This document shows, piece by piece, positions 1 through 64,000 of a stretch of 64,000 bases of DNA. Where the stretch lies: the IMG/VR virus record IMGVR_UViG_3300036829_000172, positions 126,195 through 190,194 of that record, one strand, 5' to 3'. Under the pieces are notes generated by a model. The model searched no databases and was not told the origin of the DNA. It saw nothing but the letters and a program-made list of their open reading frames with translations. Numbering within the stretch: position 1 is the first letter of the stretch; each line of letters opens with the position of its first letter. Made by a program: the position numbers and the translations under genes. This DNA is from a virus. Lineage: Duplodnaviria; Heunggongvirae; Uroviricota; Caudoviricetes.

Positions 1-36
1 GCTACCGCTCGGGGGGGCTCTGACCTCGTAGACTTT

Positions 37-195
37 GGTACGCCCGTCCCACTTGCGGCGGCGTTATGGTACGCGCGTACCCATTTGCGGCGGCGTATAT
101 GTCAGGACATGCGGACATAGTAGTGGTACGCGCGTACCGGTCTATACGGTTGCCCCCACAGTACCGCCCACGGTATCTAGTGGTACGCGCGTACC
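37..195. repeat. Array of the 14-bp perfect palindrome GGTACGCGCGTACC. Perfect copies at 68-81, 125-138 and 182-195 (57-bp period); degenerate copy at 37-50. Each is followed by a short conserved flank (ttgcggcggcg after copies 1-2).
   Basis: read directly in sequence. Confidence 0.85.
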
Positions 196-392
196 GGTAC
201 ATACCGTCGGCCCAACGGTAACCGCGAGCGAAGTGTTCGAAAACTGAACATTCAAATAATGAACACCTAGCGCACGAGCGAGCTGGGCCGACGAGGGTTG
301 CGACCAGTTGACATAAGGGTGCCCCCCTGGCATTATTGACATTGGGAGCAGTCCGTTCCCAAAGCAGTCCCCACGAGAGAAACGAGAGAACA

Positions 393-1136
393 ATGAGCGA
401 AGTCAACGGCAATAATCCCACAACGGGTGAGGCACATCCGGAGGTGACGGATGAGCAAGCCGCCAAGCGGGCCAAGCGCACGGCCGCAGAACAGTTGCGG
501 GCGGGCAAGCGGTTCGACGCTACGCTGATCAAAACGCTGGTCAATACGGCCAAGGGCCTTGACGAGCTGGCGGTCGCAATCGTCAATTGTCAGGCGCCGG
601 TGCAGGTGGAGATCGACGGGGAGCTGGTCGACGGTCCCGCGCCGTGGCAGCTGGTGACGGACGAGGACGGCAAACCGTTCGGTTCGTGGCAGCTGTACCT
701 GTCGGATCGGATGGCGGGGCACACGTTCCTGCACAAGATCATGCGGGATGAGGTGATCACGCTTTTGCTGGAGTCGGGTATGAGTATTCGCGAGGCAGCA
801 AGGGCGGCGAATGCCAGCGTTGGGACCGTGGCGGGTGTCAAGGCACGGGCAGCGCGCCCGGGCGGTGAGTCCGCGGGTACGGTGTCCACCCCGGTCAGTG
901 CAACGGCCAAGCTGGTGACGCAAGTCGAGAACGCGCTCACCAAGCTGACTGACAAGGTGGGCGAGTTGAGCGACGACGACCTGGAGAAGCTCCGCGACCT
1001 CACAGTCAAGACTGGTAAGAAGCTGGCGGCTATGCAGAAGCTTCGCGTCCAGGCGGCAGAAGCCGTGCAGAAGCCGGAGTCGGAGACACCCGCACCGGCA
1101 CCGAAGCCGGGGCAGCGCGTCAAGACCGCGGCCTAG
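393..1136 (+). CDS. hypothetical protein with helix-turn-helix-like segment (GMSIREAARAANASVGTVAG)
   Basis: ORF 336..1136 trimmed to the ATG that follows the leader ...ccacgagagaaacgagagaacaATG. Confidence 0.7.
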   Translation: MSEVNGNNPTTGEAHPEVTDEQAAKRAKRTAAEQLRAGKRFDATLIKTLVNTAKGLDELAVAIVNCQAPVQVEIDGELVDGPAPWQLVTDEDGKPFGSWQLYLSDRMAGHTFLHKIMRDEVITLLLESGMSIREAARAANASVGTVAGVKARAARPGGESAGTVSTPVSATAKLVTQVENALTKLTDKVGELSDDDLEKLRDLTVKTGKKLAAMQKLRVQAAEAVQKPESETPAPAPKPGQRVKTAA

Positions 1137-1142
1137 CGGGCG

Positions 1143-1172
1143 GGCGGGCGGGTGTCACCACACCCGCCCGCC
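1143..1172 (+). terminator. hairpin: 13-bp GC-rich stem (ggcgggcgggtgt/acacccgcccgcc), 4-nt loop, no U-tract
   Basis: seen in sequence, directly downstream of CDS 393..1136. Confidence 0.4.
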
Positions 1173-1210
1173 ATCACCCCGCCCAGCACCCAACCCACAT
1201 AGCGCGCGCC

Positions 1211-1243
1211 CTACCCCACCCCGTGGCCATCGGGGTGGGGTAG
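1211..1243 (+). terminator. second perfect 13-bp-stem hairpin (ctaccccaccccg / cggggtggggtag, loop tggccat)
   Basis: seen in sequence. Confidence 0.35.
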
Positions 1244-1284
1244 TCGTGTCTGTAGGGCAGGGCGGGCCGAGTCGGGCCTTGACT

Positions 1285-1342
1285 GACCACGCCCCCGGTA
1301 TCCACCCCGCGCGGACCACGCCCCCGGTATCCACCCCGCGCG
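1285..1342. repeat. perfect 29-bp tandem duplication gaccacgcccccggtatccaccccgcgcg x2
   Basis: seen in sequence. Confidence 0.9.
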
Positions 1343-1348
1343 TGCGCG

Positions 1349-1524
1349 CATCGGGCAACGCGCCAATCCATGCGCCGCATCGGCCAGAACGTCAATCCGT
1401 GCGCGCATCGGCCAGAACCGCTATTCAATTTTTGAACACCCCCCCACGAGAGAACAGGGAAAACAACCCCCCATGAGTACCAACAACAACCAGCCGCATC
1501 GGCCAGAACGCCAATCGGGCGCCG
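1349..1524. repeat. degenerate ~30-bp direct repeats (catcggccagaacg(c/t)caatcc(g)tgcgc). Three copies are intergenic and a fourth lies inside the start of the next CDS; iteron-like.
   Basis: seen in sequence. Confidence 0.5.
1421..1470 (+). promoter_or_regulatory. conserved leader motif copy (tattcaatttttgaacacccccccacgagagaacagg)
   Basis: IR ttcaN5tgaa + CACGAGAGA + ATG. Confidence 0.6.
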
Positions 1525-1862
1525 CACAGGCCGGCCCGTGGATACACGACCACCGGCGGGCGGCCCACGCACAGGCGCAGGCGCCAACCACCACCCCACC
1601 CGCCCCCATCACGTGGCGCGCCGCGGTCGTGGAGCGCGCCGCGGTCGTGGAGCTGGACCGTGCCACCCGCGCGTACCACCAAGCGATCGACGCGACCGAG
1701 CGGGCGGCGGCCGCGTGCAATTTCGCGTGGTACGACGCCGCGCGTAGCACAGAGCGGGAAGCGGCCGCCCGGTACGCGCTGGCTGTGCGTAGCGCGTATG
1801 TCGCGCGCAGCACGGCGCGTCGTTCCCTGGAAGCCGAGGATGGTGGGCAATGGTCTGTCTGA
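1473..1862 (+). CDS. hypothetical protein
   Basis: ORF; ATG directly after leader motif. Confidence 0.7.
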   Translation: MSTNNNQPHRPERQSGAAQAGPWIHDHRRAAHAQAQAPTTTPPAPITWRAAVVERAAVVELDRATRAYHQAIDATERAAAACNFAWYDAARSTEREAAARYALAVRSAYVARSTARRSLEAEDGGQWSV

Positions 1863-2053
1863 AAGTGACCCACGTCGACACCGCGCAGGGCCGGTACACC
1901 GTGGCGCTGTTCGTGACGGGCATCGACTACGAGGTCAATGTGCGCGATCCGCGCCGGCAGTGGACGGTTGTGGGTCGGTTTGACCCTGAGCAGCGCGACG
2001 CGGCGCATGCGCTGTACGCGTCCACGGTGCGGGAGTTAACGCCCGCGGTGTGA
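1850..2053 (+). CDS. hypothetical protein
   Basis: ORF; start overlaps the upstream stop (ATGgtctgtcTGA). Confidence 0.5.
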   Translation: MVCLKVTHVDTAQGRYTVALFVTGIDYEVNVRDPRRQWTVVGRFDPEQRDAAHALYASTVRELTPAV

Positions 2054-2165
2054 GTCAACCTGCCGTGCACGGTCGGGATTATTACTGCCCGTGCACGGCG
2101 TGATGGACTCAACCGGCGGTTCAGGCGAATGATTGCGGGAGTCTTATGCCTGTATTAAGTACGCG

Positions 2166-2193
2166 TGACATAAGGACCGGAGGCCGGTAGAAT
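2166..2193 (+). promoter_or_regulatory. SigA-type promoter copy 1: -35 TGACAT (2166-2171), 16-nt spacer, -10 TAGAAT (2188-2193)
   Basis: one of three ~45-bp near-identical elements (gcgtgacataaggaccgg...ggtagaatagtagttggaag); followed by leader + ATG at 2251. Confidence 0.55.
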
Positions 2194-2250
2194 AGTAGTT
2201 GGAAGTGGAAAGAAACACCCCACTCCCCCCACGAGAGAAGGAAGCCAGAA

Positions 2251-2499
2251 ATGAACAACACCATCGTTGCGCTTGCGGCAGCAGCGGCGGCGGCGAAGGT
2301 CTCGCAGGGCCATGCGGGACGCAATCCCGACATAAGCACAACCGTTCACAAAATGAACACCCCGCGAGAGAGAGAAACCGAAATGAGCAAACGCGAAATT
2401 ATTGCGCGCGTCGTGCGCGTCGCGTGGTTCTGCGGCGCGATATGCGTTGCGTTGGCCGCGGCCGGGCTGGGCGCGCTGATTCTGGGCGTGCTGCGATGA
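2251..2499 (+). CDS. small membrane protein. The frame reads through an internal copy of the leader motif; alternative internal start at 2383 gives a 38-aa TM peptide.
   Basis: ORF; promoter copy 1 + cacgagagaagga leader upstream of 2251. Second motif copy (2344-2382) lies in frame. Confidence 0.55.
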   Translation: MNNTIVALAAAAAAAKVSQGHAGRNPDISTTVHKMNTPRERETEMSKREIIARVVRVAWFCGAICVALAAAGLGALILGVLR

Positions 2500-2585
2500 A
2501 CACCGTAGCGGCGGCGATGGTGGCTGCCGCATTCCTGATCGGCCTGGCGTATCTGGCCATGGCGCTCACCGTCAACCACCAATAA
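2496..2585 (+). CDS. 29-aa hydrophobic peptide (MNTVAAAMVAAAFLIGLAYLAMALTVNHQ)
   Basis: ATGA overlap with upstream stop; very short. Confidence 0.3.
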   Translation: MNTVAAAMVAAAFLIGLAYLAMALTVNHQ

Positions 2586-2590
2586 CCCGA

Positions 2591-2646
2591 CTGTTCAAAA
2601 AATGAGCATTCAAAAAATGAACACCCCACGAGAAAGGGACACCGAA
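2591..2646 (+). promoter_or_regulatory. conserved leader motif, duplicated IR (ttcaaaaaatgagcattcaaaaaatgaacaccccacgagaaagg)
   Basis: seen in sequence. Confidence 0.6.
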
Positions 2647-2874
2647 ATGAGCAACACACCGATCAACCGAAGCGACTGCCAGTGTGGTGTGTGCGCGATG
2701 CTGGCGACAGCCACACCCACGCTGCACACCCACGCGACCCAGCGGGCGGCGCAGCAGTGCATACAACCGGGATGCGTCCCACCCATGTCCCGCCGGCACG
2801 TGATGCGGGCAGTGTTCAACGTCGTTGCTGAGCAGCACAGCGAAGCACTCCAGAAGCTGGCCGAACATGAGTGA
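2647..2874 (+). CDS. hypothetical Cys-rich protein (CQCGVC)
   Basis: ORF 2602..2874 trimmed to ATG after motif. Confidence 0.6.
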   Translation: MSNTPINRSDCQCGVCAMLATATPTLHTHATQRAAQQCIQPGCVPPMSRRHVMRAVFNVVAEQHSEALQKLAEHE

Positions 2875-3271
2875 GAACAGCGCGTTGGAGAACGAGCGGG
2901 CGTATCAGGCTGCGGTCAAAGCCGAGATTGCATCTCGGCGCAGCGACACCGACACGATTGAAGTGACCATGCCGGAGGATGCGTGGTTTGACGCGCAGCA
3001 CCGAGTTGACGTCGTGACCTACGACGACAGCGGGCCGGAGCGCCGCTACGTGCGCAGATGGTACTGGGCAACCGACGTCGAGGTGGAGGCGGCGTGGACG
3101 CATTGGGGCGAGCGGGGCGATTGGAACGCCGCGCTTCCCCTGTACTTCCCCACGCAGCGGAAGGCGAGCGCAATGGTCATCCACGCGCACCTGGACCGCG
3201 AGCGCGGAGTACGGGTGATAGACAGCTGGCCACCGTCCAGGATCGACGCGCAAGAGGTGGTGGCGTCATGA
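2867..3271 (+). CDS. hypothetical protein
   Basis: ATGAGTGA overlap with upstream stop. Confidence 0.65.
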   Translation: MSENSALENERAYQAAVKAEIASRRSDTDTIEVTMPEDAWFDAQHRVDVVTYDDSGPERRYVRRWYWATDVEVEAAWTHWGERGDWNAALPLYFPTQRKASAMVIHAHLDRERGVRVIDSWPPSRIDAQEVVAS

Positions 3272-3486
3272 GTCTGACGAACGTGGCTGATCAGCAGCGG
3301 CAGCTGCGGCAGGGCTGCGAGCGGTGCGGAGCGGGCGCGGTGCAGCAGGTGACGCTGCCCAGCGGGGCGGATCTGCGGTTCTGCGGGCACCACTACAACG
3401 AGCACAAAGACGCGTTCGCGGCGCTCGGATACACGGTGGTGGCGCTGTCGGGCGGCAAGCCAGCCGAGTCGCATCCGCTGTTCTGA
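3268..3486 (+). CDS. hypothetical protein, zinc-ribbon-like (CERCG...CGHH)
   Basis: ATGA overlap start. Confidence 0.55.
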   Translation: MSLTNVADQQRQLRQGCERCGAGAVQQVTLPSGADLRFCGHHYNEHKDAFAALGYTVVALSGGKPAESHPLF

Positions 3487-3578
3487 GCGTCGGTCATGTG
3501 CGGTTACCCCAGAGCGACGCGCGATCACTCTGGGGCTACCGGGCAGAAGCCCGCACCCACGAGAGAGGACACAACCAC

Positions 3579-3938
3579 ATGAATGGACGCACGAAACTGA
3601 TCGCTGGCGGCGTGGCCGCTGGCGGTTTCATGCTGATAGGCGGCGCGCTCGTCGTCGGCGCGGGTATCGCCCGGGCCGACGTTGACGGCTACGCCTACGG
3701 CGGCGGGTCGATGGGCGACCGCGACGCGTACAGCTACTGGAACCAGACCGACGGCCTCGGTGTGTCCGCGACCGTAGCCGACGCGCAGCACTTCGCGGGC
3801 ACGGTTTGCGACCAGCGGGCCGCTGGTGTGTCCGAGGGCAAGCTGGTCAGCTGGGCCGCCGACGGCGGCTTCGACACTGTCGTGGCGCGTCTGGTCGTGC
3901 ACGGCGCCGAGTTCCACTTCTGCCCCACCTACTACTGA
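3579..3938 (+). CDS. secreted/membrane-anchored protein (N-terminal hydrophobic signal-like segment)
   Basis: cacccacgagagaggacacaaccacATG leader. Confidence 0.65.
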   Translation: MNGRTKLIAGGVAAGGFMLIGGALVVGAGIARADVDGYAYGGGSMGDRDAYSYWNQTDGLGVSATVADAQHFAGTVCDQRAAGVSEGKLVSWAADGGFDTVVARLVVHGAEFHFCPTYY

Positions 3939-3940
3939 CC

Positions 3941-4012
3941 CTCTGCCGCCCGGGGTGTTCATTCCGTGAACACCCCGGCAGCGGCTGCATCCAACCGAGA
4001 GAGGAAACCAAG
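3941..4012 (+). promoter_or_regulatory. leader motif copy (gtgttcattccgtgaacaccc...)
   Basis: IR gttcaN5tgaac. Confidence 0.55.
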
Positions 4013-4014
4013 AG

Positions 4015-4380
4015 ATGGACAGCATGGAATCGGTGCATCGCACCGACCTGGCGCGCCTGGAAGCGTTGGACGACCTGCGGCTGCTGCTGCAGAAGGCGGA
4101 GCTGGCGACCCGCTGGGTCGTGCAGCTGCAGGGCCTGGGCGGTGCGGGTCGCGGCGAGCATTGCCTGCGCGACCCCGCGGATCGGGCCAACGCGCGGCGC
4201 AATGCGGAGGAGCTGGCGCGCGAAACCAGCAGCGTGGCACGCGAAGCAATCGACAACGTCGCCAGCGGCCACCCGCGCAAACTGACCGACCTGCTCGAAC
4301 GCGTGACGCACTACGAGCGCCGCGTTCGGGCGCTGTGCCAGATGGGCGGGCTGCATATGGGCAACGAGCGGCTCTGGTAG
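4015..4380 (+). CDS. hypothetical protein
   Basis: ORF after motif. Confidence 0.7.
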   Translation: MDSMESVHRTDLARLEALDDLRLLLQKAELATRWVVQLQGLGGAGRGEHCLRDPADRANARRNAEELARETSSVAREAIDNVASGHPRKLTDLLERVTHYERRVRALCQMGGLHMGNERLW

Positions 4381-4488
4381 AGCCATGCGCGGTACTGACA
4401 CCACGGAGGGGAGCACACCCGAGCGCTCGGGTGTGTTGCCTCCTGTCGTGTTTCAGACAGGAACACCCACGAGAAATTGGAGAGAACC

Positions 4489-4761
4489 ATGCGTGAGCAG
4501 GGAAAGCATGTGCGTGCCATCGACGTGTTCCCCGGCGACTACGTGCTGTCCATCGACGGTAAGTCGATCGGCGCCAAAGTCGCTGACGTGATCGGCGACG
4601 GCACCGGCGGTGTGCGGATCGAGTTCAAGGGACGCAAGACCCACTACTGGGCCGGGCCGCGCGGCACGTACGTCCGCGTTCAGGTCAAGACCTCGTACGC
4701 CGCCGACGGTGTCACCAACAGCAAGGCGTACGCGTCGGCCCGAGCCGCCGCCGGTATCTGA
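4489..4761 (+). CDS. hypothetical protein
   Basis: cacccacgagaaattggagagaaccATG leader. Confidence 0.65.
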   Translation: MREQGKHVRAIDVFPGDYVLSIDGKSIGAKVADVIGDGTGGVRIEFKGRKTHYWAGPRGTYVRVQVKTSYAADGVTNSKAYASARAAAGI

Positions 4762-4763
4762 AC

Positions 4764-5075
4764 ATGCAGGAATACCGCAGAACCATCCCGGACGGCCGTG
4801 ACTACCACCGTGTGCATCTCGGCGAGCTCGACGAGGTCAACACCGGCGGCAGCTACGCGTTCCCGACGCTGCCAGCCGCCACACGGTTCGCTGTCAAGCA
4901 CGAGCAGATCGCGGCGGCGCGTGGCGTCGACCGTGTGGTGCTGATCATCTACCCCGGCGGCGAGCTGGTCACCGACTCGCGCGGCCGGTACTGGGACGGT
5001 CAGCAGTGGCGGCAGGTGGCGGCGGCCGAACACAACACAACAACAAGGAAGGAAACGAAACCCGATGAAGCATGA
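4764..5075 (+). CDS. hypothetical protein
   Basis: ORF. Confidence 0.6.
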   Translation: MQEYRRTIPDGRDYHRVHLGELDEVNTGGSYAFPTLPAATRFAVKHEQIAAARGVDRVVLIIYPGGELVTDSRGRYWDGQQWRQVAAAEHNTTTRKETKPDEA

Positions 5076-5213
5076 GAAGGTCGGCGTCGACCCGGCAACC
5101 GGCAAGAACCAGTGCCGTTGCGGTGAACTGGGATTTGACCATATCCGCGAGGTGCTGATGTCCGCGCAGCACATCGCGGACATGGTTTTCGGCCGAGAAA
5201 GGGATGACCGATG
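5064..5213 (+). CDS. 49-aa hypothetical protein (MKHEKVGVDPATGKNQCRCGELGF...)
   Basis: SD-like aaggaaggaaacgaaacccgATG; ATGA junction with next gene; below the 60-aa ORF cutoff. Confidence 0.35.
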
Positions 5214-5591
5214 AGACGCAACTACAACAACCGCCGCGGCGGCGGGTCACGGTGGATGCATCTGCACTACGCCGGCATCTGCAAAGTCTGCGGCGAAAAG
5301 CTGCCCGCAGGCAGCCACGCGTTCTGGGACGTGGCCGCGAAAACCGTCACATGCGACAGCCTGGACTGCGCGGAAGCTGACGGCCTGACCACCAACGAGC
5401 CGCTGACCGGGCCGTGGGACAAACGCAGCGACACCCGCGTGCTGACCGGTCAGCGTATCGGTGCCCCAGCGCCGGTCAGTCACAGCGCACCGACACGCGC
5501 CTACACGGTGCGGTTCAACAGCGGCGCCGAAATGAGCGTGAACGCTCGCGGCCGGTGCGAGGACGCGCCGTGCTGCGGGTGCTGCACCTGA
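5211..5591 (+). CDS. hypothetical Cys-rich protein
   Basis: ORF, ATGA overlap. Confidence 0.6.
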   Translation: MRRNYNNRRGGGSRWMHLHYAGICKVCGEKLPAGSHAFWDVAAKTVTCDSLDCAEADGLTTNEPLTGPWDKRSDTRVLTGQRIGAPAPVSHSAPTRAYTVRFNSGAEMSVNARGRCEDAPCCGCCT

Positions 5592-5657
5592 CCGGGCGTT
5601 CAAAAGTTCAAAAAATGAACACAACATCCGAACGAGAAAACAGAAGAGAGAGAGCAG
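5591..5657 (+). promoter_or_regulatory. leader motif copy (gttcaaaagttcaaaaaatgaacacaac...gagagagagcagATG)
   Basis: seen. Confidence 0.6.
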
Positions 5658-6071
5658 ATGACTGACAGCGTAGAGAGCAACGACGGAACCGACGGGCCAT
5701 CGACATTCGAGAAGGTGGTGCTGGTGACGATCGCCGCCAACACCGCCGTGCTCGTGTGGGGGCTGTGTGATCACCACCACGAAGAACTGATCGACCCGAT
5801 GCACACCGGGTTCCTGGCGTTTTTCGTCGTCGAGCTGCTGGTGCGGCTGCGGGCGGCGGGGTCGCTGCGCGTATTCATGGCCAGCGGCTGGAATGTGTTC
5901 GATTCGGTCGTGATCGGGCTGTCGCTGCTGCCGGTGCTCGGTGTCGGTGTCACCCTGCTGCGGGTGGCGCGCGGGGCGCGTGTCCTGCACAGCCTGCGTC
6001 ACGTCAGCCATCTACGCGCGGCCGGGTTTGTGCGGCTGTTCACCCGGCAGTCAGCAGAAGGAGAGGTCTGA
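5658..6071 (+). CDS. voltage-sensor-domain-like 4-TM protein. S4-like LLRVARGARVLHSLRHVSHLR with Arg at every third position; S2-like FFVVELLVRL; S3-like WNVFDSVVIGLSLLP.
   Basis: translation resembles S1-S4 of voltage-gated ion channels (ion_trans-like) with no pore domain. Confidence 0.6.
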   Translation: MTDSVESNDGTDGPSTFEKVVLVTIAANTAVLVWGLCDHHHEELIDPMHTGFLAFFVVELLVRLRAAGSLRVFMASGWNVFDSVVIGLSLLPVLGVGVTLLRVARGARVLHSLRHVSHLRAAGFVRLFTRQSAEGEV

Positions 6072-6150
6072 ACCAACTTGCAGCGCCCGTCTCGTACGGG
6101 CGGTGCGTGATGGGTTCAAGCCAGGAGCCATCAACCCCACGAGAGAGAGC

Positions 6151-6197
6151 CCTGGTGCTCAGAAATTGAACACCACACCCACGAGAGAGAGAACACC
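6151..6197 (+). promoter_or_regulatory. leader motif copy
   Basis: gctcagaaattgaacaccacacccacgagagagag. Confidence 0.55.
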
Positions 6198-6380
6198 ATG
6201 AACAACAACATCGCCGGGTTTCCGGCCACGTCACGCAGCGAGGAACTGATGATGGGGGCGCGCACCACGCGTCGTCGTCGTCGCAGTGCCTGGGGGCCGC
6301 CGCTGGGTGACATCCGGGTAGGACAACCCGTGTACAGGCCGTTGGTCACCACGGCCGAACCCGCAGACGAGACGAGGTAA
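6198..6380 (+). CDS. hypothetical protein
   Basis: ORF after motif. Confidence 0.5.
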   Translation: MNNNIAGFPATSRSEELMMGARTTRRRRRSAWGPPLGDIRVGQPVYRPLVTTAEPADETR

Positions 6381-6386
6381 CACCAG

Positions 6387-6617
6387 ATGCGGACAATGAT
6401 CGCGGCGTTGGCGCTGGCCTTGGCCGGCGCCGGCGTCGCGTGTCCGGCGGCGGCTGCGGCCAGCCCGAACGAGGACGAGGGTGGCTGGTCGTGCGTCGAT
6501 GACGGTAACCATGTGTGCGGGCCGGGTAATGCGGAAGGTAAACCGGCCGCGTGTTATGACGAGGGCGGCGTGATTGTGGCGCTGTGGCCGTGCCAGCCCG
6601 TGAGGCCGCAGCGGTGA
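6387..6617 (+). CDS. small secreted/lipoprotein-like protein (LALAGAGVAC lipobox-like, Cys-rich)
   Basis: ORF. Confidence 0.55.
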   Translation: MRTMIAALALALAGAGVACPAAAAASPNEDEGGWSCVDDGNHVCGPGNAEGKPAACYDEGGVIVALWPCQPVRPQR

Positions 6618-6961
6618 GCGCCGTGGAAGGCTTCGAGGCTCTCACGCGGGAGCAGCAGAAGCAGATGCTCGAATGGTTCATGCATCGAATCAAGTTCGAG
6701 CAGCGTGAGGAGCTGGCGGGTTCGTTACCGGCCGCGTACAACGCGTGGTGCGGCAGCGAGGTCGTCAAGGTTGTCAGCGTCAAGGATCCTGAGCGTGTTT
6801 GGCGCACCACGCGCACGGAGTTTGTCGGCAACGGTGGAGTCGGCCGGTTGATCAAGGTCAGGGTGGGGGAACCGGCTCCAGCGCTCACTGACGACGGTGA
6901 GACAGACGATGTTCAAGAATTGAACGCACCACGAGAAAGAGAGGGAAACCGAAATGGCTGA
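6614..6961 (+). CDS. hypothetical protein; 3' end reads through a leader motif copy (6901-6953)
   Basis: GTGA overlap start; stop overlaps next ATG. Confidence 0.5.
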   Translation: MSAVEGFEALTREQQKQMLEWFMHRIKFEQREELAGSLPAAYNAWCGSEVVKVVSVKDPERVWRTTRTEFVGNGGVGRLIKVRVGEPAPALTDDGETDDVQELNAPREREGNRNG

Positions 6962-7439
6962 ATTTTTGGTGACGTGGGAGACGGACACCGACGACGATGA
7001 CGTGGAAACGCCTCGGGAAGCTGCGGAGCTTGCGCGCCGTATGCAAACCGCTCCCGGCAGTGTGGCTACCGTGTTTACGGTGCTGAACGTCGCGACAGGT
7101 GAAGCCACTGTCGTCGATCTGTACGACGAGGCGCCCGACAAACTCCGTGCAGGCCTGACGGATGGGCAGGCGATGGAGTTGATCCGGAGTCAGCTGTCGG
7201 GTGTCAGCTGGTCTCCGAGCACGTTTGAGGAGATAGCTCGCATCGTCCGGTTATCGGGTCGCGATGTGTTGGACGTGTCGCCGCCTGGCTGTGATGAGTG
7301 CGGAGCCGTCACCGAGCTTCGTGAAATGATCGAAGCTGAAGGCTTGGCAGGTCTATGGACCGCCGAAGTGGCCCGTGAGCGCTGCGAGCAATACGCAGCA
7401 CTGGCCGGGCATTTACTCGACCTTCTGGAAGCATCGTGA
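6954..7439 (+). CDS. hypothetical acidic protein
   Basis: ORF after motif. Confidence 0.7.
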   Translation: MAEFLVTWETDTDDDDVETPREAAELARRMQTAPGSVATVFTVLNVATGEATVVDLYDEAPDKLRAGLTDGQAMELIRSQLSGVSWSPSTFEEIARIVRLSGRDVLDVSPPGCDECGAVTELREMIEAEGLAGLWTAEVARERCEQYAALAGHLLDLLEAS

Positions 7440-7672
7440 GCGCTCCGTGCAAGGTCGGTGACCGTGTCCGGCTGACCGCGCCGATCCGCGACGAGTACCC
7501 GCCGCCGCGCAACGCGTCAACGCCGCCCGGCCTGCCCGCCGGGCTCGAGGGCACGGTCGACTGGGTCGGTCAGTGGGTCGACAGTTACACCCGTCAGATC
7601 GGGGTGAAGTGGGATAACGGTAGCCGGCTGATGCTGCTGGCTGACGTGGACCGTTTCGAGGTCATCTCATGA
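7436..7672 (+). CDS. hypothetical protein
   Basis: GTGA overlap. Confidence 0.55.
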   Translation: MSAPCKVGDRVRLTAPIRDEYPPPRNASTPPGLPAGLEGTVDWVGQWVDSYTRQIGVKWDNGSRLMLLADVDRFEVIS

Positions 7673-7815
7673 TGTGTCGCATTGATCAGTCGGCGGTCAA
7701 GGCCATCACCCCGGACGCGAACCGCAGCATTGTCGGCAACCATCCGCTGGCGATCGTCAGGTACGAGTGCGGGCATTGGGAGTTCGTCCGCCACGACAGC
7801 CTGGAGGAGTCATGA
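7669..7815 (+). CDS. 48-aa hypothetical protein
   Basis: ATGA overlaps both neighbours. Confidence 0.3.
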   Translation: MMCRIDQSAVKAITPDANRSIVGNHPLAIVRYECGHWEFVRHDSLEES

Positions 7816-8357
7816 GCTACGGCCAGATGGACCCAGAGGGTAGTTGGCCTACCGGCGGTGAGCGTTTGTTCGCCGACCACGTGACCGACGAGCAGGTCGA
7901 CGCTGCCGCAGCCGAGGTCGACGTGATGAATCGGCGGTTCCGTGAACGGTACGACGAGGGCGGGCGTGTGATTGTCACCGTGACGGGGCGGACGCCGTGG
8001 CACGGGTTCGTCCGTTACAAGCTGTCCAACGGATGGTTCATCGACGGCGCGACCAAGTCCTACCGCCGCCACATGGGCTACAAGTACGCGCTGTTTGAAC
8101 CCGGCGGTGACCCCTCAGGCTGCGCGGGGTTCCGCGGTGGGGCGCCGACGCTGAAACTGGCCGTGGCGGTGGCCAACGGTGCGGTCGTGTGCGGGCACGC
8201 GGACAGAGGGTGCCGCAGGATCGCCGTCGCGTCACACGCGGTGACGGTGAGCGGGACCAAAGGGTACGTGTTCCGCTGCGACGAGCACGCTACTGACGAG
8301 GACCAGCCGCTCGATGCCACGCCCGACTGGGACAGCTACAACGAGGTCATCTCGTGA
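7812..8357 (+). CDS. hypothetical protein
   Basis: ATGA overlap. Confidence 0.65.
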   Translation: MSYGQMDPEGSWPTGGERLFADHVTDEQVDAAAAEVDVMNRRFRERYDEGGRVIVTVTGRTPWHGFVRYKLSNGWFIDGATKSYRRHMGYKYALFEPGGDPSGCAGFRGGAPTLKLAVAVANGAVVCGHADRGCRRIAVASHAVTVSGTKGYVFRCDEHATDEDQPLDATPDWDSYNEVIS

Positions 8358-8578
8358 AGATCACGGCGGCGCGTGCGCTTGCCCGCAAGTCCACGCAGTA
8401 CGGGTATTTCGACCAGGGCGGCACGCTCTGGGTTGACTGCCCGCTACGCAAGGACGGCTGCACCCACCGACCCACGGCCACGTACAGCATGTGGGCGGCC
8501 GACGCGAAAGGTAAACGGCTCAGCAAGATCGAGCAGCTACGGCGCGAGGTCCTCGAGCACCTGCGGCACGCGCACTGA
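8354..8578 (+). CDS. hypothetical protein
   Basis: GTGA overlap. Confidence 0.55.
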   Translation: MKITAARALARKSTQYGYFDQGGTLWVDCPLRKDGCTHRPTATYSMWAADAKGKRLSKIEQLRREVLEHLRHAH

Positions 8579-8590
8579 CACCCAACCACT

Positions 8591-8640
8591 CACCACGTTC
8601 AAAAAATGAACACCCACCACGAGAAAGAGAGAAACACCCC
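8591..8640 (+). promoter_or_regulatory. leader motif copy (cacgttcaaaaaatgaacacccaccacgagaaagagagaaac)
   Basis: seen. Confidence 0.6.
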
Positions 8641-8811
8641 ATGTCACGACCCGAAACCATGAACAGGCTGGAATTGATCACCCGGGAGCAGGCCGAGTCG
8701 TGGGCGGGTCGCGCGCTGTCCGACGATGAACTTGAACGACTCTCCGACGCCATCCCAAACTCCTCGATCCCCGACGCGGTCGACACGATCGTCTCCTCAT
8801 GGGAGGACTGA
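8641..8811 (+). CDS. 56-aa hypothetical acidic protein
   Basis: ATG right after motif; ATGA junction to next gene. Confidence 0.45.
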   Translation: MSRPETMNRLELITREQAESWAGRALSDDELERLSDAIPNSSIPDAVDTIVSSWED

Positions 8812-9014
8812 TGATCAGCAAGGGTTCGTGGGTCACGTTCGTCTCACCTGAGGACGGCAAAACCTATACCGGTCAGGTGGAAACGATCCGCCGGGACGGC
8901 ATCGCGACGATCGCCTATGAGCACGACTATTTCGGCACGTTGTGCCCACAGCATGAATACCTGAAAGTGCTGCGGCTCACGCCGGCGGCTAAACCCGTCG
9001 AGGTGATCCCATGA
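8811..9014 (+). CDS. hypothetical protein
   Basis: ORF. Confidence 0.55.
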   Translation: MISKGSWVTFVSPEDGKTYTGQVETIRRDGIATIAYEHDYFGTLCPQHEYLKVLRLTPAAKPVEVIP

Positions 9015-9151
9015 CCAAGACTGACTCTCCGCAGACGTGGCGTAGCCGCACTGTGATCCGGCGCCCTGGTAGGCACCAGAAAATCGTCTGGTTCCTTCCA
9101 GGGTGTCAGCCGACCCCTGACCAAAAACACCACGAGAAATTGGAGACAACC

Positions 9152-9466
9152 ATGGCGAAATATCAGGCCACCCGGCTTGAGAACGTCAACAGCATCGAAG
9201 ACCTCCGCGAGGTGCCGAAGCTGGCCATCACCCACGGCGTCGACGTCCAGCACGACAACGACGCGCGGGCATCGTTCGGCGCCGCGGCCCTGGTGGCATA
9301 CGCCGAACGCGCCGGCGGCGGCAAGAGCAACGAGTTCGAGGCGCAGCTGTCCGATCTGCTCGCCGACCTGCGTCACGTGTGCGATGCGCTGGGCCTGGAC
9401 TACGACGCAGCCGACACCACAGCACACGTCAACCACTGGCGAGAGATCCACGGCGAAGCGCTCTGA
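9152..9466 (+). CDS. hypothetical protein
   Basis: caccacgagaaattggagacaaccATG leader; the N-terminal extension in ORF 9011.. is less likely. Confidence 0.5.
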   Translation: MAKYQATRLENVNSIEDLREVPKLAITHGVDVQHDNDARASFGAAALVAYAERAGGGKSNEFEAQLSDLLADLRHVCDALGLDYDAADTTAHVNHWREIHGEAL

Positions 9467-9534
9467 GCCCGGCCTACTTGTCAGCACGCTGGCGCATACT
9501 CACACTTGAGAAACCACGAGATGGAGAAACAATC

Positions 9535-10410
9535 ATGACAACGAAAGCGCACGCTGTTCAAAAAATGAACACACCAGAGGCGGACCCGCCCGCCACCTAC
9601 ATCGCCGCGATACCCGCCGCCGACATGTTCGCCGACCTGAGCTATCAGCGGGAACCCGACATGCCGCGGGTGCGTCACATCGCCGCGCAGTGGGATGTGC
9701 GGCTCGTCGGCGTGCTGGACGTGTCCGACCGCGGCGAACACACCAGCCCGCGGTACGCCGTCATCGACGGACACCACCGGATGCGCGGCGCGCAGCTGCT
9801 CGACATCGCGCCGCCGCTGGTCGCCACCATCCACACCGGGTTGACCATCAAACAGGAGGCTGAGCTGTTCGACCGGCTCAACCGGGAACGCCGCCGGCTG
9901 ACCACCTGGGATCATTGGCGGGCCCGCACCATCGCCGGCGACCCGACAGTCCGGGCGATCCAGAAGGCGGTCGTCGAGCTGGACCTGGTGATCGGCGACG
10001 CGCCGAAACCCGGGTATGTGCGGTGCACGTCCACCTTGGAGAAGCTGCACACGCTGGGCGGTACACAGCTGGTCATCGACGTGCTGCACCTGCTGAAGCA
10101 GGCGTGGGGCCGTGACGTCACCTCGTTCGACGCGCCGCTCGTGCACGGTGTCGGCCTGGTGCTGCATTACCTGCCGAAGCGGGAACCGATCGACATGGAA
10201 CGGTTGACGACCGCGCTGGTGCAGGTCGAGCCGCGGCTGGTGAAAACGAGTGCGGTGGCGCGGCGTGACACGATGACGGGCAGCGCCGCGAAGCTGGTCG
10301 CGGTGGTGGTGATGGATCTGTACAACAAGACGCCGGGCCACAAGATTCTGGTGTCTACCCGCACGTTCGGTCCGACCGCCCGCAACGCCCGCTCCACGAC
10401 GGTGGCGTAA
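9535..10410 (+). CDS. ParB-like nuclease domain protein, DGQHR/DndB-like subtype (SYQRE ... VIDGHHR)
   Basis: ccacgagatggagaaacaatcATG leader. An IR copy gttcaaaaaatgaac lies just inside the 5' coding region (9558-9572). Confidence 0.65.
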   Translation: MTTKAHAVQKMNTPEADPPATYIAAIPAADMFADLSYQREPDMPRVRHIAAQWDVRLVGVLDVSDRGEHTSPRYAVIDGHHRMRGAQLLDIAPPLVATIHTGLTIKQEAELFDRLNRERRRLTTWDHWRARTIAGDPTVRAIQKAVVELDLVIGDAPKPGYVRCTSTLEKLHTLGGTQLVIDVLHLLKQAWGRDVTSFDAPLVHGVGLVLHYLPKREPIDMERLTTALVQVEPRLVKTSAVARRDTMTGSAAKLVAVVVMDLYNKTPGHKILVSTRTFGPTARNARSTTVA

Positions 10411-10412
10411 CC

Positions 10413-10838
10413 ATGTCCGCCGACATTCAATTTGAGCCGGGTCAGCAAGTGCGGGTGAATCATGTCGCCGTGGCGATTGTGAACGGTGAAGTGACCGGCC
10501 GTGTTCTGCAGCCGGAGTTCATCGGCACGATCGTCGGCTACTGGCGTAACGGGGACTACATCGTCCGCGAGCCGGAACACGGGACGACGATGGCGTATTC
10601 GTTCATGGAACTGTCGCACGTTCAGTTGCCGAACGGGTACGAGCGCTACGTCTCCGCGTGCGGACGAACGGGCGATAAAGCGATGGACGAAGACACCTTC
10701 TCGACTCTCACAGAGTTCGATAGTGCCGAAAGCGCTATTCGACAGTTCCACCCGATGAGACGAGCCACGCGCCTGGTGCGGACTTTCCAGTTTGGCGCGG
10801 TCCCTGCTGATCCGCGGCAAGGCGCGAGCGAATCATGA
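10413..10838 (+). CDS. hypothetical protein
   Basis: ORF. Confidence 0.65.
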   Translation: MSADIQFEPGQQVRVNHVAVAIVNGEVTGRVLQPEFIGTIVGYWRNGDYIVREPEHGTTMAYSFMELSHVQLPNGYERYVSACGRTGDKAMDEDTFSTLTEFDSAESAIRQFHPMRRATRLVRTFQFGAVPADPRQGASES

Positions 10839-10969
10839 CAGACAACAACCTGGCGCCGAGGTTCATCCAGCAGGGCGAGGGTGAGTCGCTAGCCGAAGTG
10901 CTGGCCGACTACACCGATCCGGAAACGCGGGCCGAGATCGACGAAGTGCTTGCGGAGCACCGCCGATGA
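10835..10969 (+). CDS. 44-aa hypothetical protein
   Basis: ATGA overlaps. Confidence 0.35.
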   Translation: MTDNNLAPRFIQQGEGESLAEVLADYTDPETRAEIDEVLAEHRR

Positions 10970-11136
10970 TCAGGGCACTCGACATTCTCCGGCCGTATGT
11001 CGTGGTCATCGGTGCGACGGGTGCCGCGCTGGTAAGCGCGCAGGAGTGGGCTTGCCTATTGGTCACCGCGATAACGACCGCGGCCGTGATCGCCATGTAC
11101 GCCATCACCCATCATCGAAAGGCATTGAAGTCATGA
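10966..11136 (+). CDS. 56-aa membrane protein
   Basis: ATGA overlaps; hydrophobic. Confidence 0.4.
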   Translation: MIRALDILRPYVVVIGATGAALVSAQEWACLLVTAITTAAVIAMYAITHHRKALKS

Positions 11137-11240
11137 CGTTGTGGGAATGGGATGGGCTCTGCCCGGAATGCGGCAACAGACTCGATACTCACGACACCGT
11201 GGCACGGTGCCCGTGGTGCGGCTGGAAGGACGAAGCATGA
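11133..11240 (+). CDS. 35-aa zinc-ribbon peptide (CPECG...CPWCG)
   Basis: ATGA overlaps. Confidence 0.35.
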   Translation: MTLWEWDGLCPECGNRLDTHDTVARCPWCGWKDEA

Positions 11241-11668
11241 CGCGCGTCTGGGAGCCGAGCGACGACATCAGCTGGTGGCAGACGACACACGCGACGCAGC
11301 TGCGGGTGCCGATCCTCGCCACGTTCAACCCCGGCTGGAGCTACATCACCGGCATCGTCGTGCACGATCTCGAGCATCCGGAGTGGCCGAACCGTGGGCA
11401 GACGCCGACTGAGGTCGAAGTCGAGTTGGTCGCGCAGCGTCTGCAGGAGTACTGCAACAGATGGTACGGGCAGTCGTATCTGAACCGGATGCGTGAGTTC
11501 GCGCCCTACGACATCGACAACGGCGCGAATCTGGCGTACTTCATCAAGTGGGACAACGGCGGCTGGGGCTACCGCAAACGCACCTGGGAGTACGGGCCGC
11601 TGTTCGTGCCCACATTCGATGCGGAGCCGGAGTCGTTGGCGCAGGTGATCGACCGGACCCGACGATGA
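11237..11668 (+). CDS. hypothetical protein
   Basis: ORF trimmed to overlap start. Confidence 0.65.
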   Translation: MTRVWEPSDDISWWQTTHATQLRVPILATFNPGWSYITGIVVHDLEHPEWPNRGQTPTEVEVELVAQRLQEYCNRWYGQSYLNRMREFAPYDIDNGANLAYFIKWDNGGWGYRKRTWEYGPLFVPTFDAEPESLAQVIDRTRR

Positions 11669-11997
11669 TCGGCTACGAGGGGTTGGCCGGCGCGCTGCAC
11701 GCAGCGTTCGGCATGTCGTGGAGCATCTACGACACGAGTGGCGGCAACTACTGTTTGCGGGCGGTCACCGAGACCGGGCATTGGGTTCACATCACCGACG
11801 CCTACGAGAGCCTGTCGACATTGTGTCAGCGGGTCGACGCGGAAGCCGATGGTGGCTGTCTCGGTTTCGGGGTGTCGGTGTTCGCCGACGCTGAGTGCGG
11901 CGAGCTGGTGTACGCGAACGAGGATCCGTTCGCGATGGCCAACGATGATGTGGTGGCGTTGGTGCGGGACGCACTGAGTAACCTGTGCGCCGCATAA
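11665..11997 (+). CDS. hypothetical protein
   Basis: ORF trimmed. Confidence 0.6.
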   Translation: MIGYEGLAGALHAAFGMSWSIYDTSGGNYCLRAVTETGHWVHITDAYESLSTLCQRVDAEADGGCLGFGVSVFADAECGELVYANEDPFAMANDDVVALVRDALSNLCAA

Positions 11998-12123
11998 CTC
12001 TGTGGAGAGTGGGGTGCCGCGTGATGTTTTGGATTCAGTTTGTAGTTAATTACGCACTGCTTTTATCGGCCACTATCCTCACGCTTCTGACCTGACGCGG
12101 CCGGCCCCCCGGTTAGTGCCGCG

Positions 12124-12151
12124 TGACATAAGGACCGGGAACCGGTAGAAT
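12124..12151 (+). promoter_or_regulatory. SigA-type promoter copy 2 (TGACAT-N16-TAGAAT), preceded by an AT-rich stretch 12020-12060
   Basis: near-identical to copy 1; followed by cacgagagaaggagcacatcATG. Confidence 0.55.
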
Positions 12152-12200
12152 AGTAGTTAGAAGTTGAAAGAAAGATTCCCCACGAGAGAAGGAGCACATC

Positions 12201-12503
12201 ATGTCCGGTATGGGAGAGATCGGCGAAGTTGAATTCGACGATCTGGATATCCGTGCAGAGATCAACCAGGCGCAAAAGGTAGTGGTTTGGTACCCCGTCG
12301 ACCCGCTGGACGCCGAGAGTGCGGCGTGCCTGGACCTGACGTTCCTCTATGGCGAGCGCCCGCCGCTCGTCGAAGTCGTGTCCGACGGGGAGCACATCGT
12401 GGGGTTGACGATCTCACCGGCCCGTGCGCGCGAATGGGCGCGGATGCTCACCGAGGCCGCCGACGGAGCTGACGCCGAGTACCGGACCAGAACGGGCGCC
12501 TGA
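12201..12503 (+). CDS. hypothetical acidic protein
   Basis: ORF downstream of promoter copy 2. Confidence 0.7.
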   Translation: MSGMGEIGEVEFDDLDIRAEINQAQKVVVWYPVDPLDAESAACLDLTFLYGERPPLVEVVSDGEHIVGLTISPARAREWARMLTEAADGADAEYRTRTGA

Positions 12504-12554
12504 GCGCCTATTCATTTTTTGAACACCCCCCGACCACGAGAGAAGGAGCACATC
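12501..12554 (+). promoter_or_regulatory. leader motif copy
   Basis: gagcgcctattcattttttgaacaccccccgaccacgagagaagg. Confidence 0.6.
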
Positions 12555-12680
12555 ATGGACGTGGATCAGCCGCTGCAAGGACCTGTGTTTCGGGTGCCCT
12601 GCAACGGAATGCATTTCGACCCGGCCGACCCGCACCAGTGGATCGTGGACGACGAGCTAGTTGAGTTTTGCAACAGTTAG
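12555..12680 (+). CDS. 41-aa hypothetical protein flanked by direct repeats of the leader
   Basis: ATG after motif. Confidence 0.45.
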   Translation: MDVDQPLQGPVFRVPCNGMHFDPADPHQWIVDDELVEFCNS

Positions 12681-12749
12681 ACCCGAGCGCCTATTCATTT
12701 TTTGAACATTCATTTTTTGAACACCCCCGACCACGAGAGAGAGACACGC
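12681..12749 (+). promoter_or_regulatory. leader motif copy with duplicated IR half
   Basis: gagcgcctattcattttttgaacattcattttttgaacacccccgaccacgagagagag. Confidence 0.6.
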
Positions 12750-13352
12750 ATGACCGAAATGACCGCCCTCGACGCCGTATGCCAGCTCGCAAACGTGAGC
12801 GGCCTCATCCAGATCCACGACAGCGGCCCCGTCGACGTCGGCAGGGTCGTCGTATTCGGTGACCAGGCCCAGGCCCGTGAGTACCTGCTTGGAGCCCGAC
12901 TTGGGGCGGGCAGTAAGGACGTGGGCGTCCTCGTTGAGGTGACGTTCAACCGGCTCGGTGAGGTCGCCAAGGTGCGTGCCCGCGTCGACGGCGAGCCGCG
13001 CGATATCAGCGGTGATCGCGGTAACGGTGGCGAGCGGCTGCTGTGGACGCTGGAGCTGTTCTATGAGCTCGGCGCGCGTACGCCGTCGATGCCGCGCGAG
13101 GAGTCCGACGAGGACCGCGAGCGCCAGATCGCCGACCGGACACCACCACCGGTCATGAACACGACACACAAGCTAATCGGTGCCACCATCCGCGCCACCA
13201 ACCGTACCTATGGGCTCGCGCCAGCACGCGACTACGGCCCAGACGAGACGGTTGTCAAGGTCAACGCTTACGACGCGACCGTTTACACAGCCGAGGGAAA
13301 CTGCTACCTGCTAGGCGGATACGTCGTTATGCGCCACGCGGATAAGTCATGA
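12750..13352 (+). CDS. hypothetical protein
   Basis: ORF trimmed to ATG after motif. Confidence 0.7.
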   Translation: MTEMTALDAVCQLANVSGLIQIHDSGPVDVGRVVVFGDQAQAREYLLGARLGAGSKDVGVLVEVTFNRLGEVAKVRARVDGEPRDISGDRGNGGERLLWTLELFYELGARTPSMPREESDEDRERQIADRTPPPVMNTTHKLIGATIRATNRTYGLAPARDYGPDETVVKVNAYDATVYTAEGNCYLLGGYVVMRHADKS

Positions 13353-13534
13353 TGCTCGCCGTAATCACAGCAGGGATCACGGGGTTCGTCGTCGCCGCGT
13401 TCGTATCTGGCGGACGGCGAATCTTGTGGACCTGTGCGCTGTTTGTGATTGGGTCGATTGTCGAGGTCACGCCCCGGCTGCCCGACCGGTTCATCCGGTG
13501 GTACAACGATGCACTTGACGGGTGGAAGCGGTGA
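13349..13534 (+). CDS. small membrane protein
   Basis: ORF. Confidence 0.5.
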   Translation: MMLAVITAGITGFVVAAFVSGGRRILWTCALFVIGSIVEVTPRLPDRFIRWYNDALDGWKR

Positions 13535-13740
13535 CTGTCGATGAGAAACGCGGCATCTTGGAGCACGCCAACGCGATCCCACTCACAGTCAACGGTGTCC
13601 CCGTTCAGGTCAGTGGCGTCGCGAACGCGTTCGCCACTGTCACAGTCAAATCCGGTCACCCGCTGGCGGGGTTCTCGGCCGAATACGGCTGGCATGTGAT
13701 CGACCATGCGGCCCGCTACGGGTACAAGCTGCGGGCCTGA
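13522..13740 (+). CDS. hypothetical protein (alternative GTG start at 13531)
   Basis: ORF. Confidence 0.5.
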   Translation: MEAVTVDEKRGILEHANAIPLTVNGVPVQVSGVANAFATVTVKSGHPLAGFSAEYGWHVIDHAARYGYKLRA

Positions 13741-13802
13741 TCTTTTCCAGCACCGCTGTTCAGGTTTTGAACACCCCAACCACGAGAGAGAGAAACAATC
13801 GG
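13741..13802 (+). promoter_or_regulatory. leader motif copy (gctgttcaggttttgaacaccccaaccacgagagagag)
   Basis: seen. Confidence 0.6.
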
Positions 13803-14075
13803 ATGGCCAACAACTACCGCCGCATCGAAGACCGCGTTGACGCCGAAGGCGGCATCATCAACGGCTACAGCGCCTGGGACTGCGACAACTGCGGCAACGA
13901 GGTACGCCGCTATCGCGGACAGTCCGACGTCGACTGCAACAACTGTGGTTCCTGCTACAACGCGGGGGGGCAGCGACTGCGCGATGACTGGAGAGGCAAT
14001 GAGTCGAGCTACAACGACGAGGTCGGCGACATGGAAGGCTTCGAAGCCCAGCAGCTGCGCAATGAAACGTGCTGA
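13803..14075 (+). CDS. hypothetical Cys-rich protein (CDNCG...CNNCGSC)
   Basis: ORF trimmed. Confidence 0.6.
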   Translation: MANNYRRIEDRVDAEGGIINGYSAWDCDNCGNEVRRYRGQSDVDCNNCGSCYNAGGQRLRDDWRGNESSYNDEVGDMEGFEAQQLRNETC

Positions 14076-14352
14076 ACGGGAGGACATCCCGGTCTGGCTG
14101 GTGATGGGGTGGAATCCGGTGCAGATGAGCTGGACAGTGCGCAGCAGGCACGACGACGAGGCCGAGGCTGTGCAGCACGCGGAAGCCCTGCACCGTAAGG
14201 ACAGGGTGCGTGTCAGGGTGCGCCCTGGCGTGAAGCGTGTGCTGCAGGTCAAGGCGCCGATCAACAATCAGACACGAGCGTGGCGTTTCGAGCAGGCAGG
14301 GCGAATGTCGGACCTGGCGGACGCCAACAAGCGTTACAAATCACCCGGATAG
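14062..14352 (+). CDS. hypothetical protein
   Basis: ORF trimmed. Confidence 0.55.
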   Translation: MKRAEREDIPVWLVMGWNPVQMSWTVRSRHDDEAEAVQHAEALHRKDRVRVRVRPGVKRVLQVKAPINNQTRAWRFEQAGRMSDLADANKRYKSPG

Positions 14353-14398
14353 CACGTTCAAAAAATGAACACCCACACGAGAGATGGAGAGAACCACA
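14343..14398 (+). promoter_or_regulatory. leader motif copy; 43 bp identical to the copy at 15018
   Basis: cacccggatagcacgttcaaaaaatgaacacccacacgagaga. Confidence 0.65.
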
Positions 14399-15031
14399 AT
14401 GGGATACAGCGCCAACAGCGTGGACACGGATTTCACCGTGCCCGCCGACAACGTGCCCGATGCTCTGGCAGCGCTTAACGCCAGCCTGACCGACGGCCCT
14501 GAGGGTGCAGGCTACACAAGCCTTGCCGCCGCGGTGGATGAGTGCGGCGGGTTCAGCGACAGCGACGATCCGGGCGACGACGTCAACTATGACGGGTTCA
14601 GGCTGGGTTACCACACGGACTCGTGGTGGGACGTCGCAGAGTCGGTTCTGACGGTGCTCGCGCCTTTCGCTACCGAAGGATCGTACGTGCGGCTCATCGG
14701 CGAGGACGATTGCCTGTTCGGGTTCCGCGTCGTCGACGGCCAGCTGCGTACCGAGACCGGTGACTTCACCTGGACGTTGGACGGGGTGCAGTCAACGAGC
14801 GCGCCGACGCGGAGCGTGGGCGACAGGGTGAGCTGGGCGCCAGCAGACCCTAATGCCGCTGGCGGTGAGATCGTGCAGGTCGGCGGTGACTACACACACA
14901 ACGGCGAAAACGTGTACGCCGGCGTCAACGGGCGCCCACTGTACTGGGTGTACTGGGACGGCATTGATCGCAGCAAGTACGCGCCTGTCGCATATTCGTC
15001 CGAAGACCTAAGCGATCCCACACCCGGATAG
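14399..15031 (+). CDS. hypothetical protein (cassette flanked by 43-bp perfect direct repeats)
   Basis: ORF trimmed. Confidence 0.7.
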   Translation: MGYSANSVDTDFTVPADNVPDALAALNASLTDGPEGAGYTSLAAAVDECGGFSDSDDPGDDVNYDGFRLGYHTDSWWDVAESVLTVLAPFATEGSYVRLIGEDDCLFGFRVVDGQLRTETGDFTWTLDGVQSTSAPTRSVGDRVSWAPADPNAAGGEIVQVGGDYTHNGENVYAGVNGRPLYWVYWDGIDRSKYAPVAYSSEDLSDPTPG

Positions 15032-15075
15032 CACGTTCAAAAAATGAACACCCACACGAGAGAGAGAAAAACGAA
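15018..15075 (+). promoter_or_regulatory. leader motif copy, identical 43 bp
   Basis: seen. Confidence 0.65.
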
Positions 15076-16704
15076 ATGACTGAACCTGTGAAACAACTAA
15101 CCTCGCAGATCAAGGCCGGTGAGGTGGCGGCCAAGCTGCGGTCACGAGCGCCGCTCATCGTGGTCGTCACCGCGGAGGAAGCCCGCGTCGAACCGCACCT
15201 GTACGAGGCTACGAAAGCAGCCGGTTTCGACTGCCAGTTCTACGACGTAGCGCAAGGTTTTACCGACATCAACAAGAAGGTGATGAACGACCGCGGCCAG
15301 GGCGATGTCGATGAGGCGCTGGCCACGATCAAGGAGAGCAGCTCGCGCACCGCGTGGGTGATGCGGGACCTGACGCCGTGGATCAAAGAACCGGTCGGGC
15401 TGGTCACCGGGCGTGCCCTACGCAATCTGATCAACTGGCTGCCTAATCAGCCGCTCGATCAGGCGCAGGCGATCATCATGATCACCGCGAAGGCCGACCT
15501 GCCACCTGAAATCGCCACCGACGCGCAGGTGATCGAGTGGCCGATGCCTGACCGCGACGAAATGGGGGTGATCCTCGACGCAGCGTGCGCGCCGGTGTTG
15601 GACAGCACCGTGATATCCGAGGACGTCAAGGAGGCGGTGCGCGACTCCATCACCGGCGACAACCGTTCGGCGGCGATCGACGCGGCGATCGGGCTGTCGG
15701 GGTCGGAGGCGCAGTCATGTTTCGCTACCTCGCTGGTGATGCTGCGCCGCATCGACCCGCCCACCATCGCGCAGGAGAAGAAGCGGGTGGTCGCCAAGGA
15801 TCAGCTGCTGACGTGGTACGACCCGCCGCCGGGTGGCTTCGACAACATGGGTGCGTTCGAGATTTACAAGCCGTGGGCGCGGCAGCGGAAAGTAGCGTAC
15901 ACCCCGGCGGCGCGCGCATACGGCCTGACAGCGCCGAAAGGCGTGATGTTTGTAGGCATTTCGGGCTGCGGCAAGTCGCTGGCTGTCAAATGCACCGGAG
16001 GCGAGTGGGGTGTGCCCGTCATCAAGCTGGACTTGGGTGCGCTCAAGTCGAAGTTTGTCGGTGAGTCGGAGCAGAATCTGCGCAAAGCGCTGCAGATCAT
16101 CGAAGCGTTGGGCTGGTGCGTCGTCTGGCTCGACGAGATCGAGAAGGCGCTGGCCGGTGCCACCGGCGAGCAGGGCGACGGCGGAGTGTCGGCGGACGCG
16201 TTAGGCGCGATCTTGACGTGGATGCAGGACCGGCGTGGGGAGGCGTTCGTGATGGCGACCGCTAACGATGCCGCGAAGCTGCCGCCGGAACTGCTGCGTA
16301 AAGGCAGGTTCGACGAAGTGTGGTGGGTCGATTTGCCGACCCGCGCGGAGCGGACACAGATCGTGCGGACAGCGCTGCGTCAGCGTGGGCTTGACGCGGA
16401 CGTGATGGCCGACATGGACCTGGAGGCGGTCGCTGCGGTGACGGACACGTTCACCGGCGCGGAGATCGACGCGCTGGTGCCCGACGCGATGTTCGTCGGG
16501 TTCGCTGACGGAGCCCGTGAAATCACCACCCAGGATCTGATCAACGCGGCGAAAAATGTTGTGCCGCTCGCGGAAACCAAGAAGGAACAGATCGACGAGT
16601 TGCGCAAAATATGGAAGACACGCGCGAGGGCGGTCAGCAAACCGGATGCCCAGGCGGCTGAGGTCACGAGACGTGCCGGGTCCCGGCAGCTCGACATCAT
16701 ATAG
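15076..16704 (+). CDS. AAA+ ATPase. Walker A GISGCGKS, Walker B VVWLDEIEK, sensor-1 ATAND, LLRKGRFDE arginine finger region.
   Basis: motifs read in translation. Confidence 0.85.
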   Translation: MTEPVKQLTSQIKAGEVAAKLRSRAPLIVVVTAEEARVEPHLYEATKAAGFDCQFYDVAQGFTDINKKVMNDRGQGDVDEALATIKESSSRTAWVMRDLTPWIKEPVGLVTGRALRNLINWLPNQPLDQAQAIIMITAKADLPPEIATDAQVIEWPMPDRDEMGVILDAACAPVLDSTVISEDVKEAVRDSITGDNRSAAIDAAIGLSGSEAQSCFATSLVMLRRIDPPTIAQEKKRVVAKDQLLTWYDPPPGGFDNMGAFEIYKPWARQRKVAYTPAARAYGLTAPKGVMFVGISGCGKSLAVKCTGGEWGVPVIKLDLGALKSKFVGESEQNLRKALQIIEALGWCVVWLDEIEKALAGATGEQGDGGVSADALGAILTWMQDRRGEAFVMATANDAAKLPPELLRKGRFDEVWWVDLPTRAERTQIVRTALRQRGLDADVMADMDLEAVAAVTDTFTGAEIDALVPDAMFVGFADGAREITTQDLINAAKNVVPLAETKKEQIDELRKIWKTRARAVSKPDAQAAEVTRRAGSRQLDII

Positions 16705-16756
16705 ACCCGGTGTTCATTCCTTGAACACCACAACCCCCACGAAAGAGAGAAACAAA
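16701..16756 (+). promoter_or_regulatory. leader motif copy (gtgttcattccttgaacaccacaacccccacgaaagagag)
   Basis: seen. Confidence 0.6.
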
Positions 16757-17560
16757 ATGTCCGTAATGTCTGAAGCCCGAGTTGTGCGCCCCGGCCTGCT
16801 GGTCAGCCTTGGCACCAGCGTCAAAGGCAACACGAAGTACTACAAGCAGCAGCTGGAATACCCGCACGAAGGCGACAGCGGCGAGGAACGCTCCAGCTGG
16901 AACACCACCAAGGTCGTGTTCGACCCCGACGAGCAGGACCGTGCCGAGACGGTGCGCAACAAGGCGAGCTCACTGATCCGCGGCGTGTGCGCCAGATCGG
17001 ACTTCGGGCTGCTGTGCCCGGAGGACAAGGCTGAGCTGCTGCAGGAGCGCATCGCGATGGCCCGGGCGTTGGCGAAGGAGTTCAACGACAAGGCGAATCT
17101 GGCGCACGTCCGTGTCGACGTCATCTGGGGGCGGATCGCCCAAGACGACGTCGAGGCTGTGAAGGCGATCAGCAGCGAACTGCGTGACCTGATGCGGGAC
17201 ATGCAGACCGGCGTGGCTGAACTGGATGCCAAGAAGGTCCGGGCCGCCGCCAACAAGGCGGTCAGTGTCGGGCAGATGCTGTCCGAGGGCACCCGTGAGC
17301 GGCTGCAGGATGCGATCAAGGTGGCCCGCCGGGAGGCGACGCGGATTGTCAAGGCCGGCGAGACGGTCGGGCTGGAGATCGACCGTACCGTCATCGAGAG
17401 GATCGAGCAGTCGCGGACAGCGTTCCTGGACCTGGCCGAGCCGGTGGCGGTGGCTGCGCCGCAGGCGATCGGGCGGGCCGTCGACTTCGATGTGATCGAG
17501 CAGGCCCGCGAACTCGGTCGTGAGATGGCTGCGCGCCCCGAGTTGGAGTTGGGGGCGTAG
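16757..17560 (+). CDS. hypothetical protein
   Basis: ORF trimmed. Confidence 0.7.
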   Translation: MSVMSEARVVRPGLLVSLGTSVKGNTKYYKQQLEYPHEGDSGEERSSWNTTKVVFDPDEQDRAETVRNKASSLIRGVCARSDFGLLCPEDKAELLQERIAMARALAKEFNDKANLAHVRVDVIWGRIAQDDVEAVKAISSELRDLMRDMQTGVAELDAKKVRAAANKAVSVGQMLSEGTRERLQDAIKVARREATRIVKAGETVGLEIDRTVIERIEQSRTAFLDLAEPVAVAAPQAIGRAVDFDVIEQARELGREMAARPELELGA

Positions 17561-17563
17561 ACG

Positions 17564-17896
17564 ATGCCGTGCGACTCCATGGTCAAGGCTGGGCAGACCG
17601 CGGTCCAGCGCAAGGCTGAGGTCAAGAAGGCGGCCGCCGAGATCAGCAAGCTGATCGCGGCGGGTCGGGTGAAGGTGATCGTCGACAAGGCGCAGGGGGC
17701 GGTCACATTCAATGGCATTCCGGAGGCGGTGCGGGACGGGCTGACCGACGCGTGCATCTATCAGAAGCTGTCATCGGCGGCGAAGATGAAAGTTGCCCTG
17801 GCCGAGCAGCTCGCTGGCCGCAGAGTCGACCGGAAGGTGGTCGCCTCGGGGCGCCATTCGCATGATGGCGGCGCGTCCTGGCACCCCAGAGGCTGA
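17564..17896 (+). CDS. hypothetical protein
   Basis: ORF. Confidence 0.6.
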   Translation: MPCDSMVKAGQTAVQRKAEVKKAAAEISKLIAAGRVKVIVDKAQGAVTFNGIPEAVRDGLTDACIYQKLSSAAKMKVALAEQLAGRRVDRKVVASGRHSHDGGASWHPRG

Positions 17897-17897
17897 C

Positions 17898-18260
17898 ATG
17901 GATATCGACCTGGGCGCGATACCCGACAACCACAAGGGCGAGTTCCACAACGGCTGGTATCGGCACATCGGCAGCGGGCTGTTCATCAGCCCGCTGGCGA
18001 TGGCCAAGCACCGGATGACCGGCGACCCGCCGGCCCAGTTCACCTACGAGCGGTGGCGCCACGGCGGTTGGTACGTGCAGGAAATCACCTGGCCTAATGG
18101 CGGCTGTGGGTGTGTGTCACGCAACTTCCGCGACCGTAAGTGGCGCATCGCCTGCGACCCGCGGCCGTTCGAGGTGCAGCCCACATTCCGCACCCGTGAC
18201 GACGCCGCGCGTGGTGAGTGGCTGTTCGTGAAGGGCCTCGTTGAGGCGGCGTCCTGGTGA
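17898..18260 (+). CDS. hypothetical protein
   Basis: ATG one nt after upstream stop. Confidence 0.55.
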   Translation: MDIDLGAIPDNHKGEFHNGWYRHIGSGLFISPLAMAKHRMTGDPPAQFTYERWRHGGWYVQEITWPNGGCGCVSRNFRDRKWRIACDPRPFEVQPTFRTRDDAARGEWLFVKGLVEAASW

Positions 18261-18646
18261 GCGAGAGCCAGGTACCTGCACCTGCACCAACCCCGAGGCG
18301 GAGGAAACCGCCGTGTCCCGGCGCGGGTCAACGTGCGCGCAAGGTGCTGGGCCGCCGCCGCGACACGTGGCGCGGCACGTGCCCCGTGTGCCGCTGGCTG
18401 GGCGGCCTGACTTACGAAGGCGAGATACGTCCCCATGGCGACTGGCGCTACGAGGGCGACGTATTCCGCGATGGCCTTTGGGTGCGGCTGGAACGCAACA
18501 TCCAAGGCGAGCTGCAGGAACACCGTTTCGGCGAGGACGGGTACGACATTTGGGGCTATGACCGCGACGGCCGATATGACGGTGTGTATGACGGTGCACC
18601 GTTCCAGTGCAGTCCATTCCCAACCGAACACAGCGTTCAAAACTGA
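18257..18646 (+). CDS. hypothetical protein
   Basis: GTGA overlap. Confidence 0.55.
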   Translation: MSESQVPAPAPTPRRRKPPCPGAGQRARKVLGRRRDTWRGTCPVCRWLGGLTYEGEIRPHGDWRYEGDVFRDGLWVRLERNIQGELQEHRFGEDGYDIWGYDRDGRYDGVYDGAPFQCSPFPTEHSVQN

Positions 18647-18673
18647 GCACCACGAGATTGGAGAGAAACGAAA

Positions 18674-19147
18674 ATGCGACACACAGCAGTCGGCTTAACG
18701 GTGGCGGCGCTAGCGCTGACCGGCGCCGGATGTGACATACATACACAGGGCGGCCACACCATGCAGAACAGCAGCAGCACAACGAGCACGTGCACCGGTC
18801 TGCCGTCCGAGTGCGGTCAGTCGTACTGGCCGCCGACGACCACGACGACCACGGCAGCACCGCTGCCCAGACCGCAGGACTTCACGCTGGACGTGATCGA
18901 GATGAGCCGCCAGTGTTTCGGCGACGCCGGATGCAGCGTCCAGTACCGGATCGTGCCGACATACCAGCGGGCGGGCAGCGTGCCGACCGGCAGGTACTCG
19001 CTGCTGTACGAGCTGGACGGCGGCGACGAGCCGCAGAGCGGCAACATCGAGGTCCGCAACGGTCAATACCGCACCGAAGAGGGCTACCTCAGCACGTCGT
19101 CGGGTGGCACCTTAACGGCGCACGTCACACAGGTATTGGAGGACTGA
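18674..19147 (+). CDS. putative lipoprotein (LALTGAGC lipobox), Thr/Ser-rich
   Basis: gcaccacgagattggagagaaacgaaaATG leader. Confidence 0.65.
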   Translation: MRHTAVGLTVAALALTGAGCDIHTQGGHTMQNSSSTTSTCTGLPSECGQSYWPPTTTTTTAAPLPRPQDFTLDVIEMSRQCFGDAGCSVQYRIVPTYQRAGSVPTGRYSLLYELDGGDEPQSGNIEVRNGQYRTEEGYLSTSSGGTLTAHVTQVLED

Positions 19148-19200
19148 CTGACACATGTACTGCGATCGGAAAGAAGTCAGCAGGACAGGAGGCCAATGAC

Positions 19201-19275
19201 CGGCGCGCTCAAAAAATGAACACCCCCAATGAGATGAACACCACCAATGAGAATGAGAAACAAAGGAGAAAGTCA
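19201..19275 (+). promoter_or_regulatory. leader motif copy (long, degenerate: caaaaaatgaacacccccaatgagatgaacaccaccaatgagaatgag)
   Basis: seen. Confidence 0.5.
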
Positions 19276-20982
19276 ATGACAACCGCAACACCCAACGAGC
19301 AGATCCTGGGCACACTCGAGCATCTGCACCCCGACACCGTCCAGCTCGACGACAACGTCCGCACCGACGCGGGCATGACCAAACCGTTCATCGCGAGCAT
19401 CGCCGAACACGGGGTGCTGGTACCGCTCACCGCGATCCGCACCCCCGACGGTACGGTCCACGTCCGTACCGGGCAGCGCCGCACCTTGGCAGCCCGCAAG
19501 GCGGGCTTGACCACCATCCCGGTGTTCATCCGTGACGTCGATTACCACCCCGGCGACCCAAGCGACGAGCAGCAGGCGGCGCGGCTGGTTGAGCAGATCG
19601 TGGAGAACGATCGCCGGCTCGACCTGACCCCCACCCAGCGGGTGTTCGGCATTCAGCAGCTACTCGACACCGGCATGTCGATCACGAAGGCCGCGAAGAA
19701 GCTGTCAGTGTCAGCGCCGACCGTCAAGGCGGCGAAGGCGGTTGCCGGGTCGCAGGCCGCGCTGGATGCTTTAACGTCCGGTGAGCATCAGCTGTCGCTG
19801 CTGGAGGCGGCGGTGATCGCCGAGTTCGAGGACGATCCCCGCGCGGTGGAGCGGCTGCTGCACCCGCGCTGGCAGTCGTTCGAGCATGTCGCGGCGCAGC
19901 TGCGTGAGGAACGCGCCAGCGCGCAAGCGCAGGCCGACGCCGAGCAACGCTACCGGGACGAGGGATACACCGTTCTGACTGAGACGCCGGCGTCGTTCGA
20001 CCCGTTCTGCGTACCGCTGCATTCGCTGCAGGCCCCCGACGGTGAGGAGGCGGACACGGCGGCGGTGACCGTGCCAGCGCAGTGGGCGGTGCTAGTCGTC
20101 GAGGACCAGGTGCTCACCGACAAGGAAACCGGGGAGCCCGTCGACGAGGACGACGTCGACTGGAACACCGAGGGCCGTCCCGACGCCACCCCGGGTGAGG
20201 GGCTGCGGCACGCCGACACGGTGCTTGAGACGACCGGGTTCGGAGCGGAGTACTTCTGCCTCGACTACCAGGCGGCAGGGTTGACACCCACCGAGCGGTT
20301 CATGCGGCTGGGCGGTGGGAACCGGTTCACCACCGAGACCGAGTCCGACGAGGCGAACGGCGGTGCGCCGGCCACTCCTGACGAGTTGGCGGAAAGGCGT
20401 GCGGCGGCAGCCGCGCAGGCGGCCAGCGAGAAGCAGGAGGCCGAGAAGCGGGAGCGGCGCAAGGTGCTGGCGCTCAACAAGCTCGGCGCGGCCGCGCTGC
20501 GGGTCCGTCGAGAGTTCATCAAGACGCTGCTCTCGCGTAAAACCGCGCCGAAGGGGGCGGCGATATTCGTCGCCCGAGCGTTGGCGGGTGACGGGTATCT
20601 GCTGACGACCAACAATGCAGGCAACGTCGCTGCGGAGCTGCTGGGCCTCAAGGATTCCGGGAAGAAGGAGGCGAAACCGAGCTACGAGTATGAGCCGCCG
20701 ACCGACGCGGTGATCAACGCGGCGCGCGGGCTGCCGGACACCGGTGATCAGCGGGCACAGATCCTGTTGTTGGGGTTGGTGTTGGGCGCGTTGGAGGCCC
20801 GCACACCCAAGGACGCGTGGCGCGGCGGCGGCCACAGCCACATGTCGCGGGCGGTCGGCGGTAAGGAGTATCTGCAGTTCCTCGCCGACAACGGCTATCA
20901 GCTGGCGCCGGTCGAGGAGGTCATCGCGGGGAAGAAGAAGGCCGACAAGGTGTACGACCAGCAGCAGGCCGAGGCGTCGTGA
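19276..20982 (+). CDS. parB: ParB/Spo0J-like partition protein (N-terminal ParB box GQRRTLAARKAGLTTIPV, HTH MSITKAAKKLSVSAPTV, long C-terminal extension)
   Basis: motif-level match to ParB N-terminal domain; no ParA seen. Confidence 0.75.
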   Translation: MTTATPNEQILGTLEHLHPDTVQLDDNVRTDAGMTKPFIASIAEHGVLVPLTAIRTPDGTVHVRTGQRRTLAARKAGLTTIPVFIRDVDYHPGDPSDEQQAARLVEQIVENDRRLDLTPTQRVFGIQQLLDTGMSITKAAKKLSVSAPTVKAAKAVAGSQAALDALTSGEHQLSLLEAAVIAEFEDDPRAVERLLHPRWQSFEHVAAQLREERASAQAQADAEQRYRDEGYTVLTETPASFDPFCVPLHSLQAPDGEEADTAAVTVPAQWAVLVVEDQVLTDKETGEPVDEDDVDWNTEGRPDATPGEGLRHADTVLETTGFGAEYFCLDYQAAGLTPTERFMRLGGGNRFTTETESDEANGGAPATPDELAERRAAAAAQAASEKQEAEKRERRKVLALNKLGAAALRVRREFIKTLLSRKTAPKGAAIFVARALAGDGYLLTTNNAGNVAAELLGLKDSGKKEAKPSYEYEPPTDAVINAARGLPDTGDQRAQILLLGLVLGALEARTPKDAWRGGGHSHMSRAVGGKEYLQFLADNGYQLAPVEEVIAGKKKADKVYDQQQAEAS

Positions 20983-21206
20983 TGGCGACGCTCGATCTGC
21001 ATGACGCGGTGACCGAACGCTGCCTGGGTACCACTCATACCCACCACGTGCCTCGGATCGGTGAAGCCGTCGATTGGCGCGGGGCGAAGTGGCGGGTGCT
21101 GGATGTCCAACACCCGACCGAAGACGACAAGGGTGTCGGGATCTACCCGCCCCGGGTGTTCGTGGTGGATCAAGACGCGCCGACAGGGGCCGCTGAACAG
21201 CAGTAA
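20979..21206 (+). CDS. hypothetical protein
   Basis: ORF. Confidence 0.5.
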   Translation: MMATLDLHDAVTERCLGTTHTHHVPRIGEAVDWRGAKWRVLDVQHPTEDDKGVGIYPPRVFVVDQDAPTGAAEQQ

Positions 21207-21223
21207 CGCTGTTTAAGGCCGCG

Positions 21224-21251
21224 TGACATAAGGAGTCGATAAGGGTAAAAT
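21224..21251 (+). promoter_or_regulatory. SigA-type promoter copy 3 (TGACAT-N16-TAAAAT)
   Basis: third copy of gcgtgacataagga...tagttg element. Confidence 0.5.
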
Positions 21252-21284
21252 TGTAGTTGAAAGGTTGAGAAACCATCAGATCAG

Positions 21285-21384
21285 CCCGTCATGCGTGCGA
21301 GAGAAAACCAGCTAGACACGCATGACGGGGGCATGAGACCACCCGCCGCGGTACCTCTCTCTTTCTCTCGGGGTCCGCGGCGGG
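21285..21384 (+). ncRNA. structured 5' leader or small RNA with two perfect hairpins. Hairpin 1: 13-bp stem at 21285-21297 and 21317-21329, loop cgagagaaaaccagctaga. Hairpin 2: 10-bp stem at 21342-21351 and 21375-21384, CU-rich loop uaccucucucuuucucucggggu that is antisense to the conserved CACGAGAAAGAGAGA leader.
   Basis: seen in sequence, between promoter copy 3 and HNH gene. Confidence 0.4.
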
Positions 21385-21414
21385 TCTGCCAATCGTGAAA
21401 GGAGGAAAGCAGGA

Positions 21415-21705
21415 ATGGGACGTAATCGCCGCACCGGACCTAGGCGTGGTAGCCACCCGTCGCTCAAGGTGAAGCTGTTTGAGCGCGACGGCTGGCAAGC
21501 AAAGGACGGCACATGGTTCGTCCGGTGTGCTTTCGGATGCGGCGCGGTCCTTACCCGAACCACGGCAACCATTGACCGCCACCCTGTTCCTGGCCGCCAC
21601 GGCGGAACCTATCGCTTAGACAACACCCGGCTGGCCTGTGCCCCCTGCAACACAGCGGATGGTGGCCAAGCAGCCATTGGAAGAAAGAAGAGGTCGACAA
21701 CATGA
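21415..21705 (+). CDS. HNH endonuclease (C..C...HP...GG.Y..DN..LAC..CN)
   Basis: canonical SD gaaaggaggaaagcaggaATG. Confidence 0.65.
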   Translation: MGRNRRTGPRRGSHPSLKVKLFERDGWQAKDGTWFVRCAFGCGAVLTRTTATIDRHPVPGRHGGTYRLDNTRLACAPCNTADGGQAAIGRKKRSTT

Positions 21706-22139
21706 GGAGCTGCGTCGTGTGCGGGCGGGAGTTCGCCTACGAACCCAAACCTGGGCGCCCGCCGGTGACGTGCTCACCGGAATGCCAACGTGAAAACAAG
21801 GCCCGTCGGGGCGCGACCCGGAAATGCCCGCCAGACAAGCACGGCACAGCCACCGGGTACAGCTGGTACAAGTGCAGCTGCGCCGAATGCAGGCACTGGG
21901 CACGCGACTACCAGCGGACCCGGCGCAGCGCCACACGTTCAGACACGACGAAGACGAGGCGCACAACCGGACGGTCAGAGGCCAAACGCAGCCGGAGCCG
22001 GCGACGCGACCGAGATGCGGCGATAGCCGGTCTAGTCGCGCGGGGCTGGTCGTATCGGCGGATCGCGGCGCGCCTCGGCTGCTCGGTGGGGTCAGTGCAC
22101 AACGCCATAAAACGGGCAGAAGCCGACCACACAAGATGA
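21702..22139 (+). CDS. DNA-binding protein: N-terminal Cys4 zinc-ribbon, C-terminal HTH (GWSYRRIAARLGCSVGSVHNAIKR)
   Basis: ORF. Confidence 0.65.
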   Translation: MRSCVVCGREFAYEPKPGRPPVTCSPECQRENKARRGATRKCPPDKHGTATGYSWYKCSCAECRHWARDYQRTRRSATRSDTTKTRRTTGRSEAKRSRSRRRDRDAAIAGLVARGWSYRRIAARLGCSVGSVHNAIKRAEADHTR

Positions 22140-22140
22140 A

Positions 22141-22203
22141 CATGCTCAGTTTTTGAACACCCCACGAGATGAAAAACCCCACGAGAAAAGGAGCACCACA
22201 AAG
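22141..22203 (+). promoter_or_regulatory. leader motif copy
   Basis: ctcagtttttgaacaccccacgagatgaaaaaccccacgagaaaagg. Confidence 0.55.
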
Positions 22204-22587
22204 ATGAGCACAGAACTCTGGGAGCGGTGGGTAGCTTCCACCACCGAACCTCAATACCGCATCAAACGCGGCGCGAAAATCCGCGTCGAGCAGACACAGC
22301 ACACCGTCGGCGGCGGCGTGCTGCCGGGTATGCCACCCGTCACGTACACCCGCGCACGAAAGTGGATCACGTTCCCCGACGTCATCGACGGCGTCAAGGT
22401 GATCATCGACATGCCCGAGAACGCCACCACCAAACCGTGCGATCAGCGCCGCCACCGCGACTGCCGGCACCGGCTGGGCGCTGCGCAGGAAGGCGGGGTC
22501 ATCCTCAAAGTGGGGCTGCCCGGGTTCCACTGGCGGTGCGGCTGCCCGTGTCACAACGATCCGGCGCAGGCCGGGATGCTGTTGTAG
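22204..22587 (+). CDS. hypothetical protein
   Basis: ORF trimmed. Confidence 0.6.
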   Translation: MSTELWERWVASTTEPQYRIKRGAKIRVEQTQHTVGGGVLPGMPPVTYTRARKWITFPDVIDGVKVIIDMPENATTKPCDQRRHRDCRHRLGAAQEGGVILKVGLPGFHWRCGCPCHNDPAQAGMLL

Positions 22588-22597
22588 GCCCGCGATC

Positions 22598-22912
22598 ATG
22601 AAAGTTCAACGACGGCTGCGTCTGATCGCAGTCGACGGAAAGATGATCGCGCCACCACCACCACCAGCGCCCCCGAAGATCACCAGCATCGGGCAGGCGC
22701 TGGCGGTGATGCGCCTGTCAGTAGCCATCATCACGTCCGAACCTGCCGACTTGTTCCGCGGCTACAGCAGCGACGAAACGGCCGAGCAGTACGCGGCTGT
22801 CGATCGGATGGTGGAAGCCTTCCGCGTCCTGGACCGGCTGCTCACCAGGCGTTCGAAAAATGAACACCCCCACCCCACGAGAAAACCCACGAGAGAAGAG
22901 AGAACGAAATGA
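22598..22912 (+). CDS. hypothetical protein with PPPPPAPP segment; 3' end reads through the next leader motif
   Basis: ORF. Confidence 0.5.
   Translation: MKVQRRLRLIAVDGKMIAPPPPPAPPKITSIGQALAVMRLSVAIITSEPADLFRGYSSDETAEQYAAVDRMVEAFRVLDRLLTRRSKNEHPHPTRKPTREERTK
22851..22908 (+). promoter_or_regulatory. leader motif copy (ggcgttcgaaaaatgaacacccccaccccacgagaaaacccacgagagaagagag)
   Basis: seen. Confidence 0.6.
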
Positions 22913-23721
22913 GATCAATGCACACAGCCCGGCTGGGATTCGGCCTGGTCAGCGTCAACGTCAAGATGTACACCGCGACCGAGACGCACGACGCGAAATT
23001 CCACCTGCACCACGCCGGCTGCCTGGGAAGCATCAGACAGAAGCGGGTCTGCGAACAGTGCGGCGCCGTGGTCGAGTACGGCGACGTCGTCAAAGGTATC
23101 CAGCACGGCGACAAGCTGGTCATCGTCACCGACGACGACTTCGCCTCTCTGGACGAGGAGCAGGGCGGGGAGATCGAGGTGCTGCAGTTCGTGGACCGCG
23201 CCGACGTCGACCCGATCATGTTCGAGAACACCTACTACCTCGACACCGACAACGGGAAAAGCAAAAGCGCCAAGCCCACCAACAACGACAAGAGCTACGC
23301 CCTGTTCAGGCAGGCGCTGTCGGAGTCCGACAAGGTCGGCATCGTGCGCTTCGCGATGCGCAGCAAAACCCACATGGGTGTGGTGCGCGTCTACGGCGAC
23401 AACGTGCTGGCGATCCACACCCTGATGTGGAGCGACGAAGTCCGGGCCACCGACGAACTGACAATCGGCGGGAAGAAGGTGGAACTGTCCGAGAAGGAGG
23501 TCAAGATGGCCCATGCGCTGATTGACTCCATGGCCGGTGAGTGGAAGCCCACCGAGTACGAGGACATTTACCAGCAACGGGTGGCCGAGATGATCGAGGC
23601 GAAGGCTGACGGTGCCGAGTTCACGACCGACAAGCGTGACGATGATGACGACGGCGGCGACGTGTCGGACCTGCTCGCCAAACTGGAGGCGTCCATCGCC
23701 GCCAAGAAAACCGCGGCGTGA
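22909..23721 (+). CDS. ku: Ku protein (NHEJ DNA-end binding)
   Basis: strong collinear similarity to mycobacterial Ku (ARLGFGLVSVNVKMYTA ... KRVCEQCG ... EIEVLQFV ... DVSDLLAKLEASIAAKK). Confidence 0.9.
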   Translation: MRSMHTARLGFGLVSVNVKMYTATETHDAKFHLHHAGCLGSIRQKRVCEQCGAVVEYGDVVKGIQHGDKLVIVTDDDFASLDEEQGGEIEVLQFVDRADVDPIMFENTYYLDTDNGKSKSAKPTNNDKSYALFRQALSESDKVGIVRFAMRSKTHMGVVRVYGDNVLAIHTLMWSDEVRATDELTIGGKKVELSEKEVKMAHALIDSMAGEWKPTEYEDIYQQRVAEMIEAKADGAEFTTDKRDDDDDGGDVSDLLAKLEASIAAKKTAA

Positions 23722-24233
23722 CCATGGCCGAATCGCTGTACGGGCCGATGGTCGACGTGCTGCAGGGGGCGTTCGGTGTCGAATTCGAGTTCTGGGATAC
23801 CGGCGGCGGCTGCAACGCCCTGGTCGGCGAGTTCGAGGGAGACACCACGGTGTATATCACCGATGCGCCCGGCGCCCGGTGCGGGCAGGAATGCCAAATC
23901 ACCGATCACCCGCTGCGGGTGCGTCACGGCGAAGCCACCGTGGGGTTCGCCGTGGGGGTGTACCGCGACGACCACCAAACCAGCGTCGCCTACGGCGAGT
24001 ACCCGGCGGCCTGCACCCGGCATCTGCCGGTCATCGTGGCCGAGCAGCTCACCGCGGCGTTAGGACGGCAGGTCACCGTGAACTGGCTGGGTCTGTGCGG
24101 TGATCTGGATCCGCGTGACCCCGTTGCGGGCTACCTCAACGAGCACGCCTGCATGTTGAAGACGCCGCACCACGACGAGCACCGCAGCGGCAGCGGCAGA
24201 ACATGGCCACACGCACCCACCACCACGAGATAG
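23718..24233 (+). CDS. hypothetical protein
   Basis: ORF. Confidence 0.6.
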   Translation: MTMAESLYGPMVDVLQGAFGVEFEFWDTGGGCNALVGEFEGDTTVYITDAPGARCGQECQITDHPLRVRHGEATVGFAVGVYRDDHQTSVAYGEYPAACTRHLPVIVAEQLTAALGRQVTVNWLGLCGDLDPRDPVAGYLNEHACMLKTPHHDEHRSGSGRTWPHAPTTTR

Positions 24234-24244
24234 GAGAACACGAC

Positions 24245-25243
24245 ATGACAATCACCATCACCCACACCCACGCCGAGGGCACCCTGCTGTCGGGCACCAG
24301 CCGCGGCGACGGCACCGCCGAGGTCCTCAAAAGGGCCGGATCGTGGCGTTGGTCCCGCAACGTCGGCTGGTATATCCGCAACGCGCGCTACAAAAACGCC
24401 AACGTGCATCTGATCGAGAACACCCGAAAGGCGTTGCAGGACGCCGGGTTCGAGGTGAACGTAGAAATCGACAACACGTTCCTGCCTACCGCCGAGGTCG
24501 AGGGAGCCAAGGCCGCTCAGGCGGACGCGCGTGCGGACGCGTTGGCCGCGAAAGCGGAGCGCAAAGGCGCGGCCGCAGACGCCGCAGGTGCGGCCCATGA
24601 TCGGGCGTGCGAGGCGTTGCCGCCGGGCGGAGAGCCGATCCACGTCGGGCATCACAGCGAACGTCGCCACCGAAAGGCGATCGACAAGGCGTGGGACGCG
24701 CTGGGCAAAGCGGTCAACGCTGGTGAGGAAGCCGAGCGGGCCGAGCGCCGCGCTGAGGTAGCGGCCAAGGCCACCGAGTACCGCTACAACCCGGTCACCG
24801 TCAAGAACCGCATCGACAAGCTGGAGGCCGACCAACGCCGCGACCAGCGGGAACTCGACGGGTACAAGCGGGTGGTGGCGCGTACCGCCGACGTCGTGTA
24901 CGTCGACGAACACGAGGGCGCGACCGGGCACCGGCGGGACACGCTGACCGAGCGGATGACGCAGCGCGCCGATCAGATCACCTACTGGAAAGGCGTGTAC
25001 GCCGGCCTGCAGGCCGACGGCGCCGCCACCAGCTACGGCCCGGACAGCATCGCCAAAGGCGACTGGATCAAACGGCGCGGCAGCTGGTATGAGGTGGTGC
25101 GGGTCAACAAGAAGTCGGTGTCGGTGCACCTGTGCCCGGAGTTCACCTGGACGCACACGATCGGCTACCACGAAATCCAAGGCCACCGGCCCAAAGACAC
25201 CAGCCCAACCAGCCCCACCAACCTCGACGGGGAGGCATCATGA
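24245..25243 (+). CDS. hypothetical protein (DUF3560-like by recollection, low certainty)
   Basis: ccaccacgagataggagaacacgacATG leader. Confidence 0.65.
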   Translation: MTITITHTHAEGTLLSGTSRGDGTAEVLKRAGSWRWSRNVGWYIRNARYKNANVHLIENTRKALQDAGFEVNVEIDNTFLPTAEVEGAKAAQADARADALAAKAERKGAAADAAGAAHDRACEALPPGGEPIHVGHHSERRHRKAIDKAWDALGKAVNAGEEAERAERRAEVAAKATEYRYNPVTVKNRIDKLEADQRRDQRELDGYKRVVARTADVVYVDEHEGATGHRRDTLTERMTQRADQITYWKGVYAGLQADGAATSYGPDSIAKGDWIKRRGSWYEVVRVNKKSVSVHLCPEFTWTHTIGYHEIQGHRPKDTSPTSPTNLDGEAS

Positions 25244-25905
25244 CCGTGTTCCCGAACTATCAAGCCCTGCCCGCCGGTCAGGAGTTGGACCTTGAGGACC
25301 ACGACGGGCAGGACACGTTCTACCGCGTCACGCCCGCCAAGGGTGCACGGGTCGACGGCGTCATCGCGGTGCGGATGTTCTCCTACTACGGGCAAGACCG
25401 GTGGGGTAAGCCTGCCGTCAAAGATCCTCCGTCACCGGGTATGTACGTCGACCTGGCACCGCGGTACCTCGATGAGGGCCCCAACGGTCGCAGACCGTTG
25501 CAGGTTAACAGCAAGTCCTACCCGCTGCTGTTCGCCGATGTCACGTTCCTGCCGTCATCCGCGCACGACGACCGGACGCAGTGGTATCCGCAGACCACGG
25601 TCGACGGGCAACTGTATGTGGTGGCGGTCAGGTTCCAGTACACATCCGGGCTCACCGAGACCGCGAGTAAGATTCTGCGGCCGCTGCTGGAGAAGATCGC
25701 GCTGGAGTATGTGACGACCGAGCGGTGGCATCAGGAGCACATTCAGGAGGCGATCCGCGGGGTCGACGCGGCGAAACAGGTTGTCGCCGCTAAACAGGCG
25801 GACCTCGGCGCCGCCAATGACGACCTCCAGAAGGCGTGGCGCAAACTCGACACCGTGATGGAGCAGTTCACACCGAAGCAGCACCATGAGTCACAACGGG
25901 GTTGA
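25240..25905 (+). CDS. hypothetical protein
   Basis: ATGA overlap. Confidence 0.65.
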   Translation: MTVFPNYQALPAGQELDLEDHDGQDTFYRVTPAKGARVDGVIAVRMFSYYGQDRWGKPAVKDPPSPGMYVDLAPRYLDEGPNGRRPLQVNSKSYPLLFADVTFLPSSAHDDRTQWYPQTTVDGQLYVVAVRFQYTSGLTETASKILRPLLEKIALEYVTTERWHQEHIQEAIRGVDAAKQVVAAKQADLGAANDDLQKAWRKLDTVMEQFTPKQHHESQRG

Positions 25906-26275
25906 CCGGCCGCAGGTCGCCAAGATTGCGGCGCAAATCGGCAGCAGTCTTATGCCCGACACCGACCAGTGGGTCAACCGTTTCACGGTGAACTCGACGT
26001 CGTCATCGTCGGTGTACACCGTGTCGCAGCGGCGTTCGGACGGTGTGTGGGGATGCGGCTGCCCTGGCTGGCGGCATCACCGTAAGTGCAAGCACGTCAC
26101 GGATATCCTGCGCCGTCTCGCGGCGTTGCCCGCCGCGGCGCAGCAGTTCGAGCCTGCTGTGCTGGCGATGCTGGCTAGTGCGAGGACGGCGTATCTGGAT
26201 CTGGGGGCCCCGCAGCCTATCCGTAACCCAACGGTGCTGCCCCGTCGTGAATTGGATTTGGGCGGTGCGTTGTGA
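25886..26275 (+). CDS. SWIM zinc-finger protein (CGCPGW...HRKCKH)
   Basis: CxCxnCxH motif. Confidence 0.6.
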   Translation: MSHNGVDRPQVAKIAAQIGSSLMPDTDQWVNRFTVNSTSSSSVYTVSQRRSDGVWGCGCPGWRHHRKCKHVTDILRRLAALPAAAQQFEPAVLAMLASARTAYLDLGAPQPIRNPTVLPRRELDLGGAL

Positions 26276-26472
26276 CCGCCGACGACGACATTGTTGTGAC
26301 CGACCACTTCGTGCGCGCCCGCCACGCCGACTTTGTCGAGTGCGCCTGTGGCCGGCTTTACGTGAACGGCGCCGACCATGACGAGCACGTGTTCCAGATC
26401 CGGGTGGACCGCGCCCAGATGCGGCGCCGCCGCGAGGCCCGTGTTCAAAAGCTGACACCCACAACTGAATAA
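26272..26472 (+). CDS. hypothetical protein
   Basis: GTGA overlap. Confidence 0.5.
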   Translation: MTADDDIVVTDHFVRARHADFVECACGRLYVNGADHDEHVFQIRVDRAQMRRRREARVQKLTPTTE

Positions 26473-26499
26473 CACCCACGAGAAAACAAGGAGAACACC
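26441..26499 (+). promoter_or_regulatory. leader motif copy (degenerate IR gttcaaaagctgacaccc ... cacccacgagaaaacaagg)
   Basis: seen. Confidence 0.5.
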
Positions 26500-27687
26500 A
26501 TGAGTGACACCATGAAGATCGACGCGGCCATGCTGGCGGAGGAGGTGGCCTGGCTCGCGAAAGGCAAAGCCGCCTCGTCCGCAGTGTGCTGCCTGCCCCC
26601 CATGCACCTGGCCACCAGCCCCGACGGGCTGTGCCTGCGGCGCACCGACCTCGAGCTGTTCCGCGAAACGGTGCTGCCCACAGAGGGCGGCGTCGACGCC
26701 GCGGTCCTGGTCCTGCTCGATCCGGTTAAGCTGTCGGCGCTGCTCAGAGGCGCCGCCGGCTACGCCACCCTGGAAATAACCGACCTCGGGAGGCCAAACG
26801 GTGTAAGCACCGGCGTTGTGGCCATCGAGGTCGGTGGGCGGCGGATCACGCTGCGCAGCGCCGGCGACGTCGACGACTTCCCCGACTGGCCGCTGTTCGA
26901 GGCGATCGGGAAGCCCGCCGTGGTGGGGGCCGGGCAGCTGGCGCGGGCGTTGACGTCGGTTGGCAACGACGACACCCTGCCGATGCTGACCGGTGTGCGG
27001 TTCGACGACGGTGTGATGGCCTCCACCGACCGGTTCCGGCTCACCGCCATCACGTACGCCGAGCACGGGTTCACCGCGCTGGTGCCGAATTCTGCGCTGC
27101 GCCCGTTCGCGGCCGGGACGGACGTCGTCACCGTCGAACACGGGAAACTCGTCGGCATAGGCGTCGGCGTCGGACATGGCGGCGCGGTGCAGGTCAGCAG
27201 CGGCGGGCGCTCCATCATCTCCCGGTTGCTGGACGCCGAGTTCCCCAAGTGGCGGCAGCTGATCCCCACCGAGGCGCCGGTGGCGGCGATGATCTCCCGC
27301 ACCGAGCTGCTCGACGCTCTCGGCGACGGAGAACAGGTGACGCTGCAGCTACGCGCCGACGACACCATGACCGTCACAAGCAGCGACCGTGACGGCGAGG
27401 TGTCGGTCCAGCAGCAAATCGTGGCGACCATCCTGGACGGCCGCGGCGAGCTGCCGTTCACGATCACGCTCAACACGGCGAATCTGACCGGCTGCGTCAA
27501 GGGCATCACGGGCGGCGTGCTGAAATTCGCGGCGAGCACACCGTCGCGGCCGCTGCTGCTGACCGGCGTGGGCGACGACGAGTTACACCTGGTCATGCCG
27601 ATACGGCTACCACCCGACCCCAAGCCTGAACCGGCTGCCGACCCCAAGCCTGAACCGGCTGCCGACCCCGAGCCCGAAGGGCGCTGA
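26500..27687 (+). CDS. dnaN: DNA polymerase III beta subunit-like sliding clamp with C-terminal tandem repeat (PKPEPAAD x2)
   Basis: three-domain length; LLDAEFPKWRQLIP motif typical of beta clamps. Perfect 24-bp tandem repeat at 27614-27661. Confidence 0.8.
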   Translation: MSDTMKIDAAMLAEEVAWLAKGKAASSAVCCLPPMHLATSPDGLCLRRTDLELFRETVLPTEGGVDAAVLVLLDPVKLSALLRGAAGYATLEITDLGRPNGVSTGVVAIEVGGRRITLRSAGDVDDFPDWPLFEAIGKPAVVGAGQLARALTSVGNDDTLPMLTGVRFDDGVMASTDRFRLTAITYAEHGFTALVPNSALRPFAAGTDVVTVEHGKLVGIGVGVGHGGAVQVSSGGRSIISRLLDAEFPKWRQLIPTEAPVAAMISRTELLDALGDGEQVTLQLRADDTMTVTSSDRDGEVSVQQQIVATILDGRGELPFTITLNTANLTGCVKGITGGVLKFAASTPSRPLLLTGVGDDELHLVMPIRLPPDPKPEPAADPKPEPAADPEPEGR

Positions 27688-27693
27688 GGTCAA

Positions 27694-27732
27694 GCTGCGG
27701 CGCACGGGCTTAACGGGTCTGTGCGCCGCAGC
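27694..27732 (+). terminator. 12-bp perfect stem hairpin (gctgcggcgcac...gtgcgccgcagc)
   Basis: seen downstream of the clamp gene. Confidence 0.45.
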
Positions 27733-27816
27733 ACCGCCAGCCGACACGCCGGGGCTAGGTGTTGGACTCCCGTTATCAGCGCGCTGTAGCCTCGGCGAGT
27801 TATCCGTTACCACGAG

Positions 27817-28146
27817 ATGGGGAGCCCTGAAGTGAACCACGACGACGACACGCCCGGTAGGCCACAGGGACGGATTAGCGACCGGCTACGGGAAGATCAA
27901 CTCATGAAGAACAACCGCTTCGGTGGGTTCAGCAGCGAAGCGATCCGTCAACGGCGGATCGCCACCCTCGAAGCGCATCAGGACGGTCGGCGGGCCTACA
28001 TCGCCGACACCGAAGGCATCATCGCGCGTAAGCAACTCGAGATCGACAACCTGCGCGCCCAATCGGCACCAACATCGCAACAGCGCGCTGTACAATTATG
28101 GGGCTGTGAGAACGGCGAAGACGCCGTGTGCGAACTCAACGCATAG
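27817..28146 (+). CDS. hypothetical protein (start uncertain; alternatives GTG 27832, ATG 27904)
   Basis: ORF; ccacgagATGG context. Confidence 0.45.
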   Translation: MGSPEVNHDDDTPGRPQGRISDRLREDQLMKNNRFGGFSSEAIRQRRIATLEAHQDGRRAYIADTEGIIARKQLEIDNLRAQSAPTSQQRAVQLWGCENGEDAVCELNA

Positions 28147-28193
28147 CGAACACCCACGAGAGACAAACACCACGAGATTGGAGAACCCGAAAA

Positions 28194-28484
28194 ATGAATT
28201 CCGAAGTGGCCGCGGTGATCGTCGGCCCCAAGAAACGCAGCTTTCTTAGACGACACAAGCTCGCCGTCGCCCTTGCAGCGATCGGCACGCTGTTCGCGGT
28301 GCTGCCCAAACACCGCGTCGCGGTCGCGGGGATCCTGCTGTGCAGCGTATTGGCGGTCGGCTGTGTGATCGCGGCCGTGCTCGTCGCCAACTTCAGCACA
28401 CAGCCCGACAAGTCGCCGACGGTGCGGCCCTCGGACCCGTCGTCGTCCGTTTGGTGCACCGCCAACCCGAAAGCGTTCTGCTGA
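28194..28484 (+). CDS. membrane protein (two TM segments)
   Basis: cacgagagacaaacaccacgagattggagaacccgaaaaATG. Confidence 0.6.
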   Translation: MNSEVAAVIVGPKKRSFLRRHKLAVALAAIGTLFAVLPKHRVAVAGILLCSVLAVGCVIAAVLVANFSTQPDKSPTVRPSDPSSSVWCTANPKAFC

Positions 28485-28702
28485 TGGCCGGGCAAACAGG
28501 CAGGCCAGAAGAAACCACGCTACTCGGCAACCTCGTCGCGGCGGCGTTAGCTGGTGACCGGCAGACGGTGCGACAAATGCTGCTGATGCTCGATGCCACA
28601 GAACGAGCCGTCGTCGCGGAAGGTATCGACTTGATCCGACAGCAGCTCGACCTTCTGCCGACGGCCGTCGACGTCATGTGGAAATTCGTCGACGACCAGT
28701 GA
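28484..28702 (+). CDS. hypothetical protein
   Basis: TGATG overlap. Confidence 0.5.
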   Translation: MAGQTGRPEETTLLGNLVAAALAGDRQTVRQMLLMLDATERAVVAEGIDLIRQQLDLLPTAVDVMWKFVDDQ

Positions 28703-28983
28703 GACTGTTCCGCCGCCGGAGGTACTTCTACGATCGATTCACGTTCGATGAGTTCTCGCAGTGGAGCTACGACATGTTCCGCATAGGCTTGTCCGTGTCA
28801 GCGTGGCAGGGGGATTACGGCAAAGCCGAATGTCTAAACTGTCGCAGCGTCGTGAGCATCGGAGTACCGAGTATGACCGGCTTGGAGTACGGCAAGCAGC
28901 ACCGAGAAGTGTGTGGCGACCGGAATCTGCCGGACGTCGTTCGACGAGGTTTACCCGAAGCGTTGTCCCGTATCGGAGAGTGA
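28699..28983 (+). CDS. hypothetical protein
   Basis: GTGA overlap. Confidence 0.5.
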   Translation: MRLFRRRRYFYDRFTFDEFSQWSYDMFRIGLSVSAWQGDYGKAECLNCRSVVSIGVPSMTGLEYGKQHREVCGDRNLPDVVRRGLPEALSRIGE

Positions 28984-28990
28984 AAACGAC

Positions 28991-29245
28991 ATGGCCGAAA
29001 CGACCGGGCCGCCGATGCAGCCGCTACCGCCGGAAGCCGTGGCCGGGGTAGACCAGCGTGCGGGGCCATGCGAGGCTGCCCTCGATGATCTGGTCGCCAA
29101 GTGGCGCATCATCGCGGCGCGCCGCGGCAGCGCCGGCGCGACCGGCGCAATCGCCATGGACTTCTACACCACTCAGATCCGCGGTATTAACAACATCGTC
29201 GACCTGCTGGCATTCGCGATCGCCCGCCTCGCCGAGAAGGACTGA
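28991..29245 (+). CDS. hypothetical protein
   Basis: ORF trimmed. Confidence 0.5.
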   Translation: MAETTGPPMQPLPPEAVAGVDQRAGPCEAALDDLVAKWRIIAARRGSAGATGAIAMDFYTTQIRGINNIVDLLAFAIARLAEKD

Positions 29246-29389
29246 GGTCGAGCCTGAGGTGTTCACCACCTTTTGAACACCTCTCACAGGGGGCCGGGGC
29301 GGCGGACCTTCATTGTGGACAGGGGCAACCCGCTCTTAACCCGTCGCCTGGACCCCGACCCGCGCGCAGCGTAACACCCGGACGTAAAA

Positions 29390-29414
29390 CGGCCCCGGCA
29401 CAAGGCCGGGGCCG
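29390..29414 (+). terminator. 10-bp GC stem hairpin (cggccccggc acaa gccggggccg)
   Basis: seen in the long intergenic region. Confidence 0.35.
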
Positions 29415-29564
29415 CCCCACGAGATGGTAGACACCACCGGGAGAGCTGCGCTCCCCGAGAGAGAACCATCTGCCTGACAGATGAGAAGTCCGCAGGCAGC
29501 ATCAGGATAACACCGAACCGAAGCGGTAGAACATCGCTGCACGCTTCCCTTAGTATCGGTAAAC

Positions 29565-30047
29565 GTGGCCACCGAACCGCCTGAGAAAAAGCCCGCCCGC
29601 TACGCAGACCGCCGGCTCATGGCCAGCCCAGAGGAGATAGCCGCCGCCAACGATGTGTTGCGCCGCATGCTCGCAGAATTCAACATTCAGCCGGCACCGT
29701 CCAAGGGTCCCCAAGCCAAGGGTGTGGATTTGACCGCCAAATTCGCGAGTGGCGACGGCGCCGGGGAAGCGGCCAAGGCCCGCGACGCCATCGTCACCGG
29801 AATCCTGCGTGCCATCAACTTCAAACGCCTCGGCTACGCCGAAGACACCGTCGCCGTCCACAAAGACGGGCGGATGGCCAAACGCTACTACGACCGCATG
29901 TTCTGCTGCCTACGCTGGATCATCCTGGAGAACGAACAAGGCGAGCCGAGCGCGCAACGCGTCGACGAGTTGGACGGCGGCTGGAGCATCGTGCACGATA
30001 AGCCCTGGCAAGTCACCGTGCGAGTCGGTGAGAAACTACCCATCTAG
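29565..30047 (+). CDS. hypothetical protein, possibly leaderless (GTG start 8 nt after TAGTAT -10-like hexamer)
   Basis: ORF; no SD; cccTTAGTATcggtaaacGTG. Confidence 0.45.
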   Translation: MATEPPEKKPARYADRRLMASPEEIAAANDVLRRMLAEFNIQPAPSKGPQAKGVDLTAKFASGDGAGEAAKARDAIVTGILRAINFKRLGYAEDTVAVHKDGRMAKRYYDRMFCCLRWIILENEQGEPSAQRVDELDGGWSIVHDKPWQVTVRVGEKLPI

Positions 30048-30109
30048 TGCCAGCGCGCTGGTACAGTCCGAAGATCCACGAGATCGAGAACCACAACAGG
30101 AGAACAAGC

Positions 30110-30289
30110 ATGCCCCGAAACAAAGCCCACACGCAGCTCGAGCATCTGAGCACCACCCAACTTCGCAAAATCAGACAGGAACTCGAAGACGGCAAGACCC
30201 AGCGGCAGCTGGCCATCAAGTACGGCGTCAAAGAACAAACCATCCGGCTCGCCGCTGACCGCACAGTAAACAACGGGAGCATCATCTGA
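30110..30289 (+). CDS. small HTH DNA-binding protein (GKTQRQLAIKYGVKEQTIR)
   Basis: ccacgagatcgagaaccacaacaggagaacaagcATG. Confidence 0.6.
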   Translation: MPRNKAHTQLEHLSTTQLRKIRQELEDGKTQRQLAIKYGVKEQTIRLAADRTVNNGSII

Positions 30290-30290
30290 G

Positions 30291-30593
30291 ATGGCCGTTC
30301 TGAGCATTCAGGCCGACCCGGCCGCGAAGCGTCGCATCGCTAAATCCCGCCGCGCCGGCCGCAGCCAGGTCCAGGCGCTCAACGACGAATGCCTGCGCCA
30401 CGCCTCCAACCACCAGGCGCCGTGGGAAAACGACGACGTCGACACCCTCGTCAACATGATCAGCGGTGACCACACCACCTACGACATGGCGCGCACGCTG
30501 CGACGCTCCTACTACGCCACCCAGATGGCCCGCCAGCACGTCGGGTTCTGCCTGCGTCACGCCGAATCGTTCCGGAAAGCACTCGGACTGTGA
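30291..30593 (+). CDS. hypothetical protein
   Basis: ORF. Confidence 0.6.
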   Translation: MAVLSIQADPAAKRRIAKSRRAGRSQVQALNDECLRHASNHQAPWENDDVDTLVNMISGDHTTYDMARTLRRSYYATQMARQHVGFCLRHAESFRKALGL

Positions 30594-30796
30594 CGGGCCA
30601 CCATGGCGTACCGATCAACAACTTGGACTGCGGGCACCACGTCTGGTATGTGCGGGGCTGCAGATCCTGCATCAGCGCATTCCGGGCGCTGACCCTGGCG
30701 GTGCCACCGGACAGCGGTGACCCGCTCCACATGACCGACCGGCAGCTGGAAGACTTCTACGAGTTCGCCGAGGCCAACCACCATGGGCGAGGGTGA
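30590..30796 (+). CDS. hypothetical protein
   Basis: GTGA overlap. Confidence 0.5.
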   Translation: MTGHHGVPINNLDCGHHVWYVRGCRSCISAFRALTLAVPPDSGDPLHMTDRQLEDFYEFAEANHHGRG

Positions 30797-31109
30797 GTCG
30801 GGCGGCGCGAACCCAGCGCTGCTGAAGCCCCCGAACTGGCCGTTTCTGCGCGGCGACCGTGAAGGCATCTTCGGCGCGGTCTTCATATCCACCGCCGACG
30901 GGCAGGTCAACCAGGAAGTCGCCGAGCGGCTGCGCAACGAACAAGGGTTAGCCGAATACACCGCCTGGAATTTCCACGCAGAATGCTGGTTCGCCGACGG
31001 ATGGTTCTGTGCCGCCGTCTACACCCACCACGTGCACCGCGCCACATTCACCGCGAGAACGCCCGAACAGTTGATGCGCGACGTGTCGGACGCCTACGGA
31101 TGGGACTGA
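30783..31109 (+). CDS. hypothetical protein
   Basis: ORF. Confidence 0.6.
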   Translation: MGEGESGGANPALLKPPNWPFLRGDREGIFGAVFISTADGQVNQEVAERLRNEQGLAEYTAWNFHAECWFADGWFCAAVYTHHVHRATFTARTPEQLMRDVSDAYGWD

Positions 31110-31306
31110 TGAGCAGCGTGCTCGGCTGCACCGGGACCGTCACTATCGCCACCCACGGCCAGGACGGTCCAGGGGAGGTGGAGGTCGACGATAACCACGG
31201 TCTCCACATCGCCTGGTCCAAGGTGCCGTTACCACGAGGAACCTGTGTGCTGATCATCGGCACGAGAGGCGTCAGAACGGTCTCAGTCGAGCCGTTCGGC
31301 GAATAA
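31109..31306 (+). CDS. NfeD-like short OB-fold protein (GxxGTV...GPGEVEV...G..AWS...G..VLIIG..G..L.V.P)
   Basis: pattern typical of short NfeD/YuaF partners of flotillins; TGATGA overlap. Confidence 0.55.
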   Translation: MSSVLGCTGTVTIATHGQDGPGEVEVDDNHGLHIAWSKVPLPRGTCVLIIGTRGVRTVSVEPFGE

Positions 31307-31319
31307 ACTAGGGAGGAAA

Positions 31320-32750
31320 ATGTTCGGATACCGAGTTCCCAGGCCTGACCAGGTGATGCTGATCAGCGGACGCAAGTCAACCGAGACAGAGCCGTTCAAG
31401 ATTTCCCGGCAGGGTAAATGGGTGGTACCCGGATTTCGGGTGGTGCGCTTCCTGTCGCTGAGCCAGCTGAACGCCGAGGTCAATGAGCCGTGCACGACCA
31501 TTCAGGGTATCGACGGCAACTTCAAGGCGGTGGTGGCGTTCCACATCGCCAACGATGACCAGGCGATCTACGCAGCCGGGCTGCGGTTCCTCGACGACCA
31601 GGGCGTGGACAAGAAGACCGGGGTGGCCGCGATGGTGTCGCAGACCGGTGGCATCTTCGCCGGGCACCTGCGCTCCATCGTCGGTGCGATGACGTTGGAG
31701 CAGATAATGCAGCAGCGCCAAACGCTGGCAGACCAAGTGCTGGATGCCTCCAAGATCGAAGTGGGCCGGATGGGACTGTACATCGACAGCTTCCAGCTCA
31801 CCAGCATCGAGGGCGAACAGGTCAAGAGGTACATGGCGGCGCTGTCTGCCCCCCATACTGCGACCATTCAGCAGGAGGCGGCGGTAGCGCAGGCGGAGGC
31901 CGAGCGGATAGCAGCCGAAGCACAACAGCTCAGTGCACGCCGACAGGCCGAATACGAGCGAGACACGAGGCTCAAACAGGCGGAGTACAAGGCGGCGACC
32001 GACAAGGCCGAAGCCGAAGCGGCACAGGCTGGACCGCTCGCGCAATCATTGGCAGAGCAGCAAGTCCTCGAGACGAAGCGTGAGACGGCGCAGAAAAACG
32101 CGGCGCTCGTCGAGCAACAGCTGGTCGCTCAGGTTGAGCGGCCAGCGCAGGCCGAGGCAAAGCGGATGAAGATCATCGCCGGTGGCGCCGCCGATCAGGC
32201 GGAGGAAGAAGGCAGGCAGATGCGGCTCACGGCGCAGGCCCGCGCCGACAGCGAAGTCGCGGCCGCGACCGGTAAGGCCAGGGAGGTCGAACTGAGCGCT
32301 GCTGCTGAAGCCAAGGCCACCGAGGTGAAAGCCGTCGCTGACGCCAAAGCCACCGAAGTCAACGGCACCGCCGAAGCGAGCAGCATCCGGGCGACCAAGC
32401 TGGCCGAGGCCGCCGGGCAGCTGGCGCTGAACAACGCGGTGGCGGCCGGTGACCGCGCGCAGCTGGAGTTGGCGCGGGTGCAGATCATGCCGGAGGTGGC
32501 GCGGGCCATCGCGTCGGGCTGGGAGAACTCGAACATGACGATCCTCAACGGTGCCGACGGAATGGCTCAGCTTGTCAACGGCGCTGCGCAGCAGGCGCGC
32601 GCCCTGATCGAGATGTTCACCAAACCTAACGGGCAGGTCACCAACGGGCACGTCAGCGACGGCGATGCGGGCACCAGCGTGTCGAAGGGGTTGGCCGACC
32701 TCGCCGCCTCCGCCGATCAGCGCTACCCGGAACTGGAGCAGCAGCCCTAA
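31320..32750 (+). CDS. flotillin-like SPFH/band-7 protein with long Ala/Glu/Gln-rich coiled-coil tail
   Basis: SPFH core (GHLRSIVGAMTLEQIMQQRQ...MGLYIDSFQLTSIEGEQ) collinear with FloT; SD gggaggaaaATG. Confidence 0.85.
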   Translation: MFGYRVPRPDQVMLISGRKSTETEPFKISRQGKWVVPGFRVVRFLSLSQLNAEVNEPCTTIQGIDGNFKAVVAFHIANDDQAIYAAGLRFLDDQGVDKKTGVAAMVSQTGGIFAGHLRSIVGAMTLEQIMQQRQTLADQVLDASKIEVGRMGLYIDSFQLTSIEGEQVKRYMAALSAPHTATIQQEAAVAQAEAERIAAEAQQLSARRQAEYERDTRLKQAEYKAATDKAEAEAAQAGPLAQSLAEQQVLETKRETAQKNAALVEQQLVAQVERPAQAEAKRMKIIAGGAADQAEEEGRQMRLTAQARADSEVAAATGKAREVELSAAAEAKATEVKAVADAKATEVNGTAEASSIRATKLAEAAGQLALNNAVAAGDRAQLELARVQIMPEVARAIASGWENSNMTILNGADGMAQLVNGAAQQARALIEMFTKPNGQVTNGHVSDGDAGTSVSKGLADLAASADQRYPELEQQP

Positions 32751-32806
32751 CACCGATACGCGCTGGTGGCGTCAATCGCTGCGCCACCAGCGCGCTAGGA
32801 GGTCCG

Positions 32807-33013
32807 ATGAGTTTCATGCTTCCTCAGCATTTACGGTTCGATGATCAGCGGCCGCTGCGGCACAAGACGCCGTCAGGGCTCAGCGCCGCCCAAGTGATTC
32901 AACGCTCGATCGAGGCGTATATCAACGGCGGACGTCACGGCAACACGGCCGAACGTGAGCCGCTCGCCGACTTCATCGCCAACGAACTTCGCCTACACGG
33001 CTGGGATCTGTAG
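32807..33013 (+). CDS. hypothetical protein
   Basis: SD gctaggaggtccgATG. Confidence 0.6.
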   Translation: MSFMLPQHLRFDDQRPLRHKTPSGLSAAQVIQRSIEAYINGGRHGNTAEREPLADFIANELRLHGWDL

Positions 33014-33026
33014 AAAGGAATCAACG

Positions 33027-33317
33027 ATGTCAAGCACCGACAGCACCGAGATGGACAGCACCGAACAATTCGAGAGCGACCTTGCGGAGCTCAACGAACT
33101 GGCCGACCGGCACATCACAACCCTGCAGACCGCAGTCGCAGGATCGGAGCCGGCAGCCGCCGTCGACCTGCTCAAGCGGGCCCACCAGATGATGACCGAT
33201 AACGAGATAGTGATGACCGACGTCGAGAGCGTGCAACTGGCGGTGCAATCCCGCTCCGACGCGTTGTACGCTGCCGCCTTTCGGCAACGTCCTGGAGACG
33301 TCACCCAGCACGGCTGA
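33027..33317 (+). CDS. hypothetical acidic protein
   Basis: ORF trimmed. Confidence 0.6.
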   Translation: MSSTDSTEMDSTEQFESDLAELNELADRHITTLQTAVAGSEPAAAVDLLKRAHQMMTDNEIVMTDVESVQLAVQSRSDALYAAAFRQRPGDVTQHG

Positions 33318-33330
33318 TGAGAGGAAACCC

Positions 33331-33549
33331 ATGCCAGCTCTGACCGATCCACAGGCCGCGCTCGCCGATCTGTGGGACGCCGGGCCCGGCGCCATCTGCG
33401 GGGACTGCGGACACTTCGCAGGCCGACACACCGGCATGGGCTGCCCCGGTATGAACGGCGACGGCTGCCGCACCCACTGCAAAGGCATGCTGTGGCAGGG
33501 GCACCGTTTCGAGATGAACGGGATGGCCGGACCGGTCCTGCCGCGATGA
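33331..33549 (+). CDS. hypothetical Cys-rich protein
   Basis: ORF. Confidence 0.55.
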   Translation: MPALTDPQAALADLWDAGPGAICGDCGHFAGRHTGMGCPGMNGDGCRTHCKGMLWQGHRFEMNGMAGPVLPR

Positions 33550-33947
33550 CCCGGCACATCTCCATCTTCGACGCGCTGACCGTGGGCGCATACGACGACC
33601 TCGACGACATGTCGGTGGTGTTCTTTTCGCCGGCATTCCTGATCGCGCCGAATCCGGGCTGGCGGGTCCGCGGGGAACCACGGCCGAAGGCGTTTGGTGA
33701 CCCGACCCGCGAACCCGGTGAGCTGGCGCAGCTGTACGGCCAGCAGCTCGACGACGTACTGGATGCATGGAGTGCCTGCCGGTACGCGTACCGCCAGGAT
33801 GCACCGGGTGTTCAAAAAGTGAACGTCCGGTGTGACCGTCGGCTACAAGGCACGCTGGTCAAACTCGCGCAGCCGCAGCGGGTGTGGGTGCTGACCGGGC
33901 ATCGGGACTTCCGGACCGGCTACTACGAAGGACGCTGGCCGGACTGA
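33546..33947 (+). CDS. hypothetical protein. An orphan IR copy gttcaaaaagtgaac lies inside the coding sequence at 33808-33822.
   Basis: ATGA overlap. Confidence 0.6.
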   Translation: MTRHISIFDALTVGAYDDLDDMSVVFFSPAFLIAPNPGWRVRGEPRPKAFGDPTREPGELAQLYGQQLDDVLDAWSACRYAYRQDAPGVQKVNVRCDRRLQGTLVKLAQPQRVWVLTGHRDFRTGYYEGRWPD

Positions 33948-34021
33948 CGCGTGTCGGTCCGCACCATCGGCGACTACCCCGACAACGATGAGCAGATGAT
34001 GATTTCGGGCCGCCGTCGCTG

Positions 34022-34309
34022 ATGTCGCAGGGCTGGCCGGACATCCGGGCCGCGCAACACCGGCGCGTGAAACGCGGGAAACGGGCCGTACGGGGCAATA
34101 ATGCGACGGTGCCCAAGAAGACAGAAGCCTCAGGCGGCGCTATCCACTGCTGCGTGTGCATCAACAGGGGCAATTTCCGGCGCGATCCGCGCGGGATCAC
34201 CGTCATCAAAGGTTACGCGGCCTGCCCCGACCACATCGAGCTTGTGTCGCACCCCGAATTCGACGTATTCATGCTGAACGCCACTCACGAAACGAGGAGG
34301 TCGGTGTGA
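34022..34309 (+). CDS. hypothetical protein
   Basis: ORF. Confidence 0.5.
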   Translation: MSQGWPDIRAAQHRRVKRGKRAVRGNNATVPKKTEASGGAIHCCVCINRGNFRRDPRGITVIKGYAACPDHIELVSHPEFDVFMLNATHETRRSV

Positions 34310-34818
34310 CCGAGCAGCCCCGTAAACGCGCGCCCCGCAAAACCGCTGCCGCCAAACCCCCACCTGAGGTAGCCGAGCAGGTGCAGGACGAGGACGAAGC
34401 CGACAACACCGCCGCGCAGCCAGCCGAAACCGCGCAGACCGCGAAGGCACCACCCTCCGTGCAAGCCGTCGGCGATTGGCAGCTCGTGACGCACGGCACC
34501 TGGCAGATCAGCGTCGGCCCCGACGGGCTTCTGATGCTGCCCCGGCATCTGCATCCACGCGAATGGGATGACTTCGTCGCCGCCGGCACCATCGCCAAAC
34601 AGGTCGGCAACGACGTCATCGCCGCCAACAGCCACAAAGCCCGCAAAGACAACCGGCGGCTGCCGACACGGCGCGGCGCCATCGTCACCGAAGGCGAACC
34701 GCCGGCCGGGACAGTCCGCATGAACGTCTCCCAGCAGCAGGCCGCAGCCACGATCGGCCGTCCGCGCCGCGGTCAACGGCCCGCCAACCCCATGACATCA
34801 GGGAAGGCTGTCGGATGA
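34306..34818 (+). CDS. hypothetical protein, Ala/Pro-rich N-terminus
   Basis: SD gaggagg + GTG, GTGA overlap. Confidence 0.6.
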   Translation: MTEQPRKRAPRKTAAAKPPPEVAEQVQDEDEADNTAAQPAETAQTAKAPPSVQAVGDWQLVTHGTWQISVGPDGLLMLPRHLHPREWDDFVAAGTIAKQVGNDVIAANSHKARKDNRRLPTRRGAIVTEGEPPAGTVRMNVSQQQAAATIGRPRRGQRPANPMTSGKAVG

Positions 34819-35192
34819 GTGACTGCCCGTTCTGCCTGCACAACTGGACCCACCTGCAGATCGTCGACCGCAACGCGACCGGCTCCATCGCGGCGATCAA
34901 ACCGCTGCACCCGGTGACACCCGGCCACATACTGGTGATCCACGCCAAACACACCGAAAGCGCGGCCGAAGACCCCGAGCAGGCCGGGTATCTGGTGGCG
35001 TTCGCCGCGAAGTACGTCGCCAGACACAACATCGAAGCCAACATCATCACATCGATCGGGCCCAACGCCACCCAAACCGTGGACCACACCCACGTGGATG
35101 TGGTGCCCCGCACCGCCGGCGACGGGCTGATGCTGCCGTGGTCCGCCGACCACGACGAGGAACCGCCGAAACGGAAGCGCCGCGCGTCCTGA
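34815..35192 (+). CDS. HIT-family hydrolase (CPFC...HTHVDVVPR histidine triad)
   Basis: HxHxHxx motif. Confidence 0.75.
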   Translation: MSDCPFCLHNWTHLQIVDRNATGSIAAIKPLHPVTPGHILVIHAKHTESAAEDPEQAGYLVAFAAKYVARHNIEANIITSIGPNATQTVDHTHVDVVPRTAGDGLMLPWSADHDEEPPKRKRRAS

Positions 35193-35205
35193 TGAACTGG
35201 TTGCC

Positions 35206-35829
35206 ATGCGGCTTTCGCTCGGACAGATGATCCCGCGGCGGCTGATCCGCACAGTCCCCGAGCAGGGTGACGGCGAGCAGGAACGGCTGTGGAAAATCGC
35301 CCGCGACCTGCACCCCCGCTGGCAGCATGTGACCCTGCGCGACCCCATCGACCCGGCCGCGTTCCCGCTGACCAGCGGCCTGTGGCACCGCTGCCTGACC
35401 GGCGCGCAGCTGGCCGACCTGGTCCGCATCGAGGAGCTGTACCACCGGGGCGGCGTTTACATCGATTCCGACGTCGAATGCTACCGACCGTTCGATGTGC
35501 TGCGCACCGTCGACGCGTTCGCCGCCTGGGAGGACCGCGACCACATCCCCAACGCGGTGCTGGGCGCCAAACCCGGCCACCCCGCTATCGGCGAGCTCGT
35601 GAAACGGGCCGTCGAGATGATGCCATGCGACACCTGGGACATCGGCGTCGGTCTGACCACCGAAGTGCTGTCGACCCGTGACGATGTGCTGCTGCTGCCG
35701 CCCGGCAGCTTCTACCCCGTGCATTACCGAGTCAAGTGGCGCAGCGGGATGCCGTCGCGCACCGAAATCCTGAAAAGCAACCCCTGGGCGTTTTCCGCAC
35801 ACCACTGGGCGGGCTCATGGAAACCGTAA
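35206..35829 (+). CDS. glycosyltransferase, DXD-containing sugar-binding type (GT32-like; GGVYIDSDVEC)
   Basis: motif. Confidence 0.65.
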   Translation: MRLSLGQMIPRRLIRTVPEQGDGEQERLWKIARDLHPRWQHVTLRDPIDPAAFPLTSGLWHRCLTGAQLADLVRIEELYHRGGVYIDSDVECYRPFDVLRTVDAFAAWEDRDHIPNAVLGAKPGHPAIGELVKRAVEMMPCDTWDIGVGLTTEVLSTRDDVLLLPPGSFYPVHYRVKWRSGMPSRTEILKSNPWAFSAHHWAGSWKP

Positions 35830-36527
35830 AGGCGGTCGTAGCGGTGCCGTGGCGGTCCGACGGCGGGCGACGCGACCAGCTGTGGTCGTTCACCAGGTCC
35901 TGGATTCAGCGTCACCACGACTACCCGATCGTCACCGCAGACTCCGATCCGGGCCCATTTAATCGGGGGCAGGCGGTTAACCGCGCGGCCGTCCTCGGGG
36001 GGGATTGGCAAGTTCTGATTGTGCACGACGCCGACACCGTGGCCGACCCGCAACTTGTGAAGGAAGCCGTCCGGACAGCGGCCAGGCTGGGGCGGGTCGT
36101 CATGCCCTACGAGGTGTACATCTACCTCGACAAATACTCGTCGGACATGCTGATGGCCAGCGATGGACGGTTCCCGTTCCTCGCCCCGATCCCGTACACG
36201 GCCGATAACCGCTACGACGGCAAGTCAGTGATCCATCACGGCCACTCGGGTGTGGTGGTGTTTCCGCGGGCCGCGTTCGAAGCGGTCGGCGGGTTCATCG
36301 AATTGTCGGGCTGGGGCTACGAGGACTCGGTGATGGTGGAGCTGCTGCAGGTGTTCGCCGGCGGCACCGTGTGGCTGCGGGGCGGCGCGCTGCACCTGTG
36401 GCATCCGCACGCCTGCGACCAACGGCTGTCGGCGATCAATCTGCGTGAGCTGCAACGGATCCGGCTGGATCGGACGCCGCAGCGGCTGCGGACACTGCTC
36501 GCGCAGCGCGGCCACATCGTGCCGTAA
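35817..36527 (+). CDS. glycosyltransferase (GT2/galactosyltransferase-like; HDADT, GWGYED)
   Basis: motifs. Confidence 0.65.
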   Translation: METVKAVVAVPWRSDGGRRDQLWSFTRSWIQRHHDYPIVTADSDPGPFNRGQAVNRAAVLGGDWQVLIVHDADTVADPQLVKEAVRTAARLGRVVMPYEVYIYLDKYSSDMLMASDGRFPFLAPIPYTADNRYDGKSVIHHGHSGVVVFPRAAFEAVGGFIELSGWGYEDSVMVELLQVFAGGTVWLRGGALHLWHPHACDQRLSAINLRELQRIRLDRTPQRLRTLLAQRGHIVP

Positions 36528-36606
36528 CCGGACTGACAGCGGCGTGTCCGGCGTTTTGAAGCCGGGAAAGCCGGGCGGCTGGGCGATGATGAGCGTCGGA
36601 GTGGAA

Positions 36607-36726
36607 ATGAGCGCCGAAGATAAGGTCACCGCCATCATGAACCTGCTGCGTCACGGCCAGGTACTGGGCGCAGAGGAACTCCTGAAACAGATCCGCCGCA
36701 TCGCTGACAAGGAGCCCGATGACTGA
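36607..36726 (+). CDS. 39-aa hypothetical protein (alternative start 36586)
   Basis: short ORF. Confidence 0.3.
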   Translation: MSAEDKVTAIMNLLRHGQVLGAEELLKQIRRIADKEPDD

Positions 36727-37147
36727 CAACAAGCCCGCCAAGAAAGCCGCGGCGAAGAAAACACCAGCGAAGAAGGCGCAGAGCAAGAAGGCGGCGCAGC
36801 AGGTGCCGGCGTCGGCGCCCGTACGTCTTGAGGTCCGCCTCAACGGCAGGATCCGCTACGCCGACCAGGTGTATGACCCGACCTTCGACGTCACCGACGA
36901 CTCCGTCACGATCAGCGGCGGCCTCAAGCCGACCATGGTCGACGCGCCCGAGTTGCCGCCGCCGACGGTGTTCGCCGAGCAGACCGATGTGCGTGACGGT
37001 GAAGACTTCATCCCCCGGGTGCACTCCGGGCGGCGTGACCTGCCGCAGCAGGACACAGTGGTCACCGACTGGCCGGCGGGAAGCCCGCAGGCCGAGCAGG
37101 TCACCGAGGAGAAATCCGACGAGAAATCCGACGAGACTGATGAGTGA
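36719..37147 (+). CDS. hypothetical protein with Lys/Ala-rich histone-tail-like N-terminus (KKAAAKKTPAKKAQSKKAAQQ)
   Basis: ORF. Confidence 0.55.
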   Translation: MTDNKPAKKAAAKKTPAKKAQSKKAAQQVPASAPVRLEVRLNGRIRYADQVYDPTFDVTDDSVTISGGLKPTMVDAPELPPPTVFAEQTDVRDGEDFIPRVHSGRRDLPQQDTVVTDWPAGSPQAEQVTEEKSDEKSDETDE

Positions 37148-37811
37148 TACCGATACCTCTGTGGTGGGTACTGCTGGTGTTCCTGCCGACGCTGGCGATG
37201 ATCCTGTCCGGACTGGACTGGCCGCGATCCCCGCCGAAGTCGTGATCCGCCACACCTGCCACTGCAAAGCCGCGGTCGAACCGCCGGCACCAGGCGAACC
37301 TGAGGAGCATGTGTTCACCGTCGACGGGCACGACTTCCCCTACCTGCTGGCCGCCGAAAACCCCGAGGTGAGCAGGGTCGCCGACAACCTGTACAAGATC
37401 GGCGTCACAATCGTCCTGTTCGACAAGGAAACGAGGCAGGTGCTGCCGTTCACCTACCGCCCGAACGGCTACGGCGGCGTGCCATGCATACCGGTCATCG
37501 ACGGCCGCGACTTCCCGTTCACCTGCGACGACAGCGGCTGCCAGCTGAACTTCAGCCACAAGACGCTGCCCACCCTGCAGCTGGTGTTTTACGCCCACCA
37601 CGTCACCGGCAACATAGCCATCCAGGACCGGCGCCGCGGCAAAGCCGCCTACGACGGCGGCGGCGGCGACCGGATCGCGGCCGGCAAAGAAGAATGCTTC
37701 GCGTGCGGCGACCTACTCGACGACCAGCGTGAGCTGTTCGCCCACATCGACGCGCGCCACCCCGAGCACGTCCGGCACAGCGAGCACGGCAAACGCTACC
37801 GAGTTTCATAG
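37140..37811 (+). CDS. hypothetical protein, Cys/His-rich C-terminus
   Basis: ORF trimmed (ATG 37140). Confidence 0.6.
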   Translation: MSDTDTSVVGTAGVPADAGDDPVRTGLAAIPAEVVIRHTCHCKAAVEPPAPGEPEEHVFTVDGHDFPYLLAAENPEVSRVADNLYKIGVTIVLFDKETRQVLPFTYRPNGYGGVPCIPVIDGRDFPFTCDDSGCQLNFSHKTLPTLQLVFYAHHVTGNIAIQDRRRGKAAYDGGGGDRIAAGKEECFACGDLLDDQRELFAHIDARHPEHVRHSEHGKRYRVS

Positions 37812-37819
37812 GAGGAACC

Positions 37820-38857
37820 GTGACATACCAGACCGCTCTTGCGCCGCACGGACGTCCGCTGCGGCTGGGTAAGCAACCGGCCACCCGCACCAAGAAGCTG
37901 ATCCCGTTCACCCGGTTCCTCGACGTCAGTGTCCTGCCGCCGCTGCCCGCAGGTGACTTCGGCCACGACTCCCTGGTCCGCGGCAACTGGGGCATGCTGG
38001 GCAACGCCGATTACGGTGACTGCGTGTGGGCCGGAGCTGACCATGAACACATGCTGTGGCTGGCCGAAAGCGGCTCCCTGTCCGATCCGACCACCCTGTT
38101 CTCCGACGACACCGCGCTCGCCGACTATGCGCAGCAGACCGGGTTCAACCGCAACGACCCGAACACTGATCAGGGCACCGACATGGAAGCCGCCGCGTCC
38201 TACCGGCGCAAAACCGGCATCATCGACGTCAACAACACCCGTCACCTGATTGGCGCCTACGTCGACGTAGACCCCGGCAACATTCAAGAGCTGTGGTATG
38301 CGATGTGGCTGTTCGACGGCGTCGGAATCGGTGTCGAATTCCCGAGCGCCTGGATGGACGCGTTCAACCAGGGCCCCAACGGTCTGTGGGACAAAGTGAC
38401 CCGCCCCAACATCGAGGGTGGGCACTACATCGCCGGTGTCGCGCGCACCGGCGGCCGCGCTAACATCATCACCTGGGGCGACGATCACCCGCGGTTGACG
38501 GTGGCGGGCTATCAGCAGTTCAACGACCAGACGATGGCCTACGCCAGCCAGGAAAAGCTGCACTCCGGTGTGGACACCAACGGCTACGACTGGCCCGGCC
38601 TGCTGGCGCTGATCCAGGACCTCACCGGCGGCAACGTGCCGGTGCCGCCGAAGCCCACCCCGACCCCGACCCCGACGCCCACCCCCACACCGGCCCCGAC
38701 TCCGACACCCACCCCGACACCCACACCGGTGACGGACTTCCCGGTGGCGCCGGTCGGTGCGTGGCTGGACCGCAAACACAACTACACCCGCCGCGAAGAG
38801 AACGCGGCTAGCGCCATCTCGACGTGGGCCGGCGCCAACGGAATCGTGTTCCCCTGA
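37820..38857 (+). CDS. putative papain-like cysteine peptidase (GDCVWAG ... GGHYIAG) with (PT)n linker and small C-terminal domain
   Basis: SD aggagg + GTG; Cys/His dyad pattern only, weak. Confidence 0.5.
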   Translation: MTYQTALAPHGRPLRLGKQPATRTKKLIPFTRFLDVSVLPPLPAGDFGHDSLVRGNWGMLGNADYGDCVWAGADHEHMLWLAESGSLSDPTTLFSDDTALADYAQQTGFNRNDPNTDQGTDMEAAASYRRKTGIIDVNNTRHLIGAYVDVDPGNIQELWYAMWLFDGVGIGVEFPSAWMDAFNQGPNGLWDKVTRPNIEGGHYIAGVARTGGRANIITWGDDHPRLTVAGYQQFNDQTMAYASQEKLHSGVDTNGYDWPGLLALIQDLTGGNVPVPPKPTPTPTPTPTPTPAPTPTPTPTPTPVTDFPVAPVGAWLDRKHNYTRREENAASAISTWAGANGIVFP

Positions 38858-39756
38858 TGCCTACCTCGTTGACATTTTTCCCGGTGACGGGCAATTACAA
38901 CGCGGTCGCTGACCCGAGCATCTCCGGTGTCCTCAACACTCCGGTGGTGCAGCCGGTGTCGGCGCTGGTGACATTCACGCCGCGGCTGCTCAAAGGGCAG
39001 CTAATGTACGTGGAGGATTACCTGGTCACCGAAGCGTACAGCGCGGAGCAGACCGTCAACGTGCTCGGCGAGCCGGTCAGCGGCACGTGGACGTTGCAGT
39101 ACCTGACCGACATCACCACCCCGCTGCCGTTCGACGCGACGCCGGCCGCTGTGCAGGCCGCGCTGCGGGCGTTGCCGTCCATCGGCGGGGCCAACGTCAA
39201 CGTGGTCGCCGACATCGAGCCGGAGGCCTACCAGGTCCAGTTCACCGGGGCGCTGGCCAACCAGCAGATCCCGGTGCTCGTCGGCAACGCTGACCTGCTC
39301 GTCAACGCGCAAGGTGCCGGGTTCTGTGAGGTCACTGTCGCGCCGACCGCGCTGGGTTCCGCGCAGATCGTGGCCGACACCGCCATCGCGCTGCCGCCGC
39401 TGACCGCGCGGATCTGGAACGGGGTGCTCTCGACGATCGACCGGACCGACACGCCGGGCTTTCAGCTTGCCGCCAACATTCCGCAGCTCAACCTGGGCGC
39501 GGATCTGATCTACGACGTCACGTTCGATGACGTGACGTTCAACGGCGAAAACCAGATGTTCGCACCGTTCGGGTTCACCGCGCCGACCGACGCGACCGGC
39601 GTGTGCATCACCGACCCGATGCTGCAGATGCTGCCGTGGGAGAAACCCAACCAGACGGTGTGGACCCCACCCGGTTCCACACCCATGAACGTGGCGTCCC
39701 TGACGCAGGCCCGTACAGCCCGCAACGACTGGCGCGCCAGGGCGATGAGCGGCTAG
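38857..39756 (+). CDS. hypothetical protein (possibly virion-associated; beta-rich, no motif)
   Basis: ORF trimmed. Confidence 0.55.
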   Translation: MPTSLTFFPVTGNYNAVADPSISGVLNTPVVQPVSALVTFTPRLLKGQLMYVEDYLVTEAYSAEQTVNVLGEPVSGTWTLQYLTDITTPLPFDATPAAVQAALRALPSIGGANVNVVADIEPEAYQVQFTGALANQQIPVLVGNADLLVNAQGAGFCEVTVAPTALGSAQIVADTAIALPPLTARIWNGVLSTIDRTDTPGFQLAANIPQLNLGADLIYDVTFDDVTFNGENQMFAPFGFTAPTDATGVCITDPMLQMLPWEKPNQTVWTPPGSTPMNVASLTQARTARNDWRARAMSG

Positions 39757-39947
39757 TGCCGTACATAGCGCAGCAGCACGGCCGTCGATCCCGCACCCGC
39801 GCGATCGACGATCCCCGCCACGACGCGCTGGACGCGCTCCTCGCCGCGGTCACCCGCGCGATCGACGACGTGGCGCTACCAGAGATACCCCGCTGGCAGG
39901 ACGGCCCGTGGATTCGGACCGCTGACCCGAAACCCGAGTACCTATGA
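39756..39947 (+). CDS. 63-aa hypothetical protein
   Basis: GTG overlap. Confidence 0.3.
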   Translation: MPYIAQQHGRRSRTRAIDDPRHDALDALLAAVTRAIDDVALPEIPRWQDGPWIRTADPKPEYL

Positions 39948-40047
39948 ACCGTGACCAGGTGCGTTGCCTTATTGGGTGGGCGGCGATGTCGGCCGGTGCG
40001 ATCGAGGCCGGACTGATCCTGCGGTTCTTCTTCCAAGGCAGGTACGG

Positions 40048-40464
40048 ATGAGCGACGACGACCTGTACTCCGATGTCCCCGAATCCGACGACTCGATCAA
40101 ATGGGTCCGCCGGCCCACCAACACCCGCACCATCCGGTCCAGCCACGCCTACAAAACCGCGCACGACCAGTACCGCATCGAATGCATGGTCCGCCGCCAA
40201 CCCGACGGCAGCGTCGGCGACCCCTGCTGCATCTGCACCGACCGGGACGGGGAGCCGCAACGCATCGACTACGGCCTGGCCTACCCGCACCCGCTGTCGT
40301 GGAGCCTTGAACACCACATCTCCGTCAAAGACCACCCCGAACTACTCCTTGAGAAAAACAACTGGGGCAGCGCGCATTTCGCCTGCAACAGCATGAAAGG
40401 CCCCGACGAGCTGATCACCAACTCCGATTTGGGTGTCCCGTCAGAAGATTGGGAAGCGCTGTAG
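40048..40464 (+). CDS. HNH endonuclease (CCICTD...LEHHIS...N...AHFACN)
   Basis: motif; start uncertain (39964 alternative). Confidence 0.6.
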   Translation: MSDDDLYSDVPESDDSIKWVRRPTNTRTIRSSHAYKTAHDQYRIECMVRRQPDGSVGDPCCICTDRDGEPQRIDYGLAYPHPLSWSLEHHISVKDHPELLLEKNNWGSAHFACNSMKGPDELITNSDLGVPSEDWEAL

Positions 40465-41141
40465 TGGATGAGGGGTTCGTCAACGCCCAAGCCGGCGCGT
40501 GGCTGCAATACCGCGCCCGCTCCGCGCACGACGAAACCGCGAACGGGCCCGGCTCATACCTGCGCAACACCGAAGCCGTGCGGGCGTGGCTACCGCACGT
40601 GTTCGCCACCTACGGCATCGAATCGATGCTCGACGTGCCCTGCGGCGACTGGAACTGGATGCACCAGGTTGACCTCACCAGCATGGAGTACACCGGCTGG
40701 GATGTGGAACCCACGACCATCGCGCAGAACAAGATCCGGTACGGATACAGTCACTGGCATTTCGAGTGCGTGAACCTGCTGACGGTCGAGCGGCTGCCCG
40801 CCGTCGACCTGATCTTCTGCCGCAAATTCCTCACCCACCTACCCAACACGGCGATCCGCCACGTACTGGACAAGTTCCTGGACAGTGGCGCCCACTACCT
40901 GATTGCCGACAACTACCACGCCGCCAACGACGTGGCCTGCCCCCTCGACGGGGGACACACCGGCGCGGTCGGCAGCCCAACACCCTTACCCGGCTACTAC
41001 TACCGGCCCGTCAACCTCGAAGCCGACCCGTTCAACCTGCCCAGCCGTGTCGAAGCGATCGACGAACCCGGCCTGCCCGGCGAACAGTACGCCGACATCC
41101 GTCAGGAGATGGTCCTGTTCGACCTGCAACAGCCGCGGTGA
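40464..41141 (+). CDS. class I SAM-dependent methyltransferase (LDVPCGDWNW motif I)
   Basis: motif. Confidence 0.65.
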   Translation: MDEGFVNAQAGAWLQYRARSAHDETANGPGSYLRNTEAVRAWLPHVFATYGIESMLDVPCGDWNWMHQVDLTSMEYTGWDVEPTTIAQNKIRYGYSHWHFECVNLLTVERLPAVDLIFCRKFLTHLPNTAIRHVLDKFLDSGAHYLIADNYHAANDVACPLDGGHTGAVGSPTPLPGYYYRPVNLEADPFNLPSRVEAIDEPGLPGEQYADIRQEMVLFDLQQPR

Positions 41142-41578
41142 CGACCACGTTGTGTCGCACCGACGACGGCGTCCTGATCTGCAAATACGGTGAGGTCGAA
41201 GACTTCCCGTCGACCGTGATGCACGAACCCGACAACGCGCGGGCCTGCGTGCATTTGACCGGGCCGATGCCGCGGATCTTCCTGGTGCGCCGCCGCCCGG
41301 TCGAACAGCTGAACTTTCAGCCGCGGATCATGTCAGACCGCGGCCGCCGCCCGATCATCGCCGCCCGCAACTACAGCACCCTGACGCTGAGCGTCGATCT
41401 GATCGGCCCGGTCAGCATGACCCACCCGCAACGCGGACGGGCCCGCCGCGACCACCGGGTCGTCAACCACTGGCACTTCACCCTCACCGAGATCGAAGAC
41501 GACGACGAATACGCGCACCGGCCACGGCTGCTCGCAGTGCGGAAATCTTCCCCAGCCAGCGCGCCCCCATACCGATAG
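41138..41578 (+). CDS. hypothetical protein
   Basis: GTGA overlap. Confidence 0.55.
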   Translation: MTTTLCRTDDGVLICKYGEVEDFPSTVMHEPDNARACVHLTGPMPRIFLVRRRPVEQLNFQPRIMSDRGRRPIIAARNYSTLTLSVDLIGPVSMTHPQRGRARRDHRVVNHWHFTLTEIEDDDEYAHRPRLLAVRKSSPASAPPYR

Positions 41579-41681
41579 CAACACCAGGCAGGATCGCGGC
41601 TGCGAAGACCGCGCCGACGCTCACGGCCGCTGGCAAATCAAACACCCCAACCACGGCCAAATCAAACGCCCGGACCCATGG

Positions 41682-41888
41682 TTAGGCAGCCTTCACCCCT
41701 TTCAGGATTTTGGCAACTAACTCACGGGTGACACCCACCTGCTCGGCCAGCGTGGTGTATGAAAATCCGCCGGTCGCATACAACCGGCGGATAGCCGCGT
41801 CACGCTCACGACGGAAATGGCCCGCCAGACGCACATGCTCTTGCGATTGTCTGTGCGCCTCGCGGGCCAACACGGCTAACGGGTCCAC
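41682..41888 (-). CDS. small HTH protein (SYTTLAEQVGVTRELVAKI), downstream of rsr on the same strand
   Basis: ORF. Confidence 0.55.
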   Translation of the reverse strand: MDPLAVLAREAHRQSQEHVRLAGHFRRERDAAIRRLYATGGFSYTTLAEQVGVTRELVAKILKGVKAA

Positions 41889-41900
41889 CGACCACCTGCC

Positions 41901-43715
41901 TCAGATACGGCCAGCCGAGAAATCGGTGATCATCTGCGGCACGTTGGTGTCCATCCCGACGACATGGCAGCAGCCGGCATCCTGAGGATCGATGATCGAA
42001 TAGCCCTTCGGTGTCATCGACACGGCGACCATCTTGGCGTTCGGGTTCATCCGCTCCCGGTACAGGCGCAGCGCTTGGAACGGATGCTGCGACCCGGCCC
42101 ACGACTCCTCGTCGGTGAGCAGCGTGAATGTATCGACCACCTGCCGGTTCTGCAGCGCCCACAGGATCGGTGCCGCGCAGTCGGTGCCGCCGTTGGGCTG
42201 GTGACGCATGTAGGTCAGCACATCGTCGAGGCGTTGCCGCTTGCTGATGCTCAACGGCCACGCGCTGATGTTGAACCCGATGTGGATCACCTCGGGTTCG
42301 GTGCTGCCCATCACCAGCGCGAGCGCCCCGGCCACCTCGAGCGCCTTGAGCGGCAGCCCGCCGGCGGCGTTGAAGCTCATCGAACTCGACACGTCCACTG
42401 CATTCAGGGTGCGCTTGCCGGCAGGTTCGACCGCGTCGAATGAGAGGTAGAAACCGTCGTGCAGCGCGTCGATGACGTTCGGTGTAGGCGGCCAGGTGGA
42501 GTCGCCGCGTGCGCTGCGGCCCGACGCGTAGGTGCGCTGCGCGACGAGCAGGTTGATCGGATGCACCCGGCCCCACTTCAGCCGCTGCACATCGGTCAAC
42601 TGCCCGACAATTGTCCGGCCCGTGTCACCTGTGGTCAGGCCGAGCCGGGTCAGGCGCGGCAACTGCTTGATCAGCGCTGTGGGTGGCACACCCTTGGCGA
42701 GCATCGCTTCCCACACCACCTGCTGGTTGATCAGCCGGTCGGGCAGCATCTCCCACGACAGGTCATACATGTCGATCAGCGCGGCCGCGTCCTGCGCGCT
42801 GGCGTTCTGCACCTGCTCGTACGCGCCGACCAGGTCCGGCAGGACGCCGACCCGCTCCGACGACCACTCAGGAACCGAGTACGTGTTGGCTGGCAGTGGT
42901 CGATGATCGAGGCCGGCGATGAAGTCGGCGAGTGGTTGCCCGCCGTTGACGTTTCGCGGCCTCTTCGTACGCAGGCGCGCGTCAAGCGTGCCGGCGGCTT
43001 CGGGGGTGAGGACCTGAACGCCAGCGGCGCGGTCCCGGTGGGTACGGGAGATCAGGTTGATCCTGCGGCGGTCACGAGGGCCGCCATCGGCCATCGTGTC
43101 GACCACGTAGCGGTACAGATTGTCGCGGACCTGGTCGTCGGGCTGTGGGTGGCTCAGCGCGAGCAGGTCAGCGTGGCGCCAGCCTTCACGCTGCCGGTAC
43201 TTGAGCAGCTGGTAGGTCAGCTTGTCGATGTCCTTGGCGTTGTACCAGGCGCCGATGTAGCGGCGCAGGCCGCGTCCCCACCCGCGGAACTGCTCCACGT
43301 AGGTCGCGAAAATGTTCAGATGGGTGGTGGTGCGGCACACCTTCGGCAGCGCCTGCAACGCATAGACACGCCCCGCTTCGTCGGCCTCAGCGGCGGCGAG
43401 CGCGAGCGCGAAGATTGCCGGGTTCTGCTTGGGTGCGCGTCCAGCCAGCGACACCTCAACGATGGTGTCGACGAGGGTGCGGGCATCGCTGCGCGCCATG
43501 CGGGTCACCACGTCGGCGCTTTGCCGGGCCAGGTCGGGCCCGCTGGTGTAGTAGGTGCCGCCGGTGACGCCGAGGACCAGGAACCGCTTGAGTTGCACGA
43601 GGTCGTCGACGGCGAAGCCGTGGCCGCCGGCGGCGTTGGGTACCGTCGCGTTCCCGGCGGGCTGGGTCTGTGGGGTCGTGCGGGTCGAGAATCCTCGCAG
43701 GGCATCGGCTGTCAT
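41901..43715 (-). CDS. rsr: Ro60/Rsr ortholog: TROVE domain plus C-terminal vWA with MIDAS VDVSSSMS
   Basis: start set at the ATG preceded by caccccacgagaaaggaaacacacc (same conserved leader as + strand genes). ORF 41901..43844 is an N-terminal over-extension. Confidence 0.9.
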   Translation of the reverse strand: MTADALRGFSTRTTPQTQPAGNATVPNAAGGHGFAVDDLVQLKRFLVLGVTGGTYYTSGPDLARQSADVVTRMARSDARTLVDTIVEVSLAGRAPKQNPAIFALALAAAEADEAGRVYALQALPKVCRTTTHLNIFATYVEQFRGWGRGLRRYIGAWYNAKDIDKLTYQLLKYRQREGWRHADLLALSHPQPDDQVRDNLYRYVVDTMADGGPRDRRRINLISRTHRDRAAGVQVLTPEAAGTLDARLRTKRPRNVNGGQPLADFIAGLDHRPLPANTYSVPEWSSERVGVLPDLVGAYEQVQNASAQDAAALIDMYDLSWEMLPDRLINQQVVWEAMLAKGVPPTALIKQLPRLTRLGLTTGDTGRTIVGQLTDVQRLKWGRVHPINLLVAQRTYASGRSARGDSTWPPTPNVIDALHDGFYLSFDAVEPAGKRTLNAVDVSSSMSFNAAGGLPLKALEVAGALALVMGSTEPEVIHIGFNISAWPLSISKRQRLDDVLTYMRHQPNGGTDCAAPILWALQNRQVVDTFTLLTDEESWAGSQHPFQALRLYRERMNPNAKMVAVSMTPKGYSIIDPQDAGCCHVVGMDTNVPQMITDFSAGRI

Positions 43716-43741
43716 GGTGTGTTTCCTTTCTCGTGGGGTGT

Positions 43742-43811
43742 AGGCGAAGTAAGGGGGTTGACCGGCACTTGGTTTCTCCAGCAGAAAAGGTAACCGATCG
43801 AAATCCGGCCC
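43742..43811 (-). ncRNA. Y-RNA-like unit 1 (70 nt): 5' GGGCCGGA..UCGGUUAC, 3' ...ACUUCGCCU
   Basis: tandem unit upstream of rsr, same strand. Confidence 0.45.
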
Positions 43812-43833
43812 ACACCAACACGTTTGACGACGC

Positions 43834-43898
43834 AGGCGAAGCAATGGCCAGCCGGGTTCTAACTAATGGATGGAAGATAACCGACTGATATCCGGCCC
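43834..43898 (-). ncRNA. Y-RNA-like unit 2 (65 nt; 3' end GCUUCGCCU)
   Basis: conserved ends. Confidence 0.45.
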
Positions 43899-43921
43899 GC
43901 GCCGGACAGTTTTGGGGTGAC

Positions 43922-44049
43922 AGGCGAAGTAGACGCTACCGGCGTTTTAGCGCTCTATCTTGAGCTACAGGGCAGCTAGGCCACCCTGGCGGGATTCGAT
44001 ACCCGCAACCTCTCTCTTAGAAGGAGTTAACCGACAGCAAGTCCGGCCC
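43922..44049 (-). ncRNA. Y-RNA-like unit 3 (128 nt) with T-arm-like hairpin GCGGG-UAUCGAAU-CCCGC
   Basis: conserved ends + tRNA-like module. Confidence 0.5.
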
Positions 44050-44072
44050 GTCACCGAAAAGTTGGGGGGTCT

Positions 44073-44215
44073 AGGCGAAGTGTGAGCATCCGGCGCACCG
44101 GTTTCCCGGCAACCGGGCGAACCCGGTTCGGAGTGTTTAGTCCTGTCACTCCATCGGCGTTTTATGTGGTCCACCTGACGACCTGGCGACAGATAACCGA
44201 ACCGCTCGCCGGCCC
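44073..44215 (-). ncRNA. Y-RNA-like unit 4 (143 nt) with UUCG tetraloop hairpin CCGGG-UUCG-CCCGG
   Basis: conserved ends. Confidence 0.5.
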
Positions 44216-44239
44216 AGACCCAACAGTTTTCGGGGGCGC

Positions 44240-44342
44240 AGGCGAAGTAATGGACACCGGTGCCCCGAAGGGCTATCAGCACCGAAGTGCCGACAGGATT
44301 CGAACCTGCAATCACCAAGTTAACCGATCTCGCGTCCGGCCC
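44240..44342 (-). ncRNA. Y-RNA-like unit 5 (103 nt): canonical T-arm GCAGGUUCGAAUCCUGU plus two C(UUCG)G hairpins (GCAC-UUCG-GUGC, GCCC-UUCG-GGGC)
   Basis: tRNA-mimic features as described for bacterial YrlA RNAs; does not fold into a full cloverleaf. Confidence 0.55.
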
Positions 44343-44378
44343 GCGCTCCCTATGTAATTCTCAAAGTCCCAGCGCGTA

Positions 44379-44407
44379 ACTGTAGACGCCGTTCCACAGC
44401 CCGGCAA
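44379..44407 (-). promoter_or_regulatory. candidate minus-strand promoter for the ncRNA array: TTGCCG-N17-TACAGT
   Basis: hexamers read on the minus strand. Confidence 0.35.
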
Positions 44408-44457
44408 GTGTTTTTTGCTGTGGGCGTGTCGCCACGGTAAAGGATAGATCCGCTAGC

Positions 44458-44844
44458 ATGATGATCACTGTGGCGCGTGAGCAGTGGGCTCGGGTCCTCG
44501 ACCCCCAATACCGGGACTCCTACGAGGTATCCGATCAAGGACGCGTGCGCTCAGTCCCCCGGCAAGTCGCCGGCCGCGACGGATCGGTACGCACCCTGCA
44601 AGGCAAAATCCTGTCCCCACGTATCCGCCCCGACGGCACCCGCGCCGTAAATCTGTGGAGCAAAAACCGCTACCGCCAAGTCCCGATCAAAAGGCTCGTC
44701 CTGGAATCGTTCACCGGCCGACGCCAGCCGCAAGGCTATGACGCCGAGAACGTCAACGAAGATCCCGGCGACAACCGGCTGGGCAATCTGCGGTGGAAGC
44801 CGGTCGGTGGGCTGGGGTTGCTGCACCGAAGCCTGGTGCGGTGA
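44458..44844 (+). CDS. HNH homing endonuclease (NUMOD4-like YEVSDQGRVRS + HNH_3-like ENVNEDPGDNRLGNLRW)
   Basis: motifs. Confidence 0.65.
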   Translation: MMITVAREQWARVLDPQYRDSYEVSDQGRVRSVPRQVAGRDGSVRTLQGKILSPRIRPDGTRAVNLWSKNRYRQVPIKRLVLESFTGRRQPQGYDAENVNEDPGDNRLGNLRWKPVGGLGLLHRSLVR

Positions 44845-45479
44845 ACGATCAGCTGAAGCGCTGCGAGAAGTGCCACCGACCGCGAGACAACGCCGAAGAG
44901 TTGCGCCTCTGCCCCGTCTGTGGGATGGACCGCCGACTGAAGGGATACCCCGCCGTGAGATTCACGTTCGATTCCAGCAACGACGAGGAGGAGATACGCG
45001 ACGCGCTGAATGTGCTAACCAAGCACAAGCTGAACTGGAACGTCGCGCCGTTCCCGGAGGACGTCACGCAGCTCGTCGCGGAGCTCAACCACAAACCGAA
45101 CTGGCATGCCCACCTCGGTTACGTAGACCGTGGCCAGGGGTCGGAGGGCCTGACCGTGTCGGTGTACATCACCGAGCCGGACGCCTACGACCACCACAAA
45201 CCGCGCAGCGTCGTGCACTACTTCCCGGTTCCCCCGGCCGCATACGACTACCGGTCGTGGCGGCGGTGGCTGTTTAACCAGCTCGGCCTGGTCGATGACC
45301 ACGAACGGATGGAGCACTTCACCATCGCGGGTCAGAAACCTTATGCGCCTGACCACAAACCGGGCCGGGACCCGTATACGGTCGTGGAACGTGGAACCTG
45401 GGAAGATGCCGACACTAGCTTCAGGGGCGAGCGAAACCACCCCGAAACGGAAGTACCGTCGCCTGGAGGCAACCGGTGA
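44841..45479 (+). CDS. hypothetical protein with N-terminal zinc-ribbon (CEKCH...CPVCG)
   Basis: GTGA overlap. Confidence 0.55.
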   Translation: MNDQLKRCEKCHRPRDNAEELRLCPVCGMDRRLKGYPAVRFTFDSSNDEEEIRDALNVLTKHKLNWNVAPFPEDVTQLVAELNHKPNWHAHLGYVDRGQGSEGLTVSVYITEPDAYDHHKPRSVVHYFPVPPAAYDYRSWRRWLFNQLGLVDDHERMEHFTIAGQKPYAPDHKPGRDPYTVVERGTWEDADTSFRGERNHPETEVPSPGGNR

Positions 45480-45721
45480 AGCTGGACGTCGATGGCATCG
45501 AGTTCGGTCAGCGCTACCGCAACCCCTACACCGGCTTCGAAGGCGTTGCCGTGGCCGTCTACGTCTACGAATTCTCCTGCCCCCGAGTGAATCTGCGGAA
45601 ACTGGGCAAGGAAGGAACCATCGTCGAGTCAGCATTCGACGCGCCCGGCCTGCAACCCGCTAGCACCGCGCCGGCGACCATCGCCAACGGACAGCTCGGA
45701 TTCACCTCGGCCGAACCGTGA
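45476..45721 (+). CDS. hypothetical protein
   Basis: GTGA overlap. Confidence 0.5.
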   Translation: MKLDVDGIEFGQRYRNPYTGFEGVAVAVYVYEFSCPRVNLRKLGKEGTIVESAFDAPGLQPASTAPATIANGQLGFTSAEP

Positions 45722-45987
45722 CCGGCATCAGCATCACCGCGGTCTACAGGATCACCTGCGACGGATGCGGCGTCCGCGCCGAACCCCACGACGAATACCA
45801 CACCTACGCTGAAGCCCTCGACGCCCGTGAACGAGTCGGCCGGTACGACGGCTGGCTGCTGCGGTGGCGCGACTATTTCGCCGAACTGTGGTGCGCGGAA
45901 TGTGTCGCAGCCGGGAAATGTCGGACCCCGGTAGTAACGTCAAACAATCCCGAACGGCCCACGAAAGTAGGAGACCGCGATGACTGA
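45718..45987 (+). CDS. hypothetical Cys-rich protein
   Basis: GTGA overlap. Confidence 0.5.
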   Translation: MTGISITAVYRITCDGCGVRAEPHDEYHTYAEALDARERVGRYDGWLLRWRDYFAELWCAECVAAGKCRTPVVTSNNPERPTKVGDRDD

Positions 45988-46390
45988 AGTCAGCATGTCG
46001 GGGAAACTTCCCCGCGGCGACGCCAACGGTCTCGGCGCCATCGCCCGCCAACTCATCCACGACCCCGAAAAGGTGCACGCCCTGATCGTGCTGGTGGACT
46101 GCACCCGGCTGGTCACCGAAGTCGACACCGGCGAAACCATACCCGTGATGCGGATCCGCCGCGCCGAGGCGATCCGCAAATCGGATTTAGCTGAGGCGCA
46201 ACGCCTTGTCCGGCGGGCGTGGGAGGAACGCTGCGGCGACACCGTGCTGCCGATGGAACTCGAGGACGACATCAAAGCGATCTTCGACGGCTTCGACCCT
46301 GACGGTGAGCCGGAGCAGCAGCCCAAGCCGGAGCAGCCCACCAAACCCGACGACACAGGCGACACGAGCAGCACCGACTCAGATGACTGA
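45980..46390 (+). CDS. hypothetical protein, acidic Pro-rich tail
   Basis: ORF. Confidence 0.6.
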   Translation: MTEVSMSGKLPRGDANGLGAIARQLIHDPEKVHALIVLVDCTRLVTEVDTGETIPVMRIRRAEAIRKSDLAEAQRLVRRAWEERCGDTVLPMELEDDIKAIFDGFDPDGEPEQQPKPEQPTKPDDTGDTSSTDSDD

Positions 46391-46862
46391 TGAGAGGACA
46401 CAGATGAGCGACGACCCGGCAGCGGCCGTCCTGGCGCTGGCACGGTGGCGCTGGCAGGCCACCAGCGGCGGCCGGACATACAATCTGCGCCTCGACGACC
46501 TGCACGTCGCGGAGGACTCCGACCGGTTCCCCTACATCGAAGGACACCAGCTCAATCTGCAGTGGCGCGACGCCTTCTACCCCGAACACCTCGCCCGCTC
46601 CAGCAGCCGCGACCGGTTCCTGCCGCAGCTCGAGTTCCGCTACGAACGGCCCGAACACATCGCCGGCCCGTTCTGGTCCGAACAGATCACCGACGACCTG
46701 CGAGTCGACGTCGCCGTCGCTAAACCGGCCGCGCGTTTCGGTGACGACATGAACGCCGAATCCGTGCTGCACGTCTCCTACCAGGCGGCCGGCCGGCCGT
46801 GGATCGTGATCCAGGCGAAACCGATGCGGGCGTCGGTAGTCCTGCCGGCACCACCCGACTGA
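46383..46862 (+). CDS. hypothetical protein (alternative start 46404)
   Basis: ORF trimmed. Confidence 0.55.
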   Translation: MTDERTQMSDDPAAAVLALARWRWQATSGGRTYNLRLDDLHVAEDSDRFPYIEGHQLNLQWRDAFYPEHLARSSSRDRFLPQLEFRYERPEHIAGPFWSEQITDDLRVDVAVAKPAARFGDDMNAESVLHVSYQAAGRPWIVIQAKPMRASVVLPAPPD

Positions 46863-46869
46863 GGTGACC

Positions 46870-47013
46870 ATGCGGCTGCTGCGCTACCGCAGCGCGAAGA
46901 ACGTACGCGGCTACCACATCAAGCGGAACCGCTGCTACCACGGCAAACTGCTCGGCGTGCACGCCCAATGGGGACCGCGCTGCTGGTCGTGGATGTGGAG
47001 GCTGTGCAAATGA
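46870..47013 (+). CDS. 47-aa basic Cys/Trp-containing peptide
   Basis: gaggtgaccATG. Confidence 0.3.
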   Translation: MRLLRYRSAKNVRGYHIKRNRCYHGKLLGVHAQWGPRCWSWMWRLCK

Positions 47014-47276
47014 TGGAAGTCGACCTGAAAGTCAACACCCGCCGCATCGGACGTGTCATCGTCACCCGCATCCACCCCGACGGCGGACCGCCCGACCGGG
47101 TGCACACCTACACGTGGCGCTACAGCCGCGACGGCCAACACGAAGCGGTCGGCACCGTCGAGCACCGCTACGGCGACGGCGCCGTCGCACTGGCCCACAA
47201 GGTGCTCGGCGAGCTCGCCGAACGCCACCGCATCGCCGCCCTCACGAAGCCCAAGAGATCAAGGAAGCGTTCATGA
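47010..47276 (+). CDS. hypothetical protein
   Basis: ATGA overlap. Confidence 0.45.
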   Translation: MMEVDLKVNTRRIGRVIVTRIHPDGGPPDRVHTYTWRYSRDGQHEAVGTVEHRYGDGAVALAHKVLGELAERHRIAALTKPKRSRKRS

Positions 47277-47482
47277 GCTGGCCCGGCGAGCACACCCCGC
47301 CGTTTTACGTGCACGACCGTACCTGCACCCATTGCGGCACAGAGTTCCCCGGTTTCTCCCGCCAAAAGTACTGCTCACCGCAGTGCATCGAGATGGCCAA
47401 ACGAGCCACCCTGATGACCAGGTGGGGCGTGCCAGCAGACATAGTGACAGAACTGACACGAGTGGGAGCGGCACATGGGTGA
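47273..47482 (+). CDS. zinc-ribbon protein (CTHCG...CSPQC)
   Basis: ATGA overlap. Confidence 0.5.
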   Translation: MSWPGEHTPPFYVHDRTCTHCGTEFPGFSRQKYCSPQCIEMAKRATLMTRWGVPADIVTELTRVGAAHG

Positions 47483-47576
47483 CAACACAAAAAGCACCAT
47501 GAAAGACCGGATTATCCTCATTATCGGCATGACGCTGATGGCGATCGGTGAATTGATGAAAGTTCTCAGCCAATGA
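47475..47576 (+). CDS. 33-aa hydrophobic peptide
   Basis: short, AT-richer. Confidence 0.3.
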   Translation: MGDNTKSTMKDRIILIIGMTLMAIGELMKVLSQ

Positions 47577-48451
47577 CGCAAATACAGTGGACGGAGCGGG
47601 TCTGGAATCCTACCCACGGATGCGACCGTGTTTCCCCTGGCTGCGACCGCTGTTATGCCCTCACCATGGCGAAACGGCTCAAAGGAATGGGGCAGGCAGG
47701 CTACGAAAACGACGGTAACCCGAAAACCTCCGGTCCGGGCTTTGGCCTGACATTGCGGCCCGATCGACTCGATGCGCCGCTGCGCTGGCGGAAACCGCGC
47801 CTCGTGTTTGTCAATTCGATGAGCGACTTGTTCCATCCGCAGATCCCGGAGGGATACACCCGGCGCGTGTTCGAGGTGATGGCGCTGGCGAAACGGCAGA
47901 CGTTTCAGGTGCTGACGAAACGGCCGGGACCGATGCGGTCGATGCTGCAGAGGTGGGAACGGCAACGCCGGTCGAACGGCACGAGCCCGTTGGACTTCAT
48001 GCCGTGGCCGCTGCCCAACGTGTGGATGGGCGTGTCCGCGGAGGATCAGAAACGTGCGGAGCTGCGGATCCCAATCCTGCTAGAGACACCGGCAGCGGTG
48101 CGGTTCGTGTCACTGGAACCGCTGCTGGGTCCGATAGACCTGCTCGGCGACGCTGAAGCGCCGGGACCGGCGATCATGCGTACCGGCACCAAGACGTGGA
48201 CCGACCTCGGCTGGGAATACGACTACGACGACCAGGTGGGTCTGGACTGGGTGATCGTCGGCGGTGAATCCGGAGCCGGTTTCAGACCACTGGACCTGGA
48301 TTGGGCCCGCTCACTGCGTGATCAATGCCAATCCGCTGGCGTGCCGTTTTTCTTCAAGCAGGTCGGGGGCCGAACCCCGAAAGCTAATGGGCGGCTGCTC
48401 GACGGACGCACCTGGGACCAGTACCCGTCGGATGAGGTGGTCGATGCTTAA
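47573..48451 (+). CDS. phage Gp37/Gp68-family protein (DUF5131; N-terminal IQWTERVWNPTHGC..SPGCDRCYA)
   Basis: family-typical N-terminal motif. Confidence 0.75.
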   Translation: MTQIQWTERVWNPTHGCDRVSPGCDRCYALTMAKRLKGMGQAGYENDGNPKTSGPGFGLTLRPDRLDAPLRWRKPRLVFVNSMSDLFHPQIPEGYTRRVFEVMALAKRQTFQVLTKRPGPMRSMLQRWERQRRSNGTSPLDFMPWPLPNVWMGVSAEDQKRAELRIPILLETPAAVRFVSLEPLLGPIDLLGDAEAPGPAIMRTGTKTWTDLGWEYDYDDQVGLDWVIVGGESGAGFRPLDLDWARSLRDQCQSAGVPFFFKQVGGRTPKANGRLLDGRTWDQYPSDEVVDA

Positions 48452-48587
48452 CGTCGAGATCCGGATGACCAGCCAAGATTCGGTGCACATGCCGCCGCTG
48501 ACCACCACCGATGTGCGGGAATGGTTGGAACGCTGGGGGTTGCACGTCGGCAACGTCAGATTCCTGATCACGCCCGACGGCAGCTGA
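48444..48587 (+). CDS. 47-aa hypothetical protein
   Basis: overlaps. Confidence 0.35.
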   Translation: MLNVEIRMTSQDSVHMPPLTTTDVREWLERWGLHVGNVRFLITPDGS

Positions 48588-48745
48588 TGCTGCTCACCGC
48601 GGCGCGGCTGACCAGCATCGCCGCGTTCATAGCGCTGGCCTGTTTCGCGTTGCGGGACGGCAACACGCCGCAGGGCTACTGGGATGCGACGTTGAACGCT
48701 GCGGTCGGAGCCCAGATGGTCGCCGTGCATCGGTGGCGGCCGTGA
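48587..48745 (+). CDS. 52-aa membrane peptide
   Basis: TGATG overlap. Confidence 0.35.
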   Translation: MLLTAARLTSIAAFIALACFALRDGNTPQGYWDATLNAAVGAQMVAVHRWRP

Positions 48746-49575
48746 ACACCGGCGAGCTGCTGGCCCGGCTGCAGCGCCACTACATCAAACCCGGCCAAGC
48801 CCTGCCCGGCGGCATCTTCCTACCCGAGGTCGGGTGGAACGGCGGCGGGCTCGGTGCTGGCGGATGCGACGCCATCTACGTGGGTTTCACCTCCACCAGC
48901 GGACGTATCCTCGTCGGGCACGAACTGAAAACGTCGCGCGCCGACTGGCTCAAAGAACTCAACCAGCCCGGCAAAGCTGACGGGTGGGCTGATGAATGCC
49001 ACCAGTTCTGGCTGGCCGCCGCCGCACCCGACATCGTGCACGACGGGGAGCTGCCGCACGGCTGGGGTCTGATGACCCCCGGCACGTCGAAGACCCGCAT
49101 GCAGATCCACGTCAAAGCCGACACCAAAACCGGACACACCCCGTCATGGAAAGCTGTCCGCTCCATCATGGCCCGCCAAGACACGCTGCGTGCCAGCGCG
49201 ATAGCCGCCGCCCGGCTCAACGCCAGAGACGAAGCGCACCGCGGGATCGACGCCCTGGTCGAAGAGAAGGTGCAGCGCCGGTTCCGCGACGAGCCGGGCG
49301 CAGACGAGGTCCGCCAGCGGCTCAAACTTCTCGAAGAGGCGTTGGGCCTCGACATCGCCTACCCCGGCGGGCCTTACCGCTACAGCGGCCTGAAACTGGA
49401 AGACCTCGCCGCGCTCGCGCAAGCCGCGAAACGCTACGGCTCGGTCGCCGCGGCTGTGGCGCATCTGGTACGGAACTACGAAATCACATCGCTGCGCCGC
49501 ACCCTGGACCGCCTTGGCGACGAAATCAGTGAATTCGGCAAGCTGACGCAGACCGATCAGTCCGGCATCGCATAG
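48742..49575 (+). CDS. putative PD-(D/E)XK nuclease-like protein (MmcB-like; GCDAIYVGF...GHELKTSRAD)
   Basis: D...E.K pattern only. Confidence 0.45.
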   Translation: MNTGELLARLQRHYIKPGQALPGGIFLPEVGWNGGGLGAGGCDAIYVGFTSTSGRILVGHELKTSRADWLKELNQPGKADGWADECHQFWLAAAAPDIVHDGELPHGWGLMTPGTSKTRMQIHVKADTKTGHTPSWKAVRSIMARQDTLRASAIAAARLNARDEAHRGIDALVEEKVQRRFRDEPGADEVRQRLKLLEEALGLDIAYPGGPYRYSGLKLEDLAALAQAAKRYGSVAAAVAHLVRNYEITSLRRTLDRLGDEISEFGKLTQTDQSGIA

Positions 49576-49653
49576 TCCACATCGTCGCGGCGCTCCCACG
49601 TCGTGCGGGTCAACGACAACAAACCCACCCGGTCCCACCGGACCTGAATCCGG

Positions 49654-49682
49654 GGGGAACGGACCTTCTTGACCGTTCCCCA
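49654..49682 (+). terminator. 9-bp stem hairpin ggggaacgg...ccgttcccc
   Basis: seen. Confidence 0.35.
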
Positions 49683-49860
49683 GCGACGGCCCTGATGCAC
49701 ACGGTCACCCTTGTGTAGGTGCTCAACCACCCTTGTTATCCTCCTGAGGCCTTTGCTGGGGACCCTACGACCAGCCCGCGACTCCCCGGGGGGGATTTGT
49801 GAAAACGAAAACAGGTGTTGTCGCAGCGATTTGTCGGTACCCGGACTTACCGTTACAGCC

Positions 49861-51798
49861 ATGAGCACCGCTGCCAACACCCAGCCGACGCCCACCCCCT
49901 ACGACATGGTCGACGTCGCCGAGGCCGGCGAACACGACCAGCATTTCTTCTCCGTCACATCCATCCTCAAAGCGCTGTCCAGCCCCGCACTCGAATACTG
50001 GGCCATCAAACAAACCGCCATGGCCGCGATCGACTCCCAAGCCACCTGGAACGCGATGCTCGACGACCAAGGCCGCATCGAAACCATCAAATGGCTGTGC
50101 GGCGCCCGGTGGCGCCGACCGAAACTCGAGCTCGGCGCCGACCAGCTCGGCACAGTCGTCCACCGAGTCTGCGAGCATTACGCGCTCAGCGGTGAGAAAC
50201 CCAGCCGTGAGTGGGTGGAGGACCTGGTCCGCGCGCATGCCGCCCCCACTGTGCGCATCGACAGCGAAGTCAACACCGTCGGCCAGATGCTCAACCAGTT
50301 CGATAGTTGGCTGGCCCGGTTTCAGCCCGAATACACCGCAGCGGAGATGCCGGTGTTCAACGAGCAGTTCGGCTACGCCGGTTCTCTGGACGCCATCCTG
50401 ACCATCGGCGGCACCAAGCTACTCACCGACTACAAAGGCTTAGACATCGCAACGCCACTCGCAACACCTGACGGGTGGACGACGATGGGTGCAGTGAATG
50501 TCGGCGACAAAGTGTTCGGCACCGACGGCAAACGCGTCACGGTCACCGGCAAGTCTGGGGTGCACTTGAACCGCTGCTACCGGGTCACCTTTGATGACAC
50601 GACCTCGATCGTCTGCGATGACGAGCACTTGTGGACGGTCTTCAGCACGTACAAATCTGATCGCCGTGACCGCCGCCGGTATGAAACGCTCCGCACCGAT
50701 GAATTGGCGGCCGAAATACGTCATCATGTCAACGGGAGACGGCATTGGGCGATCGCGATGCCAGAGGCGTTGGTCTGCGCCGAGGAGGCTAGCTACCCAC
50801 CAGTAGATCCGTACGTCTACGGATGCTGGCTGGGAGATGGCACAGCTCGTGATGGCGTGATTACAGGAATTGATCAGGAGATCTTTGACCGAATCAGTAA
50901 CCGTGGTTACACGGTTGGCGAGCCGATGGGGCCGCAACACACCAGTAGGAGGATCTACGGTTTAGAACGCCAGCTCAGATTTGCTGGGCTACTTGGCCAC
51001 CGCACTGTTCCCCAGAGGTGGCTTCGCAGAAGCGTTCCGCAGAGGCTCGATTTACTCCGTGGATTGATGGATACAGACGGTTACTACAACCCGCGCCGCA
51101 AAATGGCCGTTTTCACGACAGTCAACAAGGCAACAGCTGACATGCTCTACGAGCTGGTCGTGGGACTTGGCGAACGGCCTCTCGTTAGCAGCTTTACCGC
51201 CAAAGGATTCGGCAAGATCACTACTGCCTACCATGTGATGTGGCGGCCGCTCCGTCACAACCCATTCGCGTTGTCACGCAAAGCTAACCGTGTGGATCTG
51301 TCGCACCATCGTGGGCAATCTTGGCGCCGGCTCATTACGAGCATCGAACCTACCCTGACGGTGCCGACCCAGTGCATCACGGTAGACGCCGATGATGGCT
51401 GCTACCTAGCCGGAACGCAGATGGTTCCCACTCACAACACCCGCCGAGAACCCCTCGACTCCAGAGGTAATGCGCAGACACCGTACGGTGAGACGGCTCT
51501 GCAGTTGGCGGCCTACCGGCACGCTGAGATCGCGGCCGTGTTCCGGGCCCGCCGCGTCGAAAAGTACAAGCGCAGGTACTATCTGCTGTCCCCCGATGAA
51601 AGGGCGATGGCGCCGAAGATGCCGCAGGTCGACGGCGGGTTGTGCATCATTCTGACCCCGCAGTCGTGTGAGGCGTATCCCGTGAAGTGTGATCAGGAGG
51701 TGTTCGACTTCTTCCTGTACACGTTCGAGGCGTGGCGGTGGCTGGAAGACGTGTCCAAGCGGGTCGTCGGCGACGCGCTCATCGAACCCCACGAGTAG
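49861..51798 (+). CDS. RecB/Cas4-family PD-(D/E)XK exonuclease interrupted by an intein. Exteins: ...GSLDAILTIGGTKLLTDYKG | TRREPL...YGETALQLAAY carry motifs II, III and QxxxY.
   Basis: nuclease motifs split by ~333-aa insert. Confidence 0.7.
   Translation: MSTAANTQPTPTPYDMVDVAEAGEHDQHFFSVTSILKALSSPALEYWAIKQTAMAAIDSQATWNAMLDDQGRIETIKWLCGARWRRPKLELGADQLGTVVHRVCEHYALSGEKPSREWVEDLVRAHAAPTVRIDSEVNTVGQMLNQFDSWLARFQPEYTAAEMPVFNEQFGYAGSLDAILTIGGTKLLTDYKGLDIATPLATPDGWTTMGAVNVGDKVFGTDGKRVTVTGKSGVHLNRCYRVTFDDTTSIVCDDEHLWTVFSTYKSDRRDRRRYETLRTDELAAEIRHHVNGRRHWAIAMPEALVCAEEASYPPVDPYVYGCWLGDGTARDGVITGIDQEIFDRISNRGYTVGEPMGPQHTSRRIYGLERQLRFAGLLGHRTVPQRWLRRSVPQRLDLLRGLMDTDGYYNPRRKMAVFTTVNKATADMLYELVVGLGERPLVSSFTAKGFGKITTAYHVMWRPLRHNPFALSRKANRVDLSHHRGQSWRRLITSIEPTLTVPTQCITVDADDGCYLAGTQMVPTHNTRREPLDSRGNAQTPYGETALQLAAYRHAEIAAVFRARRVEKYKRRYYLLSPDERAMAPKMPQVDGGLCIILTPQSCEAYPVKCDQEVFDFFLYTFEAWRWLEDVSKRVVGDALIEPHE
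50440..51438 (+). mobile_element. intein with LAGLIDADG homing-endonuclease domain (VYGCWLGDGTARDG; LLRGLMDTDGYY). C-terminal DDGCY...VPTHN|T, non-Cys N-terminus, possibly class 3 (Cys in block F, Thr-His-Asn).
   Basis: Hint blocks and two LAGLIDADG motifs read in translation; boundaries approximate. Confidence 0.6.
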
Positions 51799-51810
51799 AG
51801 GAGCACCATC

Positions 51811-53151
51811 ATGGCGATAATAAGTCTCCAAAGAAGGTTGGCCGAGGTCGGACGTATCCGGCTGGGCAAACAGGTGGAAACCAAAAAAGGCGGGAAGCGG
51901 CCCGCAGCGCTGGACACGTTCCGGCTGACGTCGGCTGACCGGTCGCGTATCGACGAAGCCGCGAAACTTTACGGTGGCACCGTCACCAAGTGGGAAGCGC
52001 CCAGCGGGATCCCGAACTGGGAAGTCGTGACGCAGGCCGACAAGCTGCCGGTGGTGGTGCCGCCGTCGGCGATGGCGTTCAGCCAGCACTACGAGTTGTG
52101 GAGTGCCGGCGGTTGTCAACGCCGCTGCGACGGCGTCACCGAAACCGTGATGGTGCAGGGCGGGCAGCCGTGCCTGTGTGACCCCGACAACCGGCAATGC
52201 GATATTCACACCCGGCTGTCTGTGATGCTGCGTGACCTGTCCGGGCTGGGGGTGTGGCGGGTGGACACCACCGGCTACTACGCGGCGCTGGAGCTGCAGG
52301 GCGCGGTCGAAGTGATCGGGCTGGCCGCCGGGCGTGGGCAAATGCTTCCGGCCACGTTGCGGCTGGATCAGCGGTCGATCAAACGTGAAGGGGAAGGCGT
52401 CAAAAAGTTTGCGGTCCCGGTGCTGGACATCGAGATCAGCCCCGCGCAGTTAATGATGGGCACCGTCGCGGTTAACCCGGGCGCGCCGACGCGTGCGGCG
52501 CTGACACCGGTACCGGACAGTGATGTGCGGCCGGCGTCGATCGCCGAGCAGGTCGGCGCCGCGGAGAAGATCCCGTCGCGGCGGCGAGCCACCGCGATCC
52601 CGGCGACCAACATCCGGCCGCGCACCGCGCAGCAAGCGCGCACCGCCGGCGCCGCCCCCCCGCCAGCAACACCCCCGGAAACCGATGGATCCGTGGACCG
52701 CAGCGACGAGGCCCGCGAGCTGGCAGCGCAGGACGCTCTGGAGCAAACGCAGGATCCGCCGCGGATGGTAACCGACGGGCAGCTGACAAAGCTGGGGGTG
52801 TTGCTGACTAACCGCGGATTTGACAAGTCTGCCGAAGGACGGGCGGCGCGGCTGGATTTCTGTGAAGCCGCTATTCGACAATTAATGCCGGATTCCCCGT
52901 ACGCGGGCCGACACATTACCACGTCGAAGGCGTTGACGTTCCTTGAAGCCCACAAACTCATCGGATTGCTCGAAGACGACGAGACAAAAAGCGAACACGG
53001 AAGTGACGCCAGTGACGCTGTCGAGGGTGACGAAACGGGTACAGAACTGGATTCAAGCGAGCCCCCGGAGAATGGCGAGAGCTGTCCGGCAAACGAAAAT
53101 CAGGGTTTGCCAGTACCGGAACAGATGAATCTCCTCGGCAACGGTAAATAA
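51811..53151 (+). CDS. hypothetical protein downstream of the exonuclease (possible recombination partner, unproven), acidic C-terminus
   Basis: SD gaggagcaccatcATG. Confidence 0.6.
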   Translation: MAIISLQRRLAEVGRIRLGKQVETKKGGKRPAALDTFRLTSADRSRIDEAAKLYGGTVTKWEAPSGIPNWEVVTQADKLPVVVPPSAMAFSQHYELWSAGGCQRRCDGVTETVMVQGGQPCLCDPDNRQCDIHTRLSVMLRDLSGLGVWRVDTTGYYAALELQGAVEVIGLAAGRGQMLPATLRLDQRSIKREGEGVKKFAVPVLDIEISPAQLMMGTVAVNPGAPTRAALTPVPDSDVRPASIAEQVGAAEKIPSRRRATAIPATNIRPRTAQQARTAGAAPPPATPPETDGSVDRSDEARELAAQDALEQTQDPPRMVTDGQLTKLGVLLTNRGFDKSAEGRAARLDFCEAAIRQLMPDSPYAGRHITTSKALTFLEAHKLIGLLEDDETKSEHGSDASDAVEGDETGTELDSSEPPENGESCPANENQGLPVPEQMNLLGNGK

Positions 53152-53397
53152 TCCTGACCGCCCGCCGATGGCCATGCCCGCCCCTGCGTGCTCCGCAGTG
53201 GCGGGCGTTGCTGTAACGGAAAATTCAAACTATCGACAACTGGCCGGTAACCGGCGTATGGTTTCCCGTGGCAAGGGGTGCGACCGTCACACAATACTAT
53301 GGTGCATAGTGCGGACCGTATCTCTCGATAAGACGTCAGCATCCACAGGTACTTGGGACACGGGGAAACAGAACCTGGGAGACACCTGAGAGGCGTT

Positions 53398-53565
53398 ATG
53401 AGCGCAGTCGCCGCAGCAGTAACCGCCCCGCCACATCCCCCCCAGCATTACACCGCCTACCCACAGTGCAATGGCGTCGTGGGTGGCATCCCAATCGATA
53501 GCCGCGGAGTCGGCGCCCTATGCCGACTTGCACCGGCCAGCAACCATCCCGTAGGGGGCACCTAA
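53398..53565 (+). CDS. 55-aa hypothetical protein inside a long AT-richer intergenic region
   Basis: gagaggcgttATG. Confidence 0.3.
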   Translation: MSAVAAAVTAPPHPPQHYTAYPQCNGVVGGIPIDSRGVGALCRLAPASNHPVGGT

Positions 53566-53641
53566 AAAGATTGCGACCCCGGGGGGGATTTTGTGGTCCC
53601 CGGGGCCGCAAGCAACAGCACGAATAGGGTAGCAACAGCAA

Positions 53642-54733
53642 ATGGCTTTAATCAAGAGGGTCGCACCACATGTAATGGACCTGCTTGTCCGCGCCCTCAC
53701 AATCCTAGGGATGATCGTCGTCGGGCGGGTGCTGATGCCGTACTTCGGTGTCGACGACGACTTCCCGATGCACCCCAAGGCCGTCGCGGCGGGCAACGCC
53801 GCGGTCGGGGCGTGGGTGCGGATGGGAGCCCACAGCATCGCGCACGGAATGAACGGATTCATCAGCGAAAAAGAAGCACGAATCTTCGCTACACCCGGAC
53901 AGATCAAACGGCTCCTACAGTGCGTCGTCACAGAGGGAGGCGTTGGTCTACTTGAACATGCCGAGCAAAACGGTGTGAAGGGCTACATATTCCACGACTG
54001 GACCCAGCCCGACGTCGACACCATCCGCAAGATACGCGAGGTCAGAGCTGCTGCGGGACGCAAAGGCGGGCTGGCCAGCGCTGCGGTACGAGCAGCCAGG
54101 AAGGGGGCTAACAGCAAAGAACCGGACGAAGCAAATGCTTCAGCAGATGCTTCAGCACGTGCTCAAGCAAACGGCCACCAAACGCTCAAGCAAACCGCAA
54201 GCAAAACTCAAGCACAGGAAGACAAAGACAAAGACATAGCTGTAGGTACTCACCTAGAGAGAGAGCGATCTGTAGGTAACGCGTGCGCGAGCAACGGACA
54301 CCCCGTCAAGTCCACCGCCCGCGAACCGATGTCGTACAACGCGATCCTCGGCGTCGAGGAACACCGACCCGACCCGCCGCCACCGGATCACCGGATCCCC
54401 GCCGAGGCGAAAGAAGTCATCCGCGCTGTGCTGCCCCGAGAGCTGTCGCACAAGATCCGGTGGGCCTGTGAGATCCAGGTCGCGACCCTGCTCAACCAGG
54501 GCATCGACCAGGCCGACGTCGAAGCCGCGCTGCAGGAGTGGTTCGAAACCGACGAGGACATGTACCCCGGCAACATCCCGTACGTGCACGCCAAGCAGCT
54601 GAAACGCCGCGACGCACCACCACCGTCGACACGCAAGCAGCAGCGCATCGAGCGCACACTGGCCAGAAAATCCACCGCCACCAACAATGCGTTTCCAGCT
54701 TTACCGCCAGCCGCGAGAAGGGAACTCGGATGA
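53642..54733 (+). CDS. hypothetical protein
   Basis: ORF. Confidence 0.65.
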   Translation: MALIKRVAPHVMDLLVRALTILGMIVVGRVLMPYFGVDDDFPMHPKAVAAGNAAVGAWVRMGAHSIAHGMNGFISEKEARIFATPGQIKRLLQCVVTEGGVGLLEHAEQNGVKGYIFHDWTQPDVDTIRKIREVRAAAGRKGGLASAAVRAARKGANSKEPDEANASADASARAQANGHQTLKQTASKTQAQEDKDKDIAVGTHLERERSVGNACASNGHPVKSTAREPMSYNAILGVEEHRPDPPPPDHRIPAEAKEVIRAVLPRELSHKIRWACEIQVATLLNQGIDQADVEAALQEWFETDEDMYPGNIPYVHAKQLKRRDAPPPSTRKQQRIERTLARKSTATNNAFPALPPAARRELG

Positions 54734-55575
54734 CGCGCGACGAAATGCTCGACCTGTACGCGCTGGTGCAAGCCAGCGACGGCCGCGAAGAGGCCACCGA
54801 CGCCGACGAACTCGTGTGGGCCCGCATCCTCGGGCAGCTGTCCGTCGATGACTGCGCAGACGCGATCATGGCGCATTTCCGGGAGCAGCCCAACGTGTGG
54901 CTGCAGCCCGGTCACATCCTGGCCCGGGTCCGCGCCAGACGCGCCGATGAGCTGGCGCGGATGGATCCCGATGAACGCGGCGCCGAGCTCGCGGCGACCC
55001 GCAACACGCGGCGCGACCGGCACGGCTACATCGACAAGTCGGCACCAGAGGACGACGAATACCCGCCCGAATGGACGGCGCAACAGCGGGTCGCCGCCAC
55101 CTGGCAGCGGATTCAGGAGCTACGCGACATGGCCGAGTACGAGCAGGCGATGAACCGGCCGGGCACGCTGTCGAGGAAACGGCCGGCCAGCGCCGCGCAG
55201 CGGGCCAAGGCGATGGCGGCGGTCGCGGCGCAGTACTCGTTCGACGACGTCGACGACGATGTGCCGTACGTGAATCCGCTGTCGGTGCGGTGCGAGTTTT
55301 GTCAGTCGCCAGAGGGAGAGCCGTGCACCATGGCCGGGATGCCGGGGCAGCCGCGGGAGAAGCGGCAGCGGGCGCATCCGGGCCGGCTGGAGGCGGCGGC
55401 GCGGGCCGCGGGGATGGATGAGCACATGGTGCGGACGATCGTTGATGCGTCGGCGAAGGCGGCCCTGAAGGATGCGCGTGAGCGGTGGCCGGTGGAAGAC
55501 GTGACGGGTCACCGCGAAACCGCGGCAGCGGGCGCTACGGCGCCAGGAATCGGCGCGCAGGCGGCTGCGCGGTGA
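54730..55575 (+). CDS. hypothetical protein
   Basis: ATGA overlap. Confidence 0.6.
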   Translation: MTRDEMLDLYALVQASDGREEATDADELVWARILGQLSVDDCADAIMAHFREQPNVWLQPGHILARVRARRADELARMDPDERGAELAATRNTRRDRHGYIDKSAPEDDEYPPEWTAQQRVAATWQRIQELRDMAEYEQAMNRPGTLSRKRPASAAQRAKAMAAVAAQYSFDDVDDDVPYVNPLSVRCEFCQSPEGEPCTMAGMPGQPREKRQRAHPGRLEAAARAAGMDEHMVRTIVDASAKAALKDARERWPVEDVTGHRETAAAGATAPGIGAQAAAR

Positions 55576-55868
55576 GTGTGAGGAACGGGTATCCCGACCG
55601 CGGCACACCCCAGTGCCCGTGCGGGTGCGTGAAGACGTGGGCCGACAAACACCACATGTGGGTTTGTCCCCATTGCGACCTTCAGGAAACAGGGCCGCGG
55701 CAAACTGTGCGACAAACTATTCGAAGCGGGGATGGTGATGAATTGCTGCGTGTGCATGAGGTTTTCCGGGCGAACGGAGATCTGCGCGCTGTGCGCGCGG
55801 ATGGTGTGGCCGCAGCGGGTGTGCCGCAACGTGACGGAGCTACCGAAACGGGCTCCGCCGGCCGCTGA
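55572..55868 (+). CDS. zinc-binding protein (CPCGC...CPHC)
   Basis: GTGA overlap. Confidence 0.45.
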   Translation: MSVRNGYPDRGTPQCPCGCVKTWADKHHMWVCPHCDLQETGPRQTVRQTIRSGDGDELLRVHEVFRANGDLRAVRADGVAAAGVPQRDGATETGSAGR

Positions 55869-55991
55869 GCTGCGCCGGTGACACGGGGCGTGTCGCCCGT
55901 ATCAGCGGTGAACAACCTGATGTGATGGGAAACGGAGGTCCCCCGTCGGACTGCGGCCCGGCGGGGTTGACCGCCACATGAGACGGCGGAT

Positions 55992-56123
55992 ATGAAACAG
56001 CTTGATGATCAGATGACGACGTTGATCGACGCGGCCCGGGTTCTGCAGTCGATGCAGTACGTGAATCTGGCGTTGTCGGTGCTCGATGTGGTCGATGAAA
56101 AGCTGAGGAAGCGGGAGCCATGA
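55992..56123 (+). CDS. 43-aa hypothetical protein
   Basis: short. Confidence 0.3.
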   Translation: MKQLDDQMTTLIDAARVLQSMQYVNLALSVLDVVDEKLRKREP

Positions 56124-56323
56124 GCGACTGGGGCGGTGAAACGGTGGGGGAGGGACTGCGGTGGGCCCCCGCCGACCACTACGACCAGGGGCTGGAAGTG
56201 CTGACGAACATGCCCGCGTCCGGCGGTGATCCACAGCTGCTGATGTTGGGGTGGTTTGAAGTGATCGGGCATGCGCTCCTGGGGTTGCTGCGGGCTGAGA
56301 TGGAGCGTGGTGGCGGTGGCTGA
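56120..56323 (+). CDS. hypothetical protein
   Basis: ORF. Confidence 0.5.
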   Translation: MSDWGGETVGEGLRWAPADHYDQGLEVLTNMPASGGDPQLLMLGWFEVIGHALLGLLRAEMERGGGG

Positions 56324-56648
56324 TCGTGAGCTGATCGTGGCGGTCACCGAGTTCGACCCGGAGCGGCGGCTGGTCCGCGGCCACGGTGAGGACGGCACCG
56401 GGTATGTGATGCATCTGCAGGCGGCTGACGCGGAGAAGCTGCTCGCCGACTTGACGAACCGGGGCCGCTGCCCGCGCTGTGACTTCGAGAACGCGGTCGC
56501 TGACGTGGTGTATGCCGGTAACTTCATCTGCGACCACTACTTGCCCGGGGAGCCGGGCCGGCTGTCGGAAACCGAAATCCGGATCGTTGAGGGCTGCCGG
56601 TCATGGTTGGCTGACGATGCGATCGAACGCTGCCTGGAGGACACCTGA
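56316..56648 (+). CDS. hypothetical protein
   Basis: GTG start. Confidence 0.5.
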   Translation: MADRELIVAVTEFDPERRLVRGHGEDGTGYVMHLQAADAEKLLADLTNRGRCPRCDFENAVADVVYAGNFICDHYLPGEPGRLSETEIRIVEGCRSWLADDAIERCLEDT

Positions 56649-56818
56649 TGGACGACAACAGCGGCTCCCTGGAGGCCGTTGAGATCGGTGACAAATGGGT
56701 GTGGGTCTACACCTCCCCCGGCGGTGCCTGCCATCAAGGCCCGCGGCATTACCGACGACGCGCTGACGCGCAGCGAGCTGGCAAGCAATGGCTACAGGTG
56801 CGAGGATCCCAGGGATGA
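56648..56818 (+). CDS. 56-aa hypothetical protein
   Basis: short. Confidence 0.3.
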   Translation: MDDNSGSLEAVEIGDKWVWVYTSPGGACHQGPRHYRRRADAQRAGKQWLQVRGSQG

Positions 56819-57036
56819 GCACGGCGCAGAAACTGTCCTGGGTGGCCACCGGACTATGTTGCCTCGCCGCGGTTCTGATGCCGATCGGATCGACGTGGCT
56901 GACGGTCGGGCTTATCGTCCCGGCGCTGGTGCTCATATACATCGGCCTGGTGCTGGTTCAGCGGGAATGCGACGACGTCGACGATGCCGCCGAATTGCAG
57001 GAACGCTGGCGCCGGCAACGGGACCGGTCACGATGA
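56815..57036 (+). CDS. two-TM membrane protein
   Basis: ORF trimmed. Confidence 0.45.
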   Translation: MSTAQKLSWVATGLCCLAAVLMPIGSTWLTVGLIVPALVLIYIGLVLVQRECDDVDDAAELQERWRRQRDRSR

Positions 57037-57215
57037 TCGACCGATTAGCGCCAGGCCCGATCTGGCTGGAATGCTACGACGAGAACGGCGAGCGGTATCT
57101 GGCGCCGGGCTGGCTGTCGCATCGCGACGTCGACGGCAGACCACTAACTTGTCTCGACGAACTGACGCCGGAGGAAGCCAGATGGGCAGGCTTCAAAGAC
57201 CCCGGAATCCGGTAG
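57033..57215 (+). CDS. 60-aa hypothetical protein
   Basis: ATGA overlap. Confidence 0.4.
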   Translation: MIDRLAPGPIWLECYDENGERYLAPGWLSHRDVDGRPLTCLDELTPEEARWAGFKDPGIR

Positions 57216-57236
57216 CGCGCTGATACATTCAACGTC

Positions 57237-57785
57237 ATGACGCTGTACTGCTACGACACCGAATTCCTCGAAGACGGTAAGACGATCGACCTGATCTCGA
57301 TCGGCATCGTCTGCGAGGACGGACGCGAATACTACGCAGTCAACGCCGACATGCCCCAGGACCGGATTCGTCAACACGACTGGCTGATGGAACATGTGGT
57401 GCCGTCGCTGCCCGGCACCGATGAGCCGTACCGCCTGGACGGCTACGGCGGCTGGAGATGGGTGCTTGACACCCGCGACACGGCGGTGAAACCGAAGCGG
57501 GTGATCGCCGACGAGGTCCGCGATTTCCTGCTCGCCGACGGTGCGCCGGAGTTGTGGGCCTACTACGGTGCCTACGACCATGTGGCGTTGGCCCAATTGT
57601 GGGGGCCGATGGTGTCGCTACCGGACGGGATCCCGATGTTCACCCACGATCTGGTGCAGCTGCTGGAGCAGGTCCAGGCCAGCGGCGTGGACGTCCGTGT
57701 CGGAAAAGGGCTGCCAGGTGAACACAACGCGCTCGCCGACGCGCGCTGGGACATGGACCTCTACCGGACCCTGGCCCGTGTCTAG
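57237..57785 (+). CDS. DnaQ-like DEDDh 3'-5' exonuclease (YDTEF; YGAYDH; HNALADA)
   Basis: Exo I/II/III motifs. Confidence 0.75.
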   Translation: MTLYCYDTEFLEDGKTIDLISIGIVCEDGREYYAVNADMPQDRIRQHDWLMEHVVPSLPGTDEPYRLDGYGGWRWVLDTRDTAVKPKRVIADEVRDFLLADGAPELWAYYGAYDHVALAQLWGPMVSLPDGIPMFTHDLVQLLEQVQASGVDVRVGKGLPGEHNALADARWDMDLYRTLARV

Positions 57786-57897
57786 GGCAGCGGCCGTATG
57801 CACGACGAAAACCGGTAAGCCGATCCACTCCTACACGGTGGAGCAGCGCGACGGGAAGCCCGTGCTGGTATGCCGGTGCGGCAAGGAGATGCGGTGA

Positions 57898-58344
57898 GTG
57901 AAGTGCCTGGTGTGTTTTGAAGAGGATGTCTCGGTGATCGACGGGCTGGTGGCCGAGCACCACTACCTGTGGCGCGGCGAGCAGCTGGTGTGCCCGACGT
58001 CGGGGCGTGAACCGTTCACATGGGATGAGCGCTCGACGAGGGCGGCGGTGCCGGGCCGCTCCGGTGGGCGCTGCGAGTTCTGCGGCGTGAAAGCCACCAG
58101 CATGCATCACCGGATCGCCGTCAGCCAGGGCGGTCGGTGGTCACCGGCGAACATCCTGCATCTATGCGGAGACGGCGTGCTCGGCTGCCACGGCTACTTC
58201 ACCCGGCATCCCACCCACGCCAAGAGGGTCGGCGTCAGCCTGCATCCCAGCCAGATCCCCGCGCAGGAGCCGGTACTGACCGAGTTCGGACAGTTGTGGC
58301 TCTCCGACGACATCGCAGCACCGTTCCCCGGCGGACTGCGGTGA
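57898..58344 (+). CDS. HNH endonuclease (CEFCG...HH...GG...N..HLC..CH)
   Basis: motif. Confidence 0.65.
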   Translation: MKCLVCFEEDVSVIDGLVAEHHYLWRGEQLVCPTSGREPFTWDERSTRAAVPGRSGGRCEFCGVKATSMHHRIAVSQGGRWSPANILHLCGDGVLGCHGYFTRHPTHAKRVGVSLHPSQIPAQEPVLTEFGQLWLSDDIAAPFPGGLR

Positions 58345-58868
58345 ACACGCCACGTCCAGCGCACCCGGTGACGCGCGAAAACCGCGCCGGAACCTACTGC
58401 GAGGAGTACGAGGAATACGGCTGCCCGGTCGACGTCTGCCCGACCGGCTGCTACCTGGCACTGGCACAACTGGAGAGGACTGCCGACATGAAACGCGAGA
58501 CGCTGCAGGCGGAGAAACGCGCCGCCAAAAGGCCCGGCTACCGCCCGAGCCTGCAGTTCACGCACGCGGTGATCGACAGTCACCTGCAGGCGTTGGATCT
58601 GATCGACGGCGGGACTACCGCCGCCAACCGGACCACCGAGATCCGCGCGGGGCTGGCTGACGTCACCGCTATCCTGCACGACATCCTCGACAACGTCCCG
58701 GCCGACCTGCAACCGGCGGTCGTGGACGGGAACCCACTAGTCGCCGATCTGAGCAGGGCCCTGTTCATGCTGGACCTGATCAGCCGCGAGATGCTGTCCA
58801 CCGACTACCGCAGATACTCCACCTGGGCGGATCAACAGCCGCGCATCGAGGAAGAGTTCAGTGCCTGA
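58341..58868 (+). CDS. hypothetical protein
   Basis: GTGA overlap. Confidence 0.55.
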   Translation: MNTPRPAHPVTRENRAGTYCEEYEEYGCPVDVCPTGCYLALAQLERTADMKRETLQAEKRAAKRPGYRPSLQFTHAVIDSHLQALDLIDGGTTAANRTTEIRAGLADVTAILHDILDNVPADLQPAVVDGNPLVADLSRALFMLDLISREMLSTDYRRYSTWADQQPRIEEEFSA

Positions 58869-59250
58869 GTCGCTGCACCCGGCGCTGGTCATTCGCGCGG
58901 TGTCGGATTATTTCGGGATCCCGATGGAACTGCTGATGGGCCGTCAACGCAGGATGCCGATCGTCCTGTACCGGCAGGTGGCGATGTATTTGAGCCGCCA
59001 GCTGTGCAGCGACTGGTCGCTGCCGATGCTCGGTCAGGTGTTCGGCCGTGACCACACCACCATCCTGTACGCCGACCGGAAGCTGTCGCAGACCCGCAGC
59101 GGCAGCGCGCTGGCCCGCGACATGGAAGCGATCGCGGCGTCGCTGCGTGACCCGGCGCTGGCCGCGAACGCCGAGACGACCATCAGTTGGCTGCAGTTCG
59201 CACGGATGCACGCCGACAAGTTCACCAGCCCTTACACCGTGCGTAGTTGA
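58861..59250 (+). CDS. DnaA C-terminal (domain IV) HTH-like protein (VSDYFGIPMELLMGRQRR...RQVAMYLSRQL...FGRDHTTILYADRKL)
   Basis: collinear with DnaA domain IV signature. Confidence 0.7.
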   Translation: MPESLHPALVIRAVSDYFGIPMELLMGRQRRMPIVLYRQVAMYLSRQLCSDWSLPMLGQVFGRDHTTILYADRKLSQTRSGSALARDMEAIAASLRDPALAANAETTISWLQFARMHADKFTSPYTVRS

Positions 59251-59281
59251 AAAGCAAGCCCGAATCGCCGACAATATAGTT

Positions 59282-59455
59282 ATGTCGCCTAGCGAGGCAT
59301 ACACCGACATCGTCGGCAGCATGACACGGCCATGGCCGCGGTCCTACGACGGCCGGATCGACAAGCACTGCCCCAACTGCGGAGCAGTGCCCTACGAGGT
59401 GTGCATGTACTCGCCGGCGCGTCCACGGCCCTGCCCGTGCGTCGCCCGTAGGTGA
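59282..59455 (+). CDS. 57-aa Cys-rich protein
   Basis: short ORF. Confidence 0.4.
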   Translation: MSPSEAYTDIVGSMTRPWPRSYDGRIDKHCPNCGAVPYEVCMYSPARPRPCPCVARR

Positions 59456-59718
59456 TCCCACAGCGCACTGATAAAATCGCGGCCATGGCAGGCAGAAGCG
59501 CACCCACGCCTGAGCTCGTCGAAGAATGGTCGAAACGGCTCGACGACGCGCGCCGCCAGTTTGAAGACGCCACAGCCGTGCGGCAGGAAAAAGTCGCCCA
59601 ATACAGGGGCACGATCCGCGGCGCGTTCGCAGCCGGCCTGTCCGTCACCCCGATCAAAGCCCGCACCGGCTACACCACCTCACGTCTGTACCAGATCAAA
59701 GCGGGCCGGCGCACCTAA
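59452..59718 (+). CDS. hypothetical protein
   Basis: GTGA overlap. Confidence 0.5.
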   Translation: MIPQRTDKIAAMAGRSAPTPELVEEWSKRLDDARRQFEDATAVRQEKVAQYRGTIRGAFAAGLSVTPIKARTGYTTSRLYQIKAGRRT

Positions 59719-59736
59719 AACCAGGAAGACGTTGTT

Positions 59737-60906
59737 GTGACCAGCATCGTCGTGCACCCGGCGATCACATCGGGGCAGTACATCGGTTCGCCGGTGCTGC
59801 TGCGGCCACCGTGGCGCTGGTGGCACACCCGTGCCTACCACAACTATGAGCACGGACATCTGTGTGCGCAGCAGTTCACCGGAGACATCTGGCGGCCTGC
59901 GCAGCAACAGGCAGAGCGGGACCGGGTCACGCTGACCTTCGGACGTGACTGGGATGTGGTCGTGTTGACCGACCCGCCGTCAATGCGTCTCCTGACGGTT
60001 GAGGAATGGCCAGATATGGCGTGGGGTGATCCGCTGCGGGATGTGCGGGGGCGGATGGAGCGGCGCTACATGGATGTGTCGGTGGTGTGGCATGAGTGCC
60101 CCGGCCCGGACTGGCATATCTTCGCTGGCGACATGCCATTTCCTCTTCCTACCTGCCGTCCCGGTGACTACCGGATAGATACCTGCGCCGGCGACCGTCA
60201 CGACCTGCTCAGGCAGCGTGAACAGCAGCGCCGCGACTTCGACAACCTCTTCTACGGCGACCCGAGCCGTACCCTGCAGTGGCCGCTGCACCCAACGATC
60301 CGCGACGGGCGCCGAATGCCGATCGACCTGTCGAACCTCTCAGATGTGCGCTGCCTGCAATGCCGCCGGTACATGCCAGCCTCGGACGTGTCGCGGGCGC
60401 TGCAGCTGCACCTGCAGGACGCCTACGGCGGCGTGCTCTGCGACGAGTGCGCCCACACGTTCCGGCGAGGCCACATGATGACGATCAACGAAATACGGAT
60501 GCGCGAAGGCCTGCCGCCGCTGCAACCGACCGACGACTTGTACGAGCAGCAGCACACCGTTCGGCCGCGGCCGCCTTATCCCGGTGCCGGCGGCGCCACT
60601 GAGGGCGTGCGGGATCCGCGGTGCCGCCCCGAACAGCACGTCCTCGACGACATCGAAGAACTAGTCAACGAAGAACTGACCCAGACCCCCAGCGGCTACG
60701 ACCACAACATCAACCAGGAACGCTGCCCGGTATGCGGCCGCAACTGGCACGGCCTGCCCGGCGACGGCAGATTCGACGTCATCGCGGAAGGCACCCCAGG
60801 CGCGGAGTCCTACCGCCCCGCCGGCAACGGCGGCGCGAAAGGCTGCCCAGGCGCGTTCGCTGACGACGAGGAAATCGCCGCGTGGCGGGCGCGCCGCACT
60901 GTTTAA
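59737..60906 (+). CDS. hypothetical protein, Cys/His-rich
   Basis: ORF. Confidence 0.65.
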   Translation: MTSIVVHPAITSGQYIGSPVLLRPPWRWWHTRAYHNYEHGHLCAQQFTGDIWRPAQQQAERDRVTLTFGRDWDVVVLTDPPSMRLLTVEEWPDMAWGDPLRDVRGRMERRYMDVSVVWHECPGPDWHIFAGDMPFPLPTCRPGDYRIDTCAGDRHDLLRQREQQRRDFDNLFYGDPSRTLQWPLHPTIRDGRRMPIDLSNLSDVRCLQCRRYMPASDVSRALQLHLQDAYGGVLCDECAHTFRRGHMMTINEIRMREGLPPLQPTDDLYEQQHTVRPRPPYPGAGGATEGVRDPRCRPEQHVLDDIEELVNEELTQTPSGYDHNINQERCPVCGRNWHGLPGDGRFDVIAEGTPGAESYRPAGNGGAKGCPGAFADDEEIAAWRARRTV

Positions 60907-60960
60907 GAACTTCTTGGCGATTTGGGACACACAGGGCTTGTCGACGTGACCTTATCGTGA

Positions 60961-61299
<339 letters not shown>

Positions 61300-61302
61300 C
61301 GG

Positions 61303-61818
61303 CTAGGGTGCGTCGGGGTCGGGGGCTTCCTGCCCGCCCGGCGGCTCACGGTTGTCCGGCCACTGGGCTATCGGGGTGTCCACGTACACCTTGACGCCGA
61401 TCTTCTCGAACTGCGTCTTGTAGTCGCGGACCCAGTTCTCCAGCCGGTCGATACGTTTACACTGCTCAGACGCGGAGTCTTCGAGGTCGGCTATCCGCGC
61501 GGCCTGGCGTCGGATGGTTCCGTCTTGCGCGGTGATCCGCTCGTCTTGACCGTCCATGATGATGCGTCGGCGTTCGATGTCCTTGTAGGCGGCGTCCAGC
61601 TCGGTGCGCAGCGCCCGCAACGCGATCTCGGCCGCCTCGTTTTTGATTTTGTCGCCCTCGGCGTTGAGTTTGTTGCGCTCGGCGCTGACCCGTTCCCGTT
61701 CGGCGTCGCGTTCCCGGCGGTCTTTGGTGGACCGCATCGCGGTGAACACGCCGGCCGACACCGACACCAGCGCGAGAAGACCGCTGATGTAGGTCAGGAA
61801 CATGCCGGCGTTACCCAT
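61303..61818 (-). CDS. membrane-anchored coiled-coil protein
   Basis: ORF, N-terminal TM. Confidence 0.6.
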   Translation of the reverse strand: MGNAGMFLTYISGLLALVSVSAGVFTAMRSTKDRRERDAERERVSAERNKLNAEGDKIKNEAAEIALRALRTELDAAYKDIERRRIIMDGQDERITAQDGTIRRQAARIADLEDSASEQCKRIDRLENWVRDYKTQFEKIGVKVYVDTPIAQWPDNREPPGGQEAPDPDAP

Positions 61819-62719
61819 GCTGTTCCCGCCGTGGGAGGGGGCCGATGCTGGTGGTGCCGGTCAACGCGGCGCGGTATCGGTCGGCTCTGACGGCCTGGCG
61901 GCGGTACAGCGCCCACTTGTAGAGCACGATCTGCAGGGCGCGGTGAAACGACGCGAACAGGAACCCCTCCGACAACGCCAGCCCGATGGTGGCGGTCGGC
62001 GCGTTGACTTGCCGCGACGCGAGGGCGATGTACACGATCAGCGTCAACGTCAGCGACGCGTAGCCGCACACCTCAAGCCACAAACCCTGCTCAACGTCCT
62101 TCAGGTGCAGACCGATCATCGTCACCGTCCCCCCGATCAGATTCGCGCCCGCGATCGAGAGCACCGCCCCCGGCTCCAGCTGCGCCTGCACGGTCGTCGG
62201 TGACACCCCGATCACCACCTGACTGATGCTGACCAGCATCAAGAAGGTGATCGGGTACATCTGAAAAGGGTGGCTGCCCCACCTCGCCCCGGTAAACACG
62301 CCGGCGTACAGGACGGCGCGGTGCCCGTAGAGCAGGGCGAGGAAAAACAGCAGCAGCGGCCAGAGCCCGGCCGAATGCACGGGGTCGACGTAGGTTTGTC
62401 TCGCCAACGCCAGGGTGAACGCCAAATACCACAGGAAACACAGAGTGGCCCCGACAATGATGACCGCGCCTCGGTGCTCGTGCCCGTAGGGCAGGAACGA
62501 CCCGACCGCGTAGACCGCGACAGCGACCAGCAGACTCCAGCTCCACGCGGCCTGCGAGTGCGGAATGGAACGCGCCACCGTGAACATCGGGTCGTGCCAC
62601 CACCAGCCGCGCGGCGACGGTATCGAGGCGGCGACCAGCAGGCCGAGGATGACGTTGAACCAGACGTGGACACGGTCGGCTGCGCGGGTCGCATCGCTGG
62701 TCAGCACATTGATCGGCAT
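61811..62719 (-). CDS. multipass integral membrane protein (>=7 TM)
   Basis: ORF. Confidence 0.65.
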   Translation of the reverse strand: MPINVLTSDATRAADRVHVWFNVILGLLVAASIPSPRGWWWHDPMFTVARSIPHSQAAWSWSLLVAVAVYAVGSFLPYGHEHRGAVIIVGATLCFLWYLAFTLALARQTYVDPVHSAGLWPLLLFFLALLYGHRAVLYAGVFTGARWGSHPFQMYPITFLMLVSISQVVIGVSPTTVQAQLEPGAVLSIAGANLIGGTVTMIGLHLKDVEQGLWLEVCGYASLTLTLIVYIALASRQVNAPTATIGLALSEGFLFASFHRALQIVLYKWALYRRQAVRADRYRAALTGTTSIGPLPRREQHG

Positions 62720-62767
62720 GGGCTCATCCTCGCTGCCGGTACCGGTGGTACCCGGTAAGACGCGCCA

Positions 62768-63001
62768 TCACATCTGCTCGGGGTGCGCCGCCAGCATCTC
62801 GACTTGCTCGGCTGCCCGCTTCAACGACTCGGCCGCCGCCACCTGCCGCGGGTTGGTGGCCACCTCGATCGCATTGTCGGCGGCGAGTTTGGCGGCCGCC
62901 ACGTACTGCAACACATGGTCGGTGTCGGCGTCGGTGACGGCGTGGATCAGCGCCTCGCTGGCGCTGCGCTGAAAACCCCGGAATTGAAGATCAGCAGTCA
63001 T
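62768..63001 (-). CDS. hypothetical helical protein
   Basis: ORF. Confidence 0.5.
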   Translation of the reverse strand: MTADLQFRGFQRSASEALIHAVTDADTDHVLQYVAAAKLAADNAIEVATNPRQVAAAESLKRAAEQVEMLAAHPEQM

Positions 63002-63996
63002 TCTTGCTCACCACCTCCCGGAGGCGGACCTGGAGGTGGACCCGTCGGATTCAGGAAGTCCAGCCCCGGCGGCGACGGCAGCGGCGGCAGCTGAGGCGCC
63101 GGTAAACCAGGAATCGAGATACCGGGAGGCGACACCGGGAACGGTCCGGTGTTGTACTGCTGCTCCGGGCTGAGCAACTGCGTACCCGGCGCGGCGTGTT
63201 GGCTGCCCGGCGGCGGCGGAGCTGCCGCGAGGTCACCGGACGGCGCTTGCGCTGTGCCGACTTGGGCGGGGTTACCGGTCGAGGCCTGCGCGAACGGGTC
63301 GGTGCCCGCGTTGTAGATCTCCTCAGTCACATTGTTGCCGTCGACGTAAGTGTCGTGCGACAGGCGCTGGTCGGGGATGTTGTGGTTGTTGTCGCGTGTG
63401 CTCACCTGCGCGACGGCGGCGGGCAGGTTGATCGGCTTGTTCGCCCCGCCGTAGCCGAAGAAATCGTTGGCATCGGTGCGGTTGGTGGACTTGGGGATCT
63501 GCGGCTCGTCCTGCGGCGCGGGGATCCCGAATCCGATGGCCGGCGGCATGAAATACGGGGCCAGCGGCGAGTTGACGAGGCCAGGCCCGTCGCCGGGTGT
63601 GCCGGCGTAGGCGTTGCCGTCGGTGATGACGTCGATGTTGGAGGGTGCCGGATTACCGGGGCCCCACGCCGCCGCGCCACCCTTGGCGACCACCAGCGCG
63701 CCGAGACTGAACCCTTCCACGGTGCAATGCACAGTGGGTGGGCAGTTGCCCGCCATCAACCGGGCAAGGTTTTGGGCTCCCTCGTCGGTGGACACCTGCG
63801 TGCTGTCGCTGCCGATGAACGGTCCCATCGAGGCGCTGTAGCAGTTCGGGATGATCTTGTCGGTGGCCGGGTTGATAGTGCCCCGGTCGATCTTGGTTTG
63901 AATCAGTCCTTGCGCACAGCTATCGCCCGCACCGCCGGTGCCGATATAGGTGTCGGCGTGCACAGTGTCGCCGCCCAATAACCAGGTCATCGTCAA
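62998..63996 (-). CDS. alpha/beta-hydrolase/cutinase-like serine esterase (GFSLGA nucleophile elbow, YIGTGG) with Pro-rich C-terminal region; start at the window edge
   Basis: GxSxG motif; upstream context truncated. Confidence 0.55.
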   Translation of the reverse strand: MTMTWLLGGDTVHADTYIGTGGAGDSCAQGLIQTKIDRGTINPATDKIIPNCYSASMGPFIGSDSTQVSTDEGAQNLARLMAGNCPPTVHCTVEGFSLGALVVAKGGAAAWGPGNPAPSNIDVITDGNAYAGTPGDGPGLVNSPLAPYFMPPAIGFGIPAPQDEPQIPKSTNRTDANDFFGYGGANKPINLPAAVAQVSTRDNNHNIPDQRLSHDTYVDGNNVTEEIYNAGTDPFAQASTGNPAQVGTAQAPSGDLAAAPPPPGSQHAAPGTQLLSPEQQYNTGPFPVSPPGISIPGLPAPQLPPLPSPPGLDFLNPTGPPPGPPPGGGEQE

Positions 63997-64000
63997 TAAA

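Follow-up and report, generated by a model that had tools for sequence, protein, structure and literature searches.

Why should gene after gene in this stretch of viral DNA be preceded by what looks like the same short leader? In the 64,000-nt window (the whole of the stretch analysed) the leader has two parts, a palindrome of the form TGTTCA-AAAAA-TGAACA with the core GTTCA-N5-TGAAC, and a CACGAGA-type motif close to the start codon. The first-pass annotation had described a dispersed conserved leader, and its parts are far commoner than chance would give: the search reported 11 exact copies of GTTCANNNNNTGAAC, each as a plus-strand hit, versus 0.07 expected from shuffles, and TGTTC-N7-GAACA is present five times versus 0.01 expected. 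A relaxed search that tolerated a single mismatch in the arms, or a spacer of 4 or 8 nt, identified ~26 copies from 235 to 33824 and no palindromes of this type past 34 kb of the window. For CACGAGARAG with at most one mismatch there are 28 copies (27 on the plus strand) versus 8.6 expected; exact CACGAGA is present 32 times on the plus and twice on the minus strand, and 28 of the 32 plus-strand copies sit 11–34 nt, mostly 13–17 nt, 5' of an ATG or GTG that begins an ORF 41 or more codons long; these copies are confined to 372–30110.

Eighteen leaders combine palindrome, CACGAGA-type motif and start codon, in line with the earlier count of at least 18 palindromes before plus-strand starts; in these full leaders the palindrome ends 24–45 nt from the ATG, after the stop codon of the preceding gene and ahead of the start-associated sequence. 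Those at the left, on the plus strand like all features below unless stated, lie at 1423–1475 (ATTCA-ATTTT-TGAAC at 1423–1437, ACACCCCCC, CACGAGA at 1445, ATG at 1473), 2344–2385 (GTTCA-CAAAA-TGAAC, CGCGAGAGAG at 2363, ATG at 2383), 2593–2649 (tandem palindromes 15 bp apart at 2593–2607 and 2608–2622, CACGAGA at 2627, ATG at 2647) and 3957–4017 (GTTCA-TTCCG-TGAAC, ACCGAGAGAGG at 3994, ATG at 4015), the last with six additional flanking pairs and, at -23.7 kcal/mol, the one hairpin that is truly stable. They are followed by leaders at 4449–4491 (variant 17-mer TGTTTC-AGACA-GGAACA, CACGAGA at 4468, ATG at 4489), 5606–5660 (GTTCA-AAAAA-TGAAC, AACGAGA at 5631, ATG at 5658), 6157–6200 (GCTCA-GAAAT-TGAAC, CACGAGAGAG at 6180, ATG at 6198; an extra CACGAGAGAG lies upstream of the palindrome at 6138), 6911–6956 (GTTCA-AGAAT-TGAAC, CACGAGAAAG at 6930, ATG at 6954) and 8597–8643 (GTTCA-AAAAA-TGAAC, CACGAGAAAG at 8618, ATG at 8641). 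Further along are those at 12510–12557 (ATTCA-TTTTT-TGAAC, CACGAGA at 12535, ATG at 12555), 12693–12752 (tandem palindromes at 12693–12707 and 12708–12722, CACGAGAGAG at 12732, ATG at 12750), 13758–13805 before the Corndog gp105 homologue (GTTCA-GGTTT-TGAAC, CACGAGAGAG at 13781, ATG at 13803), 14356–14401 (GTTCA-AAAAA-TGAAC, CACGAGA at 14376, ATG at 14399), 15035–15078 before an AAA-ATPase homologous to Corndog gp96, 16712–16759 before the gp95 homologue (GTTCA-TTCCT-TGAAC, CACGAAAGAG at 16738, ATG at 16757), 18635–18676 with a 4-nt spacer (GTTCA-AAAC-TGAGC, CACGAGATTGGAGAG at 18651, ATG at 18674), 22144–22206 (GCTCA-GTTTT-TGAAC, CACGAGA at 22163 and 22180, ATG at 22204) and 22851–22911 before Ku (GTTCG-AAAAA-TGAAC, CACGAGA at 22876 and 22888, ATG at 22909). 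A 19th palindrome leader, at 19207–19278 before a ParB-like gene, has GCTCA-AAAAA-TGAAC, variants of CAATGAGA in place of the CACGAGA-type motif, AAAGGAGAAA and a likely start ATG at 19276.

The left arm is mutated in ~11 of 25 copies, while the right arm and the ACACC behind it are kept much better. The central spacers are A/T-rich in either orientation, and the types named earlier (AAAAA, TTCCG, TTCCT and T-rich) are all present. Palindrome copies also occur within ORFs and in inverted orientation. Read-through copies had been proposed, and those at 2344 (in frame within ORF 2251–2499), 6911 (in ORF 6584–6961) and 22851 (in the 3' end of ORF 22598–22912) agree with this, as does one predicted near 9558 and found 21 nt past an ATG: at the DUF6551 gene (9515–9570) the order is inverted, with CACGAGA at 9515, ATG at 9535 and GTTCA-AAAAA-TGAAC at 9556–9570 in the ORF, an order kept in the close relative L077. 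The first element had been placed at ~1421; the downstream copies stand, and a tandem pair (GTTCG-AAAAC-TGAAC and ATTCA-AATAA-TGAAC) is already present at 235–264, 5' of the first promoter-like site and with no start codon behind it. The orphan copy announced for 29246–29564 was located at 29261–29278, with an 8-nt spacer, past the stop of ORF 28913–29245, and conserved non-coding sequence comes after it; the equivalent position in L077 holds GTTCA-GCTTT-TGAAC. The copy expected near 33808 is an outlier at 33810–33824 (GTTCA-AAAAG-TGAAC) whose flanks are complementary over a long stretch (-17 kcal/mol) and which lacks the CACGAGA module.

The CACGAGA part also occurs by itself, in ~12 module-only leaders, matching the dozen or so genes previously suggested. 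Such leaders lie at 372–395 (ATG at 393), after the first promoter-like site TTGACA...CATTAT (~296–330); at 2230–2253 (ATG at 2251) and 12181–12203 (ATG at 12201), 3' of conserved promoters at 2165–2200 and 12123–12158, respectively; and at 3558–3581 (ATG at 3579), 9131–9154 (CACGAGAAATTGGAGAC, ATG at 9152), 24224–24247 (DUF3560 gene, ATG at 24245; this junction has a perfect palindrome in L077), 27811–27834 (GTG at 27832) and 30077–30112 (ATG at 30110), the final one on the plus strand. The clamp gene leader (26449–26502) holds a decayed palindrome, GTTCAAAAGCTG-ACACC, with a 1-base deletion relative to L077, before CACGAGA at 26477 and ATG at 26500, and that at 28155–28196 only a right half-site (GAACACC) with CACGAGA at 28155 and 28171 and ATG at 28194. 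As the earlier reading had it, rsr, encoding a Ro60-like RNA-binding protein, carries the motif on the minus strand (43713–43735, CACGAGAAAG, CACGAGA at 43735), and it is the sole minus-strand gene in the window to do so.

What this part does is fairly secure: it is an extended Shine-Dalgarno leader that is poor in U, belongs to the start-associated-sequence (SAS) type and acts at the RNA level. The 30 nt before CACGAGA-type starts are 43% A, 30% C, 23% G and 4% T, and pairing with the 16S tail has a mean predicted energy of -9.05 +/- 1.3 kcal/mol for CACGAGA genes versus -6.6 +/- 3.1 for other genes. The oriented module (R)AACACC-(C)n-CACGAGA(G/A)AG...ATG is a leader almost without U, and hence unstructured, whose purine tract would act as an extended Shine-Dalgarno by pairing with the CU-rich sequence at the 3' end of 16S rRNA. 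Some 30 genes would in this way be supplied with a uniform, strong ribosome-binding site independent of translational coupling.

The palindrome has a counterpart elsewhere. Cluster O phages have a known 17-bp repeat, 5'-TGTTCGGNNNCCGAACA, that is TGTTCGG-NNN-CCGAACA (PMC4351075), and the window belongs to a distant relative of Cluster O, with syntenic AAA-ATPase, ParB-like, Ku and clamp genes at 34–47% amino acid identity. The similar 17-bp intergenic palindrome that the first-pass annotation mentioned for mycobacteriophages with Ku and a beta clamp is this repeat, and the two elements have flanks and orthologous positions in common. Judged by sequence, the window palindrome is the diverged counterpart of the Cluster O repeat: both span 17 bp and have TGTTC-N7-GAACA as their outer part; Corndog copies, read along transcription, bear an ACACC-CCCACGAGAGAG-SD-ATG module as the window does, a module not described at these repeats in PMC4351075; and the AAA-ATPase, gp95, gp105 and Ku junctions carry the element in both lineages, the AAA-ATPase junction doing so in Corndog, L062, L077, L083 and L065. 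The enrichment, anatomy and Cluster O homology of the cassette are directly observed. Nine palindrome variants occur among eleven genomes or contigs, and the arms are uniform in each (11 of 11 perfect in L077, 11 of 11 in L062, and 34 of 34 in Corndog (PMC4351075)), changing symmetrically between lineages (TGTTCGG, TGTACGG, GTCCGG, TGTTCA, TGTTCAA, TGTTCAAC, GTGTCC); the compared sequences show concerted, symmetric evolution.

We infer from these patterns that a dimeric phage factor recognises the palindrome on DNA by its sequence, and that the palindrome is not a self-sufficient RNA hairpin. The first-pass annotation had offered a hairpin or a dimer operator; its 5-bp inverted repeat is real, and the RNA stem is marginal (~-3.7 kcal/mol in the window/L077 lineage, yet the sequence is strictly kept). 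The palindrome may still be an RNA-level element, such as a processing or stabilising hairpin: it is joined tightly and directionally to the RNA-level start-associated motif, none of the promoter-proximal leaders checked in the window has it, and its slot is taken in more distant relatives by unrelated RNA hairpins, which have GAAA/UUCG loops and compensatory changes in 7 of 18 pairs. The total length of the palindrome also varies, from a 15-bp core in the window through 16 bp in L083/L084 to 17 bp elsewhere, and the inner positions in L084 vary and partly covary. Against this, the mean energy of the window's sense-strand hairpins, -5.7 kcal/mol per 31 nt, does not improve on that of random 31-mers (-6.8), 8 of 26 are weaker than -3 kcal/mol, the palindromy stops short of the flanks, whose pairing does not exceed a mismatched-partner control, and imperfect copies have 27 A.C mismatches on the sense strand versus 11 G.U, with no wobble bias. 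The marginal hairpin and missing wobble bias favour sequence-specific recognition and tell against the specific hairpin picture, but either mechanism may be at work. Uniformity within a genome could also be the product of duplicated cassettes or of gene conversion, an example being two leaders identical over 43 nt (14342–14384 and 15021–15063).

As for what might bind such a recognition site, the best candidate we infer is the co-inherited orphan ParB/KorB/Noc-like protein encoded at 19276–20982 (568 aa), with a CTPase-type N domain and a helix-turn-helix domain. It has a ParB_N match in Pfam, its alignment with Spo0J 1vz0 takes in the GxRRxxA and ENxxRxxL motifs as well as the HTH, and its AlphaFold model matches N-domain plus DNA-binding-domain structures of KorB, ParB and Noc (E ~1e-9), so that the modelled fold is of this type; no ParA partner was found. 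Canonical parS is TGTTNCACGTGAAACA, which has the outer TGTT...AACA in common with the palindrome. A homologue is present in every palindrome-bearing contig covering that operon part and absent from ten AAA-ATPase relatives without the palindrome, but this co-occurrence is confounded with clade membership, and Ku, clamp and gp88 co-occur equally well. Also against the link, the window protein has higher identity to plasmid homologues (51–54%) than to that of Corndog (43%), yet pMyong1 is without TGTNC palindromes, as are the 44 kb of pRAW that were examined; 'Adler', which has a 31% homologue, is without them too. The recognition helices of L062 (PERVKLSKAV) and L065 (PERVKQSKAV) are nearly alike, yet the sites differ at several bases, indicating that the helix does not track the palindrome.

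Taken as a whole, we tentatively, and with slightly less than even confidence, read the element as a two-part gene-start cassette, a start-associated sequence plus a predicted recognition palindrome, that would mark the cistron boundaries of early, non-structural operons and be the form that the 17-bp Cluster O repeat takes in this virus. The orphan ParB/KorB/Noc-type protein, whose gene lies in that same operon, would bind the palindromes, and by analogy with RK2 plasmid KorB operators or Noc sites, ~25 dispersed sites might allow a single protein to load along the early region as a whole and to control it coordinately or organise it. About 30 genes of an uncultured Corndog-type mycobacteriophage relative share one leader, ~19 of them with the palindrome.

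The leader that the first-pass annotation had described as a dispersed conserved element recurs in the window far beyond what base composition would produce. With dinucleotide-preserving shuffles of the window as the expectation, the exact palindrome GTTCA-N5-TGAAC was observed 11 times against 0.07 expected, the 17-mer frame TGTTC-N7-GAACA five times against 0.01, and CACGAGARAG with up to one mismatch 28 times (27 on the plus strand) against 8.6. With tolerance for one mismatch in an arm or for a spacer of 4 or 8 nt, ~26 palindrome copies were found over a span of 235-33824, and the same relaxed pattern gave none at 34-64 kb; the window consensus is TGTTCA-AAAAA-TGAACA, with AT-rich arms of 5-6 bp of which the left is often degenerate. 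Exact CACGAGA occurs 32 times on the plus strand and twice on the minus strand, and 28 of the 32 plus-strand copies (range 372-30110) lie 11-34 nt, mostly 13-17 nt, upstream of an ATG or GTG at the head of an ORF of 41 codons or more; the minus-strand gene rsr also carries the motif. Eighteen leaders combine a palindrome, a CACGAGA-type motif and a start codon, with 24-45 nt from the end of the palindrome to the ATG, the ParB-like gene has a nineteenth palindrome leader with CAATGAGA variants, and in ~12 leaders the CACGAGA module stands without a palindrome, tallies that agree with the at least 18 composite leaders and the dozen or so CACGAGA-only leaders of the first-pass annotation. Junctions at which genes overlap by 1-4 nt carry neither palindrome nor CACGAGA. 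CACGAGA units are doubled, 12-42 nt apart, at 6138/6180, 22163/22180, 22876/22888 and 28155/28171; doubled units are retained in L077, the closest relative, before the homologues of the 22204 gene and Ku.

The CACGAGA part is an oriented, unstructured, extended Shine-Dalgarno leader of the same kind as the start-associated sequences (SAS) of actinobacteriophages, and its role as a translation leader is well supported. The 30 nt before CACGAGA-type starts are 43% A, 30% C, 23% G and 4% T, and the best duplex with what we take to be the mycobacterial 16S rRNA 3' tail is -9.05 +/- 1.3 kcal/mol at these starts versus -6.6 +/- 3.1 kcal/mol at other genes. The window motif is (A)CC-CACGAGA(G/A)AG; some variants read CACGAGATTGGAGA, which is the motif (GATTGGAGAC) preceding genes in the distant AAA-ATPase relatives L001, L002, L008 and L010. 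SAS were described in Cluster K in 2011 (PMC3203893) and in Microbacterium Cluster EF (PMC7302621), 18-bp intergenic inverted repeats are reported for Cluster EG (PMC7302621), and the function of such start-associated sequences was still called unverified in 2025 (PMC12699233). The SAS of Clusters K and EF resemble the window element in being asymmetric conserved motifs over the ribosome-binding site, present in one orientation before a subset of non-structural genes; both are partially complementary to the 16S tail and include conserved positions unable to pair (CAC and ACACC in the window), and about half of the copies follow an inverted repeat with a variable spacer. The consensus sequences are, however, unrelated (GGGATAGGAGCCC for SAS, CACGAGAGAG in the window), making these the same kind of element in another sequence family; in addition, the ESAS repeats have two imperfect 17-bp arms whereas the window has a compact 15-17-bp palindrome, and the SAS-bearing Cluster K and EF phages are unrelated to the window phage.

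The palindrome resembles the 17-bp dyad repeat of Cluster O mycobacteriophages, 5'-TGTTCGGNNNCCGAACA, which is present in 34 copies with invariant 7-bp arms in Corndog, has a centre that is mostly AAA or TTT, and has been assigned no function (Cresawn et al. 2015, PMC4351075; the Ryadel announcement, PMC6439249, is a further source on this repeat). When the Corndog copies are oriented along local transcription, the right arm is followed by ACACC(CC)-CACGA(G/A)A-purines-ATG as in the window; CACGA, GAGAG and Shine-Dalgarno are not mentioned in the context of the repeat in PMC4351075. Because the Corndog copies read in this way match, the window element shares frame, outer bases, flanks and junctions with the Cluster O repeat: both have a 17-bp frame with outer TGTTC/GAACA and an A/T-rich centre, both occur in tens of copies that are densest in the AAA-ATPase/ParB-like/Ku/clamp operon, both are followed by ACACC-CCCACGAGAGAG-SD-ATG, and both stand at the orthologous junctions before gp105, the AAA-ATPase, gp95 and Ku. 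The inner bases are unlike (A-AAAAA-T in the window; GG-AAA-CC in Corndog, published as GG-NNN-CC), and the published consensus has no copies in the window at 0-1 mismatch and one at two mismatches, which does not exceed chance.

The window repeat region is also syntenic with Corndog genes 118 to 84, with homologues of gp118, gp105, gp95, gp93, gp90 (ParB-like), gp88, gp87 (Ku) and gp84 (clamp) in the same order, and its proteins are 34-47% identical to those of Corndog-type phages, the AAA-ATPase being 47% identical to its Cluster O homologue. The examined 64 kb is non-structural throughout, bar one weak tail-protein-like match, and further genes include rsr, a replication-initiator-like gene and DnaQ. 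When each third of the window was searched against 50,697 phage records for near-identical DNA, only short mosaic matches were obtained; exact-pattern scans of viral and genome collections with GTTCAAAAAATGAACACC and GAACACC-N0-6-CACGAGAGAG gave single chance matches only, and the close relatives L063 and L077 were reached solely via protein look-ups. The flanks and the orthologous junctions show common descent of the window repeat with the Cluster O 17-bp dyad repeat; the window leader joins that dyad repeat to a start-associated sequence, and both its sequence version and the distant lineage that carries it are new.

Protein-guided searches uncovered further lineages, all sharing the ParB-like/Ku/clamp synteny, and each of these had the same CCCACGA-type leader with a palindrome of its own. 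Beside the window and Corndog (34 copies of TGTTCGG-NNN-CCGAACA and three one-mismatch variants), the palindromes were GG-TGTACGG-AAY-CCGTACA-CC (11 copies in L062), TGTTCAA-NNN-TTGAACA (8 copies in L064), TGTTCAAC-A-GTTGAACA (6 copies in L065), (T)GTCCGG-WWW-CCGGAC(A) (29 copies in L066/L067) and GGTGTCC-N6-GGACACC (8 copies in L083 and 17 in L084). Those of Corndog, L062, L065, L066, L083 and L084 are followed by ACACC-CCCACGA(G/A)A-SD-ATG. The arms are near-uniform within a genome and change symmetrically between genomes, and the 3' flank ACACC is retained in every lineage. Neither the composite oriented architecture, Corndog included, nor the concerted symmetric diversification into at least nine variants appears to have been reported in the literature searched. 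In L077 (ParB-like protein 81% identical at the amino acid level) all 11 copies of GTTCA-N5-TGAAC are perfect and lie at junctions orthologous to those of the window, where seven window copies are degenerate (GCTCA, GTTCG, TGAGC, a 1-nt deletion, a 3-nt insertion). This damage falls nearly all in the left arm or spacer and suggests a relaxed constraint on the palindrome in the window lineage, the ACACC-CACGAGA part being intact. Overall identity between orthologous leaders of the window and L077 is high, the divergence being too small to separate constraints on their parts.

As for what the palindrome does, the reading that we put forward, tentatively and with rather less than even confidence, is that of a DNA-level recognition site. 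It is also possible, if somewhat doubtful, that the palindrome acts as an mRNA hairpin in a polycistronic early transcript whose cistrons are translated independently. Standing at the 5' edge of each cistron, it would serve as a processing mark and/or as end protection, capping the 3' end of the upstream cistron and the 5' end of the downstream one, or, alternatively, insulate the ribosome-binding site; an RNA-binding protein may stabilise such a hairpin. The layout agrees with this, as the palindrome begins 3-25 nt past the upstream stop codon and ends 3-10 nt before the oriented start-associated motif, an RNA-level signal. The palindrome is absent from the leaders after the promoters at ~296, 2165 and 12123, which also counts for a hairpin since a primary 5' end would need no protection; one promoter-proximal leader of L066, however, does carry it. 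The position at orthologous junctions is kept across lineages with proteins only 35-50% identical, and every change between lineages keeps complementarity, with spacers of 1-8 nt and a total palindrome length that varies from 15 to 18 bp. The predicted hairpin is stable in Corndog (mean ~-12.7 kcal/mol), L062 and L083/L084, and the inner positions in L084 have four pair types. In the same slot, before the homologous GAUUGGAGA, L001, L002, L008 and L010 hold covarying GNRA/UNCG (GAAA or UUCG) stem-loops, which are longer and have compensatory changes at 7 of 18 consensus pairs; these four have neither the ParB-like gene nor a window-type palindrome.

Much in the window and L077 speaks against a hairpin: the stem is 5 bp with ~-3.7 kcal/mol, sense-strand 31-nt folds in the window average -5.7 kcal/mol compared with -6.8 for random 31-mers, and 8 of the 26 window copies are weaker than -3 kcal/mol and thus essentially unfolded, yet L077 keeps 11 of 11 weak copies perfect. 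The left arm is mutated in ~11 window copies without compensation, sense-strand mismatches over all lineages (A.C 27, G.U 11, other 10) have no G.U bias, and copy-specific pairing of the flanks does not lengthen the stem more than in a mismatched-partner control. RNase III would need longer stems, and neither inverted copies nor those inside ORFs (at 9556 in the window, kept in L077) fit the model; by the published count, 11 repeat copies of Corndog lie inside ORFs (PMC4351075).

Several more familiar identities of the cassette were rejected. It lacks the -10/-35 pattern of a promoter, and separate conserved SigA-like promoters (GTGACATAAGG-N12-TA(G/A)AAT-N-GTAGTT, 0 expected by chance) lie elsewhere, at 2165-2200, 12123-12158 and 21223-21258, with a fourth, looser one (TTGACA...CATTAT) at ~296-330; the -10 region and a downstream TAGAATAGTAGTTGGA recur in the metagenomic relative L066. 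An intrinsic terminator would have a U tract after the palindrome, where we found ACACCCC-CACGAGA in leaders with 4% T, and an ECF-type -35 element (GGAAC-like TGAAC) would need a matching -10, which was not present. RNase III sites of the T7 early region type have stems of ~20 bp, compared with 5-8 bp here and 9 bp in Corndog. An antitermination hairpin like the boxB of lambda nut, which occurs once or twice downstream of early promoters and combines a 5-bp stem with a conserved purine pentaloop, does not match ~26 internal junctions with loops that vary (AAAAA, TTTTT, TTCCG, GGTTT and others). The palindrome-internal ATG (AAAATGAAC) was discounted as a start codon, as just one copy has it in frame with the start downstream, and the search of the whole window against Rfam gave no family at gathering score. 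As a binder of the hairpin, Ro60 (rsr) was discarded since no rsr homologue was found in Corndog, which nevertheless has the element, and lack of conservation in Corndog and L062 makes the HTH protein at 21702-22139 an improbable common binder. The Cluster A stoperators discussed in PMC4351075 are likewise dozens of short sites in short intergenic gaps across transcribed regions; however, these immunity-repressor sites of temperate phages are asymmetric and 13-14 bp long, whereas the window sites are symmetric and no repressor or integrase was found among the genes examined.

A quite improbable explanation is that the cassette is a boundary sequence without a dedicated regulatory partner, spread and homogenised by recombination and promoting the shuffling of gene cassettes among related phages, the ribosome-binding site being its only molecular function; the promoter/stem-loop cassettes of T4-type phages would be comparable. 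Those promoter-early stem-loop (PeSL) cassettes precede many small early genes and are linked to gene shuffling. Both are repeated regulatory cassettes with a stem-loop before many early genes, but PeSL carries a promoter, while the window cassette carries a ribosome-binding site and its promoters are separate. In favor of recombination, a 43-nt exact direct repeat (14342-14384 = 15021-15063) runs from the final codons and stop codons of two adjacent genes through the palindrome into the beginning of the CACGAGA motif, so that the identical leaders include part of the upstream genes; there are also near-identical long leaders at 12510 and 12693, as well as tandem palindromes and duplicated CACGAGA units. 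Together these repeats show copying or conversion of entire cassettes within a genome. Spacer orientation (AAA in the leaders of Corndog, TTT in those of L066) also reflects descent rather than function, window copies are decaying where L077 copies are perfect, and repeat-bounded deletions and insertions are documented in Cluster O (PMC4351075). Homologous exchange, however, needs no palindrome, the position at orthologous junctions is kept over long divergence, and the dyad symmetry has persisted while the sequence changed into at least nine variants, an indication of selection on symmetry or pairing. Although purine-rich ribosome-binding sites before genes are to be expected, the idea that the leader is a by-product of base composition, or the plain Shine-Dalgarno sequences of a GC-rich genome, is virtually ruled out by the dinucleotide-preserving shuffles, the 32:2 strand skew of CACGAGA and the conserved CAC and ACACC, which have no anti-SD pairing role.

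For the palindrome as a DNA-level recognition site, the best single candidate binder is the predicted ParB-like protein encoded by the ORF at 19276-20982 (+), although we consider such binding doubtful, leaning to unlikely, because closer plasmid homologues occur without sites and the recognition helix does not clearly track the site. The protein matches Pfam ParB_N (8e-7) and scores 51.7 bits against TIGR00180, under the cut-off of 58.45; it aligns to residues 48-217 of Thermus Spo0J (1vz0), including the CTP-binding motifs (GxxRxxA, ENxxRxxL) and the HTH. Its structural model has a pLDDT of 80-92 over residues 30-360, and the best Foldseek matches were to KorB, ParB and Noc (N domain and DNA-binding domain; 2.5e-9 to 1e-6). 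Wherever a palindrome-bearing contig extends over that part of the operon, a homologue was found on it, and none was found within 10 kb of the AAA-ATPase gene in 10 of 10 relatives without the palindrome. In the comparison sequence L074, a distant ParB lies 2 kb from six clustered TGTTCCTGCAGGAACA sites, which resemble what we take to be canonical parS; the outer TGTT...AACA of the palindrome is presumably shared by canonical parS as well. The family is large (484 homologues) and common on mycobacterial plasmids, and no TGTNC palindromes were found in whole pMyong1 (homologue 51.5% identical), 44 kb of pRAW (53%) or 'Adler' (31%), results that speak against a simple ParB-to-palindrome rule. 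The recognition helices vary between lineages, and an almost identical helix goes with different palindromes in L062 and L065.

ParB-CTPase clamps (KorB-OB of plasmid RK2, Noc-NBS, ParB-parS) load at 13-16-bp palindromes (PMC11790492). As in those systems, the window encodes an N-domain plus HTH fold and has many dispersed palindromes on one replicon and, as with KorB and Noc, no ParA partner was found, ParA giving no match among the ~50 window proteins scanned, which included those of genes flanking the ParB-like gene. Unlike the KorB, ParB and Noc sites, those of the window are 15-17 bp long and mark junctions between cistrons instead of lying close to promoters or an origin, and the ParB-like protein has an extra, uncharacterised C-terminal half of ~340 residues; unlike ParABS, ParA is not adjacent and the sites are dispersed rather than clustered. 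We offer only as speculation, and as an unlikely one, that an orphan CTP-dependent ParB/KorB-like sliding clamp serves as a genome-wide regulator or organiser in this lytic-type actinophage lineage, together with a translational layer. The clamp would be loaded onto 25-35 palindromes that mark almost all cistron boundaries in the early region, and palindrome and protein would co-evolve to give the nine palindrome variants; a second, translational layer on the same genes would consist of the shared start-associated leader and a hairpin RNA at 21342-21384 (loop CUCUCUCUUUCUCUC). If true, such a scheme would account for the Cluster O repeats and be the first phage example of a KorB-like global control circuit to be described.

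That hairpin belongs to a structured leader of ~155 nt (21259-21414, -68 kcal/mol) downstream of the third conserved promoter. Its first hairpin (21284-21328) has a loop with leader-like GCGAGAGAAAAC; in the second, the stem CCCGCCGCGG/CCGCGGCGGG presents a loop complementary to the start-associated purine tract, and this CT tract is the sole one of its kind on the window sense strand and is conserved in L077 (11849). The region could be an anti-leader or anti-SD-mimic regulatory RNA, or could control the HNH gene at 21415 in cis. The Ro60-like gene rsr (41901-43844, minus strand; PHROG RNA-binding protein, 1.5e-88), which has a CACGAGA leader, has two sub-threshold matches to the Y-RNA-like YrlA just upstream on the same strand (43949-44013, 29.9 bits, and 44233-44335, 20.6 bits; gathering score 69) that may represent a phage Y RNA. 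The DUF6551 gene at 9535-10410 has a palindrome within codons 8-12, an arrangement retained in L077; since DUF6551 is found fused to ParB-CTPase folds in phages, one such fusion binding ATP (PMC12704722), the window may encode a second ParB-related function.

A 137-aa protein (5658-6071) matches Pfam Ion_trans (5.9e-14), as does a homologue-sized gene of L084 (18327-18743), and may be a minimal phage channel or voltage-sensor-like membrane protein; a 476-aa protein (31320-32750) has a below-cut-off NCBIfam match (4.3e-33) to the flotillin scaffold FloT, an unusual find in a phage. The non-coding region 29279-29564, after an orphan palindrome, is well conserved in L077 (GGGGCCGGGGCGGCGGACCTTCATTGTGGACAGGGGC...) and holds a GC-rich hairpin (GGCCCCGG...CCGGGGCC) with only weak sub-threshold matches in Rfam. 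The IMG/VR contigs L001, L002, L008 and L010 have only the AAA-ATPase/gp95/gp93 trio in common with the window; in their leaders of 75-90 nt (e.g., L008 9670-9756) a long stem, one strand of which is made up of the upstream stop codons (CTGAGTAG), encloses the covarying GAAA/UUCG-loop hairpin and is followed by GATTGGAGAC and ATG, and there are invariant 16-bp palindromes, TGAGTCA-NN-TGACTCA in L001/L002 and TGATCCA-NN-TGGATCA in L008. Plasmid pMyong1 (NC_020275.1) has a different, 20-bp palindrome cassette (centre TGGCCACC-N4-GGTGGCCA) in eight intergenic copies (103299-111508), ~300 nt before successive small genes downstream of the ParB-like homologue; the examined 44 kb of pRAW gave no copy of this cassette. 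The record 'Mycobacterium phage Adler' (KC960489.1, UNVERIFIED_ORG) encodes FtsK/SpoIIIE, an ESX-type AAA ATPase (EccA-like), ParA and the ParB-like gene, and looks like a conjugative plasmid of the pRAW type.

The Cluster O repeat and the actinobacteriophage SAS have been catalogued for more than 10 years without an assigned function. Our comparison places the repeat not within one tight cluster but in an old and broader family that has at least nine variants of the palindrome and evolves in a concerted, symmetric way, and finds it physically and directionally joined to a start-associated ribosome-binding motif, a link not noted in the published description. Two sharply testable hypotheses result, a ParB/KorB-like protein acting on dispersed operators and an intercistronic RNA hairpin, for which Corndog, cultivable on M. 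smegmatis, is a ready experimental system in which the natural variants supply the specificity controls. A portable translation signal for mycobacteria may be a further use of the leader, which is uniform, strong and U-free.

Follow-up and report, generated by a model that had tools for sequence, protein, structure and literature searches.

We identified a conserved promoter followed by a structured 5′ leader RNA at positions 21224-21401 of the window (the whole 64,000-nt stretch of phage DNA that was analysed), and comparison with related genomes showed this to be the predicted leader of a Cys-rich gene in Corndog-like mycobacteriophages. The pattern of substitutions in the relatives shows it to be a conserved, structured, sense-strand leader RNA with a loop sequence under selection. 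Its universal core is the second of two predicted hairpins. This hairpin is a candidate leader-embedded regulatory RNA, well supported as a structure and tied by its loop to a leader motif that recurs across the genome. As to function, we favor the reading, with a probability of roughly 0.4, that the CU-rich loop would act as an antisense-type leader RNA pairing with GA-rich translation-initiation regions. The features of the region are listed in Table 1.

Table 1. Predicted features of the leader region in the window, and loop 2 sequences in its relatives.
Feature	Positions	Strand	Description
SigA-type promoter	21224-21251	+	-35 TGACAT, 21224-21229; 16-nt spacer; -10 TAAAAT, 21246-21251
Initial transcribed region	21252-21284	+	TGTAGTTGAAAGGTTGAGAAACC...; conserved; common to the other two promoter copies, IMG/VR contig L010 and Corndog
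Hairpin 1	21285-21329	+	Perfect 13-bp stem, arms 21285-21297 / 21317-21329
Hairpin 1 loop	21298-21316	+	19 nt, CGAGAGAAAACCAGCUAGA
Hairpin 2	21341-21385	+	11-bp stem, arms 21341-21351 / 21375-21385; 23-nt CU-repeat loop 21352-21374, UACCUCUCUCUUUCUCUCGGGGU
Shine-Dalgarno region	21397-21409	+	GAAAGGAGGAAAG; used now by the HNH gene
HNH endonuclease cassette, inserted	21402-21701	+	300 nt; ORF 21415-21705; Pfam HNH
Cys-rich gene	21702-22139	+	phrog_13372, Corndog gp89 family; C-terminal HTH; ancestrally follows the hairpin leader
Loop 2, L008, L006, L047			GUACCUCUCUUUCUCUCGGG
Loop 2, L009			GUACCUCUCUCUCGGG
Loop 2, L056			GUACCAAUCUCUCGGG
Loop 2, L074			ACUCUCUCUGAUUCUCUCUCUCG
Loop 2, L057			UCUCUCUCGCACUCUCUCUC
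Loop 2, Cluster O			UACCUCUCUCUC

The window phage, with a genome GC content of 64%, is by protein similarity and gene order a Corndog-like, Cluster O-related mycobacteriophage. The ParB-like protein shares 43% identity with Cluster O ParB (e.g. that of Corndog), and the order AAA ATPase, ParB, X, Ku, DUF3560 and beta clamp is the same in both; near and distant nucleotide searches with the window region matched no isolate phage, Cluster O included. In the first 30 kb of the window, a repeated leader unit stands 5′ of about 25-35 plus-strand genes and comprises, in this order, a 17-bp palindrome (TGTTCA-N5-TGAACA), CCCC, ACGAGAGA, a GA-rich tract and ATG. The CCCACGAGAGA leaders lie immediately 5′ of the start codons of ~20-35 early genes, some of which are downstream in the hairpin's own operon, with GA leaders 3′ of the hairpin at 22161, 22874, 24222, 26475 and other sites. 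The heptamer CGAGAGA occurs 20 times on the plus strand of the window and twice on the minus strand, and TCTCTCG has two occurrences on the plus strand. In Cluster O, the TGTTCGGNNNCCGAACA repeat is a 17-bp palindrome 5′ of many genes (Cresawn et al. 2015, PMC4351075), and SigA-like promoters lie within the long early operon (PMC4351075). Corndog leaders carry the same continuation as those of the window, CCCCACGA(A/G)AGA.

Transcription of the element is predicted to start at about 21258, downstream of a promoter that the earlier note had recognized as TGACAT-N16-TAAAAT and that was borne out as one of exactly three copies of its family in the window (2162, 12120 and 21220). Read alternatively as GTGACA-N17-TAAAAT, with GTGACA at 21223-21228, it matches 10 of 12 consensus positions. 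Within ~45 nt downstream of the copies at 2162 and 12120 come a "CCCACGAGAGAAGGAG" leader and then a start codon; neither copy has hairpins, which are found after one of the three copies only. The promoter is kept in L006, L008, L009, L047, L056, L074, L057 and Corndog. In folding predictions the leader reaches -68.1 kcal/mol (z = -3.4 against shuffles) with both hairpins formed, and the ATG of the HNH gene at 21415 lies ~157 nt from the predicted start, in line with the ~155 nt given previously.

Comparative analysis of the stems provides the main evidence that the element acts at the RNA level. Since MAFFT mis-aligned the diverged stems, we used a covariance model and arm-register alignments instead. 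When pairs were counted in structural register over about four independent lineages, 97.8% of the cells in the hairpin 2 alignment were paired, both sides had changed in 7 of the 13 pairs, and the covariation score was 0.535 against 0.238 for shuffled alignments (0/500 as high); controls with the arms slid were 38-50% paired and had no double changes. In Cluster O, variation over 150 nt is confined to the two bases of a single hairpin stem pair, which is A-U in Corndog, G.U in Suarez and Firecracker, and G-C in Catdawg, Ryadel and Bora. Because G.U counts as a pair on the gene-sense strand alone, the RNA is predicted to be the sense transcript. Compensatory changes consistent with one strand, as expected of a conserved structured RNA, were thus found, within few lineages and in a structural-register alignment. 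The covariance model, built from six close variants, matches L074 (E = 4e-7) and L057 (E = 7e-5) and finds no second copy of the hairpin in the window. Searches against Rfam 15, which includes 6C and C4, gave no relevant match at E ≤ 10 for window positions 20500-22500, nor at E ≤ 1 for Corndog (L083), L074 and L057. For hairpin 2, the earlier note was right about the perfect stem and the loop sequence, and 1 bp short in giving the stem 10 bp.

Hairpin 1 has a narrower distribution, being found in the window lineage and L074 and absent from L057 and Cluster O. The perfect 13-bp stem described before stands, and the loop sequence quoted with it corresponds only to the first 12 of its 19 nt. Four compensatory (double) pair changes separate the hairpin 1 stems of the window lineage and L074, and among the close variants indels are tolerated through a register shift. 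The loop exposes the leader-like CGAGAGAAAAC, and GAGAGA is kept there in both lineages despite their differing stems.

The close relatives were located through ParB and the downstream 145-aa protein, and they provide six distinct leaders with the promoter and two hairpins, namely those of the window (identical in L007), L008, L047-L055, L009, L006 and L056. A Cys-rich homolog lies directly 3′ of the leader in every version except that of the window and L007. Among these relatives, nucleotide identity is 88-96% in the leader, 78-88% in the 3′ end of ParB and 66-73% in the Cys-rich gene. The order in L074 and L075 is ParB, a 120-aa gene, the promoter, both hairpins and the Cys-rich gene; here both stems differ in sequence from those of the window, and the Cys-rich protein of L074 (P0146) is 57% identical to the window protein (A2 alignment). 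L057 has the promoter and hairpin 2 only, with a Cys-rich protein 52% identical. In the Cluster O phages Corndog, Suarez, Firecracker, Catdawg, Ryadel and Bora, too, the element lies immediately 5′ of the Cys-rich gene. The Corndog-type version, between ParB gp90 and gp89, consists of TTGACA-N17-TAAAAT, the same initial transcribed sequence and one hairpin (GCUCGCCGGGACG / UACCUCUCUCUC / CGUCCCGGCGAGC), followed by the Cluster O palindrome, the Shine-Dalgarno sequence and ATG. IMG/VR was also scanned with exact and gapped patterns of the hairpin, the palindrome-leader and the promoter; some of these scans were empty and others returned chance GC-rich palindromes without CU loops. Nine matches in a 19-mer scan of genome contigs, all to unrelated bacterial or MAG records, were taken as chance, and when metagenome and genome collections were scanned with proteins as anchors, nothing or one irrelevant locus (L046) emerged. 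Homologs of phrog_13372 fall into 61 or more clusters; the weaker IMG/VR protein matches L058-L064 were rejected as homologs, being different genes.

The same comparison showed the HNH gene, by its distribution and composition, to be a later and recent insertion between the leader and the Cys-rich gene. The domain is recognized as PF01844 (E = 2.5e-5; 24.8 bits against a cut-off of 21.4), the insertion replaces 13 nt (TAAAGGTGAACAG) of the relative L008, and the cassette is absent from L006, L008, L009, L047, L056, L074, L057 and Corndog. GC3 is 0.63 in the HNH gene against 0.84-0.88 in the neighbouring genes. GAAAGG, the first bases of the Shine-Dalgarno region, is on this comparison the ancestral Shine-Dalgarno sequence of the Cys-rich gene, borrowed by the HNH gene. 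The contexts of four HNH homologs (L001-L005) are unrelated and contain no similar element. The proposal in the earlier note that the hairpins form an attenuator for the HNH gene therefore fails, because that gene is inserted and the element precedes the Cys-rich gene in all relatives; its alternative of a riboregulator holds to the extent that the element acts at the RNA level, with covarying stems and a leader more conserved than the flanking genes. This amounts to a local correction, in which the HNH gene is an intruder and not the regulated gene. The further idea that loop 2 sequesters the downstream Shine-Dalgarno sequence (GAAAGG) in cis was also rejected, as this pairing never exceeds 5 bp and is not conserved, L009, L056 and Corndog having lost it.

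A reading without any RNA element, in which the repeats are DNA inverted repeats (an operator or replication signal) or part of an N-terminal coding extension of the Cys-rich protein, is in our view hardly credible. A ParB-like gene does adjoin the element, and in Cluster O and L008 an ORF is open through the hairpin and was used by gene callers or annotators, with the extension annotated in Catdawg and Ryadel. However, no open frame is kept in the window, L009, L006 and L056, where a G run has 5 or 6 bases and stops come after it, and the -10 element lies just 7 nt 5′ of the TTG annotated in Catdawg and Ryadel. Compensatory stem changes with strand-specific G.U intermediates argue against this reading, and loop lengths that vary by 12-24 nt are incompatible with the fixed-phase half-sites of an operator. 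The N-terminally extended gp89 annotations of some Cluster O genomes probably run through a noncoding RNA element. Other candidates were also discarded: a minus-strand gene leader in loop 2 has no start codon at leader spacing, and its ORF overlaps the HNH insertion and is not conserved; the frame of an upstream mini-ORF (ATGACGGGGGCATGA) is not conserved; and a purine-riboswitch-like three-way junction has neither a closing helix nor an Rfam match.

The most constrained part of the element appears to be loop 2. Its UCUCUC core is unchanged even between lineages with completely different stems; it can be written UCUCUC(G) and takes the form UACCUCUCUC... in the window lineage and Corndog. Among close relatives the CU tract measures anywhere from 10 to 16 nt, and therefore its exact register is not constrained. 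As noted earlier, loop 2 is complementary to the gene leaders: its reverse complement, ACCCCGAGAGAAAGAGAGAGGUA, has GAGAAAGAGAGA in common with them, e.g. at 8616. The concern that this reflects CU/GA composition alone was excluded for the window, where CCTCTCTCTTTCTCTC is the only CT-only run of at least 14 nt on the plus strand of the 64-kb sequence, against six GA-only runs that long (runs of at least 10 nt on this strand: 6 CT, 40 GA). Predicted pairing with 35 window leaders, a check suggested at the outset, averages -20.6 kcal/mol, compared with -13.0 ± 1.5 kcal/mol for shuffles, none of 200 being as good. Furthermore, when the whole window was scanned for duplexes, about half of the 36 top-ranking sites proved to be leaders just 5′ of a start codon. 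In L006, 6 of 200 shuffles pair as well as the real loop with its own leaders, and in Corndog 11 of the 46 annotated translation-initiation regions reach -12 kcal/mol or lower (shuffles average 3.7; 13/300 match the mean; 2/50 control windows reach the cut-off), so that the shuffle tests in these two genomes are of modest significance (~0.03-0.04). The anti-leader complementarity of loop 2 beyond the expectation from composition is thus a supported, computed property that recurs in relatives, including Corndog.

The mutual complementarity of the two loops, also noticed previously, was recovered as a predicted 9-bp duplex (-13.3 kcal/mol) between CGAGAGAAA and its complement UUUCUCUCG, with ~4% of composition-preserving shuffles equalling it. 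Across the window lineage this pairing spans 7-9 bp, and ~1-9% of shuffles are as good. In L074, where the flanking sequence is different, the loops pair over 6+7 bp, which at most 1 in 1000 shuffles matches.

On these grounds we propose that the GC-rich stem of hairpin 2 displays the single-stranded CU-repeat loop as the working part of the RNA. The loop would base-pair in an antisense manner with the GA-repeat, Shine-Dalgarno-like segment of the leaders, either on other transcripts or further along its own operon mRNA, and would in this way block ribosomes from binding or change the fate of the mRNA. Where hairpin 1 is present, in the window lineage and L074, the target copy GAGAGA in its loop could kiss loop 2 within the same molecule, making hairpin 1 a built-in competitor that tunes the amount of free loop 2. 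Several observations weigh against this antisense mechanism. The U-tract after hairpin 2 is lacking in most lineages, and therefore a free-standing sRNA of 100-150 nt, as the earlier note envisaged, would need processing, or the loop would act within the mRNA. At 6-7 nt the invariant complementary core is short, and its sequence is of low complexity; the CU tract is variable, and GA-rich, Shine-Dalgarno-like leaders match any CU loop to some degree. The two visible leaders of L057 read ACGAAAGA and match its own loop poorly. There is also a problem of stoichiometry, with one leader RNA facing ~30 targets. Global translational control by the hairpin, as the earlier note had proposed, is a conjecture at this stage.

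A bolder version holds that the loop, ACCUCUCUUUCU, is an anti-Shine-Dalgarno mimic, resembling the 3′ end of mycobacterial 16S rRNA, ACCUCCUUUCU. It would then govern an RNA-based translational regulon of ~20-35 early genes, buffered in some lineages by the decoy hairpin. We regard this version as doubtful. If it were true, it would constitute a self-contained, RNA-only timer of early-gene translation in Corndog-like mycobacteriophages.

An invariant loop on covarying stems is also the classic signature of a sequence-specific loop ligand, and this raises the possibility of a protein-binding RNA operator, with the CU loop recognized by the gp89-type Cys-rich protein (autoregulation), S1 or Rho. 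Autoregulation of this kind is known from T4 RegA, gp32 and gp43, S1 and Rho prefer pyrimidine-rich single strands, and Rho primary sites bind YC dinucleotides. In every case the hairpin is linked to the Cys-rich gene, and it stands 15-60 nt upstream of the Shine-Dalgarno sequence. The Cys-rich protein itself has 145 aa with a CxxC...C..C motif (CPPDKHGTxTGYxxYKCxCxxCxxWAR), and in the window lineage it includes a basic Arg-rich helix and a fused C-terminal HTH domain of the LuxR/sigma-70-region-4-like type. Nonetheless, a fold search with the protein matched the C-terminal HTH domain only, leaving the Cys-rich domain without a recognisable RNA-binding fold, and the linkage may reflect only the conserved ParB-to-Ku gene order. 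A protein ligand leaves unexplained both the second hairpin, whose complementary loop co-evolves in two lineages, and the better-than-shuffled match of the loop to its own leaders, and it must contend with a CU tract that varies from 10 to 16 nt. We consider this explanation unlikely, though it deserves attention beside the antisense reading.

Control during transcription, whether by a leaky terminator or attenuator or by put/nut-like processive antitermination for the long rightward operon, is distinctly less probable. The hairpins do lie 25-85 nt 3′ of a strong promoter with a long operon behind them, and the window lineage has two adjacent hairpins, like HK022 put, where two hairpins form sites that follow each early promoter. 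The likeness to HK022 put and lambda nutL/N extends to the placement of the hairpin(s) just past an early phage promoter and 5′ of a small regulatory gene. However, hairpins follow 1 of 3 promoter copies here rather than each of them, Corndog and L057 have a single hairpin, boxA/boxB-like features are absent, and the loop sequence is conserved too. In regard to termination, the GC-rich stem-loop of an intrinsic (L-shaped) terminator is present and its U-tract is missing: none follows hairpin 2 in the window (UCUGCCAAU), Corndog (CCCUGUUCGG) or L057 (UCACAUGC), and a terminator scan of the window did not report the site. L074 alone has UUUGU 3′ of hairpin 2, which recalls the terminators proposed for Corndog (PMC4351075). 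Mycobacterial RNA polymerase, according to Czyz et al. 2014 as cited in PMC4351075, needs a U-tract at intrinsic terminators. Moreover, the identity of a terminator loop is usually irrelevant, whereas here the loop is the most conserved part.

Very unlikely, in our estimation, is a purely passive role, in which the hairpins stabilise the 5′ mRNA against RNase E/J or mark a cleavage site, and the CU loop is an incidental, slippage-prone CT microsatellite. Stabilising 5′ hairpins are common, the stems (11-15 bp, GC-rich) are very stable, and the CT tract varies in length as slippage predicts. Yet the hairpin lies away from the 5′ end, with ~25-80 nt before it, and its loop core has remained invariant while the stems fully diverged, and its complementarity with both hairpin 1 and the leaders exceeds what composition explains. 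The stems are also short for RNase III, and an RNase III site was rejected on this ground.

RNA-level regulation in mycobacteriophages is almost unexplored, and what the recurring leader and palindrome motifs in Cluster O phages do has been an open question since their description in 2015. As copies of the hairpin exist in culturable phages (Corndog, Catdawg and others, with M. smegmatis mc2 155 as host), the question is directly testable.

In the literature, we found no description of this hairpin. The published Cluster O landscape (PMC4351075) shares with the window the order AAA ATPase, ParB, gp89, Ku and beta clamp; the three stem-loops it describes are others, and neither this hairpin nor its CU loop is mentioned there. 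Cluster O differs in having no nucleotide similarity to the window phage, whose palindrome is TGTTCA-N5-TGAACA. The inserted gene, a predicted endonuclease, resembles free-standing HNH homing endonuclease genes in its HNH motif, the site left empty in close relatives, its atypical codon composition and its use of a resident Shine-Dalgarno sequence, and its closest homologs lie in unrelated contexts.

Among known regulatory RNAs, 6C of Actinobacteria and RsaE/RoxS have pyrimidine-rich loops that pair with purine-rich Shine-Dalgarno regions without Hfq. The element described here is similar to 6C in having two hairpins, and 6C works in mycobacteria. In contrast, 6C and RsaE/RoxS are free-standing sRNAs encoded by the host, with terminators and with loops rich in C (CCCC), whereas the present element is a 5′ leader without an Rfam match, with one CU-repeat loop and a second loop that is its complement.

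Leader RNAs of other phages are, together with pyrimidine-loop sRNAs such as 6C, the nearest parallel in regulatory logic: the c4 antisense RNA of P1/P7 (immI operon), P4 CI and N15 CB are leader RNAs, and C4 forms an Rfam family. The likeness lies in a structured RNA in a phage operon leader, co-transcribed with its targets (here by predicted promoter and gene order, which place the leader upstream of target genes), and in exposed loops complementary to downstream ribosome-binding or leader sequences, a complementarity that goes beyond chance in the window, L006 and Corndog. Rfam searches give no match in sequence or structure to these RNAs, and host and phage lineage are unrelated. Furthermore, c4 targets one ribosome-binding site and CI causes termination, whereas here the complementary motif stands 5′ of ~20-35 genes.

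The HNH endonuclease gene (window 21402-21701) is a recent insertion between the hairpin leader and the Cys-rich gene. The inserted gene has a low GC3 of 0.63 and has taken over the resident SD, and the displaced Cys-rich gene draws its new SD from the 3' end of the HNH gene.

The Cys-rich protein itself varies in domain content. A C-terminal HTH domain is found in the window protein, in the close relative L009 and in the compared proteins P0125 and P0126; the protein of the close relative L006, and also P0127 and P0140, stop within the Arg-rich linker, ahead of the HTH domain, and relatives of about 90 aa have neither linker nor HTH. This distribution points to a lineage-specific domain fusion. 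Annotated starts also differ among the gp89 homologs. Some Cluster O records begin at a TTG only 7 nt past the -10 element, so that the ORF runs across the hairpin, and Corndog gp89 is annotated from an ATG further downstream. The extended TTG start is probably an annotation artefact.

Coordinates of promoter copies, repeated units, compared genes and a second hairpin
Feature	Source	Positions
Promoter copies with conserved initial transcribed sequence	window	2162-2215, 12120-12173, 21220-21273
Repeated unit, example copies	window	2344-2389, 6157-6202, 8598-8643, 12498-12543, 14355-14384, 22851-22912
Cys-rich protein genes compared	window	21702-22139
	L006	11903-12238
gp89 homologs annotated with extended start	Catdawg gp89 (L086)	302-676
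	Ryadel gp93 (L087)	302-676
GGCCCAGGCGGTGC...CACCGTGATCCTGGGCC hairpin	L058	1415-1465
	L062	1420-1465
	L064	1420-1465

All three promoter copies have in common the -35 and -10 elements and a conserved initial transcribed sequence, GTAGTTGAAAGGTTGAGAAA. The same sequence occurs on the reverse strand (about 4300-4420) of L010 (IMG/VR 3300009826_000001), a 127-kb viral contig that is otherwise unrelated, and in Corndog (L083 5032-5080). Its recurrence suggests that it is a promoter-proximal element with its own function. Further downstream, a 13-nt identity, AGACACGCATGAC (window 21314-21326 and 12741-12755), connects the 3' arm of hairpin 1 with the gene at 12753, where it covers leader and start codon. 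Hairpin 1 thus has the appearance of a normal translation-initiation region copied and folded back on itself. Frame conservation was absent for the mini-ORF of hairpin 1, ATGACGGGGGCATGA (window 21322-21336).

Other repeats and hairpins were also observed. At the left end of the window (68-211), palindromes that are perfect or nearly so lie clustered, with GGTACGCGCGTACC repeated and arms of up to 31 nt; the cluster might serve as an operator array or an origin, or might mark a genome end. Within a plus-strand ORF, a repeat with a 12-nt period (CCCCGACCCCGAC..., window 38646-38729) is likely to code for a linker of low complexity, rich in Pro, Asp and Thr, that belongs to a structural protein. 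Unrelated IMG/VR phages have another conserved hairpin, GGCCCAGGCGGTGC...CACCGTGATCCTGGGCC, and in them the gene immediately 3' of it shares the HGTxxGY motif.

Upstream of about 25-35 plus-strand genes (window 230-30100) lies a repeated unit comprising, in order, a 17-bp palindrome (TGTTCA-N5-TGAACA), CCCC, ACGAGAGA, a GA-rich tract and ATG. There is a loose similarity between this palindrome and a parS site, and the window includes a ParB-like gene. Corndog has a repeated unit of identical architecture, with TGTTCGGNNNCCGAACA.

What the first reader, a model, noticed from the sequence alone, without database searches (positions are those of the whole stretch)
41682..44410. Ro60/Rsr gene preceded by a five-unit tandem array of Y-RNA-like, tRNA-mimicking ncRNAs
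What the sequence shows:
- A 604-aa minus-strand protein with a TROVE domain and a C-terminal vWA/MIDAS motif (VDVSSSMS).
- Immediately upstream on the same strand, five tandem units (65-143 nt) begin with GGGCCGG(A)-N5-8-UCGGUUA and end with (A/G)CUUCGCCU.
- The units are separated by conserved 22-24 nt spacers (CCCC(C)-AAAACUG-like), which looks like processing sites in one precursor.
- Units 3-5 carry tRNA T-arm mimics (unit 5 is a perfect GCAGG-UUCGAAU-CCUGU) and extra-stable C(UUCG)G tetraloop hairpins.
- None folds into a complete cloverleaf.
- A TTGCCG-N17-TACAGT promoter-like element lies just upstream of the array.

Established knowledge: bacterial Ro60 orthologs are usually encoded next to Y RNAs, including the tRNA-like YrlA class, which tether Ro to exoribonucleases.

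Inference: this phage carries its own Ro RNP module with a multi-copy processed Y-RNA operon, plus an HTH gene downstream. A five-unit array is unusual.
Basis: partly seen in the sequence, partly recalled or inferred. Interest (0 to 1): 0.85.

Follow-up and report, generated by a model that had tools for sequence, protein, structure and literature searches.

The report
Phage Ro60 gene with five Y RNAs
A mycobacteriophage-like genome carries a Ro60 RNA-binding protein gene preceded by five different Y RNA genes in a row, a larger version of the two-RNA YrlA/YrlB-Rsr operon already described in Mycobacterium smegmatis.

Summary
Window 41901-43715 (-) encodes a 604-aa Ro60 (TROVE + Ro60 vWA; E 3e-98 to D. 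radiodurans Rsr). Upstream on the same strand lie exactly five units (44346-43737).

Each unit has a closing stem, a bulged C inside GGGC-C-GGA, a second stem (NNNUCGG/CCGGNNN) and a different apical module. The outer stems covary among the five units and across 76 units from 21 loci.

Part of each "spacer" belongs to the closing stems, so the true linkers are 11-14 nt and A-rich (AAC). Only Y1 and Y3 mimic tRNA arms; Y2 is a long unit without one, and Y4 and Y5 are short hairpins.

The same core occurs in the chromosomal YrlA/YrlB pair of a Mycolicibacterium species. Targets of the published M. smegmatis probes carry the same UUACC, UAUC and CACACGCCC motifs.

Arrays are the rule. The 5' motif occurs 1-4 times upstream of Ro60 in 71 actinobacterial loci and 0-10 times in 57 viral loci. 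Five is therefore high but not unique.

This is a new, enlarged member of a known kind. Expression, processing and Ro60 binding remain untested.

The parts
44379..44407 (-). Promoter-like element TTGCCG-N17-TACAGT upstream of the array
   Evidence: Unique in the window. It falls below the strict sigma-70 scan. TTGCxx-N17-TACAGT, or a TACAGT/TATAGT -10 hexamer, lies just 5' of the first unit in L134, L153, L183 and L158. It is conserved in L121 and L122. Function is inferred.
44349..44359 (-). Leader motif AAUUACAUAGG, 2 nt 5' of Y1
   Evidence: Occurs once in the window. An ACAUAG-type motif also precedes units in L009 and prophiGD43A-5. Its role is unexplained; it may be a processing signal.
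44236..44346 (-). Y1, 111 nt. Closing stem GCGCGGGC/GCCUGCGC with bulged C, and a T-arm mimic GCAGG-UUCGAAU-CCUGU at 44309-44293. Two C(UUCG)G hairpins follow.
   Evidence: Own model R1 scores 43.9 bits, E=8e-7 over the whole window. Rfam YrlA scores 20.6 bits over the full model length. Fold z = -2.44 on the minus strand against -0.38 on the plus strand.
44222..44235 (-). Linker 1, CCCCGAAAACUGUU
   Evidence: Sequence. It is too short for a promoter. AAC is enriched in such linkers across loci (22 of 29 against 12.2 in shuffles).
44067..44221 (-). Y2, 155 nt. Closing stem GGGUCUGGGC/GCCUAGACCC and a roughly 100-nt apical module with no tRNA-like arm.
   Evidence: Motifs and closure. The consensus fold with L121 and L122 keeps both core stems, and the module hairpins are replaced but retained in L121. 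Fold z = -2.94. R1 missed it because of the long insert.
44056..44066 (-). Linker 2, CCCAACUUUUC
   Evidence: Sequence. The M. frederiksbergense YrlA-YrlB linker contains the same CCCAACUUUU.
43916..44055 (-). Y3, 140 nt, YrlA-type. T arm at 44006-43989, a middle stem, and a D arm GUAGCUCAAGAUAGAGC at 43968-43952.
   Evidence: Rfam YrlA scores 29.9 bits, E=3e-4. Compensatory changes occur in the T stem and middle stem in L121 and L122. Fold z = -4.38.
43905..43915 (-). Linker 3, CCAAAACUGUC
43828..43904 (-). Y4, 77 nt, short unit
   Evidence: R1 scores 46.4 bits, E=2e-7. Fold z = -2.15 against +0.45 on the plus strand.
43817..43827 (-). Linker 4, UCAAACGUGUU
43737..43816 (-). Y5, 80 nt, short unit next to the Ro60 ribosome-binding site
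   Evidence: R1 scores 41.0 bits, E=3e-6. Fold z = -1.86 against +0.06 on the plus strand.
41901..43715 (-). Ro60/Rsr orthologue, 604 aa. RBS GAAAGGA at 43730-43724. Carries a roughly 50-aa Arg-rich insertion at about residues 229-277.
   Evidence: Pfam TROVE and vWA_Ro60, PDB 2NVO and 1YVP, PHROG 850. The indel against P0003 is shown.
41682..41888 (-). 68-aa ORF starting 12 nt after the Ro60 stop codon; possible HTH protein
   Evidence: The same 68-aa gene follows Ro60 in L121, L122, L123 and L275. HTH support from PHROGs is weak (E 0.003-0.007) and Pfam finds nothing.
44458..44844 (+). Divergently oriented NUMOD4/HNH homing-endonuclease gene flanking the module
   Evidence: Pfam NUMOD4 2e-11 and HNH_3. 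PHROG HNH endonuclease 8e-28. The same neighbour is present in L121 and L122.

Best explanation
The locus is a phage-borne Ro60-Y RNA operon.

Proposed transcription and processing (inferred):
- One promoter (about 44407-44379) drives a minus-strand transcript carrying five Y RNA genes, then the Ro60 mRNA and a small 68-aa gene.
- The five RNAs are separated by 11-14 nt single-stranded, A-rich linkers of AAC(U/G) type.
- These linkers are most likely cut by a host endonuclease. Mycobacterial RNase E prefers RR|CNU, as for M. smegmatis YrlA/YrlB, which come from one precursor.

RNA architecture (shown by sequence and covariation):
- Each RNA folds into a long terminal helix that presents GGGC-C(bulge)-GGA, the counterpart of the metazoan GGUCCGA and bacterial GNCGAA Ro60-binding motif.
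- A second helix (NNNUCGG/CCGGNNN) follows, and then a unit-specific apical module.

Proposed function (inferred from D. radiodurans, Salmonella and Thermus phage phiLo):
- The phage Ro60 ring binds the common helix.
- The five different modules act as alternative gates or tethers linking Ro60 to different partners. The modules are one T-arm-plus-hairpins unit, one long non-tRNA-like unit, one YrlA-type unit with T and D arms, and two short hairpins.
- Likely partners are host PNPase or other exoribonucleases and tRNA-recognising enzymes, re-directing structured-RNA decay or quality control during infection.
For: Protein:
- The protein is Ro60, with its MIDAS residues conserved.

The five units in the window:
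- All three motifs occur five times, on one strand, and nowhere else in 64 kb.
- All five MFE folds close the same stem with the same bulged C.
- Stability is strand-asymmetric: z = -1.9 to -4.4 on the minus strand. On the plus strand, Y1, Y4 and Y5 give -0.38, +0.45 and +0.06, and only Y3 reaches -2.38; Y2 was not folded there.

Covariation across 76 distinct units from 21 loci:
- Covariation score 0.596 against 0.230 in shuffles (0 of 500 shuffles reach it). Slid registers give 0.10-0.16.
- 6 of 8 pairs in each helix show double changes.
- Non-circular control: 61 of 99 motif hits close both helices, against 2.1% with shuffled downstream sequence.

Model hits:
- Own covariance model finds Y4, Y1 and Y5 at E = 2e-7 to 3e-6 and nothing else in the window.
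- Rfam YrlA hits Y3 and Y1 in the score range of known phage YrlAs.

Conservation:
- The array is conserved with compensatory changes in two relatives with the same synteny, L121 and L122.

Linkage to Ro60:
- The 5' motif is tied to Ro60. There are 318 hits within 2.5 kb upstream on the same strand, against 4 downstream and 19 on the opposite strand in 128 loci.
- Units of one array share an array-specific 3' Ro-site motif: identity 0.82 within arrays against 0.57 between. Their stems are as diverged within arrays as between.

Link to validated RNAs:
- The chromosomal M. frederiksbergense YrlA/YrlB pair has the same core and a CCCAACUUUU linker.
- The RNA targets of the published M. smegmatis probes carry the same UUACC, UAUC and CACACGCCC motifs. 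The YrlA-5' and YrlA-3' targets have near matches in fetched loci; the YrlB target has none.
- Those RNAs co-precipitate with Rsr and derive from a single precursor (PMC4201824).

Linkers and function:
- Linkers are too short for promoters, and AAC is enriched in them. RR|CNU is the mycobacterial RNase E preference (PMC10641625).
- Phage Ro60 + Yrl + host PNPase complexes were shown for phiLo (PMC12135203).
Against: - There is no expression, end-mapping or binding data for this locus.
- No unit reaches the Rfam YrlA gathering score.
- R1 missed Y2 and Y3, and the units used to build it were selected for pairing.
- The promoter fails a strict sigma-70 scan, and the host is unknown.
- The inner GGA/UUC pairs are kept in only about half of units across loci (54% of cells).
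- Only two of the four linkers match RR|CNU fully.
- The effector partners of the non-tRNA-like modules are unknown.
Confidence: 0.78

Rival explanations
1. The array is mainly a cis-acting 5' leader of the Ro60 mRNA. Ro60 binds the repeated sites in its own untranslated region to autoregulate translation or stability, and the units are not released as stable trans-acting RNAs.
For: The units lie between the only promoter-like element and the Ro60 RBS. No terminator or promoter lies between them. Y5 ends 21 nt before the ATG.
Against: The homologous M. smegmatis RNAs accumulate as discrete Rsr-bound species processed from the precursor (PMC4201824). The five apical modules differ, are conserved, and two mimic tRNA arms, which a plain operator array would not need. 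In other phages, units are separated by long gaps or follow tRNA clusters.
Confidence: 0.1
2. Only the YrlA-like unit or units (Y3, perhaps Y1) are functional Y RNAs. The other units are decaying tandem duplicates.
For: Only Y3 and Y1 hit Rfam YrlA. Y2, Y4 and Y5 have no recognisable effector module.
Against: All five keep both core helices through different, compensating sequences and the intact Ro-site motif. All five are retained in L121 and L122. Short units next to Ro60 recur in most arrays and correspond to the validated YrlB class. Stems within an array are as diverged as between arrays while the Ro-site stays homogeneous.
Confidence: 0.08
3. The units are degenerate tRNA genes or pseudogenes on either strand, or DNA-level repeats such as iterons or protein-binding sites, unrelated to Ro60.
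For: T-arm and D-arm-like segments are present. In other phages the arrays abut tRNA clusters.
Against: ARAGORN finds no tRNA in the window, and no Rfam tRNA hit appears even at E<=10. The T-loop sequence is on the Ro60 strand. G-U-dependent strand asymmetry of folding and compensatory base changes indicate selection on RNA. The motif is tied in strand and position to Ro60 in 128 loci.
Confidence: 0.02

Closest known systems
Mycobacterium smegmatis YrlA/YrlB-Rsr operon (Chen et al. 2014, PMC4201824)
   Same: The Y RNAs lie directly 5' of rsr on the same strand and are cut from one precursor. One has T and D arm mimics and one is shorter. The core motifs match: GRGCCGGA...UCGGUUAYC...CCGG...3' Ro-site strand. 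They are seen in the M. frederiksbergense orthologous locus and in the published probe targets. The linker also matches (CCCAACUUUU).
   Different: Five units instead of two, and carried by a phage. The 3' strand motif is ACUUCGCCU rather than CACACGCCC, which adds GGA/UUC pairs above the bulge. One unit (Y2) has a roughly 100-nt module with no counterpart that I could identify.
Ro + YrlA-like RNA of cluster C mycobacteriophages (ET08, Bxz1-like, Myrna, Tonenili)
   Same: A phage-encoded Ro60 with a YrlA-like RNA upstream (PMC4201824). Rfam scores are similarly sub-threshold. By my motif scan, Tonenili and a C1 phage carry three units arranged short-YrlA-short.
   Different: Ro60 shows only about 50% amino-acid identity in the best aligned segment to Tonenili and a C1-like phage. 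The array here has five units. Those phage genomes annotate hypothetical ORFs, not RNAs, over the units.
Thermus phage phiLo phiRo60 with Yrl1/Yrl2 (PMC12135203)
   Same: A phage Ro60 with more than one Y-like RNA encoded upstream. Binding to Ro60 and ternary complexes with host PNPase were shown experimentally.
   Different: The protein is very distant (E=4.5e-4 over the N-terminal part only). There are two RNAs and a different motif (CGAA).
Deinococcus radiodurans Rsr with Yrn1/Yrn2 (four small RNAs upstream of rsr)
   Same: Several small RNAs lie upstream of rsr, and both strands of the Ro-binding bulged helix are recognisable. The Y RNA tethers Rsr to PNPase (PMC4201824). Closest solved protein: 2NVO, E=3e-98.
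   Different: A separate RNA lineage with independent genes, stress-induced and chromosomal.
Metazoan Y RNAs (hY1, hY3, hY4, hY5; Rfam RF00019)
   Same: A terminal helix with a bulged C in GGUC-C-GA / UU-GACU, compared with GGGC-C-GGA / UUC-GCCU here. There are several paralogues with different loops. The comparison with the human sequences is from my own knowledge.
   Different: No Rfam Y_RNA hit. These are Pol III genes with no tRNA-like module.

Membership tests
Ro60/Rsr (TROVE) protein family | TROVE/HEAT-repeat ring domain followed by a vWA domain | tested here: met
   Pfam TROVE 2e-37 and vWA_Ro60 2e-48, both above their cut-offs. PDB 2NVO 3e-98 and 1YVP 7e-89.
Ro60/Rsr (TROVE) protein family | MIDAS motif DxSxS...T...D in the vWA domain | tested here: met
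   D441-V-S443-S-S445 is present. D441, S443, S445, T511, D512 and D535 are invariant in the 22-sequence alignment A2.
Bacterial Y RNA (Ro60-associated ncRNA) | Encoded within about 2 kb of the Ro60 gene on the same strand | tested here: met
   All five units lie 22-631 nt 5' of the ATG on the minus strand. The same linkage holds in 128 loci.
Bacterial Y RNA (Ro60-associated ncRNA) | 5' and 3' ends pair into a helix whose 5' strand carries the Ro60-binding motif (GGUCCGA / GNCGAA-like) with a bulge | tested here: met
   GGGC-C-GG(A) sits in a closing helix of 8-10 bp in all five units. Covariation supports the helix. Related units use GGCCGA(A), which fits GNCGAA exactly.
Bacterial Y RNA (Ro60-associated ncRNA) | Stable small RNA physically bound by Ro60 | not testable with these tools
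   Needs RIP, EMSA or Northern blots. Support is indirect only: the same core occurs in the M. smegmatis-type YrlA/YrlB.
YrlA (Rfam RF02553) | Score at or above the Rfam gathering threshold (69 bits) | tested here: not met
   Y3 scores 29.9 bits and Y1 20.6 bits. Published phage YrlAs also score only 31-42 bits, so the threshold is uninformative for this clade.
YrlA (Rfam RF02553) | tRNA-like module: T arm, then acceptor-like stem, then D arm | tested here: met
   Met for Y3 only: GCGGG-UAUCGAAU-CCCGC, a 9-bp middle stem, and GUAGCUCAAGAUAGAGC. Y1 has a T arm, but a UUCG hairpin replaces the D arm. Y2, Y4 and Y5 lack the module.
YrlB-type short Y RNA | Ro-site helix plus a short hairpin module, encoded between YrlA and rsr | tested here: inconclusive
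   Y4 and Y5 (77 and 80 nt) sit between Y3 and Ro60 and share the core with the M. frederiksbergense YrlB-like unit. There is no curated model for YrlB. M. smegmatis YrlB has a T arm, which Y4 and Y5 lack.
tRNA | Complete cloverleaf with anticodon arm and acceptor stem | tested here: not met
   ARAGORN finds 0 genes in the window. No Rfam tRNA match appears at E<=10 in 43600-44600.

The most novel reading that the evidence does not exclude
Actinobacteriophages may carry expandable 'adaptor libraries'. These would be polycistronic arrays of up to ten Y RNAs that share one Ro60-docking helix tuned to the cognate phage Ro60, seen as an array-specific 3' motif. Each RNA would display a different module. 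In several phages the array is fused to the end of the phage tRNA operon, and one unit encloses an almost complete tRNA. On this reading the five RNAs here would direct one Ro60 ring to several distinct host targets: PNPase, other RNases, and tRNA-modifying or tRNA-cleaving defence enzymes. That would make the module a multi-pronged RNA-level takeover or counter-defence device rather than a simple copy of the host Rsr system.
Probability: 0.2. Interest if true: 0.7.

Novelty: new member of a known kind. Interest (0 to 1): 0.42.

Why it matters
Ro60-Y RNA particles are studied as RNA quality-control machines and as lupus autoantigens. What the variable part of a Y RNA recruits is still largely open in bacteria.

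This locus places five different modules on one common Ro60-docking scaffold, in a single compact operon that could be cloned as one piece. It is a convenient system for asking which partners each module brings to Ro60.

The survey done here also has practical value:
- Multi-unit arrays are the norm next to actinobacterial and actinophage Ro60 genes.
- They are unannotated or mis-annotated in public phage genomes, as hypothetical ORFs or as a 'tRNA-Thr'.
- The Rfam YrlA model misses most units, so a core model covering the two helices and the Ro site would improve annotation.

The specific finding is nevertheless an enlarged example of the published YrlA/YrlB-Rsr arrangement, not a new principle.

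Tried and rejected
Searches that found nothing or could not be completed:
- A megablast of 41600-44700 against the phage collection found nothing.
- Single-protein scans of viral and genome contigs found no relative. An alignment-based query was needed.
- A whole-window Rfam scan at gathering thresholds found nothing.
- The strict sigma-70 scan found no promoter. Its four 'terminators' are pieces of the Y RNA helices.
- The two Wolin-lab reviews and the supplement of the 2014 paper are not held. I therefore could not check whether arrays of more than two units have been tabulated there.
- Literature searches for tandem or multi-copy bacterial or phage Y RNAs returned only the two-RNA cases and a Listeria phage with three abundant RNAs upstream of an Rsr-like gene.

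Model limits:
- Covariance model R1, built from cores with the apical module excised, recovers Y1, Y4 and Y5 only.
- With filters off it does worse, because the long inserts exceed the model's window.
- It is therefore not a complete detector.

Ideas considered and dropped:
- An alternative local hairpin between GGCCGG and UCGGUU (seen). Units with UCAG pair with CUGG in the second helix, so compensation supports that helix and not the local hairpin.
- Per-unit promoters. The linkers are only 11-14 nt.
- Nearby RNA-repair genes such as RtcB. Pfam and PHROG scans of neighbouring ORFs found only HNH endonucleases, a methyltransferase, DUF5131 and unknowns.

Full report
**1. What is in the sequence**

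The minus strand of 41901-43715 encodes a 604-aa protein that starts at an ATG preceded by GAAAGGA.
- It matches Pfam TROVE (E=2e-37) and the Ro60 vWA domain (E=2e-48).
- It matches PHROG 850 'RNA-binding protein'.
- It matches the solved structures of D. radiodurans Rsr (2NVO, 3e-98) and Xenopus Ro60 (1YVP, 7e-89).
- The MIDAS residues in VDVSSSMS are invariant among 22 homologues.

Upstream on the same strand, GGGCCGG, TCGGTTA and CTTCGCCT each occur exactly five times in register.
- The joint pattern is expected zero times by chance.
- A relaxed form of the 5' motif hits nowhere else in the 64 kb on either strand.
- ARAGORN finds no tRNA in the window.

**2. Anatomy of a unit**

The pairs are GCGC/GCGC, GGGUCU/AGACCC, GGUGAC/GUCACC, CGGCGC/GCGUCG and GGUGU/ACACC.

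| Unit | Coordinates (minus strand) | Length |
|---|---|---|
| Y1 | 44346-44236 | 111 nt |
| Y2 | 44221-44067 | 155 nt |
| Y3 | 44055-43916 | 140 nt |
| Y4 | 43904-43828 | 77 nt |
| Y5 | 43816-43737 | 80 nt |

The units are joined by linkers of 14, 11, 11 and 11 nt.

Every unit has the same plan:
- A closing helix ends in GGGC/GCCU.
- A bulged C follows, and GGA pairs with UUC.
- An internal loop follows.
- A second helix is formed by NNNUCGG and CCGGNNN.
- UUAYC then leads into a module that differs in each unit.

The closing-helix arrangement mirrors the metazoan Ro-binding helix GGUC-C-GA/UU-GACU. It overlaps the bacterial GNCGAA motif described by Chen et al..

The modules are:
- **Y1:** a perfect T arm (44309-44293) plus two UUCG hairpins.
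- **Y2:** a roughly 100-nt module without tRNA features.
- **Y3:** a T arm, a middle stem and a D arm.
- **Y4 and Y5:** small hairpins.

Predicted stability is higher than shuffles on the minus strand (z = -1.9 to -4.4). On the plus strand, Y1, Y4 and Y5 give -0.38, +0.45 and +0.06. Only Y3 reaches -2.38 there, and Y2 was not folded on that strand.

**3. Comparative evidence**

The exact protein lies on a 195-kb metagenomic contig. Two relatives (91% and 80% protein identity; L121 and L122) have the same gene order: HNH endonuclease, five units, Ro60, 68-aa ORF.

Their arrays align unit for unit, with compensatory changes:
- The T stem changes from GCGGG/CCCGC to GUGGG/CCCAC.
- The middle stem changes from CAGGG..CCCUG to CAGCC-UUCG-GGCUG.
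- Hairpins in Y2 are replaced but retained.

A pattern scan and an alignment-based scan gave 65 viral and 80 bacterial Ro60 loci. From these, the window and its relatives, I extracted 76 distinct units and aligned their cores (A3).

On the two helices:
- The covariation score is 0.596 against 0.230 in shuffles (0 of 500 shuffles reach it).
- Slid registers give 0.10-0.16.
- 6 of 8 pairs in each helix show double substitutions.

These units were chosen for pairing, so I ran a non-circular control. 61 of 99 motif hits close both helices, against 2.1% when the downstream sequence is shuffled.

A covariance model of the core finds Y4, Y1 and Y5 at E = 2e-7 to 3e-6 and nothing else in the window. 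It misses Y2 and Y3 because of their long inserts.

**4. Link to validated Y RNAs**

Rfam YrlA hits Y3 (29.9 bits) and Y1 (20.6 bits), below the cut-off of 69. The published phage YrlAs also fall below it. ET08 scores 37.4, Cashline 42.2, Sparky 36.6 and Tonenili 31.4.

The RNA targets of the M. smegmatis Northern probes in Chen et al. read UUACCACUUCUAAUGG..., UAUCUGGCGAC... and ...CACACGCCCACAUC. These are the conserved UUAYC entry and the 3' Ro-site strand of my core. The YrlA-5' and YrlA-3' targets have near matches in the fetched loci; the YrlB target has none.

The chromosomal rsr locus of Mycolicibacterium frederiksbergense shows two units with exactly this core, joined by a CCCAACUUUU-containing linker. 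In M. smegmatis these two RNAs co-precipitate with Rsr and come from one precursor. The window therefore holds an expanded version of that operon.

**5. How it probably works**

The only promoter-like element is TTGCCG-N17-TACAGT.
- It fails a strict consensus scan.
- TTGCxx-N17-TACAGT, or a TACAGT/TATAGT -10 hexamer, sits just before the first unit in four unrelated loci.

The linkers are too short for promoters.
- Across loci they are A-rich, and AAC is enriched in them (22 of 29 against 12.2 in shuffles).
- Mycobacterial RNase E cuts at RR|CNU in single-stranded RNA.
- I therefore infer one precursor cut in the linkers, with the Ro60 mRNA as its 3' part.

By analogy with D. radiodurans, Salmonella and phage phiLo, Ro60 would bind the common helix. 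The modules would then tether it to PNPase or tRNA-recognising proteins.

A further hint that all units serve the cognate Ro60 comes from the 3' Ro-site strand:
- It is homogeneous within an array (identity 0.82) but differs between arrays (0.57).
- The stems are as diverged within arrays as between them.

**6. How unusual is five?**

I counted the 5' motif within 2.5 kb upstream of Ro60. The viral loci were not deduplicated.

| Motif hits | 0 | 1 | 2 | 3 | 4 | 5 | 10 |
|---|---|---|---|---|---|---|---|
| 57 viral loci | 2 | 8 | 16 | 16 | 7 | 7 | 1 |
| 71 bacterial loci | 1 | 16 | 30 | 15 | 9 | 0 | 0 |

Background is 4 hits downstream and 19 on the other strand, against 318 upstream.

- Five-, six- and ten-unit arrays occur in other viral contigs (L001, L009, L040/L186). 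Six units occur in the published M. abscessus prophage prophiGD43A-5.
- Cluster C phages have three units.
- I found no paper describing more than two validated RNAs per bacterial or phage locus. A Listeria phage study suspects three.

**7. Context**

Neighbouring genes hit phage families: a ParB-like protein, a tail protein, HNH endonucleases and an AAA-ATPase. The ATPase is 47% identical to cluster O mycobacteriophages. GC content is 60-67%. The 68-aa ORF after Ro60 is syntenic in all close relatives, but its HTH assignment is weak.

**8. Verdict**

The locus is a new, enlarged member of the known mycobacterial-type Ro60-YrlA/YrlB system.

Noticed in passing
L001:8914-13090 (-); L183:257-3046 (+); L161 (Sparky):2500-3300 (+): In other phage contigs the Y RNA array directly continues the phage tRNA cluster on the same strand, followed by Ro60. 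L001 has 15 tRNAs and L183 has 13 immediately upstream. The window itself has no tRNA gene.
   Followed up: partly
L186:2913-3043 (= L040:775-908 on the minus strand): One unit of a ten-unit array encloses an almost complete tRNA between its Ro-site helices. Rfam tRNA scores 47 bits, and ARAGORN reports a 'tRNA-???' with a two-base anticodon. This fits the proposal that YrlA arose from tRNA transcripts (10.1101/312249).
   Followed up: partly
L126 (Mycobacterium phage prophiGD43A-5, MW584167.1):3740-4610 (-): This published prophage has six Y-like units upstream of its Ro gene, with a variant Ro-site GA(A/G)C-A-GGA in which the bulge is an A. Its annotated tRNA-Thr(tgt) lies inside one of the units, so it is probably a mis-annotation.
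   Followed up: partly
window 44349-44359 (-); L009:5296-5303, 5427-5436, 5672-5681: An AAUUACAUAG(G)-type motif sits just 5' of Y1 and of several units in L009 and prophiGD43A-5. It is unique in the window. Its role, whether a leader-processing signal or something else, is unexplained.
   Followed up: partly
window 42885-43031 (-), Ro60 residues about 229-277: This Ro60 carries a roughly 50-aa Arg-rich insertion (…AAGVQVLTPEAAGTLDARLRTKRPRNVNGGQPLADFIAGLDHRPLPANT…). It is absent from the 80%-identical homologue P0003 and from Rsr (535 aa).
   Followed up: partly
A3 columns 46-55 (3' internal loop and Ro-site 3' strand): Units of one array share an array-specific 3' motif: ACUUCGCC here, CACAYGCC, CUAGCCC, UUUGUC or UUAUGCUC elsewhere. 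Identity is 0.82 within arrays against 0.57 between, although their stems are fully diverged. This may reflect co-evolution with the cognate Ro60.
   Followed up: partly
L127/L128 (Tonenili, ET08) upstream of Ro: Small 'hypothetical protein' ORFs annotated between Ro and the next gene in cluster C phages overlap the Y RNA units or the YrlA hit. ET08 gp219 at L128:3080-3253 is one example.
   Followed up: no
window 39964-40464 (+) and 44458-44844 (+): Two HNH-type endonuclease genes lie nearby on the opposite strand. The NUMOD4/HNH gene abuts the promoter side. The other lies about 1.2 kb beyond the 68-aa ORF, with a methyltransferase gene in between. The minus-strand Ro60 cassette sits in an otherwise mostly plus-strand region, so it may be a mobile insertion.
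   Followed up: no
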